Source: Catajapyx aquilonaris (lineage: Eukaryota). Taken from it: a stretch of DNA of 64,000 nucleotides. This document shows, piece by piece, positions 1-64,000 of the stretch. Each line of letters begins with the position of its first letter. Positions within the stretch are counted from its first letter, which is position 1. The DNA lies in assembly GCA_000934665.2 (NCBI GenBank), contig JYFJ02000049.1, positions 62,001-126,000 on the forward strand, in the 5' to 3' direction. The notes beneath the pieces are model-generated. The model saw nothing but the letters and a program-made list of their open reading frames with translations, had not been told where the DNA came from and did not search any database. The translations under genes were made by a program, and so were the position numbers.

Positions 1-7
1 CGCCGCC

Positions 8-29
8 GCATTCATATGCAAATGAATGC
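8..29. promoter_or_regulatory. POU octamer (ATGCAAAT, 16-23) inside an 8-bp inverted repeat
   Basis: GCATTCAT(8-15)-ATGCAA-ATGAATGC(22-29); the arms are exact reverse complements. Confidence 0.3.
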
Positions 30-553
30 TCGGGGAATGGCATCCGTCACCATCAAGAGGGTGTACGGTACGTGTGAAGGGTACGGGCACCAACCGACGA
101 CCTGTCTTATTCTTCTTCCCCCCTCTGATTGATCTCTCCACCTTGATCAGCCGATAATCCAAACGCACATTGTCCTCGACACTACCTGTGACACTATTTC
201 CCAAAAGATGACAACGCTCTCAGGGGGAAAAAAAAGGTGATGAGGCGGAATGCGTGCCTCCCACACGTGTCTTGCCCTTGGCTGAATAATTATTGTCATC
301 GGCTATTTGCTGGCCGGCCTTCGGTCGACTTCCCGATGCCAAATGCTGGGGCGTATGGACACCAGTTCAACGAACTGGGCGGGAATGAAAAAGGTGCGAG
401 TATGTCTCGAGTGTTGTCCCCAGCAGTGGGACAAGATGGAGAAGAATGCCGTGACTTTACTCTTTTGCACCGGTTGCTACCTACTGGGCACTCCAGGAGG
501 CCTTAGGGGGAATCGCCCTATACACATTCACGTGACTATCATTATATGAGCTT

Positions 554-628
554 AGCCCGTTCAGGCTGTCATGGTAAGATGACCCAATCGGAGTACACAA
601 CGGTCCTGAGTTCGATCCCCGGCGGTTT
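554..628 (+). pseudogene. Degenerate tRNA-like sequence / tRNA-derived SINE head
   Basis: A-box-like GGCTGTCATGGTAA (564-577). B-box/T-arm GGTCCTGAG-TTCGATC-CCCGG-CGG (602-625) is two transitions from GGTCCCGGGTTCGATCCCCGG. Partial acceptor pairing 554-559 with 623-628; no intact anticodon arm. Confidence 0.35.
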
Positions 629-3319
629 TAGCCATCTTGTCACGTCCTATAGCTTTAGGTGCTGCTGGAGGGACGACCCAAAGTGGCCACATTGGGTGGT
701 CCCTTCCTGTCCTATTATGCACGCCAGGATGATCACAGCCTGGCCTCTCATAATTCGATTCCACTCCTGTCCCCAAATTTGTCCGTCCGTGATTCATTGC
801 ATCCTAGGGGACGGTGAATAATTTTTTAAAAAGGAAAGTCTTTTTTTTTTATTTGAGCGAATACCAGGACGGAAGGCATGTGGTAAACGCGAGGGTCAAA
901 GGCACACGGAACGAATGATTTAATTTTACAATGTGACATGAAGCGTTGTCATCAGAAAGCAAATGAGGTGGAACTTGTTACCGCAGTCATTTTGTATGTG
1001 AAATATTGTGCATTGGCTGCACCGTGGTGTTAAAAAGTGCCTGGAGCTACGTTTAGTACAGGCCAACACTGTAATAAGCAGCCATATTACACTGCGCATT
1101 TTTTTTGCACAACCTTATAATTTTAGTAACCATCAGTGAAAACTTGCCTATAACCCATCATTTCAAATGAGTGAGCACTAAATGGTGATTTAAAAATTAC
1201 TCCCTTCCACCCAATATTCCACGTGCATATTTTACGGAAGTATTAACCACCACACCTCCCTAAGCCGGAACAAATTGGCGCCATTTGTATCAACATTACG
1301 TTCGGACGCAAGCACGATTTCACTTGGACAAAAATGATGATTGAGCCTGGCAGACTAACGAGTTACATTCTGGGCATCCGATGTCGATAACGAGATCAAT
1401 TGGCCAGGATTTTCACGTATGCTATGTTACAACTACACCGCATTATATGTTTATATGTAACCTGAAACATGCTGCTGCAGACATAAAATCGCCTTGACCC
1501 CTCGCCACAGCTGTAAATCCCTACACCAGACATTTGCTCTACGCAATGCTAGCTAAATAATGGACAGTAATGGTGACATACACACTTGGCCGTTACTTTC
1601 CTTCCAGTCCCTCCCCAGCATGGTCGCTCTGAGAGACCCAAATCCCCGGGCTGGGCTCTGGATTTGCTCAAGGAGACTAGTGTGATGGTCGAAGCAGCAG
1701 CCCAACCCATGGATACGGGCTTGCAGAGACGCTATCTCTAACTCGAGGAGAAAAAAAAAATCCCCGGGATTGACCCCATGCAAGATGCCGTGAAAATATA
1801 TTCCAAACTCAGATTCGCATTCATCCGTGAAGACCATTTCTCTACACACCCTTTACCGCTTTTTTTTTGACAATAATAATCCGCCATATAATGCAGATTC
1901 AATTATATGCACATATGTGGTTCGATTCCGCACGATCAATCCTCGTGTCCAAAGTTAGTTCAGAGCGGCTCGAATCCATTTCTGGTCTGGAAAAAATTGG
2001 GGGGGATTTTTTTTTTTTTTTCGGGGTGCGTGTGAATTTGAAGGATGCAAATGAAGGCATGTTGGAGTGCCAGCTTCGTGCGAGATGAATGGGAAGGGGC
2101 GGAGCCAGATCGCATCCTGGAAAAAGTATGGGGGTAGAGAGTAAGGGGGGATATTCTAGTTGGTGTACAGTACACGCTCTAGACACGAGCCGCATACACG
2201 AGAAATTCCGGTTTCAGACTGCTCTCTTTTTACCACCCCATTTTTTTCTTTAGTGAGTGAATGACGGCCTGGAGAAAATGAGAAAAAAAAATATATAATC
2301 CCTAGGGGTTGAAAAGCACGGCCGTTTCAATCAACTACGACTTTCAAAGTCAACCTGCTGAATAATCCTTCCCAAGGCCCGCCTTATTTATCTCACTTTT
2401 TATATGTTGCAGTATACAACAGCATGGTACTGCTTTTTTTAGGATTGAAGGGGACATGAACCTCGAGGGGCACTTGTGCCGTCGGAATATACGCCTATCG
2501 GACATTTCCCAAGTTTCCCCTCGAGACCCAAGTGCCCGCATGAAATAATACTTTTTCCCCAATTCTTGCCAATCCCGGATTCAGACCCCGTCGCCTGGAA
2601 ACGCTTCTCCCAGCAACATCAGTTTCCTTTACTGCAACCTCGGGATTCTACGCCGGTACCCAACCTCATTTGCCGCACTTTCTCGCTCTTTTTTCTTCCT
2701 TCTCTTTCCTCCCCCGCGATCAATTCCAAATCCGAATCTCCCCAATGTACACACAGGATGGTACAAAAAAAATAGTTGTTGGACAATTCTGTATAGGTTA
2801 GCGAGTATTAAGTAGGACAGTCGATACTTGGTTATATAAATAGCTGAGGACACCTGCCAATCACCGCGCGCGTAATTAATTTTCATTATAAGCTAACGGC
2901 ACTTCATGCCAGTCTTCATTCCAATAATTACTGCAGTAGAGGGGCATAATATAACCGGCTCCTTCATAAGCCCAAAGTTGAGCAAGCGGTGAAGCAGAAG
3001 AATCTAGCTCCAAACAGCATTTCCCATTTGTTATGTGGAAAATCCGTGTAAATAACCTCCTTCCCTGCTGTGTAAGTACAAAAGGCGGGCGGTTCCGCTT
3101 CTCCACTAATATGCAATTACGACCCAAAGTCGCCTGTTGGAAGGATGATGATAAATAAGCTCAGGGTCTTGGGAACAAGGAGTGGGTGGAGACCCGAATG
3201 ACAACAACAACACAGGTCAGTTTCCGTGTATATATAAACTCATCCGAATCTACGTCTTCCCCTATTTGAACAAATGGCAATGATCCTCGGATTCGCAGGA
3301 ATGCACCCTTAACAGTATA

Positions 3320-3328
3320 CACCCTGTA
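3320..3328 (-). mobile_element. Solo Tc1/mariner-type terminus (TA+CAGGGTG)
   Basis: caccctgta; reverse complement TATACAGGGTGTATAC. One of 8 exact TACAGGGTG copies in the window. Confidence 0.35.
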
Positions 3329-5447
3329 TATAGTAAGCCGGTGTGACGAACGAAAATGTCAGTGTCTGTTCATTTCCCTGAGAGCACGCAATTTGAGGTC
3401 ACCTGACACTCGAGTGTGACCTTTCTAGGTCTGTGCTCAGCCAGGGGTCTCCGCCTTCCCTTGTTTCCAGCAGGGATTCAGCTTCACAGGACGAAGACAA
3501 CGAGGCGAGATTGACACCCTAGATAAAGTGCAAGGCATGTTATACACTCGCCCAATCGCCCTCACTCTCTTGCCGTCCGATTCGTCTTGGACCGGGGCCT
3601 CTTTGACAGACACATTAATTGGGGCATGATTACGGAGCAACATCGTCCCCTCCGGTGCGCCATCTTGGTCCACTTCACAATCTGGAACCGGTTCAATTTG
3701 TATTTACTATGGATTGTCTGGGGGCCCACGGATGGGGCACCGCACCTTGGGCACCATCCACTCTAGTAAAACCGCCGGCCATCTTGTTAAGGAAGGTGGT
3801 GGGCTCAATTTCATCTGAATCCCCAACATGGCCCGGCGCCTCATCGACTTGGCCCATGAAGGAGAGACGCTCCTTGAGGAGCATCAAATAGAGTCACACT
3901 TGGTTGATTATTCTCGCCTTTCGTGGCAGATGATAATGTGGGCACATCCAATGTGCCTCCGAGGCCACTTGGGCTCAACCGACCGAACCAACCCCCTTTT
4001 CCATATACATTTTTTTTCTCTCTCTTCCTCCAAAAGAGCCTGCTCTTCTTGGGAGTTGCAAGCATGCAATTAGGCTCTGGCTCTCATAAGCCCGGAAGGG
4101 CTGCTTGCTCACTGTTCCAGACGCTGACGGGATTTCATGGAGAGAACCACCACCACCACCCTACAGAATATCCTCTTCTTCGGAACCACGCCTTCTCCCG
4201 TGGCCAACCTCATCTCTCGGGGCCTGTGTCAATGGAGTCTGAGGCAAAAGGGGGGACTTTTGGGGGGGCTCCCGTACTTGATTCCCCATCCCTCCAGATT
4301 ATTGGATGATGTCACCACTCAATCGATGGCCGCCAATTACCCGCAACTCTCTCCCCCTGCAGGCTCTTCTTCCTTTGGGGACCCGGATTCAATCTAACGG
4401 ACCATCCTATATACCACCAATTTCCACCACCCCTATACAACCGACATCTATAAGGCCGGAGCACCTGGATGCGGCTGCAGGAGTCGTATTACGTGATTGC
4501 CACTGTCCAATCAAATGATCCGGACCAAAGCTAATTTGAACTCGCTTGATGAGAGCCTCTTTCAGCCTATAGGAGCCACCACTGCTCCTTCAACCAATCA
4601 GATAGGACAACGTAGCAGTTAGTAGCAGTAACAAAAATCGCTGCTATTTTCATCTGGAGCCACGCACTCTTCGGCAACTTTGTTTCCTCCGGGTCCATAA
4701 TGGCGGTACGAGTGCGCAAAAAGCCCTGTCACTTTTGACACGAACCATGAGCTGGACTAGCTCATATTTTTCCCATACGGGCTGAGTCGTCCCCCTCACA
4801 TCCATCCATCCCTTTCTCCAGCAACAAGCTGCCCTGCAGCTGTTTTTGGGGGACCACCCAAATCATACTTATTCAATAGATCAACCCCATCGAATATTAC
4901 TGTCCGTTCACAGAGCTACGATAAACGGAAGGCAACGCAGCTCATCGACGAGTCAACGTTTACGTTATGGATTTATTTTTAGTCCCAAGGAAATAAGGGG
5001 CGTGGTAGCCCCTTCTTCTGGTGCCGAACCTCCGAAGAGAGGTCGCAGCATCCTCTTTTCCTCCCACATTCATCATCGGCAAGCAGCATCGTGCTGCCTC
5101 ACCCCCGGCATGGCACCACCAAAAAGAGTTCAATTTCGCCACCATGATTGATCGCTGCCACTTGAGAAACCCGACGCCCCGCATTGAACTGTTTGTCTCC
5201 GATAGTCCCCCCCTCCTACGAATTTCTGAACACTTTTCCTCCCCTTACAGGCCATGCCCTTTTAAACCCGGGCGATGTGTTTACAAACAGATTTGCACTT
5301 GAAATGGGTTCTTCGCGCCATCCTAGTGTCGGTCCGGACCATAAATCGTCTGAACATAATGAAACGGAATCGAAGTATGATGGAGTGAGGTAGTATAAAT
5401 AAATAAGTGGTAGAGTGGAGAGAGAGGGTTGGGTTGTAATCAGAGTA

Positions 5448-5464
5448 GGTGGTGGTGGTGGTGG
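5448..5464 (+). repeat. (GGT)5 microsatellite
   Basis: ggtggtggtggtggtgg read directly. Confidence 0.85.
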
Positions 5465-6718
5465 AAGTGGTAGTGAAAGGAGCCGGCTGCGGGCTTTTTG
5501 TCACCTCTGCTCCTCTCACCCCCGTCCCCATCCCCAACCCATCTCTTTTCCATTCCCTCACCCCATCTTCTGTGCTCTGGCTGTCTGCCCACAACCAAAC
5601 CGCCAGCCCAAAAGACCACAAGCCATCCCCATCTTGCTGATGGAGGCGCCAGATAAGCACCACAAGGGACGCAACAACTTGGTTTTAAAATCCGTCAATA
5701 ACCCGTTTTTAAACTAGGTGGCACCAAACAGAAAAATTGATTCAATCCCATCCTATACGAAACCTCTTTCGAACTCCCACACAGTCTTATAAGAACTACT
5801 TGAACTCATTGGAGCTAGAACTTCACAAAAATGCATTGGGGGAGAGACGACAAGTTTCACCCTCCAGCAGGCTCGACTATTATAAACTGGGAAGGGTGAT
5901 AACCTTTGAACGGCCACATGTTATTTCCAAGGCTGGAAACCATTTCAAGGTCGTAATTTCTGATACCCAGAGTCGACCACTACCTACAAATGGGTGTACC
6001 GGGTGAGCCCGATGCCCATCTCGAATTAGGGCAACAGAAGCGCCCTTGAAAGAAAATATATCCGCCTGAACAAACACTAACCCGGCAAGCAGGTGATTGC
6101 AATAGTTCTCCACCCACATCACTGATAGATTTTTTTTTTTCTGTGTGTTCCTGTTGTAGACCGGTTGGCAGTGAATTAAGGATTGAGTGGCACATCCCTA
6201 CTGCTTTCTTTTTGGTGAGGAAGTGGACACTGGGTGGGGGTGTGTGAATTGACAGACACTATTCAGCATATATCCCAGCCAGTGATGGAGGACATGAAGT
6301 CCGCTCAGGAGAAGCTGACAGGAGAAAGTCAAATCCGTCCTGTTCTTGAATGGTGAGTGACAACACGTGGGCCTAAAACGGCTCGTGACGGCTCCAGGGC
6401 GTGGGAAATGCCTCGTTTTTTTAAACCCCCCCAACTCCAATACTGTATTCCACCCTTGAGGACCAGGGCGTCTCCGGATATTAATGCCCTACTAATTGGT
6501 TCTCTGATTAATGAAATCGACCCCCGGTCCGGACGCAAAAAATTGCACTTGTAGAGCCCCCCCCATCCGTTGGCCACAATTAATGCCAGACAGCCCTATT
6601 TGTTTCACTTCGCTGCCGTCCGACAACATTCGTCTGTGTTGGTCCTACACCGCGCATATTCATCTCGTCCTCTAAGTACGTACGCCATCCCTCGGATCAA
6701 TCAGGATGCTGCTTTGTC

Positions 6719-6812
6719 ACTCACTCAGATTTATGTGACACTTCTGACAACAAATTTGTGCGTCCTTTTCGCCAAACGCCTCACCTGCAAGGAAGAAAAA
6801 TTTACATTAATG
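6719..6812 (-). other. Candidate recursive splice site with 60-nt cryptic exon (6784-6725)
   Basis: Minus strand: CATTAAT (branch-like, A at 6807) GTAAA TTTTTCTTCCTT GCAG|GTGAGG, with AG at 6786-6785 and GT at 6784-6783. Second donor CTGA|GTGAGT at 6724-6719. Confidence 0.6.
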
Positions 6813-7049
6813 ACATATTCACAACACATGGCCGCATCAACAATGCTATTGTCCTACCCTATTTATACCATGTATAAATCAAGAGGGCAGGTGCAGGTTA
6901 CGGGACAGCGATGCCAGCTTAGCTCCTAATTGGTCTGGCACCTTTTCTACCCTCAGAAAATGCACGAACATTCTCACCTAACCCAAAAGAGGCCGAAGAC
7001 CCCTTCTGGGCCAGGGTACAAAAAAAAATTTAGTTGAAAAATTGCGCCC

Positions 7050-7232
7050 TTGAAAATTTTTGGGGAAGGCAAGAAGCCCGCCAGCAGCTTCATGTCCAGA
7101 AGAAACAAGAAGGCGGTTGCAAAGCTTATCGGGGTCTGCTCCGACGGCGCAAACAAATGACGGCGGGAGGGCCCTTTGAGAAGACGCCGCCTTTTCCCCC
7201 GACACCCCCGTTCCACTTCATTACGCCACCAG
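7050..7232 (+). pseudogene. Possible highly decayed hAT transposase fragment
   Basis: Translates LKIFGEGKKPASSFMSRRNKKAVAKLIGVCSDGAN, then (-1 shift) MTAG, then HFIT(+1)HQ. Resembles hAT KLVGxCTDGAxxMTG ... HCxxH motifs but needs two frameshifts. Confidence 0.2.
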
Positions 7233-10200
7233 CCCTCCTCTAGGGAGAAAACCTCGGGTCTGCTGCAAAGCATTGCCTGTTTCAGACCATGCTGCGGGGA
7301 GGAGATGGGGATTGGAGTTGGGAGGAGAAAAAAAAGGCCGAAAAACTTCTTTTTTTTCACGTTTCTGGCTCGTCTTTTGGCGCAATCAGGGTGTAGTAGT
7401 GATGAGCACCGATGCGCACTGTCGGGTCTCGTCAGTCCCATTCACCGCAACATTGGGTGCTCCACGAATGGCAGATGCGTTGCTTTCGGACCGTGAGATT
7501 TCCTCAAACAAACTCCACTTTGTAAATGAGCAATCAGAAAGTTTCGTCTAGAGCTAAACCTGGCCTGAAGTATACACCGTACAGCTCTCTCCCCCCAAAA
7601 ATAATTATAATAACAGCAAAAAAGAAGATGTTCGCAGATGATTCTTGACGTTAACAATACAACGTGCATACATATAATTATATGCCTCATATTTCCTTGT
7701 GGGGGCGGAAAGGTCACACACTTCAAGCAGCAAAAATCACACCAAAAGAAAAAGCCGCTTCCTTTATAAAACCTGGCGTGCAAGGTGCGTTGAATCAGTC
7801 TGCCCATCGCAAAGTCAGATAAGGACATCCAATGTACAGTTTACAGAGCGCGTGTGTCCCACTTCCAAAAAGCCGCGAGAAAATCAATTCATCTTTACAT
7901 GCCGGAAAATTGTTTCAAGTGTTCCCATGTTCCCCAACAATATACTGGAAATTCTTTGCATCCCACCCGCTCCTGTTTTACAAGCCGATTAACAAATCTA
8001 AGGAAATGTAGCCTCCGGGGTATATGGGGTCTGGAGGAGAAAATTGGTGCACGCAGCCCCAGCATTTTCTTGCGAGGAGGCGGAAAAGAATGAATCAACC
8101 CCAAATCGAATTCACCATCAAAGAAGACAAGGGAAAAGCCCCTCAGGCCTTATTTGAAGTAAGAGGAAGAAGAATAAAAAAGGGGGGGAGGAGGGGGAGG
8201 ATGAGGAAAAAAATATTCTTTTGAAACACTCTTGTTTGACAAATAAAGTCGCCGGAAGCTCCTCAAGTGAGTGTGGAATGATGGAGGATGGCAGGGGAAC
8301 CAGATCTACATCAAAGGGTGGGGAGGGGTGAATTCAGGATTCTGATATTTGCATTTCATGAGATGGAAGTAAATCTCCGCCACGTCGAACTAAAAATAGA
8401 CCTTCCAGATTCATCATTTCCCGTCATTCTTGAAAACTGGAAGTGGGGGGAAGCAATGAAAAGCACATTATTACTCCCGTGGAAAAAAAAAAAAATAGAG
8501 TAGCAGACTATTGTTTTGCGCGTATTGACGAAATTCTGGAAAAAAAAAGATTCAACAATTAATGAGGGGAAGTGCATCGAAGTGTGGGAATGGCTAAAAA
8601 GGAGCTCGTACATCATCATGAGGTTCAGGCAAAGCGGAAAATAATGAGCCCGGAAGCTGCTGGCAGGCAGGCTGGAGGTCAAGATCAACCTCGGTCGCCA
8701 TTGACAAATTACTCTGGAGAAGTGCCTACGTAGCCGTCGGGGCTCGTAAAAGGCAACTCGGCACACATCCATGATTATAAAGAGCGAAGGGCTAGCCTCG
8801 GTCTGCATGGAGGTATTCGACCATCGCCGCTCGATTAGCCGAACAATGGCCCTTGTTAAGCGTAACAAATGAACTCCGCGGTTTCGAGCACTCGGTCCTA
8901 TCGCACGATAATCATTACATATACCGTTTCCACACTTCAAGCATTACGGCCAAGATGAAGATCGCGGATTAAAATGAATTTAGTGCCAAACATGCAATGG
9001 TACAGTTCGTCATAAATAATGTGCAAGCCGCTGAGGGGTAAAGTGATACAAAGTTTCCGTTTCCAGATTGGCAAGAGCAACTTTCCAATTCGGATCTGGT
9101 GCGAAAGAACATTGGCAAGAAGTGGTGCTGTCGTGCATTTCTGAGGTTATTTTGGGCGCAATTCATTAGACCGCTCATTGCTTCCGCTCTGGCTGATATA
9201 CCTTGCCACAAAGGTGGAGCTCTCATTAGTGCTAGACAACGGCCCCTGAATGAAACATTCGCCTCGACATGTGGGCCGAGCCAATTTAATTTGGACAGAA
9301 AAAATATATATACACGACACGTCGACCACAACCCGTCTTGCACATGTGCATGCCCACAAAGGACAACTAAATGCGGTTCCCACCCCCCCTATACTTATTT
9401 CGCGCGCAATTTTGTGCAATTAACCAGGTGGCAAACGCAGACCTAACGTACATAGCAGGCTTCTCTGACCGCAAAACCCTGACACCTGTCTACACGCTTT
9501 GCCAAAGAGAAAACAGCATCCGTTTGAAGGTGTCCCGAGGGCCGACAAGTACTCCAAAAATCAATTACGTCTGGAATTTATTACACACGCACGTACGGAA
9601 AAAGTCCGGATAAGAATGATTGATCATCCGGCAGTACAAGGGAGGGTTCCGGCACTATTTTGGACATACCTTACTAGAGCTAATCAGGTCCTTTCACGTC
9701 GTCCTTTGAGCGGTAAGAGGATCCCCGTATTCCCTACGTTCATTTTCCCCAAAGCCCCCGCGTGAAAACGCTTCCTTTTCTTCATGTTCCCCTCACCACC
9801 CTTTGGAGGATCCTTCCAGACTTCCTTCCTAGTGGGGCTTCACCCCCGAACATTGAGAAAAGGCTCACAAATCCAGTTCATCTCCAGTGCCTTTTTACCC
9901 CAACAGCACCCCCTTCATTGCATTGTACCCCTGCCATATGGTCACCATCGATTTCTTCTTATTAAGTCTTATTTCACAGCGATGTCAATCTGATGCAGCT
10001 GTGGGTTCAGACGGACAAAAGAAGCGACGGGACATGTTCCGACAGCGATACACATCAAATTTAATAAATAAAAAAAATCCAGATCTGTTGTGATTGGAGG
10101 GTCAGAACCACCTACTGCCCGATTGATCCACTGATCTGATCAGTTACGCGCAACAAGTGACGGCAATGACCCGGAACTAGAGGAAATGCTCACTTGGTTT

Positions 10201-10761
10201 GGACACAAGCTGATGGGTCAAAGGCCGAAAGGGGGATTGTGTGAGAAAGATTGCAACCCCAATTAGCGGGTTGGGTTCTTGAGAGATGGACACGATTCCG
10301 CAGCAGCCAATTAGGAGGTGGCCCACACAAAACCGTGCACTCACAAAAAAGGATGCATCCACACCTTTTTCCTTCCTTTCTTGAGGTGAATTTGAATGGG
10401 GGCACGCAAACACCTCTTGTGTCTTGTCACTCATTCCTGCCCGGAGTCATCTCCCACACGATATATTCGCACGGAACTGCAGAATCAGCCAATTAAACCC
10501 TCCCAATTTCATGTAACGAGCGGTTGTGATCAGAATTTTACTGTCGTTTAATTCGCGACCTGTTTCTCCCTACCAGCATACACAAAACGATGTTGCCAGA
10601 TTTGCTGGTTTTAAATCGGCAACCTCCAGGAAGGATGAAGCGCCTTGCTGACAGGATAGAGGGCGGTTTAATTGAATTTCAAAGTTGCTGTAGCAGGGGA
10701 AAAGTAATGTCCATGGAAGACACGCCCTCTAATTTTTTTTTCGGGGGAGAAGGCCCATCAG

Positions 10762-10783
10762 TTTTTTTTTTTTAAAAAAAAAA
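10762..10783. repeat. T12-A10 homopolymer junction (20-bp perfect palindrome)
   Basis: Twelve T (10762-10773) immediately followed by ten A (10774-10783). Confidence 0.85.
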
Positions 10784-13700
10784 GAGGGGGGCGTCAGGTG
10801 GGGCGGTATTAATCAGTTGTGACCTTGAAACGGGGCTCACCTTAAGAATAACGAAGTCCATGGTCGCTTTGGGCCCAGCTTCCAAACACCTCATTGTCGT
10901 CCTTGTCCTTGCTCACATCTTCCGGATTCTACCCCTTTCCCTTATTCCCTTACATAGCCATCTGGCCCTCTAGGCACCACCCCTCTTCCTGACTCAGCTG
11001 TGTATACACACCGCGGATATTGGCCTGCCAAGCGATATCCGCTTCTCCAAATATCCCCCGTCTCTGTCACTCAACCCTAGAGGGGAGCACCGATTAATCC
11101 GTCACTACACGTGCGGTTTGGCAAAGCAGGGTACACGGACAGACCCTTCCGTAGTGGTCGCGCGACTACGACTGGGCTCAGCTCCGGACCACAGCCGCAC
11201 TGGAGGGCTCCTGCGGCCTACAGACGAACCACAGCCCCCACCCCCCATGCCTACGAACTTTTTTTTTCTCTAGCTCTTCTGGGGTCTTTTTCCGAAGGGG
11301 CCGCTGCCCTCGTCGTTGGGGCGTGGAATCGTCGTCAGGGTGGTGGACTAGTGGAGAGGTCCATCTTCTGCATTATTGCTCAGGCTTGCTCCATCAAACT
11401 CACATAGGTCCATAAGTCACGTTGGGATTGGGAAAAAGTGTGGGTTGTTCCAATACTGAACAAGACGCGCTCGAGACGTGGTCCAAATTGGGAAAAAGCC
11501 CAATCTGATAAAAGTGAGGCAACAATCACTGTGAATGTTGTTGATAAACAATTCGCAAATTGCCGCCTCATCCACCTTGGATTATAACCTTGGGCACTCT
11601 ATCATCGTGTGTACAGTATACAGTACGATAAATATGCTGCACATTGATAATCCTCCATGTGAACCCAAAAAATTCTGTAATGAGGCGCAAGTGTCCACTG
11701 ACAGTACAGTTTACTGTAATATACTGCAAACTCCGGGGAAATCCACGCATTCATAATTCATACGGTAATTTTGCAAAATCTCAATAATGAAGTTAAGCGC
11801 AGAATATCGCAGCCAATTATGTGGCCTTTGACGTCTTCAAATTGCAAAAATTGAGTGAAGTAGCCAGCATATGAACGCCTCGCTCTAATTATGATACAGT
11901 ATATTTAAAAAAAGAAATTAACTAACTTTTCCTCTATAAAGTGGCCCATATTATACATTCATTAACATCTAAGTGGAGCTGTATTTGTAACTTTTGTGAC
12001 TGAAAATTGCACAGAGGGTGAAGTGCTTGTTCCTAATCACTGAGAGCTCTCTGCTCCCTAATGGACTAATCATTATTTAATGGACACACATCGGTGGACC
12101 ACTCAACACATGACGTCAGGAGTGCAGGCCATGCTAGGAACTGTACTCTATATATCCAGGTGCACATAGCAGTTGCCCTCCGGCGGTGAATTACAGTAAT
12201 TTCATTTCAACTATCAATTAATTACTATTTAACCGGAGAATTAATTCAATATTTGTAAACAATTATTAACTAATATATATCTTCCATCTCATTAGGCTAA
12301 TATGATGCACTGTATACACTCTAGTTGCAATGATATGGCCCATGACTTCTGATGATTGTATGTTTCTTTTGTCTCTAGGGACACTGCACAATTGCAATTT
12401 CTATAATGTATCACCGTGGGCCTTGAACACTCGAGCATTTCACACACTGAAAAGCATCTCCCCTCACGCAAACCTCTGAGAGTAAGGTAATTGCCAGCAA
12501 AACTAATTCATTATCACAGGGGCAGCACGACATAACCTTCGTCAGTCAAGCCAATTATGACAAAATGCATCACACTTCACCTCCAAAATGGGCCATTTGT
12601 AACCGAGATTTATGCTTTCCAGCCATATATGAGCAGGTGGCCACATATTAGGAAGTGACAGGCGAGCAAATGACCCATGTCCTGCCCAATGTCTGCTTAC
12701 TTTCTGCTTGCTTATGTGTACAAGAAGCTGCAGGGACTCGGAACGAATGTCGGTGAGAGCAGTTGGGCGTAAAATAAATTCCAACCCTCGAAATGTTTAA
12801 GTCTTCTCCCTTCCATGACCTTTCCTACCACGGGACAGCATATGCCTCGGATTATCTCCCAGACTCCTTTATTTATAGTCATCCAATTGTAATTTATGCT
12901 GCTTTCTTCTTAGGGGGGAAGTCGTGGGGGGAAAGACAGCAAAAAGAGCCAAAACGTCTTCCGAATAACATTGAACAAAGGCGGGGGTGTTGGACCCCAC
13001 CGGGTGCGAAAAGAAGGATCCTGGTGACACATCGGGGAAGGAAGTCTGCTTCAGGGGCTGACATCTGTTTTCTTCAGACCTGATTTGTCTCCGCCACGAT
13101 TCGAAACATTTGTCATCCAAACTGGGAACCATTTTTTTAAAAAGGTGTCCGTCTTAATTATATCCCAGATTTTTCCGGTAGGTCCACCGGTAGCCGTTTG
13201 TCCCAAGGTGCGCCCCAGGGGCAGCTCTACGGGCGGTACGATTACGCCTTTTTTCTCAAAGACGTCAAAGTCGAGGGGGCATTTCCATGGCAAAAGTTCC
13301 TCTCTTGCCGAGAGGGCGGGGTACGTAAGACTCGCCCTCTTTTGTCCCTCATGGTGCTTTTGTGGTCTCTTTTCTCTGTGTCCCCTTGGTGTCCCCAACA
13401 GCTTCGAAGGGGGGAAGAGGGGTTGGGCAGGACCGGAATAATCCAAGGAGGTGCTCGAATTGCTGCGCTTGTTACAAGTGACAAGGCTTGACATTTTTAG
13501 GGAGGGGGGAAAGTGTCGCGAATCGGAACGTCGGTTCCTCCTCTGCTTCTGGACATGTCTTGTGCCGCGGCATCAAAAGACGCCGGCAAAAGACTGAATC
13601 CGACGTCGGCGGCTGTAGCTTTCAGACAGGAAAAAATAGACATTCCGCAAACATCTGTTTCAACTTTCAGACCAGCCTTCGAGCTTGGCTTAGAAAAGTG

Positions 13701-15247
13701 CAGTGTATGTCACACATCCTGCTGCCAGGTCAATGCAGGAAATTGTGACCAATGTTTTTACGACGGGGAAGACCTCGCATTAGCAAGTCTAATGCCAAGT
13801 GGGATCTCCCTCGGCTTAAAGTGTGCATGTGAATCGGTGTGTGTGTTTACAAGCCAGCCCATCCCTCTTGTTCAGTCACATAAATTATTGGCGCGGTTAT
13901 CTCTAGACACACCGCTTCGGTTTTCTTCTTCAAAAAGCCGGCGATGTTGGATGTTGACGAGAGCAAACATTGTTAAGCTGGTCTTCCCCGGGTGCAGTTG
14001 AAAGTGCAGGCATTCCGGAATTCCAAACTGCCCCTTGCTATCGCCCTGGCATTTGGTCTGCAGAGCGTGCTTCGGGTGCAACCAGAATTGCTTCGAACCA
14101 GTCGTTTGTACGAGATTCACCCTAAAGCCAAGATGTGCCACTGCACATCTCTTCTGTATATCAAATTTTGCAATATTTAATTTTATGTTCGATGTCGGTG
14201 TGCGATATGAGCAATTTCGGTTTTTCATACAGCACAGCTTCTGGTTGTAAGTATGTGCTCGAGTGTACACTTTTAGTGCAAAATATGCCAAAAAATGAGC
14301 AAGTTGCGAGCAACTTTCTTCTTGAAACGCCCCGAGGCAGCAGAAGAGTCGGGCTCATTTCGTCGCCCTATGGCCTTTGACTTGCCTCCCTTGTCATTTG
14401 CATAAGTGAGTTCACGAAACTTGAAATGTTTCCTCCACAGTTTACTCCCATCCGCTTCTTTTTTGTGTCAAAATGTATACTTTCTGAACTCCCACGGAGC
14501 TGTTCAAACCCCATTTTTGTGCTCCCGTACTTGTATGCCTTCCACCGATTTTATTATTTTCCTTCCCTCTCAAACAGGTTTTTATTATCTCCTCCCGGGT
14601 CCCTCTCGCAGAAGGAAAACTCTCACAATGAAACCACACAGTTTGCCCAAGAGCTTTCCTTTTGTGGCAGCCAGCTATGGCTATGCTGCCCTAGAGCCTT
14701 TGTCCTGCTGCCTACTACATTCAGGCCTTATCAGCCATTTTCGTCACAAAGTGGTATCAATAAATTCCTTCCAGGGTTTGTCATAACAAAATCCTCCTGG
14801 CTAAGCCGCTTGGATGTCAGAAATGTTTCCAGGAAGTGCCGCGACTTTGACTTGCAGATTAGAGCCCAAAAGTTGAGGCGTCAGACTTGTATATTTCTTA
14901 CAAGTTCTTACATATCGAAACATGTCTGGAGGACATGGTAACAAAAGGAAGCTCCTTTCTCGTTTAAAAGGATATAGGCTCAATTTGCTCTCATCGTAAT
15001 CGAATCAATAGCGAGAGAGCTCGTCTCGAAGAAAACGGGGACCCCAGCTCTGTTATAAGAAAAATACAGTAGTAATATTGTTGGCTCCGTAATGGAATTT
15101 ACATTCGTAGAATTCCGTACTTCGTTGTATTAATCTAGTTTCTTGGCCCTCGAAATGCAATAATAGCATTCTTCCAATTGCTTTTGCGACAAAAGAGGTC
15201 GATAATACAGATTGAGCTCTTCCCGGATGTGCTGATATTAAGAAGTT

Positions 15248-15340
15248 TAGTGATCGTCCGTAAACCTGATTTTTTGGAATTTTTTTGACCCCCAGGTCAC
15301 AGTCGCTGGGTCAGACCCTCCCTTCTAAAATACGTTAGGT
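15248..15340 (+). mobile_element. Degenerate short MITE-like relic
   Basis: TAGTGATCGTCCGTAAAC...TTTTTTGACCCCC...CAGACCCTCCCTTCTAAAATACGT resembles, from memory, arthropod MITEs of the GGGGTCGTCCATAAA...TTTTGACCCCCTCCCC type. No paired TIR found. Confidence 0.25.
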
Positions 15341-16973
15341 TTTTTTCAGTTTTATTCCCTTCACAAAATATTGAATCAAGTACTGACTTCCTCTTGCCAG
15401 GGTAACGTACTTTACATCTACTGTACATTGTACTACAACATCGATATGATATGGCTAGAAACATAATGGTGACAGCATAATATCAGGCCTGTAAAGACAT
15501 AAAAAAGTGCAACCTTATTTCATTAGCCAGAAGGGCCCATAAATTCCGGATCTCATTGCTATTGGTACCCGGTAAAGCATCCATAAAGCCTGAAGCAGCA
15601 CGTATCGTAAAAGTCGGAAACGTTTTCCGGCGTATAGCAAAAAAAGCTATAGCGTCCGGCTATTGGACATGTCCACTTGAGTGGCAGGCCTCATTAGTCA
15701 CTCGCCAGGAGCACGCAAGAAAAGACCGCAATAATGTCCTCAGGTAACCCCATCCCCATGGCAGCTCGGTGGACCCTCATTAGGCAAAGAAGCCAGCCAG
15801 TTTCAGCTTATTTCGTGCTAAAAAGTCAATTTACCCAACGCGAGGGCACACCCAGCGAGCATCATCAATTCAGCAACAAGAAGAAGAAGCGCCTCGGAAC
15901 CGCGCCCTTTTCTTCTCCTTTTCTCTCTCTATAGGTTATACGAAGAACGTATAGTTAGTTAGCTGGTACTTTGAGCTCAGGCCAAGTTCGCATCTGCAGG
16001 AAATGATTTGTCAGAAGCCAACTCTTTTCGTGATGGATGAATAGAAACAATGCTACTCGTTAACTACACGGTTGGTTATTCTCTACTGTCTCCTCTTAAA
16101 GTTGGGGGTTCACATGGATGTCGTTGTGGTTGGGACGCTATGTTTCAAACACTCATCTGGTAGTGAAAATAATATTCCAGCTTACAAGCTCCTGCACACT
16201 CCTACTTCTTCGAAAAAGGTCGCAGTTCGCACACTTTACGACTGTTGCTCCAAAGGTTACAGCTGTTTATAGTTCTTGCACTGCCAACAGACGCACATTT
16301 GTCCGATCAGTGCACAACCGTTGCATGTCGTCACGTGAAACACGGTCGGGGTCTCGCACATAAAATAACACCGTGCCTTTGTACGTAAATTTTCTCCGGC
16401 AGCAGGTCACTCTTTGGTATAGCATTCAGGCTCTTGACCGCGCGGTCTTTTCTGGAAATCTGTGCCTCGACAGCTGAATCTATCTTCCGGGTATAGCAGC
16501 ATCTGAAGAGAAGCTGCCAAGTCGAGCACTTGGCGGAAAGCACTCAGATAGCCTCGGCCTCCGACAATAAATCCTGCCGACAAGCGCATCCATCGGACCG
16601 ATAGTCCTCTCCGTAGGGAAATTTCAGAACTGCGGGCAATTGCCGATAGCGAGAGTCATAATTCAAAACACCCCTTTTTTTTCCCTTCCCCACCCTGTAC
16701 CACCAGCACCATCAGACAGATTTTTTTGGAGGTTGGCAGCTGCGAGGTGGAATTTTTCGCACGACTTGGGCGGATATATCGAGGGGGGAGGATATTTGAC
16801 TGGGTACAGTAGTCCGTAAAGATGAAGGCTGAAGACAGGATACTCGTGTGGTGATGGATGACCAGCGTGTAATGGTAATGTTGTCCTGATAGCGGCTCCT
16901 GGCCTTCCTCGAGAGCCTCAATTGAGAGAAGATTGACGACCTTTTGGCCAAAAACCATTACGCGGTCTTTCAT

Positions 16974-17011
16974 ACAGGGTGTTCAGTAATAATGCCAATA
17001 TCACACCCTGT
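16974..17011. mobile_element. Collapsed (~36 bp) Tc1/mariner-type mini element
   Basis: ACAGGGTGT (16974-16982) and ACACCCTGT (17003-17011) form a perfect 9-bp inverted repeat. Left end TACAGGGTGTTCAGTAATAAT matches the reverse complement of 37179-37199 at 19/21. Confidence 0.55.
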
Positions 17012-17437
17012 GGCCAATGGGCTTCATCCTTATGACTTGAAATGGTTTTTTGGTGGCCAGGAAACTCATACTTCGCACCTATTGTAAGTCATCGCCTCTG
17101 GATTTCATTTGCATTGCAAGTAGGTCAATAGTTATTTACTGCACAAGAATTGAAAGATTGGTGAGCGATATATCAAACCAGCAGCAGTGTACGTACATCC
17201 CGTGACGTGTGAAGTGGACGGTAGTGTAATAGTTAAACACGGTCGAAGGCGCGTGAAAATAGCCGTAAAACTGTGGAGTCGAAAAGGCAAACTCTCACCA
17301 TTTTTGATCTCCTCTAATTTTGAAGGCAAACGAATATAAACCCAACCAACTATTACTAAATCATGATTTTCAATTTCCGGCGAGGACGCGTGTCCTATCC
17401 TATCCCAGTTAGGCACTTCAATATATCCTCGGGGAAT

Positions 17438-17448
17438 TAATCTGATTA
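17438..17448. promoter_or_regulatory. P3 paired-class homeodomain dimer site
   Basis: TAATCTGATTA matches TAATYNRATTA. Confidence 0.25.
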
Positions 17449-20400
17449 AGAGCTTTTAGAGCTTTTAGTCGGCTCTTTAATCTTGTAATGTAAATGCCCG
17501 TTATGACACAACTAATTTGCCTTTCGTCGTCGCAGTTACAGTTTGCTAATATTTTATGGCTCGAGACTCGAAAACGCGATTGTGAGCTTCGACACCAGAC
17601 GCGACGCCCGACCGTCACCAATATTATGGGAGTGGAAAAAGTGGCCTATATACGTATGTTTAGCAGTGATTCCGACAAAGTTCTATTATGGCATCTGTTA
17701 TGTCAAGCCAAAGTAAAACAACATAATAATAACAACGCCTTCATTTAAAATTAAGCATGCTACGAAGCGAGGAGGGAAGCATACCTGTCAGGATATTTTC
17801 CACTTGTGTTTGAACCGTATAATTCTGCCACTTGCACATAAAATGATATATCACTGCCCCTAAATTCACCCTAAAACAAAGTCGGTATTATTGCGACACA
17901 CAATGCCACGGCGAAGTGTGACCGTAACTCAAACGTACCACCTGCACATAACTCATTGCGCATATCGTACAACTTCCTCGTAAAACACCACGATAATAAA
18001 TAATCACAACCCATGTTGAATACACTAACAACACAAGATAAGGTTACAGGTTTCACTCCTTCCAGCAGAAGCAGGTTGGCAGTATTTCAGGATAAAGTTA
18101 TAGCGCTGCTGGCTCACCTGAATGTTACATAATATTCAGCCCGAGCTATTAGCCGCACAGTAGCTTAATCAGGGCAAGTAATTGGGGTCTGATAACTGGT
18201 TCCCGTGATAACACACGTGCTTTCGGAGCAGGCATTAATTTCCCCCTCGTAATCATTCTAAAAGGGAATCGGTTTTCTGAGCTGCCGCTTTCCCAGGTGG
18301 GGTCCTCCACCTTCAATTTTGGGAGGTGCGCCTTCATGACCGGAGGATGAGGATTGCAGCTCTTTTGATGGCGTCCGGCCAGAAATTAATTTCCTGGCCC
18401 GAGCGGACAGCCATCCGTTTGTATGTAGGCTGGTTGGGCAGCACCTTGACCCGACCGAGAGTCCCTTCCTAACGAGATGGACTATCGGTTAGGCCGAGAT
18501 AAAGCTGAGTTAGGCCAGCATAAATCAGGGGAAAGGCGCAGTAAGCCGTCTGGGATAACGAGCTTCTTGGTTTTGGGCTGCTGGTGCATGGGATAGGATA
18601 TCACTGGGGGTATATAGGTGTAAGTTCTTAGGAGGTGCATATATAGGGCTGTGTTGTATATGAGTGTGGGAGGCGATGCTGCCTCCTGGCTAAAAGGAGC
18701 AGATGGGCGCGATTGTTCAGACGCGTTTACAGTCACGGACGTGCGCCCTCCCTAAAAATTCAATTCCAACTCACGCCCCAAAAGCTGGCTCTTGCACGCC
18801 TCATTTCGAATTTATCATCCCCATCCGGGCGCATCTTAGATTTCAAGCGATGTGGCCAGCTCTGCTCAGAACCGGATGGCCCTTTCTCCCCTCAGGCATT
18901 ATTACATATCCCTGAATTTACTCCACTCGCAATTTGGCCAATTTATCTAAAATAGAGAAAATACTATGCGCAAATTATTTTCATCAATAATGCACACTCT
19001 TTAATCACATTATATTCAGAAACGATGTGCTCCAAGCAGTCTATAGGGGACGCCAACAAATTACGAGTATCGTTACCAGTATTATCCGAGATGGAGCAGA
19101 TCCTTTTGAGCGTAAGGAAGGGACTAAAAGGTTTCATAGGTCCGTAAGGGAAGGGGAGGAAGCTCAGATCTTATTATCCCCATTTCACCCTCTATTAGCT
19201 GTCGAGATGCTTCAGTGCCCGCCTAGTGCGTGCATTGGGAATGCGCTTCCAGGCCTCTCAATGATGTTCACTCCTTCAACAGAGCCTAAGCTAACTTGTC
19301 TGCCCAACAAGGGTGATATATGAAAGGAAACGCTCGAATAAATCTTGCCCGCTATCTGCCAGGCGAGGCGTGGGGGAAGCTTTATAATATGAATCGTAAA
19401 ATTATCATTTCAAGTTATTAAATCATAACTTACGATAAAAAGGAGGCAGCGAGAGGTGATGGGGGGAAAGAGGGGATGACGGGAGGACCTACTAGGCAAG
19501 ATACCAGGAGAAGAAGAAAAAATTGCTACTTGCCTGCCAGGAAGTGATTACATTTAATGGCAGGATGAGGAACTTTGGTCATTGGTTGAGAAGGACTTGC
19601 AAAAAAGGCCTCTGCTAGACGGCAATTTCATCACTGACTTAACTGATTAGATCGGAGCAGGCACAAGACCATGTTCAGACTAGCGTATAAGCACAAAAAG
19701 AAATAGGCTGCCGCATTAGTCATTTCATAAAGGAGGAACCGTGCCGACCTCCATCACTCTGTAATTAGCCCCCGTTATTACTGACTTCCCCTTTTCTCGA
19801 AAAAACGGCACTAACTCTTCTTTTGCCTAATGAGCACATTGTACGCAATCACGTCATATCATATCACTCCCAGGTGCTTTTCTTTAAACTGGTTACTGGA
19901 ATAAGCAACTCATTGTAGTGGGGGGAAAACCAGCTCAATTATTGCAACATGGCGGGTCTAACACCATTTTTCAAAAATATGACCTTCTACACACTCGGGT
20001 CTAGTTAAATTAGTTAAAACAGTGTGACTCATCCAGCGGTTAGAAAATTTGGTTTGTGGCCCCTGCTGGTGTTGCCTTCTCCCATCAAACAGACGCGTAG
20101 GGGCCAAGACACATTGCAGGACAAGCGTGAAAGACGAGCGCGCAAACACGTCTAATTGGCCATGAACGGGCTCGAAGGCAGACAAAACGCAACTCCCTAG
20201 TTTCATTCGAGCTATTAGCATCTTCGGGAGCAAATAAATTACTAGGGCGTGTCTCCCTTCCCGCCATTCTTCGTAGAAAGCAGACAAAGACAGATTTGGA
20301 CCGTGGGCTATATACCATCGAGAGAGTATTTATCCCCATTGCGTTTGGCGGACCTGTTGCGAGTCAGGAAAATCGGCGGAACCGGGTCTTGTGCCAGCCG

Positions 20401-21458
20401 AGAAGGTCACATTTCCTCCGCCCCGTGTGTTCTTCTGCAGCACACACATCCCCCTGAGGGCTTTCCTCCCCAAGCTCCGCCAGATTAATGCCGACACACC
20501 TTCCTGGGAAGGGTAAGACTAAGAAAAAAGTGTGTGTCATGAAGGATGGCGACGCCGATCCGTTTCCTGACTCGAGCAAATGGGGCCGACTGACTACCAC
20601 CAATGGGGACTTCCTCCCAAACCGTTTTCTCCCTTTGCCCCAAAAATACACTCGCACTATACAAGAACCTCGCACCAAAAACCACGAGGAAATGCAAGAA
20701 GAAGAACGTTAAAAAAAAAAGAGGATTCCGAAAAGTCTACTCTCCTCCCTATCTACTGCTCTGCTGGGCTTTGGAAAGCTGCTAGAATCAATCTTGCCGC
20801 TAATGAAACGCTTGAAAGGAAGGCAAGAGAGGTAAACAGCCGCGACTGTTTTCAAAGCACAAGAGTGGGTTAACCGCTAGACGAAAAGCATACGGACGTC
20901 ACTCGCTTAAAACCATGCATGAGCAGGCCAGATACTTATTCAGAGAAACATTTTGGACAGTTAATTGGCCTTATTGTTTAAATATTACATCAGCTAAGCA
21001 GCTTTCAACAACAGGAATATTTCGTATGTATAAATAAACTTCCCCCTGTTTCGCACTAGACCGATTTCACATCATGTTTTGTCAACTTGATCACCAAAAA
21101 GATGCATCGCATCGGCGCCTCAACACGGCACGAGGCGCCGTGCTTTTCGACTGTTATTTACGACCAGGCCTCTCTTTCTCCCCCCAAAAAAGAATAAGAG
21201 TCAGATTCGACAATCTACTTCCCACATCTGAAGCCCAAGAAAGGCCGGAAGAATCAAAAGACGTGATCACAGTTACGGTGGCGCCCGCACGACAACGACT
21301 GGCCAAAGATCCCCGGTTGAGGTCAGCGTCCCAAGTTTTTGGCCAACAATAAATAAGCGCACCGGATCGCCTAATAACTCCTTTTCCTCCCTCCAGAGGT
21401 TCCGGCCATTTTCCTGCCCCCCTCCAGGTCGGAAATGGAAATCCAGGATCCGGGCGCC

Positions 21459-21815
21459 ATTTGCATGTCCGGCGCCTCATCTCAGGGGAAGCCACCCCGG
21501 ATTTGCATGTGGAGAGGTCTGGACCCTGCACTTTTTAGGACCCCGGTAACTGCCTCCTCCAAATTGATGCACGGCCAGCTCTCTTTGTTCCCCCCCACGT
21601 CTGTCTGCAACCTCCATGACTTTGAGGCTCCAGCAGGCTGCCCCTGCTCAGGAAATGTGGCCGGATCGTATTTATATGTGCCGACCACAGCCAGCCATGC
21701 GGGTTTTCATGCCCTCGCTCAAGTGACTTAACAGCTGTTGTGTGCAGTTGTACCCGCATTTAAGGAGGCGTTGCGCTGTCAGAGAGGGTGACACTCACGG
21801 CTCCAATATTTGCAT
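21459..21815. promoter_or_regulatory. Cluster of three POU octamers (candidate enhancer)
   Basis: ATTTGCAT at 21459, 21501 and 21808; the first two share the extension ATTTGCATGT. Confidence 0.35.
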
Positions 21816-24770
21816 AATGATCGGTCCTGATGTTAGCACTGTAATTTTATATTTAGCGTTAAGGACCAGTTGTAGCAACACAAATTATGCACAGTACTGC
21901 ATGATCTATAACATTAAAATCCTTCGTTGTATATGACCGAGGCTTCCGATTGCCTGCGCCTGCGCATTGGGAGGAGGCAGCGCCTCTGGTGGACGGAAGG
22001 CGGAACTAACTTCCTTCATGAACAACTGCACAATCGCATTAATTTTTATGTACCAGGCACGTGTGACACTAACTGGTAACAGTATGTCGTGTCAGGTGGT
22101 CCAATCCGTTTTGTACGTGTTATCTCTGACTAGCTGTCGCTTTTCACCGTTCGATTCGGGCGTCTAACTTCCCAACAATACTCACGCAACCAGAACACCC
22201 TAACCCGTCGCAATAGCCAGCAATAAACTGCTCCTGATGTGTGTGTTGGGAAGCAGGCAAGAGCTGGGAAAGTAGCACCCGATATTCCCTTGGCTTTTGA
22301 CTCAATGGTATCATGCCCATAAGACCTAACTCTAGCTCTCTCTCTGCTTTCAACGCGCTTTTTGGCTCAGATCCATCGCCTAGGAAAAGTCCCCATTTTA
22401 AAACACGTGCGCTTGCTGCCTAATGTAGGAACCATGTTGCAAAACTGCCGATTACAGCCCGTTTTTCCCGAGAGGTTGCGCTTTTTTCCGTTTTCCCCTC
22501 ACCCTATATAGTACCTTTTAACCAAAAAAAAAGTGAGAGTAGATCACACTTGTCACCCACAAAAAAATGAGCGGAAGAAGTCTCCTGGTCCACCAAATGG
22601 ATCATTGCACTCTTTGGTCCATGTCCCAGAGTGACCATTACAGACGGTCATTTCCCCAAATGCAGCGTGGCACGTGTGTCGTGCCGGGCACGTTGCCCAT
22701 GAGTGATCTTTATACACTGAACAGAGCCGCATTATCATTTCACATTTCGAGGCCCGGTCCTTATGGCGCATTATGTCCTTCGGAAAAAGCCGGCGCTGGT
22801 TAACAAGCCGGATTATGGACCCCTAGATTCCACCAGATAAGCTCAGATGCAAAAAAAAAGGTCGTGATTTGTGCCCCGCTAAGGTTCATGGCTGGCTTTC
22901 CATTTTCTGAAGCGTAGGTTGAGCAGCACCCCCACGAACTTGCTCTCTGGAGAAATAACGTTTTGTTGAGGACGATATTCATGCCAGATATGATGCTGGA
23001 GGCAAAAATGAGCTGAATGAGAAGTGACGGCTGGCTGGGAGCAATCTGGGCTGTGCAGAGCTTCATATGCAACAGCCTTGTGCTCAATTGTGCCAAATTA
23101 AACTACAGATTACTTTGCTACTCAGCCACATTACGGGCTGGGTACATTTCCTTCTCACGTGCAAACAGAAAATTACTCCATTTGTTCTGTTGAATGCTGA
23201 GCTGCTAGAAATGTCATGATCCGAAACCTTGCAATTATTTTCCCACAGTTCCATTCTTTTTTTTGTAGGGTGTTGTTCCGATATTACGGTTCATCTTCTC
23301 TCGGTGGTCAGCAGTTTTCAACAGGAAGAGCACTTTTTGCTTGTATACAAATTACGCTGCAGGAAGCGATTAATTAGACGGGCGGGTCGCTTTTAAAACA
23401 GGATGAATAGTTGCGGTGGGCAAAGGATGCCCAAGATTACGGTTTTGCAACTAATTTGATACGGTGCTAGTGTTTATAATGTGAGTCGTCCAGAAGAATT
23501 CGAGTTGATTACACAACAACTCCCGTGTTGGTAATGAACTCTCTCAGGTTGTTATTATGGTCGAGGAGAACCAGAGGAGACCAAATCGGCTCTCTGACGC
23601 AGTCACAATTTCATAAGCTCCTCTGCACAGACCTGGCCAAAACCCTGTTCTAATTACTTCTGGGATTATCCGCTCAGAGTGTATAGTCACTGAAGTTTAA
23701 TGAATTAGACCGAAGTGCCCTTTGTTTTAAGAGCAAAAAATAATAATACGATTTGTACCGTTGTATTCCATCATGTATTCATTTTATGACAGTGCCAGAG
23801 GCCGGAAAGTTAATTAGGCAGAAGGAACGAGGTGCTAAATATTCTTGATTTCAGGTCTTTAACTGTAATCATACCTTGGTCACTTGATTGGTTTAAAGAG
23901 AACATGTGTCACTGCTATACATGGCAATGACACTTAGAAGGAACGCGGCGTAAAATTTCGACCATTACACCCAGAAACATAGATGCACATCTCATCGGTG
24001 TTGTAATCTTCTCATTAGTGTAGCCACAATAACTAAGGACGGAGGTACGTACAGAGAGCAGTCATTATCCATCATAACTGCTGTATTTCTCCACGCAACT
24101 CCCTCATGCACGTATGGCCTTTCACCCAACAGAGTCGAATCAGCAGAACATCTAGAAAAATGCAAATGACATGAGCTGGGTGCTTCGTGGAATGAACAAG
24201 AGAGAGGTGCATTTTTTTTTTTTTTTGCAGTCTCCTGACCGAAAATTTTTCCCATCATATCCCGGGTGCATACACTGTATAGTTCGGCTCACAATGTGGA
24301 ACTGACTCTCCTATAGTAAACATATTGCACCGTTATTATAAGTGTTGCACATCGACGGTTACCTCTCCCGCGAGTTGTCTCCTTTTGATGTGAACCCCAC
24401 ACAAAAAAAAATCATGCTAAAACCTACAATCTCATTACTGCTTTTGAACTTCCTATACTGATTTTCATCTCCCAAATTATTTCACACAAGCCTCATCATG
24501 GCTCTGCATACACGTTTTCCCCAAAATCTTTCTGGCATTTTTCTACAGCCAACTTCTTGATGGAAGCCCCGAATTGAAGGGCATGTCCTAGCATTTCTAG
24601 GGTCCAGCCAGTGCATGTGGCTCGTAATTGTGCTGACAAACACGAGACTGCGTGCCCCCGAATTGAAACAAACGTCGGTTGTCGCCGGAATGGAAGGCAG
24701 TTGCACGTGATGAGTTGGGAGTGAGAAGTGAAAAGCAGGCTGTAGGGATGGAAAAGAGTTGGTGGTATGA

Positions 24771-24980
24771 GTGTGTGTGTGTGCAGCCTGGAAGCCCGCG
24801 TAATTGGAAGCCACTCTGGCGAAACGGATGTGGAAGTCCCCGGCGCTTGGATGGACGAGTTAATCGCCGAATTTGGCCCCTGGATACCAGCGTCCAGTCT
24901 CCCCTAGGGGATGGATGGATGGGGCGGGAAAAATGGGTGGCAGCCCGGCTGATGGGGAGAGAAAGAGCTAGAGAGAGAGA
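24771..24980 (+). repeat. (GT)6 tract and GA-rich tract flanking a GC-rich block
   Basis: gtgtgtgtgtgtg at 24771-24783; gagagaaagagctagagagagaga at 24957-24980; palindrome TCCCCTAGGGGA at 24900-24911. Confidence 0.6.
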
Positions 24981-25162
24981 AAAAATACTGGGGTTGGAAT
25001 TCAGGAAAGAGCTCATATCGAGTTGACAGACTCTCCCTCGGCAGCCACTGGCATGCCAGATATCCAGTCTGGTTTCATTTGCGGTCATCTGTGCCCGTTG
25101 CCTGGGTCTCCGGAATGTTAGACCTTCCTTCCTCCGGAAAAACTATAGAGAAAAAAAAATAC

Positions 25163-25880
25163 ACACAGGGTGGACCAGGAGAAGTAGCTATTAGCTATAT
25201 AACAGTTATGTGGAGTGGCTCAGCCAAATAGGATCAGTGGGATAAGAGGTCAGTTTTAAGACCCACATGACCTGCAGCAGGACAGGTTCGAGAACCTCCG
25301 CAGGCAGGCTGTAAATTAAATTTGAGTGGCGTTTATCACTCAAGAAAGCCAAAATTGTTTTGCAGATTCTTGTGGGAAAATGTCTCTCCATAAAGTTAAT
25401 TTCATTTCAGGGAGAGTCATGCAACTGATTTCGTCAAATTAAAAAGTAATTTTTACCACCTCTGGCCCTTGATTTTACTCAAAAAGAGTAGGCGTTTCGA
25501 GTTAAATGACGTGTTAAAAACAACTCAATAATATAATTACTGAGTGGTTTTTGGTACAATTGGTGTACAAATTTGGTACATTCATGTGTTGACAACTACT
25601 GACAGGGCATATGTGCCTCAGGTAATTGTTATTAATTAATTAATATTAATTTAGCTAGGTTCAAAATTAATTTCCGCTTAACGAAATGATAGGCTTTGAT
25701 TATTATGAGGGAGACATAATGGATCCCATGATGTCACAATTCCAGCAGCAAATATTTCCACCAATTTTTACCTGGTATTATTTTTAATAACTGTTTGCAT
25801 ATGCAAGTGCTTTTAAACTTTAAAGTATTAGCTACAAACACAGCTCACCCTTGTCATATCATTTCTGAGCCACCCTGTGT
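25163..25880. mobile_element. Decayed Tc1/mariner-type MITE (~715 bp)
   Basis: Perfect 11-bp inverted repeat ACACAGGGTGG (25163-25173) / CCACCCTGTGT (25870-25880), 15/18 when extended inward. AT-rich interior with 16-bp palindrome TATTAATTAATTAATA (25630-25645). Canonical TA target duplication not preserved. Confidence 0.45.
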
Positions 25881-28800
25881 ATAAATACCGGTGAGGAGAT
25901 CCCTCACCTCCAAAAAACCAAACTTCCGCACCTTCAAAGGAGCAGCCAAATGTTTGACCCTTTTTTTTCTCCAAACTCTCCAGCTTCTACTGCTATAGAG
26001 TCAAGTTGCCGAGCAACTTTCTGGGCGTGACCTCTTCCTTTCCGAAGTGTTCCACGGCGCCATTACCTTGTTAAGTACCCGCGGTCGGTTCCCAAAGACG
26101 TTTTTCCCAGACACATTACGGTGCAGTTCACAGTCGCTACAAGGTGCACCTCCAGGTGATTGCTTTTCACGGCCAAACACATCCGGAATACCTGTCAGTG
26201 TGAACAGGTCCCTTTGGACATTAAAGGCACAACCAGCCGCAAATCCGTTTCTATATACACGCGTCCATAAATCCGCTTTGTAAACTTGAGAACAAGCCCT
26301 GGCAGAGCCCAGCCACTTGGCTAAACACTAATGAGTTTAAGTGTCCTGCTCGAGGAAAAGTTGGAGAATCGCAGCTAAGAGTTAGCACAAATTGTTGTCG
26401 GTTGGATGGCAGGCTAATTGAAACAGGTCGCATGCACGCTATCAAAGTAAGGCTTCCCTAAAAGAAAAAGAAAAAAACTTTTCCACCCCCAAAAAACCAG
26501 GAGAAGTTAACGCTCGGGTTGTCGCCTAATGAATTTAGCCCACCTCACGAGGGTTGTCCAGATGACTATTACTTCGGCACTTAAAGCAGAACTTATGGCG
26601 AGCTGCTACTCGCAAACTCGAAGACACCTTGCCAACTTCTGGCCCGTTTTTTCATCTGTAAGCGAAGAAGCGATGTTCCTACCAGCAGTTAAAAACCTCG
26701 TGAAAAGGCTGTAAACTTGAAAAGAGTTGAGGGGGGAAGTCACAGGATGGAACAGGCCAATGAAGTGGTGAAGACAACAACACGTGACGATTATTACTAA
26801 CAAATGCAAGGCTGACAAATGGCGAATCCTCCGGGAGTCCACCGGAAGGACGTCCCAAGAGGAAGTCAGACTGTTTTTGGGGTAGGAAATAAAAACGCAA
26901 TAAAAAGACACGAATAGAGCCTATTCTCACCCACTTACTTTTCCGGAACCCACTTGACGTCGTTCGTCACCACATTCCGATGACATTGCCAGCCCCTCTT
27001 TCCTGGAACACACACGCAGTCCCCGGAAGACATATACAGCTTCCCAGCAATTTATAGTTACAGATAAGTGCAGGTTGTATTTCCCCCCATGGATGTAGTC
27101 CGAACGGTCCAAAATCGGATTTAGTCACGGGGGTCGCAGCCACCTGGCGTGACCGACAGGGATATTGGTAATCCGTGGTCCGTGGCCAATTGGACCGCCA
27201 ACAATACAAGAGATGACCGTCATGGGAAGCAACAGTGGCGCATCCTCGTAAATACAAAAGTGTTCCTTGATAGCATCTTTATGAGGGGGGGTAAACTCTA
27301 TTGGTAGGGGGTTCCGTCGCGGTACAGCTGCGTTCTACCAATATGCATTATGCAAATGGGTCTCAGTTTCTGCAAGAATCAATATGATATAGGAGGGAGA
27401 GGCCCAGGGCGTTAATATTCATGGAATTGATTTTGAGCACGATCCTCCAAGCTGCAACGGATGGCAAAATGTTATCATTCGGGGCACAACCTAATTAGAG
27501 GGCATTTCATTTTTACGGTTATTTGTTTCCTTCGCCGTTACTTCATACAAGTGGCTGAATTTTTCATCCAGCTTATGACATGTGTCACTGCTGCACGCCT
27601 AGTTTCTACTCATGTTTATGTGTCTGAAGAACTACCACGATCAGTATAGAAAGGCGGGAACATAACAAAACGTGCTGAACCATTCAGTTTAGCCTGTCCG
27701 GCTTGATATTCTGTCCTCAATCACGTTGACTAGTGGCCAGCATCTTCAATAACGTGCTACAGTACGGTACTTCATTGTTCTCATCAAATAATACCTGCCA
27801 CTTGCGAGTGAGCAATTTATTTACCGTTTTTTGATTGAGTTGTTTTCCACCCAAATTGCTACAGGCATGGATGAGCGCAATTACTCAGACATCTGGATGG
27901 GTGATGACGCCGGATGTAACACTCTCTTCTTTTAATTTTGCTGCCGAACAGGCTGAAGATAGGGTCATAAAATTACATGCAATTGTTTTGTCAGTGAAAC
28001 AAAAACCATTTTCTTTTAATGGCACGCCAATAGCTCTGAGTTACCCCTATACACATAGTAAATGGTGCTGCGCATTCACACCAAAAGCGACAAATTTATT
28101 GTCCGTGCATCCCCACTTTTTGTGTACATACCGTGCCACATTATGTCTTAAATGGCTGCATTTGAAAGGCCAGGCTCTTGTGAAAAGACAGTGCAGAAGA
28201 AAAGAGAGGGGCCAGTCATCAATCATGATAATAACCAGCCCTTCTCCATTGGGTGCCGCGGATGTAGGAAGGTATTGGATGCGCGCGTTACATCGGGCCA
28301 ACCTTTTCAAATCCGAGGGATTAGGTGGCGCTCCTCTATGGATTCGCAAATCCATAACCCTTCATCAAAGATGACACCGGCATTGAGTGGCCCCCGTGCA
28401 TGGAAGCGCCCCTTTTGTGACGACGCTCGCTTAGTAGGGGACGCTTCCTGGGGCAGCCGACGGGGGTCGACACTGCACCAGCTATGTACACATATATTTT
28501 GACACTTCGGATGAGGGTTACTTCTTTTGTTCCGCTGCCTTAATCCAAATGGGTAAGCCAGATGCAAATCAACTGCCCGCTGGGGAAATTGGTGGGAACC
28601 CTTGTTGCATGAGGCCCACCCAAATATTCCCATCCTTTGGGCTGATGCCTCTCATTTGTATTATTCAATTCAGCCTGGAGGGAGGGAATCTCTTGGTGGG
28701 AGAGGGAAAGTGATGCCTGATGATGATTCGCAACAGGAACAATAATTGCGCTTCTCTTCAGCAGATGCTTCATCCTGCCGCCCATTTATCTTCCGCTCCA

Positions 28801-29789
28801 ATATCAACAAGATTTCCATTTATACTTGAAGTTGACGGAACGAGTTTACTGAATTGAAGGAATGTTACAACCTTGAACGCGAGTAATATTTAGTTACGGT
28901 GTGATCGTTAAATTAGTTGCGGCTCTTCAGAAAGGTTCACCGCGAAGAAAAATATTTACATCAGTCGAAAGCACGGTTTAAAAATTGACAAGGGGCTCAT
29001 TCAGCCTTGGTCATATGCAAGAAAAATATATCCTTATATGTACAATGTTCAGCGCATCTGGTTGTCGTCAAAATGGACGGAAATTCGCTTGTTTTATAAC
29101 CTAAAATCCTATTCCAACCATATTAGCCGAGGTTTGGGATTGACAGAAGCCTTGAACACACAAAAGCCGTAGTCCCCCGCATTTGAAGAGGAGTCCTCCA
29201 ACATTAAATCGAGGATCGACCCCTACGAAACCCCGACTCATTGACTTGACTTGTAATGACTGGACCAATTAGTGGCAATGTCCCCGTCTGTTCCCACAGG
29301 GGGAATGGGAAACTTCCACTTAGTATCATTACAACGTATGCTAGAGGCTCCAGGGTTCACCTGCCAGCGCGCTTCGTGCATGCCCAAAGTAAACTCAAGT
29401 TGACAATGTCCACATTCAGGGTGGCAGGTCATGTCCGCGGGAGGTTCCTCGTGACATGCACCGCGAACAAAGCCTCTCACTCACTCGATACTTTTGCCCT
29501 CAGTCTGCTGTATGTCAAACTATTCACTGGATACATTTTTTAAAACCTATACTAAGGGTGTTGATTACACGTTTGTTCAATTAGCCCTCTCTTTTCGGCG
29601 GTGTCAGCCCGTGAGAATGCATTAACAAAGGTGGTCCGTTTACAACCCTCAGACAGTGTTGCTCGTGACCTAACCAGGTTTGCTATCTTAATAAATATGC
29701 ACATAACTTATGACGGCCGCAGGTGACGTCACTCGGAATTATTAACAAAATGTGGGGTAGGTGGCTAGCAGGGACTGGTGAGTGGTCTT

Positions 29790-29817
29790 CCCCCGCCCCT
29801 GTCCCCTCCCCTGTCCC
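29790..29817 (-). other. G-quadruplex-forming sequence (minus strand)
   Basis: Five C-runs on the plus strand (5,4,4,4,3) separated by 1-3 nt loops. Confidence 0.5.
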
Positions 29818-30259
29818 TTGCTGGTCAAAAGTATGGGACGGGACAAGGGGGTCCCTACCCGATAATTGGATTCCTCTCTTATGAAAGAGGCGGCTGGGGT
29901 CCTTTGCTCCGAGGGCTCACTGCCCCCCTACCGCCAGCACCGAATGGATTTGGGTTGGGGGAAGCCTATCCCCAGTATGACCACCCTGAGCCTATAGGCC
30001 ATTTTTGAGCCTACTTGGCCTGACTCCAATCCGTCAAAAAAAAAGTATGAGCCCCAGTCGACAGCTGCCATCCGCAGCTTCCTTCATCACCTCGTCTGAG
30101 TCCTATTTCCTCAGGAATAGGCTGAAACAATGCCGGGTCTCCATCTCTCGTATATATATTCTAGTGGGGGAAGAATAAGTCATGTGGCGGTGTTGGCAGC
30201 GGGTGTTGGGTTAGATGGGCGCCAAGTGGAGTGTGTCGCGGTCTCTTTGATGCGAGTTA

Positions 30260-30299
30260 GGGGAGATGGGGGGACAATGGGTGGGGCAACCTCTGGGGG
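30260..30299 (+). other. G-quadruplex-forming sequence (plus strand)
   Basis: GGGG-agat-GGGGGG-acaat-GGG-t-GGGG-caacctct-GGGGG. Confidence 0.45.
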
Positions 30300-33200
30300 A
30301 CATCTGCCATCAGAGGACCGCCTGCCCGACACAACCGGACCCTGGGCTCCTTCAAGTGAATGCCGGAGCTGCTTTTGAAATGAGCTTCCAAACCAGGGGC
30401 AGTAAATCTATCAATTCTAGCCGAGGGAAAACACACCTATAGTGCCCATGGTCAACTAGGCACACGAGAAGAGGGGGAGTGAGGAGAACCAGAAGAAAAT
30501 TATGACTGTTAGTGTGGCTGGCCAGTAAACACTTTCATATAAAGTGCCTGCTGTGTGTGTGGCTAAGTGGGCTTGGAATGCTGCGGCTCCTATTATGATT
30601 GGCCGAGTAGACTTAGGCGTCTTTGTGCCAACAGTTTACTTTGTATCCGGCCACAGAGAGAAGCTTGGTAGTGTAAGTCGCAGCAGCGTGCAGGAATTTT
30701 TTTTCCTCACTCCTCCTTTTTCGACGACACGACAACAATCCGAGACCCTCCAGGAAATTCCAGGCCAAGAAAAAAGAAGCCAGGCGATGAAAACCGAAAA
30801 TGAATAGAACGAGAGCTCTTTTCTTCTCCGCGATGAAAGATTGGCTAACACACTCCTATTTTTCAAACCACTCTTTTGTTCCGGAAACAGATATATCCGC
30901 AGCTACTCCTAACTAATCATCAACCCAGCTCATTTGTAAATTATCCGGCAGTACTGGCAGCGTAACCAAATGTTTCCAAATCAATTGTTGAAGAGTACAT
31001 TATTGCAATGTTGGCTTCAAATCCTGAGCAGGTTTGGGAGCTCAGCCGGGGAGAGGCGCTTGGAGCTTCTCTCCTGTTGCTAAGCCCGTCCGTGCTGCCG
31101 CCTTTGGAGTTACCCCGAACTGCATTGGCTCTCTGAAAGTTTTCCAACAAACTTCTGGTCCACACCCATTGCACTAACTAGGTGAATAACATGCAGCTAC
31201 AGAGTACGGTACTTACGAGCGTAATGTGCGCCGGATCATCGCAGATGATAACATATAATGCAGAGTATTAACCATGTTTTAATAGCCTATAAGGCTGGAT
31301 ATCACGATCCTTGTCACTATTTTCTTTAAGAAAAAGTCTATAGAAAATATCAGCATAATATTTCGATTCGCATCCCATTTGGGCCACTAATCACATCAGG
31401 GAATGACGCAGAGTTGAACATGGCAAACTGGGCTAAATTCGCGGTTGTCAAGGGTGTGAGTCAGAGTTGTTGTCCCGACAGCGAAGAGGATCTTTGTCAC
31501 TTGCTCTGCCAATTTGAGATCGGGAGAGTGGCACCCTCGAGTGCTCAAACCAACTAGCGTGCTGCTTGCAGGCCCAAACCAGGTCTTAAAACCGGTGTTT
31601 TACGAGCCTGGATTGAAAAGGGGGCGAATAAAAAGGGTGGGTGGGGAAGAAGCAGCTATAAGACGACCTGAGTCCATCGCCTTGCATGCCGAAGCTCGTG
31701 CCTTTGACTTGATTGGATCAATGAAGAGCATTGTGGGTCGGCTAATAGGCCCCACAAATGAGGCCAAGTCGAGCAGTTTCCTCCTTGCAACGACCGCAAG
31801 CACGTGGAGACCGCCCAATGAAGCCTCCATAAAAGACAGTAATGAAGCTCATCGATGATGCGATCAATGCAACATCAGGCGCAATTTCCGACCCCGACGA
31901 CAGCCAAAATGGCCCATGACTTCAACCTTAAGCAGAGAGAGCTCACAAAACCATGAAATGGGAAAGATCACGTTTGCACCTTGCCTAAATGGGATGACTT
32001 TTTTCGGCTGTGAACCCGGGAACTCAGTCGATCGTAAATGAACTGCAAACTACTTAAAGCAATTAATTAAGAAATCAGCGGGCTTTCTAATTTTTAAAGG
32101 GTAGACGTGCGTATAGATGAACGGCAGTGTCGCATCAAAAGGCGTGGCTATCAATTAGTACAGGACATGAACACTTTATCTCCAAATTCATATAAATTGC
32201 ATGGTTGTCTACACTGATGTAGCTACAAATCAAGTCCTTACAAAATCTGGTTTTAATCCGAATTAACGCACACTCTAATATCCTCTCTAACGATTTACTG
32301 CATAAGTACGCTGCATCCTGCATGACATTAATGATACCGGTAAATTTCAAAAAAATTTCAAAAATAAAAGGCAGCTTCACGTCCCCAACTTGAGGCCACA
32401 ACAATCAGGAATACAAACTGCGCAGCGTCCGGGAATAGACTAAAAGCTGGTAAACCCCCGCCATTCATCAATTAGTGTCCGCAAATGGGACTGATCCATT
32501 TATCTTGAATGCAGTGACATTGCCTTTGACGCGTGGAGGGATCCCCCCACCTCCCACCCCTCCTATACCTCCCTAAAAAAATTTGTTGGGGGAAAAATGT
32601 CCAGCTTAGTCAGCATTTTGCGTGGAAGCTGGGGAGAGAGCAGGGTGTTTCAAAATTAGAGGGGTTAATCACTTTCGGACAATCCTCCCATTCGAGCACA
32701 CTATTTTTTTTCTCCATGGGGAAACTCGTGTGGCCTATCCCTAGGCCGCCCTAGGGTCCAATTAGGGGGGCCGGACGAGTGACGATGATTCCAGCAGAAT
32801 AATGAGAGACACGCCGAAAGGAAAGAGAAAAGCGAAGAAAAAGAGCTGGGGCTTTGCTGGTGCTAATAGGCAGACGGGAAAAGGTGGAAAGCCTCGGGTT
32901 TGAGAGGCCTTGTTATCGGTGGAATTAGCGGAGGGAACATGCGATTAACAGTCCGCGGCCAATTGGCACTTTGCTCTCCACAGACTTTAATCCCGGAGCA
33001 GGGTTCTCCCCTGCCAGTCTCCACAACTAACTTCCAACATTCCGGCCGCTGAAGTTTCACAGTCTTTTTTCTCTCCTAAAATTTCGGTGTATCCCGGACC
33101 CTGTCTAACTGGAGGGGATGTCCTCGTATGAAGATTCGCTGCACGTGGCTTGTTCCGGGGTTTACATTATGAATATTAAAGAAGCTGCGTTTGCACTAGG

Positions 33201-33866
33201 GCCCGTTATGAAGGGAGAAGATTCTTTCATTCCCATCGATTTGAAGGCACAGTAAACATTGCCAGGCACAGCTATGGCAGCAGATTCCCCCTTCCCCCAT
33301 GTCTTATAAGGGGGCACTTGAACTGAGAAGACGGCCGATTTTGGATCGAACGGGTCATATTCCACTAGGAGGGGAAGAAAATGTTACGACGTTGCTACGT
33401 GTGCAAGGGCTGTTGGTTTTCAGCGGATGTTTACGTCTCGCATAATAACTGCGCACGTTGAAAGATTGCTAATGGTGTATATTGATACCCATTTCGCATT
33501 GATTTTCGATGAGCCGGTTGTGATACACTGTTATGGTCCAAGCGACATATTTTAAGAATCTGCACTAACATTCTAGTAGTAGATTCTGTGCACATCCATC
33601 GTGCTAATTGGATGCACCCTTCGCAATTCATTTCCAATTCTGATAAGAGATGTCCCCTCCCTGTGAAAGAAGCCATTTTGAGGTCGCAACGAGCACATCT
33701 CCGGACTTTTTTCCGGTTTCGCATCACGGATGAATCACATTGTGAGGAGACCCGAGGCTCTCTCCCTGGACAAGCAAGGGGAAGATGACACAGATAATAG
33801 GCTTGGTGGGAAAAGCGGAGGAGGAGGAGGGGAAAAAAAGAACAGCACTAGTGGGAATTATGCATG

Positions 33867-33889
33867 TCCGCCCCTGGATCCGCCCCTGG
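33867..33889 (-). mobile_element. Solo hAT-type MITE terminus (CAGGGGCGGATCCAG)
   Basis: tccgcccctgg-a-tccgcccctgg; reverse complement CCAGGGGCGGATCCAGGGGCGGA, a common non-autonomous hAT end. No partner end seen. Confidence 0.4.
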
Positions 33890-35940
33890 GCCAGGCTCTT
33901 AATTGGAAGCCCTAATGAGGCCCAAACGATCTCTACGGGTCACGACCTCTCTCCAGCTTGTTTATAGTCCCTGGTAAAAAGAAAATCTCCCATTTGCAAG
34001 TCATTTTCTCCTTGGTTCATACTATGCTTTGAGTCGAGCTTCAATTTAAAACCGGGCAAATTTGGCTTTTTCCGAGCCTTCTGCTGGCTGACTCACGCTC
34101 TATCGCACTGCAGCGGAGGGAATTGGGAGACTGGAGGAATCAAAGAGGGAGGGGACCGCACCGTGTAATTGGCAAGAGTCATACGCATGTTATTAGTATC
34201 ACGCGACTCGATGGGGGGGACACACCACGAGGGGGAAAGTTGACAGAATGACAGGCTTTCCAGAAAATGCAACGCCTGCTGCATAGGCAAATAGCCGTGC
34301 ATGCGAAACACTTTGGTCATCTAACTGCCAGGATGACACTTCCCCCCCCCCCCTCCCCTCTTCACTTCCAGGCTTCTTTTCTCCAGGTTTTCAATATTCG
34401 CTAGGCATCCCTGGGAGCGCTCCAGCGGGCATGAATAACAAACGCCGGCTGCTGGCTTTGTCAACTCCCTACCTGAGAAGCCCATCCACCCACACCCCCT
34501 AACTTTGCCAGTTTCTCCGCGCCTTGATTAGCACGTAATGATACAGACGCTCCTAAAGACCTATTTCGCTCCCTTCCCCCCTATACTTCAGCAAGGGTAG
34601 GATGAAAGTTGCTCAGATATCTCTACAGCCTCTGGAACTATACACGGATTGCGTTTCCAGGACACAAATTTTCTTAGGATTGTTCGTTCCAACTTGCTGC
34701 AAGCTACATCTTAATTAGGTCTTTGCACAAGCTATAGACGAGGATCTTTTTTTTTTTAAATGTCTTTGGCTGAATCCATCAACACATCTTCTGATCTCAA
34801 ACCGACTGCTTACGAACACAATGGCTTGAGTCGGACACGATTCGGACCGGAATAAATTTTGGTCACGTCTCATAGACGACTAGAATTCTCCAGTGTGACA
34901 GGAAGAAGTGAGGAAAAAAAAAGAACTAGTCCGGGGGACTCAGTCGGAAGCACTTTGTGGAGCTTCTTCTTCCCAGTAAGAGGAACAAATCGACGCAGCG
35001 GAGAAAAGAATGTTCCGGATGATTTGGGTTGGCGGGAGCAGAGAGAAACCTGATTACCGGTCGGAGCAAAGGCAAATCCTGGCCTGTCAATCAGTCGCTG
35101 GCAAGTAAGCATTTCTCCCACCCCCACTGGTTGGAAAGAAAGAAAGCAAGGTGAAAGGCAACCTTGTAGTAGAGGGTGGGATGGCGCGTGTTTGCGTGCG
35201 CCATCCCCCGTGCACATCAGGGGTTGGAACCGGGTCAATACTCCTGTCACACACAATATGACTCAATTGCTGGCTCAAGTGGGCCGTAATGATGTTCCGA
35301 CGACTCTTTAGCAGGCGACGCCTCCACATTCCTTTCCGACTCCTGCCTTGAGCTTTTCTTCCTCAACATGATTGCTCCGATTGTTCCTGGCCGAACTCTA
35401 ATGTTAGCGTACCTGCTTCCGGTATAGTAGGCACTCAGTCGGTGGTTTACCGTACAAACTAATTTTCGGAGAGTATCGACCCTCTTTAGCACACCTGCTG
35501 TTTTTTATTAAAATGGTTAGTCATTTACTAGGAATCAAAGTTTCAGGCACGTGGTGCTAAGAAGGGTGAATCATCATTTTTCTGTACGTTGCCCAGAACG
35601 AAAAATTCCTGTAACCATCAGCGAAATCCTTCAAGTGCAAGTGACATTATCTGCCTCTCGGTTCAACGCCCGCAAGAAATATTGTCCACGTTCACTTCCT
35701 GCATATATAGCCTATGTGAGATGCGGTCTCATCAGCGCATTAAAAAAAAAATCCCCGCAGCTAGTTCCTAACCGCTAATGGCATTCTTCCGCAAATGAAA
35801 GATAAGGGACTGAGAAAGGCGACATTGCTTATTTCACCATCCGGAAGCCCTAATGAGCCTTTCTCAAGCCTCTCAGGTCATAAATCAGCCGACGATTGTC
35901 TACCCCCACCAAAAAAAGGCGATAAATACACGCACCTCAG

Positions 35941-36019
35941 CCTTACCTTGCTGACTCCACACATTTCCAAATATTGAACCGCAGCTTACCTGCAATATAG
36001 AGAGAGAAATCAGTTAGTG
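35941..36019 (-). other. Candidate recursive splice site (ratchet point) with 43-nt cryptic exon (35989-35947)
   Basis: Minus strand: CACTAAC (branch A at 36014, 24 nt upstream) TGA TTTCTCTCTCTATATT GCAG|GTAAGC, with AG at 35991-35990, GT at 35989-35988 and no intervening AG. Second donor CAAG|GTAAGG at 35946-35941. Confidence 0.7.
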
Positions 36020-36980
36020 AACAGTACACTCGGCTATGAGGATTAGTTACTCCCTCACTTTACCCCGTTCCCATGGAGACTCCAGCAAGAGTCTCATCAA
36101 AAGGACACGCGACTTATCACCATAACGGTTATCGGGGACGTGGAGATGGGGTGGGAGAAAACAGCATCCCGCTTAAAGGAGGACTTGGAAGCATAATTAC
36201 CGCAAGAATTAAGCGGAGGGCCAGAGGGTAATTTTCCAGACCCAGAGACGGATGGACCGCCATTAGGTGTCCATCCGGGCCTGATTTGCATGGGCTTTGT
36301 GCGCGATACCAATTTTAAGCGGGTGGAAACAATGGAGGGCTGGCATTAGGATGCTGGGCGTGTACAAAGCCGCTTTCTTCGCCGCCGCCAACTTAGCTGC
36401 TTTCTATTCAGACCTCATCTCCAGACCTTGTTTTCTACCCAGCGCCTCCTTTTTTTTAAGGAAGAAAATACACTTAACTATCGCCCTCACTTTTTTTTTT
36501 TAAACGGAGGCCATCAAATGTTTCCATGACCTATGGATCGGCTGCGCATTGAACAGTTCAGCGCTCAATGTTACACAATAATCGATCCGGGTTGTTTACA
36601 GCCCCTGGAGCCGGAAAATAGCAATAATTGTACGCTTGAAGCGATTAGAGCTCCCTTGTGCCTTTTGGTTGAAACCTGTGGGACAGCTTCAAAAGTACGC
36701 CTCAGTTACAATCAAACCAATATGACGTACAACAGGGGAGCTATTTGCAAGCCGGTCCTGGCATGCGAATAAATCTGGGGGAGCTCAATTGGAGCTGATA
36801 TGCAGCAATACCATTCCGGATTTCCCCTCCTCTTTGCCCTTGCTGCAATCGGAGAACAGCACCAAAATTATACGCTTCCCATCCCGTCATATCTCCTCAT
36901 CGCTCGTTTGGGTATATCGGACTGGGGAAAGGTGACGTCATTCCGGACTAATAGCCAAAAGTCTTGAGGTCCCCTCTATA

Positions 36981-37197
36981 CAGGGTGTACCGCAATTACA
37001 TGTACATCATACCAGAGTGAACTCCTGGGGAGCATTGGAGCACTTTATGTAGAGGTGTCATTTACTATCAGCAGCTTTGTTAGATAGATAACGAGCTTCA
37101 AACATTCTGCTAGGTATGCGTCCCAACAAACGACCTGTTTCATTTCAAATCATGAATTTTCTAGTACATCCTGTCGGAATTATTACAAAACACCCTG
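36981..37197. mobile_element. Tc1/mariner-type MITE relic, 217 bp, TA-flanked
   Basis: TA(36979-80)+CAGGGTGTACCGCAATTA at left; right end reverse-complements to CAGGGTGTTTTGTAATAA, followed by TA (37198-99); 13/18 identity. Extra internal degenerate end GTACATCCTG at 37164-37173. Confidence 0.6.
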
Positions 37198-40001
37198 TAC
37201 AGCAGGCTTCAAGCGACATGCACGATGAGAATGGGCATCAACAGCAGCACGCTCAAGCGGCGAGGACCCAGCGATATGATAACCGTTTATGGGCATCAGT
37301 TACAGCCGCCACTTTCGGGTTAGGGTATTAATAGAGGGGAGGGATATGAGCCCAGTTCACCAGCTTTTTCAAACGCTAGTCGTAAAACGCCTAATGAAAC
37401 TGTCATATAAAGAAGGTCCAAGATTGTGGGCTGGAAGTGCACAATGGCACTCTCAAGCCTGCTGCAGCTTATCGATAACGCCTGTCCTTGTAGGAATAAA
37501 ATACAAGAGAGGTGGGGGTGGAAGGAGGGTTGGGGGGGGGAGTCTGAATTTATAAATATTGGGTTGCGGCACGCAGATGTGTATACAGCACACTCGGCGC
37601 TGATATCATCTGTTTTGGGGCTGGCGTCTGGCATTCTCACGTCAGATGCCATTTTAATTAAAAATTAAAATAAACTTTACGTTTCATTTTGCAAATGTGG
37701 CAAGGGAACACCACCTTTTTACAGCCAATTTCGAAACCCGGAATTAAAATTCCACTGTCAGTGGACTGCCAGAGTCCGAATACTCTTCCCCACCAAAATG
37801 TGTACTATTAATGCGGTCGTTCGTTTTAAAAATACATGTGTCGCCACATGTCACGTATCTTAAATATTTCCCTTCTACCCCCAATCCAGCGACATGCACC
37901 CTGAGCTCGCTAAAAATTAAATAAGCTTTGCGACAGTCGCAACCATGAACATCAGATATAGTGTGTCCCCTGATGTCAGCCCATTCCTCAAATTCCTGCG
38001 GAGCTTAACCCGTGAGAAGGCAGCAAAACTGAGGAGGTTAAATAGCTCTATTTATATCGCCCTCTAATGGCATCATGCAGTCCCTTAGAGCCAAGCTCTC
38101 TCAGACCCAATGAGATTAGCCTGGCGAAAAGCAGAGTCCCCAAGACCTGCGAGAAGAGCGCGCGATTGCATCCTAATGCAATGACAAACCCCCAGGCCCA
38201 ATTTCCTTCCAGACGAATGACCTTTCGCGCATACCTCTCACCCTCTCCAGCAATCCGGCCTTTTCACACTCGACAGACGTGCGCGGAATTGTCACCGACG
38301 CACACTCCTCTGTCTACTCGGCTGGAACAGTACGTAAAATTGGGGTCCAATAGGCGGCGCCTCGTAAAAAAAAAAAGAAACCCTGGCCCTTCGTGATGCT
38401 CAAATGATAATCAAAAGCGTCCACCAATTTTCCCCACCTCATAATGATCAATCGTCATATTTCCTCCGCCCCTCTTAACAGCATTACCACTTTACCCAAG
38501 TCCCCCACCCCCCCGAGTGCTGAATAATGGAAACACTGATGACATGCGAATTTCAAACTCAATCCCCCTTAATCATCAATCACCATTTCCCCCGCACCCT
38601 TGCTGCATGTTGCCTACCCGCCTGAATGTTGGCAATGCGCTTTACTACCCGATGCAACATCACACACCCGTATAGCATACATACACAACAGTTGTTTGCA
38701 CTTGATCGCGCCGAATACCCCCGCACAAGGCCGCTAAGTTTCTATTAGGTCAATTAGGGCCGTGCAGCAGCAAACCGCGTTCACCTAACAAGCCCCAGAA
38801 GTACACTTTCATTTGCGAGCATTTTAACGAACCGGAGAGAGAGAGGGGGGGGGGCGCTAATAATTGGCCCACTTATTGACGCAGGGACTATGTGTATGTG
38901 CGCCGAGTATACTCCTGTGTACTGTAGCGTCGGGTCTTCTCGGGATATGTATTCAAATGAGGCGCTGGGGAACGGAGCAAAACGGCGACAAAAGGGCCAA
39001 GCGGCGTATATAAAACGCATGGATGCCTCCTAGGGTCCATGCTTTTCATTTCCTCCCGCAAGCTCTAAATCCATAACCGGAGGCCCTAAAAGGAAGGGCC
39101 ATAACTAACGCCCAAGCTAGCTTCAGGATGACCTGCCTCTGGAAACCAAAGCCTCGTAAAATGTCTTTACGGGTGATTGTGCCAATGACACGGCATTCCG
39201 TTTTCAAATATCACTTACCCCGCGGATGCGCCATCTCCAGGACCTTTTTACGACCGCAATCATATCAAGCAAAACGTGCCTCTGCTTTTTGTTTTATTGG
39301 ATTGCTTACCCAGGATAAATCACACCCTTGCTCATAAACTTTGGGAGGCTTTTTCCCTCGAATCATCCCGAGTATGATTAATGTCAGGCTGAAGGAATAC
39401 CAACGCATCGATACATGGTCCTCAATTATTTTCACGAATGCACCTTGTTACTCCATGTGGCGCATAGTATGGAAAGAGAAGGAGCGTGTAGCTGAATATC
39501 AATCAGCGGAATCAAATTCGTTTGGTAAGAGAGACGGCCAACGAAGCGAGTAGCAAACGAGGGGGGGAGTATGCATAAGCAAACGAGGAGGCTGCCTCCA
39601 TCTCGATAGTTTCATAAGGAAAAAGAGGAGGCTCTGTTGCTGGAATAAGCCGGAAGAATGCCGCCATCCTGCCGTATATATATACGAGGAGAAGGAGAGG
39701 AAGGCGCCCTTCTTTTTTTCCTTCCTTCTCCGGCAGGATGATGGTTAATTCATGGGGATTGTTCCGGAGCTTTTAGGATAAGGCTACAACTACCCTGCCG
39801 TCCTGACCTGACTTGGAATCAGCTTGGACTCCCAAAGGAGCTCGACCGACTTGAAAAAAAAGAGAGAGTGATAGAGAGAAAGAGCGGTACCCACCTAGCA
39901 GCATCGTAGTAAAAGCAAGCGACAAGTTATGGAGTGAAATACCTTCGAGGGCAGGTCGTGGGGACAGAAACAATATTTCCTGCTGGATCTTGCAATAAAG
40001 A

Positions 40002-40019
40002 CTCCTCCTCCTCCTCCTC
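40002..40019 (+). repeat. (CTC)6 microsatellite
   Basis: Read directly. Confidence 0.85.
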
Positions 40020-40999
40020 TCCTCCATTAGAGAGAATTGCATCGGGGCCCTTTTCCTCTGGGACGACGTGTACTTTAGCAAAAGGCTTTTCCGTTCCGTA
40101 ATGAAATGGAATCAGCTGGCTTGACGCGCAGTCGGCAGCCTATGGAAAGCAACCACAGTCCACATCTTCTGTCTCTGCCATCTGCCAGCACGGTCAACAA
40201 CGCCTGCTAAATGCACGTGCCGCAAATGTGCACATCCGGACGCCCCCACTTTTTTCTCTCTCTCAGACATTAAAAAACTGACAACCGCCTAGCAACAAGA
40301 GCAAAAACTTCTCAATCTGTCTTCACGTCTTCCAAAATAATACGTAATAGTGAATAAAAAATCAGTATTTATCCTGACAGATCCACCCATCAGGCTCTCA
40401 TGTTCATTGGTCAGTCTAACTTACAGGATGAACTGGGCGTCTGATACACACTGTACTCGACAATATTCCAAGAATTGACCTACTTGAAGGAAGGAAGTTA
40501 CTGACCACTCGGTGCAAAATCCCGCCTAAATAACTACCTGTACGAGTGCAACATCTGGTTGGCTCGTGTAACGCGGAGCTACAGGTACTAATCGTGCCGT
40601 TTCCGTCCGGGTTATGTATGCAAATTTAGGCAAAGTGGGTACCGGTGCAAAATGAAGCCGCGGGCTGGTGAAGTCAACAGACCTCTTAAGGGTACATTTT
40701 TCTTATTCCTGGCCGGGTAGGCAACCTAACAGCCTCTCTCTGGGCTATACAGAAAAGTCGGCTCCAACTGTTTTGTAGCTGCACAAACGAGCTTCAAGGC
40801 TTCGTCAGAAGGAAGGGAGACGGGGAAAAAAACTCATGGCTGGAGCTGAATGTGGCCATTTCCACCCAGAGTCGAGTGTTTTACAGTAGTCGGCATGAAA
40901 TGTGTACTTCCTGAGTCTTGGAGCATAGCACGTAACGGAAGAAACGCCTTACTCGGAAATGAAGCACTTTTTAGCAAGTATTCACGGGTAATGCCAAAC

Positions 41000-41092
41000 T
41001 GGAGTTAACTTCGAGCCAAACTTTCAGCCAGCACTGAAAATTTGCACCTAAAGTATTTTCACTGTGCAACGACCGAAGTGAAGTTAGCTCCA
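41000..41092. repeat. Nested imperfect inverted repeat (~93-nt hairpin)
   Basis: TGGAGTTAACTTC (41000-41012) pairs with GAAGTTAGCTCCA (41080-41092), 13 bp with one G-U. Inner GCACTGAAAAT (41031-41041) pairs with ATTTTCA-ct-GTGC (41055-41067). Confidence 0.5.
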
Positions 41093-44000
41093 ACTTTCAG
41101 AGCCGCAGCAACATTATCAAATTATTGAAGAATATACGACGCCCACTTTGTACATTTAATTCATCTTTCATCCCGCAATGTACTTTGATGCGCCCAACTT
41201 TTAACTATCTCCGAACTTAGCAGGTAAAAGCATGATAATATCTGGCTTGTGGGAGTGGCCTTCACATGCCTGCCACTATTAGCTAATCCTGTACATGTAA
41301 CCGCAATTTGACGCCCATCATAGTCCCCTGAGCCGTGATGGCTATATATGAGCTGAGGGCGTTGAGATCCCAGCGTGACCAGGGATAGTTTCCAGCGCAT
41401 TTTAGTCACGATGGTGTCGCGATGAGAGGTTGAGATATGCATGGTGTGTGGAGGAAGGGTAGATTAATCAGGCGAGAGTATAGGAGGAGGGTTGGTATGG
41501 CGCCCATCTATCCCTTTTGGGCTGCTGCTGGTGGTGCAACTAACCCCCCTCCCTCTCTCTGCTGTATCCGCTATCGAGTTTCATGCTGGAATGCACCTCA
41601 TAATTCAGGCCCAGGGGTTGACAGGCAGCGGCCTAATTACTGCTCATGCCGGATGTGTGGAAAATATTGCGCTCAAGCTGGGAGCAAAAGGCGCTGCGAT
41701 ATTGCAGCTCAAAGAGGGCGTAATTGAGTTTCATGGAGCTTATCGACGCCCGGCACAAAGGTGTGGAGCCATGATAAGCCCTGTGCTGGCGGAAGGATTC
41801 TTTATGCCCAGCCACGGCCGTCCTTCACCTTCGCACTCGCATGTCAAAAATACTTCCTTCCAACTAATTGGGCCTCCACCTTATGTGGGCCAGTCTCCCC
41901 AGGTTCCGGTCCGCATGTCTAGTGTGTGCCTTCCACTATCAATTCACAAATGCCTGTGCCGTAAAGCAGAGAAAATTGATAAGCGTGTGCTTTGGTGGCT
42001 TTAACAAACTCGACTTCGCAGAGTACCGAAAATTCTCGTTAGCGCTGCAGCAGGGCCATTATGGCAGGCACGCAACTACATCCACACCTCGGAATGGCGA
42101 ATGTTTCGCGTGCCTCTCCCCGATAAGCAATACCAACAAATATGAGGGCCCGCGGAATGAGTCATACACGTTAAGTTATGCCTCCGTGGGCTAGGCGGAC
42201 AGGTGCCAGAATGCCACTGCAAATAAATGTCCCCGCACGATTGAAGTCGTAAAGATGCCCGGTGCAGCTGTACCACTTTGTATGCAAAACTTGGTCAAAA
42301 GTTGGATTTAATCAGCGCGACCCCTGCTTCCATTATCGCTCTTAACACGCTTCTGCAGTACATCATCTTCCGCACGTTCTCACAACACAGGCCCCGTACA
42401 CCTTCCTCGGCATGCAATGTTTACTGATCCCTCTCGGTCGGAAGGAAGTATCGTTTTCCACGCTGCATGCAAAAGCATTGGCCTTGCAGTACATCATAAA
42501 AGTTCGGGAAACTGCCAATGCACAAATAACCAATTACATTACTCAACGGGTGCAGTGCAGCTTGGAATCGACCCAGAGATCCAATCTGTTCCAACAGTGG
42601 GGAAGTAGTTACAATGGGCCATGGAGCCCAAGAAAAGAATGGAAAAAAAGAGGAAGGGAGAGAATCGCCCAGTCCCTTTATTCGACTGTAGGGTTCTCGT
42701 CCCAGCAGCCAATTAAGATCCGGCCGATAAAGCTGGAATTACACGTCGGGAAGACCCACTTGACCATATCTATTATTCTTGTGTGCCGTTCAGTCACTTG
42801 CCGCCTGTTGCGTCACGGAAGGCTGACCCCTTGTTTCTTTCGTGACTGGGACCTCCTACTTCAGCATGTCACACGTGCTGCTTCACCCTGAAGGTTTCCC
42901 ACAGTATAGAAAATCACTTCTACCCCCTGGCCAGTCTACTGTCCCCCTCATTTATTCATTGGGCTGGAATAGACTGCATATAGCCAGTGACCAATAAATA
43001 CGAGCGTTTTTATTAACGAGATCAGCGTGGTTATTTGCTATATCAGCATAATCTGCTGCATATTCATGGCCACGAGCGAAAGAGGGAAAATATCAAAGCT
43101 CACAAACAAAAGAGCGATGGCAGAAACTGATTTAACGACGCTTAATTCTCCATCACACGGACAAGTAATTAATTCCTTCATCGAATGTTGACAAATGGCT
43201 AATCAAGTGCCATCCGACCGATTATGTTGGAACGGAGCCACGGGGAACCACTGCTGATGAACGACAATAGCCTGTACCGGGCATGATTCTCATTTGCGCA
43301 CTTGACCTGTCCGTCACGTATTACCCACACACAAAAAGATACCGCCTCCCAGTTTAAATCGCTGTGGAAATTACAGCATTGGCCTGACGATATGAAGACG
43401 AATGGTCAGCGATAGTCCCCCCCCCCCCACACACAATGCTGTGGTTTTGCTAACAAGCAACACTCTCCCCTTGCAAGCTGCATCCCGGCAGAGGGCAGAC
43501 TGTGGGCTTATCGCGGCATCAGCCCCGCGCAATTAACAGCTGGAATATGGCTGTTATGCAAAACAAGTGTTAATGAAGGCGGGAAGGGGGGAAAAGGGGA
43601 GAGAATGCCTGGGGCATAATGAGACCGTGTCTGAGGCTGGTTCATTTCCAGCAGGAGCTAATCACGTCTTTTACACCTAACGCTTTTCTTTTCTTATCAA
43701 AATGTCGTATTCAAGTGCAATCAGTCATATGAAGTGTCGATATGAGGTCCATCTGAGGGCAGGGTTTCTGGGAGGGGTTGGAGGGCTGAAGAGCCATCAG
43801 CTTGTTTGATGAGTTGCGGCTGCGGCGCCATTGCTGCAGACTCTTGCGGTCGGAAGTGGCGAGAATGGGAAGAGGGGGCGCCAATGTTTGCTCTTAGGAT
43901 GTCTCCCCAGATCCATCTTTTACTTTCGGAAAAGGGGAGCCAGCACCCACAGGATTTTCAGATGCCTATACAACCAACGGCTGCTATATAGTGGAAGACT

Positions 44001-45790
44001 CCCAATTAATGAGCTGTGTACTGGCCAGCAGGTCAAGTGCAGAGTTTGCTTCAATTTCACCCTTTCTGGTAAAGCAGTCGTGCAATCACATTTCGCTCCG
44101 TTCGTTTGGGTAAGGTCCTCTGGAGCCCAGTTAGTGTCGATACAGAACCCCGGTTGCTGCTGGAGGCATGTGCCTGCGGCCATCCAATTAGTAGGTTGGT
44201 GGTGTCCTCGGGTAAAGGGAGGATTTTCTTGGGGACGTTTCCTCCTCTTCCTCTTTCCGCCTAAATACCTGTAATTACTAGCTAGAAAGTTGGATTTGCC
44301 TCGGCAGGGGAAATTAGCCAAGAGATAAACTCCGTCTTGCGGGCTAATTTGAGTATTTACGCTCCCGTCCTCCTTAATTAAGACGCATGGGAGGCAAAAT
44401 TGTGATCCACGCGGCCCGTCATCATCGTCTTCCCTCCCACAACTTCTCTTTTGCACCAATCCTCCCTCCCCCATAAAAACGGACGCAAGCCAAGGAAACA
44501 GTTGCGTGGGAACTTGGCGGCGATGAATCAAGTTCGGAGTTAATGCTGCCTCGAGGGAAAATCCTCCCTCCCTTTTGCACTTATACACAACAACTAGGGG
44601 AGAAGTCTGGCCCAAGGTGTTTCCGAATAACACGTTCGTCTACTCTGGCGATCAGACCACAACAGAAGATTCCTCTGATGTCGTGTCAAGTGAAACGCTG
44701 CTTTGAAACATGAACAGGCTGCAGGCGAGAATAAGAGGCGGTGGACAGGAAGGAAGACAACATGGGGGGCAATAAATATGGGGTCACTTTTTCCCACATC
44801 TCACCTGATCACGCACCCAACATTCCACGGAAACGACACGGACTTTTCTCATGGCGGTTCCCCCCAACACAACTTGCCTTATCGGCGCAGCTTGGATTTT
44901 GTCTTCCGGACTATACCCCGGATTTATTGCTGCTTTCCGGGAAGGATTTAATGCCAGATCCAACGCGACCCTATACTTGGATTGTGCATTATTACAATAA
45001 TAATATGAATTCAGTACATTCGGAAAACTGTCCCAAGTACAGTACATGAAGGGACAGGTCGCAACTAATGGATTAGTAATTTTGAATGGCTCGCTTGTAA
45101 ATAGTGCAAACCGACCACAGTCCCGGCCACAATTCAATGACGCGCTCCCATTTAATTATTGCTAACAGGGCAGGCCGGCTCTAATAAAAGCTATCACGGC
45201 GCCGACACTCGTAATATCAATTGGAAAAACGGATTGACGTGATTGCTCCCCCTGGATGGAAAATGGATTCCGGGACCTGTGCCGCGCATGAATAGTCAAG
45301 GACCGGCCAGAAAACTGCCTATAATTGATCCTGGTCAGCAACAACAGAATCCTGGGGTGCAATTGGATCCGGGAATCCTCCAGGGGACCAGAATGCGGCC
45401 GCACAGCCAATTCCCCGAGCCCTTTCTACTCTTCCCTCTTCTCCTCCCGCTTCTTCATTACTAGGGTGGGGGGAAAGGGGAGAGAGAGAGACCCACTTCT
45501 TTTAATCAGCTCGCAATGTGACGCAGACAAATGGCGAAACTCGATTTTCACACCGTAATTCTCCCGAATTGAAGTGACGCAACGCGATAACAGCAGATTT
45601 GTGTAATACGAAACGGCCAGCCAGTGAAGGAAAAAGAAGCGATCGAAATTAAAAGCGAGCTCGAAGACTCTCGTCTCCCGCCAATCACCCCTTTCTTGAT
45701 GAAAAAAAGGGAACCCAAACCTTTTTTCTAATTATTTCCACTCCATTACTTTACTCCCCATCCAATTCGTAAATAACTTATACTCAATTT

Positions 45791-46165
45791 TTCGATATAT
45801 CGAACAATGTGATCGAGATATCGCATGATCGATATTCTAGTATCGATATATCGCATGAGCGATATTCTAGTATCGATATATCCCATGCTCGATATAGAAC
45901 TGTCTAATATTGTCGATATATCGAACGCTGTAATCGACTTATCGAGATAGTGTGATCGGTTTCGATATTCTAGTATCGATATATCCCCAATGTGATCAAT
46001 GTATCGAGATATCGCATGCTCGATATCGATCTAATATTGTCGATATATCGAACGCTGTAATCGACTTATCGAGATAGTGTGATCGGTATCGATATTTCTA
46101 ACATTGTCTATATATCGAACCCCGATACCGACGATATATCGAATGAACGATATTATCGATATATC
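45791..46165. repeat. Complex CGATA/ATCGAT-rich palindromic minisatellite
   Basis: 30-bp tandem unit (45821-45850, 45851-45880, partial third). Identical 58-bp block at 45903-45960 and 46030-46087 (127-bp offset). TCGATATATCGA palindromes at 45792, 45913 and 46040. Five TATCGATA copies. Confidence 0.95.
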
Positions 46166-46422
46166 TAATAATCTGTATATTTTGAAACTGTAAGAGAATT
46201 TATCGTGTTTGAGGACTTGAAATATGCAAATCCCTCATTATACATGACCGATTTAATTTTCCGATATTTCTTCCCACCAGGCATGCACCTTTTGGTCTGA
46301 GAGCCAAACACAGGTGTGAGTCTCCTCACCTGTTGCATTGTTTTCCTCACTACCAGCATTCGCCCTTATAGTCAGATCGTGCCTCACACGCCCACATTCT
46401 CTCTCGCACACACTTAGCGCAT

Positions 46423-46436
46423 ACACACACACACAC
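46423..46436 (+). repeat. (AC)7 microsatellite
   Basis: Read directly. Confidence 0.85.
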
Positions 46437-48845
46437 CCACGTTTGTTGGTGTGCATGCTGGGCGTGGACGAGGGCAGCGCCCTGGAATCAATACTTTTGT
46501 CGCCGAAACGTGGGCCACCCAAAGTGCCAGCGATGGAATTATTAATGCCCGGCATAAAAATGTGTTCCGGGGCGCCTGCCTCGGCCGCCAAGTCCCCTTG
46601 ACGACCATTTCCGGGGCCAGAACAGGGCCCAAATGCTCGTTACGTAGCCCTGGAAACACGCCCTCAGGCCACGGGACCGGAGAGGAGGAAGACCTGTCGA
46701 GACCTTCACCTCTAGGCTTTACAGCTTTTTGCATGTGACCAAAAGAGAGACGCGAGGTTTCCCAGAGCCCGATGCTGCCCTGCCAAAATGCTTCATTACG
46801 GACACGATGTCGTCTGACAAGTAAATTTGGGAGGGCTTGATATGGCCCACCAGACTGTATAAATAGGCAAAATCCTCGTCACAGCATTAAAGCTCGTGGT
46901 AGGGATTAATCGACTTCCATCCATCAGAAGTGTTTATCGATTGACACCTGTGCTCTCAACGCGCTTCTATATAGTGCAGATTTGATGCTGCAGTGCTCTC
47001 GCTTCTTTTTGTCGATGGCGCCAAACTATGGTTGATAAAAAAAAGCGGACAGTATTCGGTGTAAATACGGAGTTGATTGATAGTTTCCCCGGGAGTGTTA
47101 ATGGAGCGTCATTTTTCTTGCTGGACATTTTGAATAATTAATGAAGACCCCTGCCAGCACTTCCGCTTTGCTTCTGCAATCCAGCGATGATAATCTCCAG
47201 CACTTTGTGCGCCAAAAGCCTTCCCAGTTCTTGGAAGGCAGCCGGACTTGTTATTCCCATCATGTCCTAATAGTACACGCGGATTAAGCTCCCTTCTGTG
47301 CATGTTGCTCCAATATGTTCGGAATGCATTATCCTTAAAAGGGTAGGCGTCAAAATGTTGTTGTTCCATGCAGAATGGAATAACACTGCGGTAATGAGGG
47401 CGTCGGTTGAAAAAGGTGCAGTGCCAATAAGTTAATTTGGGTTCGGCTGCATTCAAGTTTAATGATGATAATACTGTAGTTAATCAGTACCCTGCCCATA
47501 AACACGGACGCTTGCACATGACCTCTCATCATATAAACTAATTGCGGAATTGAAGCTGACGTCACACTCGCGACAATAGCTTTCAATTATGTCAGCAATG
47601 AAACTAATAATTAAAGGCTATAGCGACTTCCGTATACCCGAGTGCCGGGCGCACAATTTAAAATATCATAGCGAAATGCAGAGCAATCACAGTCACATTT
47701 GAAATCATATTGCAACTATCGCCACTAATGTAAAATAGCAGTCGTAAACACAAACTACAAAAAAACGCAATCGATCAGTAGCTGGAAACATTCAGCAACA
47801 AATGCCGACTAATTTGTGCTTGTCATTTACCCGGGTGCAGTTATACATCAAACCGATGTTTGGCATAAGTTGGACGTCATGATTTGTACCGGGCTCCACT
47901 TAATTCTCAATCTGTCAAACTAACAGAGGCGGGGAATCCAAAAAATGCAGGTTGACATCTTGCTTCATAACTGGTGACATTATGCCCGTATATCGTGTAT
48001 GAGGGGGCTTCGTGAGAGCCCATAGACATGCAAGCCATTCCGCCCAGCAATAGAGCACTGGAAAAAATAGCCAAACCGATTCCAGCCTAATGAAGTGCGA
48101 TGCTTCTACCGTGGAGCAGGACATGTAACTTTTTTAGAATAGTCGGGTCTATTTATAATGTGCCGATAATTTTGCAACCCTATGCCAAAGCGGGAACCCG
48201 TGTAGGCCTACATGCAGCAATGTTGTACATCACCATACATCCACGAATTTAGTATGTGACAGGAGAACAATCGAGGTGTTTGAGCAACGCTGCACATAAT
48301 GATGCTGCAACAATTCGGTCACAACACAAAACTTTTGCCATAATCACCTTTGCAGTTTCGAATCTCAATAATGCAGGTACAAATAATGGCAATTGTTTCG
48401 GTACATAAATGCTAAAAAAGAGTAATATGCAGGGATGTACGCTGCTACATTGTCAGAATGGACAGCTTATATTGGTATACAGAGAGTAGAGCATACCTCT
48501 AAAATAGTGCTGCTCCGACACATCCTCCATCGCGGATTCCCGCAACAAAAGAGGCTGCGACAGATGATGCTCATTCCGCTGACCTAGTACTATCACTTCC
48601 TTCAGATGGCCATAGCAGGCCATTCACTCAAAGTGGACCGAAGAACAACACAGGCCTCCGGTTCCGTCGCTGGTCCCGTAACAAATGGCAACACTCACAC
48701 CGGAAGAGCCCCACGGAGCGGCAGACAGTCATTTACAACACCTCCAGTTTTCCGAGAGGCCCCCTGACAAATGGCCCTCAAGGTGCCTGCCGCTGATACT
48801 TCTTGCCTCGCTGCATTAACCGCCACTTGTTGCCGTGAAAAAATT

Positions 48846-48858
48846 GAGAGAGAGAGAG
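48846..48858 (+). repeat. (GA)6 tract (GAGA-factor-type site)
   Basis: gagagagagagag, upstream of a CpG-rich block (48960-49080). Confidence 0.7.
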
Positions 48859-51800
48859 CCCAGGCCCCCCTTTTCCGTTTTTGGGCAGCCCACGTGGCAA
48901 GAGTCCCCCTAAACACCCCCGCACACACTCACTGGAAATGAGGGGGTCCGATGACCCGCTGCCTGGGCTGTTTGGCACGCGACTAACTCACTCCGGACGC
49001 CCGACGACGACGCCTCCGACGCTCCCTCCCCCGAACCACGCATGAACAGACACTCCTTCCCTCCTCGCTCTCCACCGCCACCAGCTAGCTTCCACACAAC
49101 CTATACTCTTTTTCAGATCCGCTCCGGTGCAAGCTTGCAATTTGGACAGCTCCAGCCTAAAATTCCCCTCCACTTCAAGGTGAAAAGTGGCCCGACTGGA
49201 ATCTGCAAGTAGGCACATCCATCCATCTCCAGGAGGAAAAACCCCATTTTTACACTTCAGATCACTTCCACGTCCAAGGTGGCCGGAGAAAACTCTCGCG
49301 AATTTGGAGAGAACTTTGTTTGCATTGTTATGGCAGGGTTATTACCCATATTAGGCCGACAAGCTGGTTTAATTTTAAGGACGGCAGGGCCTGTATTGAG
49401 GCGCATCAGAGCACGAGATATTAAGCGACAGGAGTATAAACGAGGAGCAGGAAGGGACTAATATCGACCTGGACTTGACATACACGTAAGTTGGCGTTGG
49501 CGCCGAGGGACTATTAGGGCTGCTTAATAGGCGCCCTGGCTGCTCTGCCCAGATGAAAGGAGGCGGCACCCCCCACACCAACTGCGGACCAAAGAGAATT
49601 ATTCAGGCTCTTCCCAAATCACCTTATAACCTCTCTCTGAGGCGGGTGCAAGTAGAGCCTTTGGTTTGGCCACAGACGCCGCCTGATTCCCTCCTTAACC
49701 CATCCTTTGAGTCGCTTTACTTGGCTGTCAAAGGTAGTATACAGTATGGTGGGGATCCAAAGTTTATAGTCGGTGGAACGAGCGCACGGTGTGGTCAATC
49801 CCAGCAGGCGTAACGCACGCCGACCACACTTTACGGCCCGTAAAATGCAGCCGAGTTGCTGTCCCGGCCAGCACACTAGGTCAGGGGCACAATCGGCCAC
49901 ATCAAATCTAACCGCCATTTCATTCATGATGGGGACATCAGGACTCACTTAAGGTGCCTTTTTTTCCCACAGGTTAAGTCCGCAAGGAACCAGGAGTAGC
50001 CTACTTCACCTATAAGCAGCGAGGGATTAAACAAGCCTGCAATTCGCATTCAAATTGTAATCAAGTCATAAACAATATTTCATCCTCTACATCCTCTCCT
50101 GCAGATGGCAGATCCCAGCGATGCTAATTCCGAAATCTGTTGAAAACAAAACGCTAACTGTGTGCATTTAAGCTGCAAAGCAAAACAGATGAAGTCTGGA
50201 GTTGGAAGTATATTTTGGACAAATTGCGCGGATTTATGAATTCGGCTTGCTTGGTTGATCAAGTTCTAGACCGTTGGGGGCTCGAGTTAATCTCTGGGTT
50301 GTAAGTGACACCGATTCCCAAGGGGAAGGGTGTCCTCGCCAATTATTGGCAACCTGTGGCGCAAATTGTGCAGATCTTTCGTCCAGGAGGCAGCGGTGGC
50401 ACAAAATAATTGAGATTTCCGGCATGAAATATTGTAATTGCCATCGCATGTGGATGTAATTACTGAAAACATTCGAGAGAATAATTGGCCCCTTCGCAAT
50501 TGCCTGAGTCAGAAGGCACTTCAATAAAATATGCCGCAGTGGGAACGTGCAGAAGTTTACCGGGGATAAACAAGTCTCCGCCATTAATCACTTGCGAGGA
50601 TTATTTACGGCGGGAATAATTGTGGAATGCGGAAAGCTCATTAGCAAAGGAGCCTTGTTAGCCTGTGGTAGGTTCTACAAGCTTGGTAGTCACTCCCTCG
50701 ACTGCCAGGCCGTAGTCAAACCAAGATTAGGTGTTGGAAAATTCAGCATACAATATACGCCGTATTGGGCTGTGCAGCACGTGCAGTAACCTATAGAGCG
50801 GGCAGCGGAGATTAACAAAATTCATGGTTTCCTTCATTGAACAAAGCACGGTAATACATATTCATTTGGCCATTGATTTTTGTGGCAAGGGTACTGAAAG
50901 ACTCGAGCGCAACCCTATTGTGGTCGATTACCATGCCGTATACAATAAAACATGCACTCTACCACCGTCCTCTGCAGTAATCCGTTTTAAAATCAACACA
51001 ATGTACAAGTGCAGTACATACATGCCAACATGCGTGCGTCTATAGTTTACAATAATATTCTTGTTCTACATATACTGGCCAACATTTCATTGCGTCTACA
51101 GTATATGAACTTAAATAATACAATATTCTTTGTGGAAATGCCACGTGCATCACTCTGTATTCTATTTACGCACCGTTTTACTCGTGTGCTACAACAATAA
51201 TTCTTGGTCTGAGAACCGCAATAAAATATCATCACGCCATAGCTGGTTAACGCAAGCCCTCCCCTATCAGCACCACTTTGACCCAAGCAGGAGTAAGGGC
51301 ATGAAAAAGTATCGCACTAAAACTTGCAAACATTACTCCTCATTTTCATAGGCTTCCCTCAGCAAGGCACTCCTGGGAAAAATCTGCTCCTAATGGCCGA
51401 AAAATAATAATCCGGTAAGATAAGCCACAATCTTGGCGGCGAAAAACCTGAGGCCTAATTACGCATATTTGAACTTACGAGGCCAATCCACAGGCGAGGA
51501 GGGAAATTGGGCGATTTTTTAACATTAGCGCTCGGTGGGAATGGCCATGAATAATCCCGGACTCTTTTCCTCCTATCCCTCCCTACTATTAGCAGCAGGC
51601 ATCTAGTCCCGGCAGAGCCATCCCATTAGGCCCCCCGCAAAAGGGCTGGTAGGTGGTGAGGGTGCCATGTGCAACCATATATAGGCTAGGGAGGGTATAA
51701 AAAGAGCCTCATTCAACCGCGACCTCAGCATCATCCCTCACGGATTAAACTTATGCATTTTCAGGGGAGGGGCGCCCTCACCTGACCTTATGCGCGGAGG

Positions 51801-52669
51801 CCTACTTTATTTTTCTTAAAGCCCGACGTGCTTCCGAATTAGGGTGCTTTCTATCTCCATTTCCGACGCCCAGATGTGACACGTCGCTCACGCCTCTCTG
51901 TCCAATAAAGATGACGACGTGGCTCTCTTGTGCCTCTTGGCTTCGGATAGAAAGTGAATTTCTAACGTGAAGTTACTGCAATCTGCACAGGGTGATGCAA
52001 AAAAAAACAACCTCACATTCAAAATTCATATCAAACCAGTCGAAAGCAATTACCTATCTGTTTGCCGCATTTGGACATGATATAAGTGTGCGTGTGCTGT
52101 AATTAAATTTTGCTACAGAAGCGTGCTATAGCTTCCGGTAATGAAGCAATAAATCACACCGATTCCCTTGAACATTAGGAACAAAAAAAACCCGGGTGTT
52201 GATATCAACCCGACTTTTCACCTCAGGGCCCCCTCGGAAAAAGTGCTGAAGCGTGGAAAAAACTGGAAGAAATCTCCGCAATGTTTATGGCTTCATTCTC
52301 CTTTTTTTCTCTCTCTCCTTCTCTCTCCTTCGGCTCTTTTCTTCCGAAGAAGTTATAGGACCGGTGGGAAATACTTTTCTTCATTCAATTATAAGGCGCC
52401 AGGCCTGATCGCAGTGTCCTATCCCAAGTTTCGTTTCCTCCCTGGACGCGAGTTTCCTTGCCTTCTATACCCCCCTCCTATCCAACCCCCCCCCCCCCTC
52501 TAGCTGGCAGACTATTCAATTTGGAGTCACCCCGGGAGCAAAGGCGGCGGCTGACGCGCTGACGACACGTCACCAACAGGCCTCGCCACCACAAGGTGCG
52601 CCACCAATTTTCCCAGCCCAATTTTCCCTCTGCCTTCTGAGGAATAGGGGAAGAGGAGCCAGCTTCCCC

Positions 52670-52711
52670 GAGAGAGAGAGCTGAGAGAGAGAGAGAGAAG
52701 AGACTCTCTCT
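52670..52711 (+). repeat. Compound (GA)n tract
   Basis: (GA)5G-ct-(GA)8-agaga-ctctctct. Confidence 0.85.
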
Positions 52712-55529
52712 GGCAGCAGACTCCTCTCACAATACATACGCTGCCTGGCTTGCTAGATTCGGATTAACTCTATACTCCGCATGTTGTGCTGCCAAATGTC
52801 CACAATGCAACAAATCCACTCTGCGAGACACCATGTGGAAACCTAAAAGGGTTTCCAGAGTATATATGCAGGGGAAAAGGCTGCACCTCCAGTGAAATAT
52901 TATAATTTTGTACTTGGTGCACCTTGCAGTATTGTCAATCGGATATTTTTAATGTGAAATGTTTTTCTGATTTATTCTGATTTATGTATTCCATGTGGAT
53001 GCATTGTGCACAAGGTGCAATGAATTCAAATTTTGCCATTAAGTGCCAAATGTAACCTGATCATACAGTAGCATACTAAACCAGTACATTCCCCTTCCCC
53101 ATTTTGATGTAAAATGTCCATATGCACTATATAGGTCTGTACTACATGTCGGACAAAACACGCACTTCATGCAGGGAGGGTTTGAAATGCTGGTTATGGT
53201 CTAGAAAATCAGGGGGGGACTAGCTTATGTTTAGCTGGGATGAAATTTCCGTTGCACGGCGTCGATTCCCTGGCACCCCTTTTCCCTTTCGCAGGTCAAA
53301 TAATGAAGTCCAAACAAAAGGGAAAGAGGAGGGAATATGGGGCCGCAAATTTACCCGCCGCGAGGGGGTGCCCAGCATATGCGGCCAACTCTGGGAGCTG
53401 CAGGTCCTGTTCCGACATCACTAGAAACACCGGCCAGGAAATGAAGTGTCGGTGATGACCATGATTTAAAAAAATATTTACTTCTTAGTAGGCCCTGTCA
53501 GCTTATTACTGCACTATGTTAATCTAACGTGATGCAGACGCCTATTGTTGCACCGAAGCTTACCATTGGCTTGTCCTGATGTACGGTATATATATTATTA
53601 TATTACCTGCCACCATGTTTGTTGCATGCAAAGCAAAATGTACTACAAGAAAGCCAATCGTTCGAAAAGCAACCCTCGACATGTTTCCCCTGCCAATAAA
53701 TCAATTAATTGATTACTTACGAGTTAGAAGAGCTTGCAATATAATGTTCCAAGTAAATGTTTCAGTTCACACGTTGGCGCTGAATATCTTGTGCCATTTT
53801 TTTGCAATTTTTGAAACCGTCTCTGCTCGCTTATATTGTCCACACAGTCTACATTGTACTATATTTCTACACTATAGTTGTACATTGAAATCCCAATTTT
53901 AAATGCCGCACCAAGGAGGGAGAACAAACAAGCCGGCGCCACACGGCACGATATTATAGCGCATAGTCCCCATATTGTTTAAATAACAGTTTATATCCTG
54001 GACGCATGCAGCAGCTGAGTGGCATATAAATACAATTTGCATAACACCGATGCTGCTGCTGCATTCATGCATAGTGCGACCATACCGTTTTAAAAAGCAA
54101 TGTCTCTCCGCCCGCACATGGCCAACTCGTAAACACATTATCAAAAACCTCAAAAGTGAACAGGTATAGGAATTAATCGATCGGATCCAGCATTAATGTC
54201 ATGTAGTCTCAATTAGTTTAACTGTTATGCCCCTGCGGGTTTCGCTTGTCAGGCTTCATAACATCCAGATTTGTCAGAATTAAACCCATTAAACAGTTAT
54301 GGTTTGGAAGCGACAATAATATTCCCAGCAAACCGGCGCCATAAAGATGGCATCTCCCATGTACTCGCAGCCACGCATATTTTCAGTTCCGCCGAGTTCA
54401 GCACTGCATGTCCAACTTGTTCACAGCAGGATTTTTTTTAACTCTTTTTTGGGGGGACATAATCCGACCAACCCCTGCTAAAAAACTCTTTCTCCCAGTC
54501 AACATGCTTTTTGGCTTGATTCCACGCCACGCGATGGCCAGAAAAGTCGGTGGACTGTGGAGGTTTTTGCTGCATTGTCCCCTTTTTGCAAGCGTGGTCA
54601 TGTGGCGGAACGAGAAGCACGCGCCGATTGCATTCCGCCGAATTATCCATCGCAGGTGACCGTCACTTTTCAACGCTCCATGGGACACTAGTAAAAAAAA
54701 ATACCTGAACGTTGGGAAGGAAACACTCCCTATAGCCTTGCTGGATGCTGCATTCCTACTGCTGCTGGAGCGGAAAACGGGCCCCAGAGACGTAAGATGG
54801 CTTTGATGGAGACTCGTGAAGACTGTACCCTACCTCCCTTCGCCTTCCCTCCCCTTGAGGCCTATCTCTGCAAATGCGCGCCGCTGACAGGATGATAAAG
54901 AAAAGCGTCTCCTCGTCGCTTCCGACGCCCTGCCCTCAGCCTTTGTCCCTCCCCAGAAGTGGTGTCGCGAGGTCGAATGCACTCCTCCATTGTCTTGTCA
55001 CACTCTGTACCTTATGTCGCCAAAGACAGAGTCCTTCTGGTTCGGATGATAAGGAAGAGGGGGAGAGTGTCACAACCATACGCGGACAAGGACAATAATG
55101 CATTTGGCAAAACCTGTGCAGATCCTATAAGGCTTAATACAGTGAACACACGGAAAAAAAATGGAATGGTCAGGAATGTGTCCCACAGGAGATATGCAAA
55201 AGAAGTGTCCACAACAATTTTGCCGATGGTACGTCCGAATGTCCCAGGAGGAAAGGCTAGGTCGGGAACAAAATATTGGCTGGCACGATTGAAAAGCGGT
55301 ATTTGAAGCACAAACACGACAGTGAGGTCTCGACCTCAAATGTGATTGAATAGGCGTATAATGAAAATGCGCTGCATCCCGGAGGCGGCAGTTGTTTGGG
55401 GAGGGGGGGAATACTGTATATGCAAATAGGGGCATGGTACCTTTAAACTATGACGTCAAAATAGTGTGATATATATGGTAAATTACAACGTCCTCTGTCG
55501 CATAACATGTGGCCATTATTAAATCCCAA

Positions 55530-55545
55530 CAGGGTGTTCCAGTAA
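55530..55545 (+). mobile_element. Tc1/mariner-type terminus
   Basis: CAGGGTGTTCCAGTAA; first 12 nt identical to the reverse complement of 58042-58053. Confidence 0.45.
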
Positions 55546-57266
55546 CTGCTGTCCAAAATACATTAAAAGAGCCTGGTTTTGATAATGACCTACTATTTTG
55601 AGTGATGAGTCACACAAACGTACATTTGCACATGTTTTTGACCACTTACCATAGGCTACCTAGATGTGGAGTACAGAATGTAACTGCTATATACACTTCT
55701 GACGCGTCTACACAATACATTGAAACATGCACGTGGTACCTATACGCATCATTAGGCCTCACATCTTCAGCAGCTGGTATAAGCCCGAATAATTTTTTTT
55801 GAGCATTTGAAAGAAGGTCGTATCTTAGCAGCCGCTGCGCTGGAGCCTCACGACACAAGCTGTTTGGCACGAAGAAGGGGGGACGACTACTGAGGAAATA
55901 TTCTAATAAGGCCAAGCCCTCATAGCGTCAAAGGTTGTGTGCCGCCGCAACAAACAGCGTCGCGGCGCCCCAGAGGTCATTAGGGGACACCATCCCAATA
56001 AAGGGCACAATAAGGAGAATTGCATCACCACCGCCCGCCGCCTCCATCCCAGGATAAATAATCATTTATCCGTACCTCAAGGCCCAGTCAGCATCGCACG
56101 TGGCCTGATTAGTGCGCTGTCCTCCAGTTCTGGCCCTCCATGGTCCACCCCACTGTGCTAATGCGCCATGTGTACCAATTTTGCTGGTGGAGGAAGCGAA
56201 TATTATTACTTGCGCGGGGCATCTCTATGCAAATAGCCGCTCTAGCCTCATTAGTGGCTGACTGTCGCCGACCCGTCCATTTGCGTTTGTATCGCGGACA
56301 TGCCGAGTTTCAAAACGGCCCGAATGTATGCCCACGCGTGTTCAGAATATTCAAGCACGTCAGTGTGATGCTGCTTGGCTCTTCCCCCAGCTCTAATTAC
56401 TTGTAGAATAGTGGAAGTAATTCCAATCATGACGAGGGGGTGCCCTATATGCTTTTTGGATGCACGCAGCAGCCATGCCTCTGCCTTTGAAAAGGACACA
56501 CAAGACCGTGACTGTCAGCCTGTGGTTCATTTTACCAAAGCGGAGATTCGTGTTACCTGCTTGCACAACCGAAACGCCTATAGGCACAGTACATGTGAAG
56601 TCGGAGATCTGAACATGTTTGGAAACGTCAGATATTCCTGCTACTGGGAGACCCCGGGAGCAAAAGCTCAGACACTGGAATTAAGGTAATGAAATTCAAA
56701 TGAAGAGACGGAGAGGGGGAGGGAGGGATGACGCAACACACGCTAATCCGCGACACTTTTCAAACCTCAAATTGAGCTCGGAGGTAAGCCTTTACCGCCC
56801 TTTAATCTCCAAGATCTAATAAAGTCTTGGTTGTTTGGAAATGCCCCGAGCTAAGTGGCTCAAAGCGAGACTTGGAGCCCTTCAATTTGCGGCCTGCAGG
56901 GAGCCCCCTTTGTGGAGCTGACCGTTCCGGAGCGGAACTACTTGTCAACTTGCTGGGAAATTCCGCTCCGGAGTTCAATCCGTCACTGTCCCTTTCCGGT
57001 AATTACCTTTCCCGTCTCTCATCTTCAACCCTTGCACCGCACTGCCTCACTGGCCAAAGGATTTTTAAAGCAGATAGATTAAAGGCTGCCTGCCTGCTGG
57101 AGGGAAAGGGTCAAACCAGCTGTTAGTACAGCTCTAAATGAACTCAGAATCCTCGTCCATATACCGGTATGCACTAGTATTTGCATAGGTGAGTAACCAG
57201 AGCTCTATGCACTCAGGCTGCAACAGGGACAGTCATACCCTGATGTTGAAGTAGGTTGGTTCATAG

Positions 57267-57279
57267 AGGTCAGTGACCT
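57267..57279. promoter_or_regulatory. Perfect IR1 nuclear-receptor palindrome (EcR/USP-type ecdysone response element)
   Basis: AGGTCA-G-TGACCT; both half-sites are perfect. Confidence 0.5.
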
Positions 57280-58037
57280 TACTCTATACATCACATACAC
57301 AACATATAGTATGAGGATTACTCCCAACTCTCAAGCTTTTGTCTCAGCTCAAATTTTTTTTGGAGAGGGAGTGTGCTGATCAGGCGTTTCGATCCAATAG
57401 CCTATTACTGTCTTTTGAAATGGCTTCTGCTCCCTCGTAAAGTTTTAACTTGGCCTCATAATTGATAAGTTTTCGTCCCCGGGGTGCGATCTGTCGCACT
57501 TATCAGGGGCGGGGAAAAGCAATCCGGGTCTTATCGGGCACCGGCACCTGTCATCCGCATCCTCTCTCGTCTGCTGGTCCGCATTGCCCGGCTGCACTAA
57601 AAAAGGGACCCGAGGAAGAGCACATTTCAAGTTCATCCCCTTCCACCATTTATGTGTGCAATACACTCACGCATATCATTCAGAAACTCACACTCGCCGA
57701 GCACGATTATGATTTCAACGATGGAAAGTTTCCGTGCAATCCCTGCCGAGTGGATTCCCACTGCTAATTTTCCGGGGGCTTTGATGGAAACTCCGGGGGT
57801 CTCTCTTCTTGCCCATTTCTCCCCGGTGGGAATCATCTTATCCCATACAATGGCATTTCCACCCTTACTGGAATTAGGCGCTTCCATTGGTCAGGCAGCC
57901 AGTGGAAGGGAATGAGCTCCTAAGAACCATTCGATCAGCTGGAAAATCACATCTTTCCATTTACTGGCTATATCACTACACTATTGTAATAATGTATGTA
58001 GAATGTAGCGATTCCCTGCGCATTTTTTTCTCTCGAT

Positions 58038-58055
58038 ATAATGGAACACCCTGTA
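58038..58055 (-). mobile_element. Tc1/mariner-type terminus
   Basis: Reverse complement TACAGGGTGTTCCATTAT. Confidence 0.45.
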
Positions 58056-59820
58056 TGTGCTTGATATACACACGCACCCAGTGCTTCCTTTTACTCCTTC
58101 CCTTTTTCTTCCCGGTTTCTTCAGGTCTTCCTTGCTTTCCCCTAGGAATATCGACCCGAACTCCCAGCATCCCACTCAAGAATGGAGCTTCGGCTGCTCC
58201 AGCACCGCGCTGCTGTTATTCTGCAGATTTACGTGGAAATGTCGCTCTGGTCTGGATAATTCCTCTCTGAGAACCAACATTTTGCCGTCAATTGCCGAAA
58301 TGCCTCTCCTTAAGTGGAGAAGCAAACAATGTCGAGCGGGACAAAAGAAAAGGCGGCCGGGCGGAAGTAGCATAATAGTTTCTATGCCTTTATGTGCCTC
58401 GCCAAAACCAGCCAGAGAGGTGCGACAACCGGCGGCACATAACTGAACAATTATTTTTTGCACTTGTGCCCCTTTTGTAGATCTCGTTCAATAACCTCCA
58501 AACCTCGGACTCTTCTGCCAGTGCAAATAGCTTTCCGATGAAGGAAGATGGTTAAAAAAAAGGAAAGCCGTTGGGACCTGCAATTTTTTCTCTCCAGAGA
58601 CGACGAGCAATTTGAAAGACGTTAGCGAGCTAGGAAATGGCATGCATTAAACTCGTTGCCCACCAGTAGCTCGTATTTACTGCTGCGCCATTTCCTGGAA
58701 CAACTCCAGTTAAATGTTCTGTGGATGAATTTGGAATTAAGTTCAGCTGGCAGTTATGGCAGCACTTGCACACACACCACACACACAAAAAAGCAGCAGT
58801 ATAATGCAGTCAGTTGGTGCTCACATTGATCGACTAAAACTTTGTCCCAACCTACTCGCCCCTGATCGGAAAACTTACCCCAGAATTTTGCGGTTTCCGG
58901 GCCACACGACACCGCGATTACTCGTGTCAATATTTACGTCGGCAAACCCTCGACGATGAATCAGTGGTGCGTCGACTAGGCGCCGAAAGGTAACCCATTC
59001 AGAGGCCACCACCATGATTCACCAAAACTTGACCACTTTCGCAAAAGAAGGTTGCCGTGTACACTCCCACGGATGCACAATCCCTAATAATAAGCATGCA
59101 AATCGCGCCGCGGATTAATAATGAATTAATGCCAAGGCAGTAAGAGTATTGATTTCCAATGGCGCCCAGCTCAGCTAGAAGAATGGTCACCCCAGCAGCT
59201 AAAGGATGGTGCGACATGTGGCGCCTTTCACAATATTATCTCAACATAAAATGTCGCCCAACGAAAAGGTCGTTCCACTCGTCACATTAAACATAGATTG
59301 TTATTCAGCAAAGTTACACAATATACGGCGGATGTATTTCGGTCGTTCGGTGTATTTTTGGTCGCAACTAAGGTCGATATCCGTCGGAAGTCGAACCCTC
59401 GCAGGACAAACATCCCCGTTCATTGCACCCTAATCGCGGTCCAGGGCTGCTGGCTGCATCCAGCAGGACGGTTAGATCTGGCTAACTAACCTTGCCGCAC
59501 TCTTTTTCTTTCCGATGGCATACTGGGGACTTTGCCCATTCACCGGGGCCCCATTTGCGGGTACCAATCTCCGACCGACTCACATGCACTGCCCAGAAGG
59601 GAACACTTCTCCCGGATTCACCATCGTTTCTTGTGTCCATCGCCCTTGTCTTCGTTTACACGTGTTACAACGTACCTTGCAGTTAGAACAAGGTGGGGCG
59701 ATAGGTAGGGCAATTTTGGGTGGGAATGAATCGTTACTGAGCTCCGGTTCACGGTCTGCATTTTAAAGGAACTAACAGAGAGCAGAATCGAGGGGAAAAT
59801 AGTTAAATTCCGGAGGATTC

Positions 59821-59836
59821 GTTGAATCACCCTGTA
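59821..59836 (-). mobile_element. Solo Tc1/mariner-type terminus
   Basis: Reverse complement TACAGGGTGATTCAAC. Confidence 0.4.
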
Positions 59837-62800
59837 GTTTGCACAACGGTTGCATCGTTTTTTTCGAGCGAGATCTGCAAATATTGCATGGCCTAATGCT
59901 CAAAGGGCTTGACAATTCCCATCGGGAACATGGCCGTATATAACCAGGAGTATGTACAACATAATGGGATTTCATATTTATGAATGTGCAACGCAACGTC
60001 CTAGCAGCCAAAATTTTTATTACCATATTCAAAACCGGGAACAATTTAATCCAGTGGTGGAGAAAAACAGTACTTGCGTTCGTATACGTTCACAATACCC
60101 TAATATATTATATGTAGCGAGAGAAAAAAAATGTGTTTTTTTTTTTGCTTCACTGTTCCAGTTCGAAGCCATTTCCAGAACGTTTCTCTCCGCTGCTTAA
60201 TATTAATGAGAGAGTACTTCGCTTTTTTCCGCTGGATGGGTGGCGGCTTCAAAGTAGTGTCTAGAAGCAAAACACAATCGAAAGACAAATGGAATATTAA
60301 ACCGCTATGCACCTGCCAGGGCTTTACGCTTCCCTCCTCCCGGAATTTGCCTGCAAAAGGAGAAACTCGTTCCGGAAGCGTGGAAAATTGACTGACAAAC
60401 GAGTTGCTGCCGTACCAGATGAAAAGCAAACACACCGCAGCTGCTGACTTCTCAGACTAGACGCCGCACTCTGCATCGTGACCCCTCCGGCTCCCCTCAG
60501 AAAGATGTGATTTTCCCTTACATACATATAGTCCAGCAGGAAATGTACGGTGGTCAACCGGACTACGAGTCAGGATCGGTTTCCCATTTTGCCTTAAAAT
60601 TTCCGGTAATAGATCAGGCGCTCAATTGGAAGGCAAAGCTTTGGTCATCGACCAGACCGATGGGTGCCTCTGGACCCATGGGGAGTCTGGCCAACTCTCT
60701 TCTTTTTTCCCTCTGCTGGTCTCTTTCCTATATATAACCGCCGCCAACGTTTCCTCTCGAGCAAACCGCTCTCGTGAACTAATGGAAGCGGAAGGCCAAA
60801 ATCCACAGCAGCTCAGATGCAGGATTCGTTCAACTTGCTCGTCGCACAAAAACAAAAGGGCTAGTGTCACGTGTACAAACAAAAATAGGGGCGTCACAAT
60901 TCATTTCTGACCCGAGACGAGACTAAATTCGGTTTCATCTGTACTTGGGTCACGTTTTATCCTTGCATGATGCAACCCTTAGACTGTACCAGGATGAACA
61001 GAGCAATATTTGCAGAATATTATTACAAGAAAGTCTACTCTGTTGACAGTATCAGCTGTAATTCTAGCCGAAGTATAGATGACTCCATATTTTGGTTCCC
61101 TGATGCCGTGTTTTTAAGCAACTGTAAAGCGCAAGGTATGCCTGCGGGATACATGAAACCATTAGGCGAGTCGTAAACAGCGTCAGATACAGAGCCCTTT
61201 CCGCACCAAATTACCCCCCTAACCCCCTCTATCAACTTACACACAGAGGCAGCAGCCATATAAAAGGAGGACGTACTCAATTTAGATAGGCATAAGTTGT
61301 GGGCGACAGGTCAGCCCATGCGGGGACTGCTCCAAAATGAATGGAAAATCCGTGCAGCATCCCATATAGATCCAGCCCAAAAAACCGGGGGAGCAAATTC
61401 CCCATTGCGTTCCATCTTTGATGAGAATCCGGGGCTTCAAGAGTCGCTCCAATTCCCATTGACAAATGAAACAGGGTCCCGGGAGAGTGTCTGCCTGCGG
61501 ATCCATGCACGGGAACTCATGATGACACACAGGCGTCATGGACGCCCCACCAAAAACACGCCTGGGAATTCATTGCTTGGACAAGCCATCAAAGCTGATT
61601 ATTGTAAATTATCGATGCCAAATCGCACGGTTAATTCGTGTACACACCAAGTGCTCGGATCTGGACCGAAATGTGGCTTAATCTCCATTCGCCCGCAGGG
61701 GAAATATCGGGGATCGGGATTTTGTATACGGATTGGAGCACACACACAAAAAAACCCTCGATAATGACGGTCTCAATCTAAACGGCCGCCATTTCCCAGG
61801 TTATTACTAGTTGTTAATGGAACCCGAGCGGATGCCTAAAACAGGTGTGATCAGATTTTGAGTCAGTTTTGTAGGTCGTCATCATTTATCATCTGCCATC
61901 ACCACATTTCCCTCTGAAAGCATGTGACAAAACTCACACAGGCAGCCTGAAAATGTGGTTGAATCTGAGAGTCACACATGACACTGGAAATACGTATTTA
62001 TCTGACTGAAAATGCGTAACGAAAGTACCATTGTTTTCTAATAGTAAATCAGCAATTAAACTTTCCACTTTCGAGGACCCCTGGAGACAGGTTGAAGGCC
62101 GATGACCTAGCAGTGGTCCATCATGCTCATATCTGTCACGATGACGTAACCCAAAGTGCGAAAAGGCCCTCGTTAGCGTATGTGAAATATAGTCTCAGGA
62201 CGGGCATCGACTTACCACCTGGAAACAGTTACTCCCACATAATTTCGGACCCCAAAAAGCTGCCGCCCCTGCTTCGACTTACATAATAAAATGCTGTAAT
62301 CTGAGAACTGGCCTCGCGGGAGGATGGGGCATGAACACACACACACACCAAAAAAAAGTGAGCTGGGCCGGAGAAAAGAATCTAGTTGGGGAGCAGCGTG
62401 GGTAAGTACACACCGAGGCGGCGCAGTTAATTGGAAGCCGTCCTTTTTCCTTCCCTCTTCCTTCCCCCTCCGCGCCATTCCTGCTACTATTTTTCTTCAT
62501 TAAATTCCTTGTGGAGCGGAACTCCTCGGCCCAAGTTTCCATTAAGGCCGCCTTCTCTCTCCGGTAGCAAAAGGCTCGCATAAACGCAATTTGGGTGTCG
62601 CCAAGGAGGAGACTCGGTTTGTCTCTCTCCCTGGATGCTGCTAGCTGGTAAAGGAACCAAGCCAAGGACTCCACCCACCCGGCACTCCCAATGTTGCCCG
62701 AATCTGTTCCTCTTCGACGGCTCCTTTGTAAGCTTCGTGCCAATTTGAGAAACCCAACTGATGCCAAACAACCTGGGAATCAGCTGATGAGGAAAAACCA

Positions 62801-63703
62801 CGGGCTGCGTGTTCTTATCTCCGCCAAAATGCTCCAACACCAATTTTGTCGTTCCTACGCTTTTAACTAATGAATTAAAATCTAAAATTTTAGCCCAAAA
62901 TTATTGCATGCCCACTCAAGCACTACCGCAAATAGCCAGATAAATAATCGGGTGGGAAAAAAAGCAAGGCGCGAGTATATTTATTTTTGTCGGTTTCCAA
63001 GGCCACACCTTTATCAAAAAGTCAGGCACGGACAAGCTGCGATCCAAGAGTTACGAGCCGCAAGGGCATTTTCGTGTACAATTCCGACCCATTCCAAGAA
63101 TAGGCGCGTTTGGACATTCGTGCCGGTTCCACGAGCATAATGTCGCCTGTTTGGGGTAGTAGCCAGAGTATAGCCACAGCAGGGCAAGGTGGCTGCATTA
63201 GCAAGGTGAAATACGACTGCACCCGACTTTTTGCGCTAATCACTCTGGTGGATCTCACTCGGTTTGTGTCCTAGACTCAGGGAACCCAGGAGAGGAATGG
63301 GCGAACGCGGATAGAAAAATGGGAAAAGCATGTGTGGCGTGCAGCATGCACATGTGGCCTTCATGCACGGGTCCCCCAAAATTTTATAGCCAATATTTTA
63401 TACGTTTTATTCCCATGGCCCACCACCCAGGGTGGGCCGCAGAACAAGAAAATACGCGGCCCATAAAGTGGGCAGTTATGCTGTCCGAATGCATTGCGAT
63501 CCGGGCCTGATTTCCTGCGTGTCTGCGGACTCTATCTCACACCGGGCCCCCCCAAGGTAATCGCCTATAAACTCCTTTATGGCCCGCAGACACTGCGCCA
63601 AAGTTTTCACGATATCAGTTCAATGGATTTATTCTGTCGGGGAGATTGGGCACACGCCACCCCTGACAGTCGCTCAGTACAGTTGCTCCTGACTCAATAC
63701 ATT

Positions 63704-63718
63704 GTGGTTCACCCTGTA
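63704..63718 (-). mobile_element. Solo Tc1/mariner-type terminus
   Basis: Reverse complement TACAGGGTGAACCAC. Confidence 0.35.
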
Positions 63719-64000
63719 CATCGATTTGTGCTTACCAAAACTACCGTGGTCTCAGGTTTCCAGTGCAATGCACGTGATTTTTTTACAGTCTAAATTATAC
63801 CGGATGCAACATTGTAAAAACAAAATCTCCATTAATTTGGATGCTTGCAACCGCATTTGTGCACCGCCTATTATTAATGCGGATCAAAATAGTAACAAGA
63901 TAATAGGATAGCGTGGCCTCCGGCTGCAGATACAAAGCCCTGGGAAAATTTTCTAAACTTCCCTCCCAAAAGCACAAACTCTGAAAGGCCATTGTACACT

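Follow-up and report, generated by a model that had tools for sequence, protein, structure and literature searches.

On the minus strand of the 64-kb stretch of DNA analysed here (the window), the nucleotides from 6812 to 6719 bring together, in close succession, the signals of one 3' splice site and of two 5' splice sites. Read 5' to 3', the series begins with a branch-point-like CATTAAT (6806..6812), whose TTAAT places a putative branch A at 6807, 23 nucleotides upstream (-23) from the acceptor G; this is a motif assignment, and YTRAY-type motifs of this kind are present in 21% of comparable sequence windows. GTAAA lies directly between the CATTAAT and the polypyrimidine tract TTTTTCTTCCTT (6789..6800), in which twelve of twelve positions are pyrimidines and which has TT at -6/-5 (6790 and 6789). 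The tract leads into the candidate 3' splice site GCAG (6785..6788), with C at -3 and a predicted cut between 6785 and 6784; AG is absent from the 60 nt upstream of this acceptor, the closest upstream AG being at -62. Abutting the acceptor is GTGAGG (6779..6784), which would serve as the regenerated, or ratchet-point, donor and agrees with the intronic consensus at five of six positions, a figure that covers the intronic half of the donor, its exonic half being dependent on the upstream exon. A further donor, TGA/GTGAGT (6719..6724; here and below the slash marks the predicted junction), matches the consensus at six of six intronic and none of three exonic positions and would close a candidate cryptic recursive exon of 60 nt (6725..6784), which is 60% purine and has one open frame. 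Position 6785 is, in other words, a tandem 3'/5' splice-site motif with a prominent pyrimidine tract around its AG/GT, followed at +60 by the GTGAGT that would delimit a short cryptic exon; the per-site background for a GTRAG at +25..+105 is 0.106. A previous sequence-only reading had described the strand in these same terms, from CATTAAT through the tract and GCAG/GTGAGG to the GTGAGT donor, and its description proves exact, both in the 12/12 pyrimidines upstream of GCAG (6800..6789) and in the distance of "exactly 60 nt" to the downstream donor (6784..6725). A 22-mer spanning the 6785 junction had no match (0) in a metagenome scan.

The window has a G+C content of 43-51% in 2-kb bins and a CpG observed/expected ratio of 0.78, that is, CpG is not depleted, a level that speaks against a vertebrate. 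It holds 319 stop-to-stop open reading frames of at least 70 amino acids, 300 of which (those of at least 71 amino acids, the 19 shortest being left out) were scanned against Pfam; among these 300, none scored above a curated cut-off and two gave sub-threshold matches (DUF5575_N, E 4e-4; DUF5522, E 6e-3). The DUF5575_N match, in a 123-residue minus-strand frame at 19961-20329, scores 20.8 bits where the cut-off is 24.1, and it finds no homologues (0) among longer proteins; it was set aside as probably due to chance. Three-base periodicity is no different from that of a shuffled control (maximum 3.88 vs 3.77; 99th percentile 2.68 vs 2.75), Rfam recognises no family (0) in the window, and neither Pfam on the open reading frames nor periodicity detects a coding exon anywhere in the 64 kb. 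Since there is no recognisable coding sequence and no Rfam family, the window would belong to a giant intron or else be a gene desert; its lack of any detectable exon fits the former. A tandem array rich in ATCGATAT occupies 45810-46153, in which periods of 14-30 nt and of 127 nt are nested, the 127-nt unit being present in about 2.1-2.2 copies with 81-85% matches. A DNA read run from what is probably the source sample (X4) spans 400-20399, covering 30 of 30 bins at a depth of ~19-26; at 8421-8531 and again at 17593-17745, X4 gives a pair of alternative contigs, told apart by a few substitutions and short indels, that probably represent allelic variation. A run of unspecified type (X5) gave 0 contigs over 400-20399, a result that bears on expression in neither direction.

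The site at 6785 is accompanied by others on its own strand. At 35941..36017, the minus strand carries a CTAAC, a pyrimidine tract and TTGCAG/GTAAGC, with the acceptor G at 35990 and a putative branch A at 36014 (-25, again by motif only); the 43-nt segment that follows (35989..35947) is closed by a donor, AAG/GTAAGG, at 35946. On a graded acceptor-plus-donor score, 35990 is the top of 387 AG/GT sites taken over both strands and 6785 is tied for second place, its tie partner being a plus-strand site. Judged by its sequence, 35990 is a textbook recursive-type site and a more convincing one than 6785, and it is probably the "first" site implied by the sequence-only reading, which had called 6785 the "second". 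In both, TT occupies -6/-5, the base at -3 is C and a YTRAY motif lies upstream, its A being at -23 for 6785 and at -25 for 35990; at the four weaker AG/GT sites compared, neither the TT nor the branch-like motif occurs. A weaker sister lies at 49943..50040, where TTATAG/GTGAAG, with the acceptor G at 50010, is followed by a 61-nt segment (50009..49949) and by the donor TAA/GTGAGT at 49948; its pyrimidine tract is interrupted and its regenerated donor is without G at +5. From 50010 to 35990 the spacing is 14.0 kb, and from 35990, which is upstream, to 6785 it is 29.2 kb (29,205 nt). All three lie outside any repeat, each is unique and their sequences are mutually unrelated; the 43-nt and 61-nt segments are out of frame and the 60-nt segment of 6785 is frame-preserving. 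Closer to 6785, 193 nt upstream of it, the minus strand reads TAG/GTGAGA at 6977-6978, without TT at -6/-5 and without a branch-like motif; a chance open reading frame of 155 amino acids (6977-7441, no Pfam match) terminates within it. On the strength of these motifs, 6785 may be an RS-exon-type recursive splice site lying within an intron of more than 64 kb in a minus-strand gene, the best-supported reading and one to which we give a rough probability of 0.45.

The 60-nt segment could also be an ordinary cassette exon, be it coding, poison or UTR, that is spliced conventionally and in which the GTGAGG at the start would be incidental. Its acceptor is strong, the downstream GTGAGT is a perfect intronic match and at least the equal of the regenerated donor, its purine-rich body includes a GAAAAGGA stretch that may possibly act as a splicing enhancer, and its length is a multiple of three with one frame open. 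The claim that two frames of the segment contain stops while one stays open is correct for 6784..6725 (translation EAFGEKDAQICCQKCHINL); however, at least one open frame is found in 84% of all 60-nt segments of the minus strand, so that an open frame is what chance predicts and is uninformative. The complete open frame running through the segment measures only 29 amino acids (6806..6720); compared with Pfam, it gave no family (0) at E up to 10, and compared with the PDB only chance CxxCH matches to cytochrome c3, at E 0.66-3.3. The possibility that the peptide forms the end of a zinc-finger or LIM domain was considered and rejected, a six-frame pattern scan having revealed no LIM-type half-domains near the site. 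A cassette exon is further at odds with the lack of any other detectable coding exon in 64 kb and with the sister site at 35990, where the same layout has a segment of 43 nt that breaks the frame; because of that segment, throw-away exons fit better than coding ones. Poison or pseudo-exons in long introns are comparable in being short, unannotated exon-like units with good splice sites deep in non-coding DNA, yet they need no donor fused to their acceptor, whereas the fusion is present here and recurs at two same-strand sites. Taken together, we consider a conventionally spliced cassette exon unlikely.

Acceptor look-alikes are plentiful in the window, and a weightier alternative is that 6785 is a chance juxtaposition of an unused decoy acceptor and two donor-like hexamers, either in intergenic DNA or ignored within an intron. 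As many as 197 YAGs with at least 10/12 pyrimidines are found on the minus strand, and the second rank of 6785 among 387 sites is shared with a site on the opposite strand. Requiring at least 10/12 pyrimidines and AG/GTRAG leaves four minus-strand sites (35990, 10841, 6978 and 6785) and none on the plus strand, with 0.55-0.79 expected per strand and a count of four reached in 0.3-0.9% of simulations. Under criteria derived from the literature, namely a pyrimidine tract, TT at -6/-5 and YAG/GT with any donor tail, there are three sites on the minus strand (50010, 35990 and 6785) and none on the plus strand; with 1.3-1.4 expected and at least three found in 14-15% of simulations, this count is by itself not significant and the acceptor pattern alone is not enriched, the reversed-sequence control having four such sites, one of them with a downstream donor. 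Against chance stands the full layout, which comes three times on the minus strand and not once on the plus: a GTRAG donor lies downstream of all three literature-criteria sites, at 43, 60 and 61 nt, where 0.135-0.154 sites with such a donor are expected, and a count of three was reached in 0/1000 simulations at either order. A stricter layout (at least 11/12 pyrimidines, YAG/GTRAG and a second GTRAG donor at +25..+105) is found twice on the minus strand (35990 and 6785) and never on the plus strand, compared with an expectation of 0.006-0.011, and two occurrences were reached in 0/1000 simulations at Markov order 3 and 0/1000 at order 5. The sites had already been seen when the limits for pyrimidine content, donor distance and branch distance were set, and such partly post hoc thresholds favour the chance reading; two features known from published descriptions, TT at -6/-5 and a branch-like A in the reported range (here -23), played no part in picking 6785, and the presence of TT and of an in-range branch-like motif at the two best sites, as opposed to none of the four weaker ones, tells against chance. 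The motif at 6785 by itself is beyond chance only moderately, and the full layout is beyond chance. Chance juxtaposition is the main rival of the recursive reading and a serious one, if on balance somewhat less likely.

The minus-only occurrence of recursive-type sites is also the best indicator of the transcribed strand. With regard to base composition, G outnumbers C on the minus strand in 27 of the 32 2-kb bins, as T does A in 25 of them. According to the accessible part of one survey (PMC5786239), an excess of T over A is general on coding strands, while G exceeds C in vertebrate introns and C exceeds G in invertebrate ones; since C>G would be expected on the sense strand of an invertebrate, the G>C and the T>A of the minus strand disagree for such an organism. 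Strand skew was accordingly rejected, as ambiguous, as a proof of the transcribed strand. The skew is persistent throughout the window and may be caused by transcription or by replication. AATAAA occurs 21 times on the minus and 38 times on the plus strand (p=0.036) and AGGTRAG 10 and 2 times (p=0.039), each of these being one of 11 uncorrected tests; CTAAY, at 101 vs 132 (p of about 0.04), goes in the direction opposite to AGGTRAG and has no clear meaning. AATAAA, AGGTRAG and the excess of T over A point weakly to the minus strand as the sense strand.

The best-described counterparts of the proposed recursive site are the Drosophila ratchet points with cryptic RS-exons, with which 6785 shares the fused AG/GT acceptor and donor, the pyrimidine tract, the TT at -6/-5 and the C at -3. 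Of 197 fly ratchet points, 196 carry TT at -5/-6, compared with 44% of all introns, and the branch points of recursive lariats lie mostly at -36..-21 (Duff et al., 10.1101/006163), a range within which the branch-like A of 6785, at -23, also falls. On the minus strand of the window, only 53 of 439 pyrimidine-rich AG sites (12%) have TT at -6/-5. Fly recursive introns measure 11-133 kb and the segments removed from them 2.6-63.6 kb, with a mean of 18 kb (10.1101/006163); the spacings of 14.0 and 29.2 kb found here are within this segment range. Most fly introns of more than 40 kb contain recursive sites, according to the accessible part of Pai et al. 2018 (PMC6110457), and the window has several same-strand candidate sites tens of kb apart in DNA without detectable exons. 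In the sections available from Joseph et al. 2021 (PMC8605326), fly ratchet points are described as having a short cryptic exon of ~50 nt with a second donor, the lengths given being 53 nt for Ubx-RP, 56 nt for chinmo and 51 nt each for Ubx m1 and m2; the cryptic exon at 6785, likewise closed by a second donor, would have 60 nt. Fly cryptic exons are, in the words of the same sections, "generally out of frame" (PMC8605326), unlike the frame-preserving 60 nt here. A difference in kind is that fly sites have been defined partly by conservation and RNA, whereas 6785 is a prediction from sequence motifs. Of the two interpretations put forward in the sequence-only reading, a ratchet point and a re-spliceable microexon, the former agrees with this fly anatomy in every sequence feature compared except the strength of the regenerated donor.

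That exception deserves closer attention. In flies, the ratchet-point donor generally outscores the donor of the cryptic exon, although an exception is provided by hth, whose cryptic exon is skipped in spite of a weaker ratchet-point donor (both from the available sections of PMC8605326). At 6785, the downstream GTGAGT beats the regenerated GTGAGG on its intronic match (6/6 vs 5/6), its exonic side, TGA, being poor; by consensus matching, the regenerated donor is not clearly stronger than the downstream one, and it is of a type that is rare in the fly table as far as this could be consulted. Counted as string matches in the accessible text of the supplementary table of Pai et al. (PMC6110457), which are not curated site counts, there are 92 occurrences of AGGTAAG and 65 of AGGTGAG; AGGTGAGT has 51 matches compared with 2 for AGGTGAGG, that is, GTGAGT against GTGAGG, and both AGGTGAGG matches sit in rows without the high-confidence flag. 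In the same portion of the table, TTGCAGGTAAGC, which forms the core of 35990, has 21 string matches and TTGCAGGTGAGG has 0, and the flank strings of 6785 and 35990 match none of the motifs apart from one unrelated TTCCTTGCAGGT, so that a link to any particular fly recursive site was rejected. That GTGAGG is atypical among the fly recursive sites in this part of the table counts in favour of chance juxtaposition.

Should 6785 function as a recursive splice site, U2AF and U2 would bind the TTAAT branch site (-23) and the predicted high-affinity 12-nt tract containing the TT; together with U1 bound at GTGAGT (6724), 60 nt downstream, they would define the segment as a small exon in an instance of exon definition. 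The upstream exon, probably already re-spliced earlier at 35990, would then be joined to 6784, and after such a step at 35990 this joining would release ~29 kb as one lariat. The junction would recreate a donor made of the exon end and GTGAGG, in competition with the GTGAGT at 6724. If the recreated donor won, the 60 nt would leave with the next intron segment and the mRNA would bear no trace of them, as is the case for a "zero-nucleotide" ratchet point; if GTGAGT won, the 60-nt exon would be included. Every step of this mechanism is inferred by analogy with Drosophila; the motifs, their positions and their statistical rarity are features of the window itself. Skipping of the candidate 60-nt exon is expected as the main outcome, but because GTGAGG is less canonical than GTGAGT, inclusion would be likelier than at a typical fly site. 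Two further minus-strand sites with the same arrangement, against none on the plus strand, strengthen the ratchet-point reading.

A variant in which inclusion matters is an expressed recursive microexon comparable to Ubx mI/mII, which would contribute 20 residues with a CxxCH to some isoforms and be re-spliced out elsewhere. Ubx mI and mII (Hatton et al. 1998, via the available parts of PMC8605326 and 10.1101/006163) are small frame-preserving exons with a donor consensus directly after the acceptor, and because they start with this consensus they can be kept or re-spliced out. The 60-nt segment is like them in that its length is divisible by three, as are the 51 nt of Ubx m1 and of m2, and in that GTGAGG stands at its 5' end; with two donors of comparable strength, the outcome could be regulated. 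The Ubx microexons, of 51 nt and with GTAAGA, are on the other hand documented as coding in known isoforms (in the same parts of these sources), whereas the 60-nt exon is a prediction. All the points raised against a cassette exon (chance-level frame, no Pfam match, no other exon, a 43-nt sister segment) apply here as well, and expressed recursive exons are a minority in flies, with fewer than 50 of them compared with more than 500 intronic ratchet points in the available sections of Joseph et al. 2021 (PMC8605326). The proposal of a frame-preserving coding microexon has thus gained no positive support, its open frame being at the chance level and its peptide having no Pfam or PDB match beyond chance, and we hold this interpretation to be highly improbable. 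A broader version, in which the giant intron, here of a non-model invertebrate, would be removed through at least three recursive exons (50010, 35990 and 6785) whose own donors equal or surpass the regenerated ones, with the 60-nt unit as a regulated CxxCH microexon, is a long shot.

Vertebrate RS-exons were reportedly described by Sibley et al. in 2015, and Drosophila ratchet points with cryptic RS-exons, so it is said, by Joseph et al. in NSMB in 2018. In the accessible part of Blazquez et al. 2018 (PMC6224609), vertebrate RS-exons undergo exon definition before they are joined to the exon upstream, as is proposed for the 60-nt segment at 6785; the recursive 5' splice site created in this way competes with the exon's own donor, with the exon junction complex acting as a repressor. 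Most vertebrate RS-exons are annotated and included, unlike the candidate described here.

In terms of what it stands for, 6785 is a good prediction, made from motifs, of a device already known, and implies no new mechanism. Recursive splicing, by which long introns are removed stepwise, is well documented both for Drosophila and for vertebrates; in other insects, it is hardly mentioned in the literature searched, as far as the accessible portions of these sources go. Were the microexon interpretation true, the 60-nt segment would constitute a second case like Ubx mI/mII, outside Drosophila. If 6785 and its two sister sites are used, they would reveal a giant recursively spliced intron in another, probably invertebrate, genome. 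The site at 6785 would then also provide a test case with a weaker-looking regenerated donor, bearing on how the competition between the two donors decides between the skipping and the inclusion of a recursive exon.

Follow-up and report, generated by a model that had tools for sequence, protein, structure and literature searches.

Two candidate recursive splice sites of the Drosophila type on the minus strand of a 64 kb window

Content of the window

The window, i.e. the whole stretch of 64 kb of DNA that was analysed, has a G+C content of 47% and a CpG observed/expected ratio of 0.78, which is unlike that of vertebrate bulk DNA. Pfam searches with all 146 stop-to-stop open reading frames (ORFs) of at least 90 aa returned nothing beyond two weak matches below the curated score (DUF5522, E = 0.0059; DUF5575_N, E = 0.00042), and the 131 of the 521 ORFs of 50–89 aa that lie in positions 1–15310 gave no match. 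The number of ORFs of at least 90 aa is close to that in Markov simulations (146 versus 120 ± 12), and codon periodicity shows no excess in 993 ORFs of at least 40 aa (mean chi-square of 5.9 with 6 d.f.). The longest ORF (239 aa, 43923–44639, minus strand) was rejected as coding, as it displays neither a Pfam match nor a periodicity signal, and the ORFs that immediately precede the 46330 and 44805 donors were discarded as coding first exons owing to translations that appear non-coding. An Rfam search (gathering; E ≤ 1) produced only a chance-level match to Vax2os1 (18.5 bits, compared with a gathering score of 55), a tRNA scan of the window found none and no repeats were found in the window. 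Pfam matches, ORF number and periodicity all lack a coding signal, which supports, without proving it, the claim of the sequence-only reading that the window is free of coding exons. A stretch of 64 kb that lacks coding signal, repeats and RNA genes fits the context of a long intron.

CAG|GTRAG junctions and the two composite sites

A motif scan of the window located six CAGGTRAG sequences:

6780–6787, minus strand, junction at 6785
18113–18120, minus strand, junction at 18118
35985–35992, minus strand, junction at 35990
44800–44807, minus strand, junction at 44805
46325–46332, minus strand, junction at 46330
51777–51784, minus strand, junction at 51782

The sequence-only reading had placed all six CAG|GTRAG junctions at these positions on the minus strand and had singled out two of them, and both statements hold. 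Of the six, only 6785 and 35990 have a pyrimidine tract accompanied both by a branch-like motif and by a further donor downstream, at 60 nt and 43 nt, respectively, and their separation of 29,205 nt (35990 − 6785) agrees with the 29.2 kb given previously. The 20 bases preceding the AG contain 16 pyrimidines at 35990 and 14 at 6785, compared with nine at 18118, seven at 44805, five at 46330 and nine at 51782. The elements of the site at 35990 (site 1) are as follows:

36013–36017, minus strand, putative branch-point-like CTAAC, with its second A at −25 from the acceptor
35990–36009, minus strand, acceptor, TTTCTCTCTCTATATT followed by GCAG, comprising a pyrimidine tract and TT at −6/−5
35984–35989, minus strand, regenerated donor GTAAGC, immediately 3′ of the AG
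35947–35989, minus strand, putative cryptic RS-exon of 43 nt, not a multiple of three and out of frame
35941–35946, minus strand, downstream donor AAG|GTAAGG (GT at 35946–35945) at +43, which would define the RS-exon

The site at 6785 (site 2) is built in the same order:

6806–6810, minus strand, putative branch-point-like TTAAT, with its second A at −23 from the acceptor
6785–6800, minus strand, acceptor, TTTTTCTTCCTT followed by GCAG, with TT at −6/−5
6779–6784, minus strand, regenerated donor GTGAGG, immediately 3′ of the AG
6725–6784, minus strand, putative cryptic RS-exon of 60 nt, a multiple of three
6719–6724, minus strand, downstream donor TGA|GTGAGT (GT at 6724–6723) at +60

Two further features concern the space between these sites and a third junction:

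6785–35989, minus strand, segment of 29,205 nt between the two sites that would leave in one step
49943–50033, minus strand, third and weaker candidate, CCCTCGCTGCTTATAG|GTGAAG at 50010, followed 61 nt downstream by the donor GTGAGT

The cores of the two sites (TTGCAG|GTAAGC at site 1 and TTGCAG|GTGAGG at site 2) consist of a directly juxtaposed acceptor and donor, the AG|GT arrangement of a fly ratchet point. Pyrimidines occupy 12 of the 14 positions from −20 to −7 at site 1 and 11 of 14 at site 2, and no AG intervenes between the branch-like motif and the acceptor at either site. Frames of the 60 nt piece at site 2, inspected by eye, contain stop codons in two cases, the third being open. 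In a table of fly recursive sites with 539 rows, TTGCAG|GT is among the commonest forms (128 occurrences), AGGTAAGC occurs 43 times as the commonest GTAAG form and CAGGTGAG is likewise common (57 occurrences); the GTGAGG form is rare (two occurrences). The 13-mer of neither site is present in the fly S2-cell table, neither core was matched in exact scans of metagenome contigs, and a homologue search with the 124 aa plus-strand ORF that overlies the site at 6785, used as a proxy test of conservation, returned zero matches.

When the 388 AG|GT junctions on both strands were ranked by composite score, the two sites came first and second and were clearly separated from the other 386. The junction at 50010 was third and ranks as a mere candidate because its donor, GTGAAG, lacks a G at +5.

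Rarity of the composite motif

The composite was defined as a pyrimidine tract, TT at −6/−5 and YAG|GTRAG. The sites had been chosen by eye ahead of the test, and the TT criterion was adopted from the literature once the sequences were known. Expected numbers per strand in 64 kb are 0.03–0.07 in Markov simulations of order 1, 3 and 5 (300 each) and 0.05–0.10 given the real pyrimidine-tract density of the window. The observed numbers are two on the minus strand and zero on the plus strand at all pyrimidine thresholds tried, and the probability of at least two composites is 0.0004–0.005 across the nulls. The plus strand is also empty in the relaxed list (TTNYAG|GT with a tract), which bears out the earlier statement that it holds no equally complete site; the relaxed split itself, four minus versus zero plus with about two expected per strand, is not significant. 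GTRAG follows at +25 to +100 from 10.5% of minus-strand positions, so the chance that both sites have a downstream GTRAG is 0.011.

Published rates lead to a similar figure. On the complementary strands of introns longer than 50 kb, the values tabulated in PMC2773006 are 0–0.12 sites per 100 kb, with about 0.1 in most species; at the resulting control rate of about 0.06 per 64 kb the probability of at least two sites is 0.002, whereas the fly sense-strand rate would give 0.41 and the mosquito rate 0.14. This comparison with Table 2 of PMC2773006 is approximate because the motif threshold used here differs from its 80% matrix score.

Strand indicators

The bare CAGGTRAG motif is present at chance level (six versus 3.55 expected on both strands; at least six in ten of 100 shuffles), and its 6:0 strand split is marginal (p of about 0.03) and largely tracks the G>C skew of the window. 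Because the count is at chance and the GTRAG excess is largely explained by this skew, the strand coherence of the six junctions, which had been offered as an argument for gene orientation, is weak evidence.

Other indicators of the transcribed strand were dropped as split or neutral, among them base skew, AATAAA depletion and the strand counts of donors and acceptors. GTRAG occurs 96 times on the minus strand and 66 times on the plus strand (p = 0.13 after composition correction), and the strand difference in AATAAA has p = 0.10 after the same correction. Acceptor-like motifs are symmetric (plus/minus counts of 140/138, 66/65, 32/28 and 13/12). For long insect introns, Table 4 of PMC2773006 gives more acceptor-like motifs on the sense strand, and Table 3 of the same source gives donor-like motifs that are, if anything, slightly fewer there. 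The minus strand has T>A and G>C (z of 4.7 and 7.5); set against the sense-strand rule of Drosophila, the T>A skew agrees and C>G is contradicted. The general strand indicators fail to single out the minus strand.

Comparison with known recursive splicing

Intronic ratchet points (zero-nucleotide exons) with cryptic RS-exons are described in Drosophila for Ubx, kuz, osp, fz, luna, Antp and other genes (Duff et al., 10.1101/006163; PMC6110457; PMC8605326). Of 197 fly ratchet points, 196 have TT at −5/−6, compared with 43.76% of ordinary introns, and the branch points of the ratchet points, usually A, lie mostly at −36 to −21. The cryptic RS-exons of flies are about 50 nt long and mostly out of frame, with examples of 53 nt (Ubx-RP) and 56 nt (chinmo) given in PMC8605326. 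Fly recursive segments average 17,953 nt, the shortest being 2,596 nt and the longest 63,580 nt. The ratchet points are located on the sense strand of introns longer than 11 kb and mostly longer than 40 kb, and most fly introns of more than 40 kb carry recursive sites, as reported in PMC6110457.

Sites 1 and 2 share with these ratchet points the juxtaposed AG|GT with strong flanks, the tract, the TT at −5/−6, a branch-like motif near −25 and a second donor about 50 nt downstream, at the short distance expected of an RS-exon. The 29.2 kb segment falls inside the fly range, the setting is a long non-coding stretch and the core of site 1 is one of the commonest fly forms. In contrast, the fly examples compared have longer and more T-pure tracts, and the GTGAGG of site 2 is rare in flies. 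Fly ratchet points are recognized by exon-to-ratchet-point junction reads, sawtooth read density, recursive lariats and cores conserved well above their flanks, and the present sites are candidates defined by sequence motifs.

Predicted RP-sites are enriched on the sense strand of introns longer than 50 kb in fruit fly, mosquito, bee, beetle and sea urchin (Shepard et al., 2009; PMC2773006). Those predictions and ours share motif-based evidence, but theirs were made with gene models and strands and ours with motif positions. At two sites in 64 kb (3.1 per 100 kb), the density here is of the same order as the value of 2.2 for fly in that source and far above its control of about 0.1, with a different definition of the motif. 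For vertebrates, the same source gives motif-defined sites without sense-strand enrichment (ratios of 0.9–1.5). Vertebrate recursive splicing uses RS-exons (Sibley et al., 2015, as cited in PMC8605326), and the present sites resemble it in a putative exon-definition step in which a downstream donor would compete with the regenerated donor, the balance between the two being set in part by how the upstream exon ends. In the locust gene NPF1, a recursive site is predicted in the 230 kb intron 2 (PMC8892266). Like ours, this prediction starts from a motif, and the locust is an insect outside the drosophilids whose introns are long; unlike our sites, the locust site is supported in that report by U2AF65 RNA immunoprecipitation. 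The novelty that the sequence-only reading attached to another lineage was overstated, because the enrichment in mosquito, bee, beetle and sea urchin (PMC2773006) and the locust prediction (PMC8892266) had already been published.

Proposed explanation and alternatives

The sites at 6785 and 35990 are probably ratchet points (recursive splice sites) like those of Drosophila, in a very long minus-strand intron. From the anatomy of the two sites and its rarity we infer the intron status, the strand, the order of the steps and the actual use of the sites. The donor of an upstream exon, located beyond the right edge of the window or to the right of 35990, would be joined to the acceptor TTGCAG at 35990, which may be recognized by exon definition through the 43 nt cryptic RS-exon ending in AAG|GTAAGG. 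Ligation would set the exon directly before GTAAGC, which would become the new donor and be spliced to the acceptor at 6785 with removal of 29.2 kb. The latter acceptor would be defined by the 60 nt cryptic exon ending in |GTGAGT, and the regenerated GTGAGG donor would serve the next step, leftward beyond 6719. The cryptic exons of both sites would be absent from the final mRNA. The earlier interpretation is partly supported, in that both sites have the published anatomy of recursive sites, the composite is far rarer than chance predicts and the window shows no coding signal, and it loses the argument from strand coherence.

An unlikely alternative is that the two sites match by chance, the DNA being intergenic, regulatory or part of an intron of a plus-strand gene. 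The minus-strand donor bias would then reflect only the G>C and T>A skew or, with plus as the sense strand, the removal of cryptic donors from it by purifying selection. The chance-level count of bare CAGGTRAG, the GTRAG and AATAAA differences that lose significance after composition correction, the symmetry of the acceptor-like motifs and the nonsignificant relaxed split all agree with it, as does the selection of the sites by eye in one among very many windows. Dipteran introns are also known to be poor in cryptic donors on their sense strand, and for long insect introns PMC2773006 gives slightly lower donor numbers on that strand; by this rule the plus strand, which has no CAGGTRAG, would be the sense strand. 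The depletion of cryptic donors is, however, reported mainly for introns shorter than 1 kb. Chance is further opposed by the low probability of two same-strand composites under each null and at the published control rate, by the extra factor of 0.011 for the downstream donor at both sites and by the clear gap between the two sites and the remaining AG|GT junctions.

Still less probable, in our estimate, is that the acceptors are real but ordinary, either as the ends of short conventional introns in an unannotated, probably non-coding or UTR, minus-strand transcript or with the 43 and 60 nt pieces as expressed cassette exons that happen to begin with GTRAG. The short introns would be the following:

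35990–36058, minus strand, putative intron of 69 nt at site 1, from GTGAGG (36058–36053) to the AG at 35990
6785–6977, minus strand, putative intron of 192 nt at site 2, from GTGAGA (6977–6972) to the AG at 6785

Same-strand GTRAG donors thus lie 69 and 192 nt upstream of the acceptors, but at the minus-strand density of 0.0015 per nt a GTRAG within 200 nt upstream is expected at about one in four sites. The 60 nt piece, with its length divisible by three and one open frame, could be an exon, and flies do have expressed RS-exons (fewer than 50, compared with more than 500 intronic sites, in PMC8605326). Against this, an ordinary exon that begins with GTRAG is a rare chance, yet both pieces begin in this way, and neither site has coding periodicity or a Pfam match nearby among the ORFs scanned. 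Expressed exons that begin with a donor would still represent recursive-type splicing, and this alternative therefore overlaps with the ratchet-point reading.

A more far-reaching version of the ratchet-point reading is possible, although we put it forward tentatively and regard it as somewhat doubtful. The organism would be an invertebrate, neither drosophilid nor vertebrate, in which the two sites, and perhaps the third as well, function as zero-nucleotide ratchet points accompanied by cryptic RS-exons, and they would provide the first sequence-resolved example in its lineage of stepwise removal in the fly mode, from an intron of more than 60 kb. In that case the four tract-less CAG|GTGAG junctions on the minus strand (51782, 46330, 44805 and 18118) might serve alternative non-coding first exons as donors and lead into the same ratchet.

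Because the mechanism and the motif are well described in flies and motif enrichment is already on record for mosquito, bee, beetle and sea urchin, the gain would lie mainly in annotation and in the comparison of how widely the fly mode is used, rather than in a new principle. If the sites are real, they would place the window within a very long intron on the minus strand, the gene probably being a developmental or neural one, and they would provide a further instance of recursive splicing, from a genome in which the process had not previously been examined.

Anatomy of the two candidate recursive splice sites

The window contains six CAG|GTRAG junctions, all of them on the minus strand and none on the plus strand, together with one small tandem array.

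51782, minus strand: CAG|GTGAG junction, tract-less
46330, minus strand: CAG|GTGAG junction, tract-less
45810–46153: tandem array
44805, minus strand: CAG|GTGAG junction, tract-less
35990, minus strand: candidate recursive splice site (site 1), with 16 pyrimidines in the last 20 bases, the branch-like motif CTAAC (A at −25) and a second donor, AAG|GTAAGG, at +43
18118, minus strand: CAG|GTGAG junction, tract-less
6785, minus strand: candidate recursive splice site (site 2), with 14 pyrimidines in the last 20 bases, the branch-like motif TTAAT (A at −23) and a second donor, TGA|GTGAGT, at +60

The sequence-only reading, which took two complete sites among these six to mark a stepwise-spliced giant minus-strand intron, was accurate about their anatomy: the pyrimidine tract is confined to sites 1 and 2 (5–9 of 20 bases at the other four junctions), both have a branch-like motif and a downstream donor, and they lie 29,205 nt apart. 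Neither site has an AG between the branch-like motif and the acceptor.

This anatomy is shared with the intronic ratchet points of Drosophila, in which a strong acceptor fused to a donor is recognized via a cryptic exon of ∼50 nt (the RS-exon); a second donor closes this exon, which is subsequently left out (PMC8605326). A TT at positions −5/−6 is found in 196 of 197 fly ratchet points. Motif variants were compared with the S1 table of PMC6110457, whose text holds 539 gene-identifier occurrences, taken as 539 rows of a table that may be longer, and the counts are minimum values. Site 1 has the textbook fly form, since TTGCAG|GT occurs at least 128 times and AGGTAAGC at least 43 times among these rows. 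Site 2 is less typical of flies because AGGTGAGG has just two occurrences among the rows listed, despite CAGGTGAG as such being common (at least 57). The 13-mers of the two sites themselves are not among the rows listed in that table. The 29.2 kb step falls inside the fly range of 2.6–63.6 kb, and most fly introns longer than 40 kb are said to have recursive sites (PMC6110457).

Chance expectation and alternative explanations

The bare CAG|GTRAG octamer is not enriched (six versus 3.55 expected; at least six in 10 of 100 shuffles). The 6:0 split between the strands is of marginal significance (p ∼ 0.03), and the minus strand is rich in G and T, with base composition by itself predicting a 1.1–1.3-fold minus-strand excess. 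The composite motif (pyrimidine tract, TT at −5/−6 and YAG|GTRAG) was defined from the fly literature with a cutoff of our own that differs from the published matrix score, which makes the comparison with published counts approximate. By this definition, 0.03–0.07 sites per strand are expected from Markov simulations of order 1, 3 and 5, and 0.05–0.10 when the real tract density of the window is used. The complementary strands of introns longer than 50 kb in 13 animals have 0–0.12 sites per 100 kb (Table 2 of PMC2773006), and this control was taken as ∼0.1 per 100 kb, or ∼0.06 per 64 kb. The probability of two composite sites on one strand is 0.0004–0.005, for sites that had been picked by eye ahead of any test. 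A GTRAG follows at +25 to +100 after 10.5% of minus-strand positions, so its presence downstream of both sites adds a factor of 0.011. Among the 388 AG|GT junctions of both strands, 35990 and 6785 rank first and second by a simple composite score; the third, at 50010 on the minus strand, is separated from them by a gap in score.

Judged from these sequence features, 35990 and 6785 are probably real recursive splice sites of the Drosophila ratchet-point type. This reading is favored because the probability of finding at least two sites within 64 kb is 0.41, 0.14 and 0.04–0.10 at the published sense-strand densities of fly, mosquito and bee/urchin/beetle, respectively, compared with 0.002 at the published control rate. 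It is less likely that the two sites are chance matches in intergenic DNA or in a plus-strand intron, an explanation on which the strand indicators below also bear. Rather improbable is a third explanation, in which an unannotated transcript uses the sites in ordinary splicing, either as acceptors closing short introns or with the 43 and 60 nt pieces as expressed exons. A short conventional intron is possible at each acceptor, since same-strand GTRAG donors (GTGAG) lie 69 nt (36058 to 35990) and 192 nt (6977 to 6785) upstream, but chance alone should place a GTRAG within 200 nt upstream of about one site in four. Furthermore, this explanation overlaps the ratchet-point reading, as an exon starting with a donor is itself of the recursive type.

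Strand indicators

The argument from strand coherence in the sequence-only reading carries no weight, as the sense strand of long insect introns has slightly fewer donor-like motifs (Table 3 of PMC2773006); in dipteran introns, mainly short ones, there is selection against cryptic donors on the sense strand (PMC3245539). GTRAG occurs 96 times on the minus strand versus 66 on the plus strand, a difference that is not significant after correction for composition (p = 0.13) and that could even mean that the plus strand is sense, given the fewer sense-strand donors of published introns. Acceptor-like motifs are symmetric between the strands (from 140/138 down to 13/12, plus/minus), unlike the sense-strand excess in the published long introns covered by Table 4 of PMC2773006. 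AATAAA occurs 21 times on the minus strand versus 38 on the plus strand (composition-corrected p = 0.10, not significant).

Across the window the base composition departs significantly and fairly uniformly from strand symmetry: on the plus strand A exceeds T (skew +0.026, z = 4.7) and C exceeds G (G−C skew −0.043, z = −7.5), with constant sign over most 4 kb bins. The sense strands of Drosophila show T > A and C > G (PMC5786239); the minus strand of the window agrees with this rule in its T > A but opposes it in its G > C. The base skew is thus ambiguous, with neither strand matching the Drosophila intron rule, and would be consistent with transcription of the minus strand if the vertebrate rule applied, or with an effect of replication direction.

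Composition and other features of the window

No coding sign was found, and the absence of coding exons noted from the sequence alone was borne out within the scope of these searches. Pfam gave two sub-cutoff matches and nothing more for all 146 stop-to-stop ORFs of at least 90 residues, and no match for 131 of the 521 ORFs of 50–89 residues (those within 1–15310). The number of ORFs of at least 90 residues is close to that in Markov simulations (120 ± 12), and there was no excess of three-base periodicity over 993 ORFs of at least 40 residues (mean χ² 5.9 with six degrees of freedom; largest 23.8). Neither an Rfam family reaching its gathering score nor a tRNA was detected in the 64 kb, internal repeats are almost absent apart from the single array, and no related sequences were found by searches that included metagenome contig scans with the site cores and an ORF homologue search. 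With no coding sign, Rfam family or tRNA and few repeats, the window resembles unique, non-coding sequence from a transposon-poor eukaryote. The G+C content is 45–49% throughout, with observed/expected ratios of 0.78 for CpG and 0.74 for TpA.

The array at 45810–46153 sits between the junctions at 46330 and 44805 and contains a 127 nt unit repeated ∼2.2 times with 30 nt sub-repeats, dense in ATCGATA/TATCGATA-like words; GATATATC and ATATATCG are among the most over-represented octamers of the window. We take TATCGATA to resemble an insect DRE/BEAF-type motif. The four tract-less junctions look like plain exon-end donors, unlike ratchet points, and might end alternative first exons, themselves non-coding, of the same putative minus-strand gene; the sequence upstream of 46330 and 44805 gave no coding signal.

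The octamer ATGCAAAT, presumably a POU/octamer-factor site, occurs 19 times over both strands versus ∼2.4 expected from base composition, spread across the window, which hints at dense regulatory DNA.

ATGCAAAT starts, plus strand: 16, 2045, 24160, 27350, 28562, 40618, 46224, 55420, 56227, 59096
ATGCAAAT starts, reverse complement: 8347, 14396, 17107, 21459, 21501, 21808, 36284, 54035, 57179

Octamers built from CAGCAGC, CTGCTGGA and CCAGCAGC, together with ACAGGGTG/ACACCCTG, are over-represented five- to ninefold. Homopolymer runs are frequent (75 of A and 60 of T with at least six bases), and C runs reach 13.

Relation to known recursive splicing

Drosophila and vertebrates already provide documented cases of recursive splicing. 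In the long introns of fly, mosquito, bee, beetle and sea urchin, sites defined by motif are reported to be enriched on the sense strand, from fourfold to over 20-fold (PMC2773006), and a recursive site has been predicted in a locust gene (PMC8892266). The titles and abstract openings of the best-ranked literature on recursive splicing, Anopheles included, name no RNA-based catalogue for any lineage beyond flies and vertebrates. The two sites in C. aquilonaris would at best be one more case of a known phenomenon in another genome, helpful to annotation and modest in its general interest.

Follow-up and report, generated by a model that had tools for sequence, protein, structure and literature searches.

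The locus at positions 35941-36019 of the analysed stretch of DNA (64 kb, hereafter the window) raises the question of whether its minus strand carries a functional recursive splice site, or splice signals brought together by chance or serving an ordinary exon. The first-pass annotation had read this strand as CACTAAC-TGA-TTTCTCTCTCTATATT-GCAG/GTAAGC (the slash marks a splice junction), and the reading is exact to the base. The branch point claimed 24 nt upstream corresponds to the A of CTAAC at 36014, which precedes the G of the acceptor AG by 24 nt; the claimed AG-free pyrimidine tract is borne out by the absence of AG from the 37 nt ahead of the acceptor (36028-35992); and segment 35989-35947 closes with AAG/GTAAGG, the second donor described 43 nt on. 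The length of this segment (43 nt = 3 x 14 + 1) is no multiple of 3, in agreement with the frameshift that had been predicted upon its inclusion. Such an arrangement suggests a functional recursive splice site of the RS-exon type, located on the minus strand within a very long intron, and we put the chances of this reading at about even. The site is plausibly a predicted member of an already known class of elements. Its features are listed in Table 1.

Table 1. Splice-related features of the candidate recursive site and their positions in the window
Feature	Position	Strand	Remarks
Branch motif CACTAAC	36019-36013	minus	Candidate branch A 36014 = position -25
Overlapping branch motif CTGAT	36013-36009	minus	Candidate branch A 36010 = position -21
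Polypyrimidine tract TTTCTCTCTCTATATT	36009-35994	minus	TT at -6/-5 (T at 35995 and 35994)
AG-free zone 36028-35992 (37 nt), then acceptor CAG	35990..36028	minus	AG at 35991-35990
GTAAGC directly 3' of the acceptor	35989-35984	minus	Candidate regenerated (ratchet-point) donor once the upstream exon is joined at 35989
Candidate recursive (RS) exon, 43 nt	35947..35989	minus	TAA opens one frame; two frames open
GTAAGG, own donor of the 43-nt exon	35946-35941	minus	AAG/GTAAGG, 7/9 match
Weaker donor GAG/GTGCGT	11 nt beyond the second donor	minus	Sequence reading

The sequence CAG/GTAAGC matches the U1-complementary consensus 9-mer at 8 of 9 positions. GTAAGC and AAG/GTAAGG are of about equal strength, both containing GTAAG followed by a non-consensus base at +6. 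Pyrimidines occupy 14 of the 17 positions from -20 to -4, a level reached at 2.8% of window positions, although the tract is broken by two A residues. Both CTAAC (A at -25) and CTGAT (A at -21) precede an AG-free run to the acceptor and are candidate branch points by motif. A repeat scan of the window placed the site in no repeat, and RNA folding at the site revealed no unusual structure (z = +1.04).

The motif architecture and its statistical rarity are direct observations, and the combination of splice signals at 35990 is clearly non-random. To assess rarity, we defined a composite with four components: an AG/GT matching the U1-complementary 9-mer at 7 or more of 9 positions; 12 or more pyrimidines out of 17; a CTRAY that precedes an AG-free stretch; and, at a distance of 25-120 nt, a second donor with a match of 7/9 or better. 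This composite was found once in 128 kb (both strands of the 64-kb window), at the 35990 site, which also takes first rank by a simple score among the 386 AG/GT sites scored over both strands. The sequence CAGGTAAG has its single occurrence in the window, both strands together, at the same place. The component frequencies of the window predict 0.0034 composites on the plus and 0.0044 on the minus strand, and a product estimate for a version as strict as the one observed gives about 1e-5 per strand. A branch motif with an AG-free run is present at about 3% of window positions. Single elements are not rare: AGGTRAG is found twice on the plus and 10 times on the minus strand, the first-order Markov expectation being 7.1 +/- 2.8 per strand. 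A metagenome scan with a 27-mer from the site returned no matches, and a full-text literature search for the 14-mer ATTGCAGGTAAGCT returned no paper.

These signals may nevertheless be a chance motif or an unused pseudo-exon, either untranscribed on the minus strand or ignored by the spliceosome. Among order-2 Markov windows, both strands considered, 16 of 1500 (about 1%) contained at least one loose composite, and in 1 of 1500 a composite equalled the observed one in quality; since the thresholds were chosen after the site had been seen, such probabilities are somewhat optimistic and the true significance is somewhat lower than simulated. The initial scan, moreover, covered many windows, and ratchet-like motifs have a background of approximately 0.1 per 100 kb even on complementary strands and in intergenic DNA, according to the available part of Shepard et al. 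(2009). The window itself could be a gene desert, no coding sequence having been found in its 64 kb. Opposed to chance are the rarity of equally good composites in the simulation (1 of 1500 windows), the product estimate for the strict version, the occurrence of five independent signals together in the right order and spacing, and the location of the second-best site of the window (6785) on the same strand. An origin by chance, or a lack of use, is regarded as rather unlikely.

How the background compares with motif densities in different hosts is described in the accessible portion of the same study (Shepard et al., 2009). In the large introns of five invertebrates, the sense strand shows a 4- to 22-fold enrichment of ratchet motifs over this background, with densities per 100 kb of large introns of 2.2 in fly, 1.0 in mosquito, 0.8 in beetle, 0.5 in sea urchin and 0.5 in bee. 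For an invertebrate host, and with the minus strand as the sense strand of a large intron, the motif would be much likelier to be real than background. In this respect the locus would differ from vertebrate large introns, for which the study reports no sense-strand enrichment (sense/antisense ratio 0.9-1.5) and where the motif is almost without predictive value. Beyond flies and vertebrates, the case for recursive splicing has so far consisted of motif enrichment only, as far as that portion of the study goes.

The window has a GC content of 47% and an even composition and is almost repeat-free. Its CpG depletion is mild (observed/expected 0.78) and falls short of that of vertebrate DNA, which speaks against a vertebrate host. 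Its dinucleotide profile is unlike the one that we take to be typical of Drosophila. Pfam searches of all 319 stop-to-stop frames of at least 70 aa, and of the 150 frames that lie between 21 and 40 kb among the 491 with 45-69 aa, gave no match above the cut-off; sub-cut-off matches to DUF5575_N, DUF5522, PRRSV_Env, AMP-dom_DIP2-like, DUF3667 and Zn_ribbon_ISL3 were taken as noise. No period-3 signal above that of shuffles was detected in the window, the tRNA scan found none, and Rfam at gathering thresholds yielded no matches. With the Rfam limit relaxed to E up to 1, the one match, to Vax2os1 conserved region 2 (Vax2os1_2) on the plus strand (55134-55319; 18.5 bits versus a gathering threshold of 55; E 0.023), has an A-rich, patchy alignment and is probably due to chance. 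The 64 kb of unique DNA without detected coding sequence is as compatible with a gene desert as with a giant intron.

Two frames and one repeat in the window may be recorded separately. A 123-codon frame on the minus strand (19961-20329) produced the sub-threshold DUF5575_N match (E 4e-4; 20.8 bits versus a cut-off of 24.1); a homologue search for longer proteins containing this frame found none, and a full-text literature search for DUF5575 found no paper. A second minus-strand frame (43923-44639) runs for 239 codons without a stop and is longer than expected at random for this composition, about 0.03 frames of such length being expected per window by our own arithmetic; it has no Pfam match, and no homologue was found. 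The only repeat in the window is a tandem array at 45789-46159 with periods of 30 and 127 nt, dense in the words ATCGAT, TATCGATA and CGATA, where local CpG observed/expected climbs to about 1.0. We take this array to resemble clusters of DRE- or BEAF-type binding motifs. A metagenome scan with a 36-mer from the array, at about 46 kb, gave no matches.

Base composition was considered as a guide to the transcribed strand. In 4-kb bins over the 64 kb, the minus strand has an excess of G over C of 4.3% (z 7.5; 14 of 16 bins) and of T over A of 2.6% (z 4.7; 13 of 16 bins) across the window, and this consistent asymmetry suggests one transcription or replication regime over all 64 kb. The combination of G>C and T>A is the pattern of the sense strand of mammalian introns. 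The sense strand of Drosophila short introns, by contrast, combines T>A with C>G, as stated in the available text of PMC10946897, and the accessible part of a fungal study (PMC3315797) notes a C bias of invertebrate coding strands close to the start of genes. Under the Drosophila pattern, the GC skew of the window would therefore indicate the plus strand. As mammals and flies differ in the GC skew to be expected, composition was rejected as decisive for the transcribed strand. Two other asymmetries were also set aside: that of AATAAA poly(A) signals (38 versus 21 between the strands) largely reflects base composition, and the strand difference in pyrimidine tracts counted by regex (118 versus 65) was inflated by overlaps and is contradicted by non-overlapping acceptors, which are balanced between the strands (84 versus 82), as are donors (34 versus 44) and generic exon-like acceptor-donor pairs (13 versus 15).

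A second ratchet-like site is present on the minus strand (6725-6810). Its sequence is tttttcttccttgcag/GTGAGG; the acceptor G lies at 6785, TT occupies -5/-6, and the site has 13 of 17 pyrimidines, an AG-free run of at least 58 nt, and TGA/GTGAGT 60 nt downstream. Of the 386 AG/GT sites, only two pass a fly-like filter that requires TT at -5/-6, Y at -3 and GTRAG; they are those at 35990 and 6785, both on the minus strand and 29 kb apart. Alternatively, the 6785 site may serve as the donor of an exon-like interval of 221 nt (6785-7005). Juxtaposed acceptor-donor motifs in the window are more frequent on the minus than on the plus strand, with 10 versus 2 occurrences of AGGTRAG, 11 versus 4 of TTNYAGGT and 3 versus 0 of TTGCAGGT; this lean is weak, and most such sites are without a pyrimidine tract.

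The closest comparison is provided by the 197 ratchet points of Drosophila that were defined by junction reads, AG/GT, sawtooth density and lariats (Duff et al., 10.1101/006163). In that set, 196 of the 197 have TT at -5/-6, the pyrimidine tract is more prominent than that of ordinary acceptors, lariat-mapped branch points mostly lie at -36 to -21, and the host introns of 11-133 kb are removed in segments of 18 kb on average. According to the available part of Joseph et al. (2021, PMC8605326), each fly ratchet point also depends on a short (~50 nt) cryptic exon, as a rule out of frame, that has a donor of its own. The candidate site resembles these elements in the juxtaposition of acceptor and donor at AG/GT (TTGCAG/GTAAGC), in the TT at -5/-6 together with a strong pyrimidine tract, in branch motifs at -25 and -21, inside the -36 to -21 range, and in a cryptic exon that is short (43 nt versus ~50 nt), would shift the frame and is closed by a separate donor. 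Its setting may likewise be comparable: at least 64 kb without detectable coding sequence (fly introns >11 kb), and 29 kb between the candidate sites at 35990 and 6785 as against the 18-kb fly average. This likeness is one of DNA sequence, and at that level the earlier interpretation of the locus as a recursive site is upheld, the site showing every published feature of Drosophila ratchet points that can be read from DNA.

The same comparison was extended to supplementary table file 1 of Pai et al. (2018; PMC6110457), whose 539 gene identifiers were taken as ~539 rows of validated D. melanogaster sites. This table contains 128 instances of the octamer TTGCAGGT and 21 of the 12-mer TTGCAGGTAAGC, and the 12-mer core is, as judged from its sequence, a common form among validated fly sites. 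The 14-mer ATTGCAGGTAAGCT is found in two entries, both with flanks unlike those of the site, and the site itself is absent from the ~539 rows. Fly ratchet points are strongly conserved (10.1101/006163), and conservation is the strongest published discriminator (10.1101/006163; available part of PMC6110457). It concerns the acceptor/donor core, the exon body of fly sites being poorly conserved (10.1101/006163; accessible parts of PMC8605326 and PMC6110457).

A more specific proposal would be that fly-type ratchet points, one at 35990 with a cryptic RS-exon and a second 29 kb downstream at 6785, serve the stepwise removal of an intron of more than 64 kb in a non-dipteran invertebrate, a kind of host suggested by the mild CpG depletion, the 47% GC and the dinucleotide profile. 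This combination is tentative and, taken as a whole, somewhat doubtful.

Vertebrate RS-exons, which occur in long neuronal genes (Sibley et al., 2015, as cited in the review PMC5126111), are similar to the candidate in several respects described in the available text of that review: the YAG/GT consensus, exon recognition via a downstream donor, the contest between the regenerated and the downstream donor, and the break in frame that inclusion would cause. The candidate RS-exon has TAA in one of its three frames in addition to the frameshift. Like the Ubx microexons mI and mII (10.1101/006163) and the RS-exons protected by the exon junction complex (EJC) in the accessible part of PMC6224609, the exon opens with a functional-looking donor, GTAAG. 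The Ubx exons are 51 nt long, frame-preserving and ultraconserved, as reported in the available portion of PMC8605326, whereas the candidate has 43 nt and is frame-shifting. A good intronic acceptor-donor pair, absent from mRNA, is also a property of pseudo- or decoy exons in long introns (PMC7175933 and PMC7373989, in their available parts). As a rule, pseudo-exons have no consensus donor at their start, and it is the AG/GTAAG juxtaposition that distinguishes recursive sites. The classifier of PMC13105047, as presented in its accessible text, is human-specific and requires an upstream 5' splice site, so that it does not apply to this locus.

By analogy with the work on flies and vertebrates, transcription of the minus strand, use of the splice sites and the order of the steps may be envisaged as follows. 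The 43-nt segment would first be defined as a small exon, with U2AF and U2 bound to the pyrimidine tract, the CTAAC branch point and the acceptor TT-GCAG, and with U1 bound to AAG/GTAAGG 43 nt downstream. The upstream exon would then be joined to 35989, and the first part of the intron would leave as a lariat branched near 36014. The new junction, exon/GTAAGC, would constitute a fresh 5' splice site, and this regenerated donor and the exon's own donor would contest the next acceptor. Success of the regenerated donor would send the 43 nt out with the next lariat and leave no trace of them in the mRNA; success of the exon's donor would lead to inclusion of the frameshifting 43-nt exon. The exonic half of the regenerated donor is set by the upstream exon, which lies outside the window; the 28 kb upstream of the 35990 site contain no exon-like or ratchet-like sites, and this was counted against the recursive reading.

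The outcome of the contest is of particular interest at this locus. In flies, competition between the regenerated donor and the exon donor sets skipping or inclusion, and altering the ratchet donor in Bx and kuz forces exon inclusion, as described in the available part of PMC8605326. Unlike the tested fly cases, in which the regenerated donor usually wins, the candidate has two donors that look equally strong. With donors so nearly equal, skipping of the 43-nt exon is not assured under the donor-competition rule, as far as the rule is set out in the accessible text of Joseph et al. (2021, PMC8605326). The segment could thus be an expressed recursive exon, and its partial inclusion, with the resulting frameshift, is a real possibility.

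A related explanation is that the segment is an ordinary expressed 43-nt exon (5'-UTR, lncRNA or poison cassette), the GTAAGC at its start being coincidental or silenced, for example by the exon junction complex. The acceptor, branch motif and donor do make a perfectly good 43-nt exon, whose own donor AAG/GTAAGG equals the regenerated one in strength. Expressed exons with recursive features are known in flies, and hundreds of annotated human exons are kept in by the exon junction complex, according to the available parts of PMC8605326 and PMC6224609, respectively. Such an exon would, on the other hand, disrupt any reading frame with its 43 nt, and no coding neighbours were found in the window. 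The presence of GTAAG as the first five exon bases is expected by chance in about 1 exon in 1000 (our own arithmetic from the window base frequencies), and intronic ratchet points in flies (>500) far outnumber expressed recursive exons (<50) in the accessible text of PMC8605326. An ordinary exon is for these reasons considered unlikely, somewhat more so than an origin by chance. It is highly improbable that GTAAGC and GTAAGG, although both are strong, both follow AG, and AGGTRAG is commoner on the minus strand (10 versus 2 on the plus), represent a pair of alternative 5' splice sites, spaced by 43 nt, at the end of an upstream exon (e.g., a non-coding first exon), with AG/GTAAGC acting as a donor only and never as an acceptor, because the pyrimidine tract (14/17 or more at 2.8% of positions), CTAAC/CTGAT with an AG-free run (~3%) and the 37-nt AG-free zone would then all be coincidence, and no promoter-like CpG or GC feature is present upstream of the site.

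Flies and vertebrates already provide well-described cases of recursive splicing, and one more predicted site of the kind favoured here adds little unless the host belongs outside both groups. For annotation, the candidate provides a strand and a splice junction to seek in nascent RNA, and an unannotated cryptic exon. A single base change in GTAAGC is predicted to force inclusion of the 43-nt exon. Should the site be in use, it would identify a gene whose intron exceeds 64 kb and reveal how this intron comes out step by step, and inclusion of the 43-nt exon would then act, through the frameshift, as a built-in off-switch for the mRNA.
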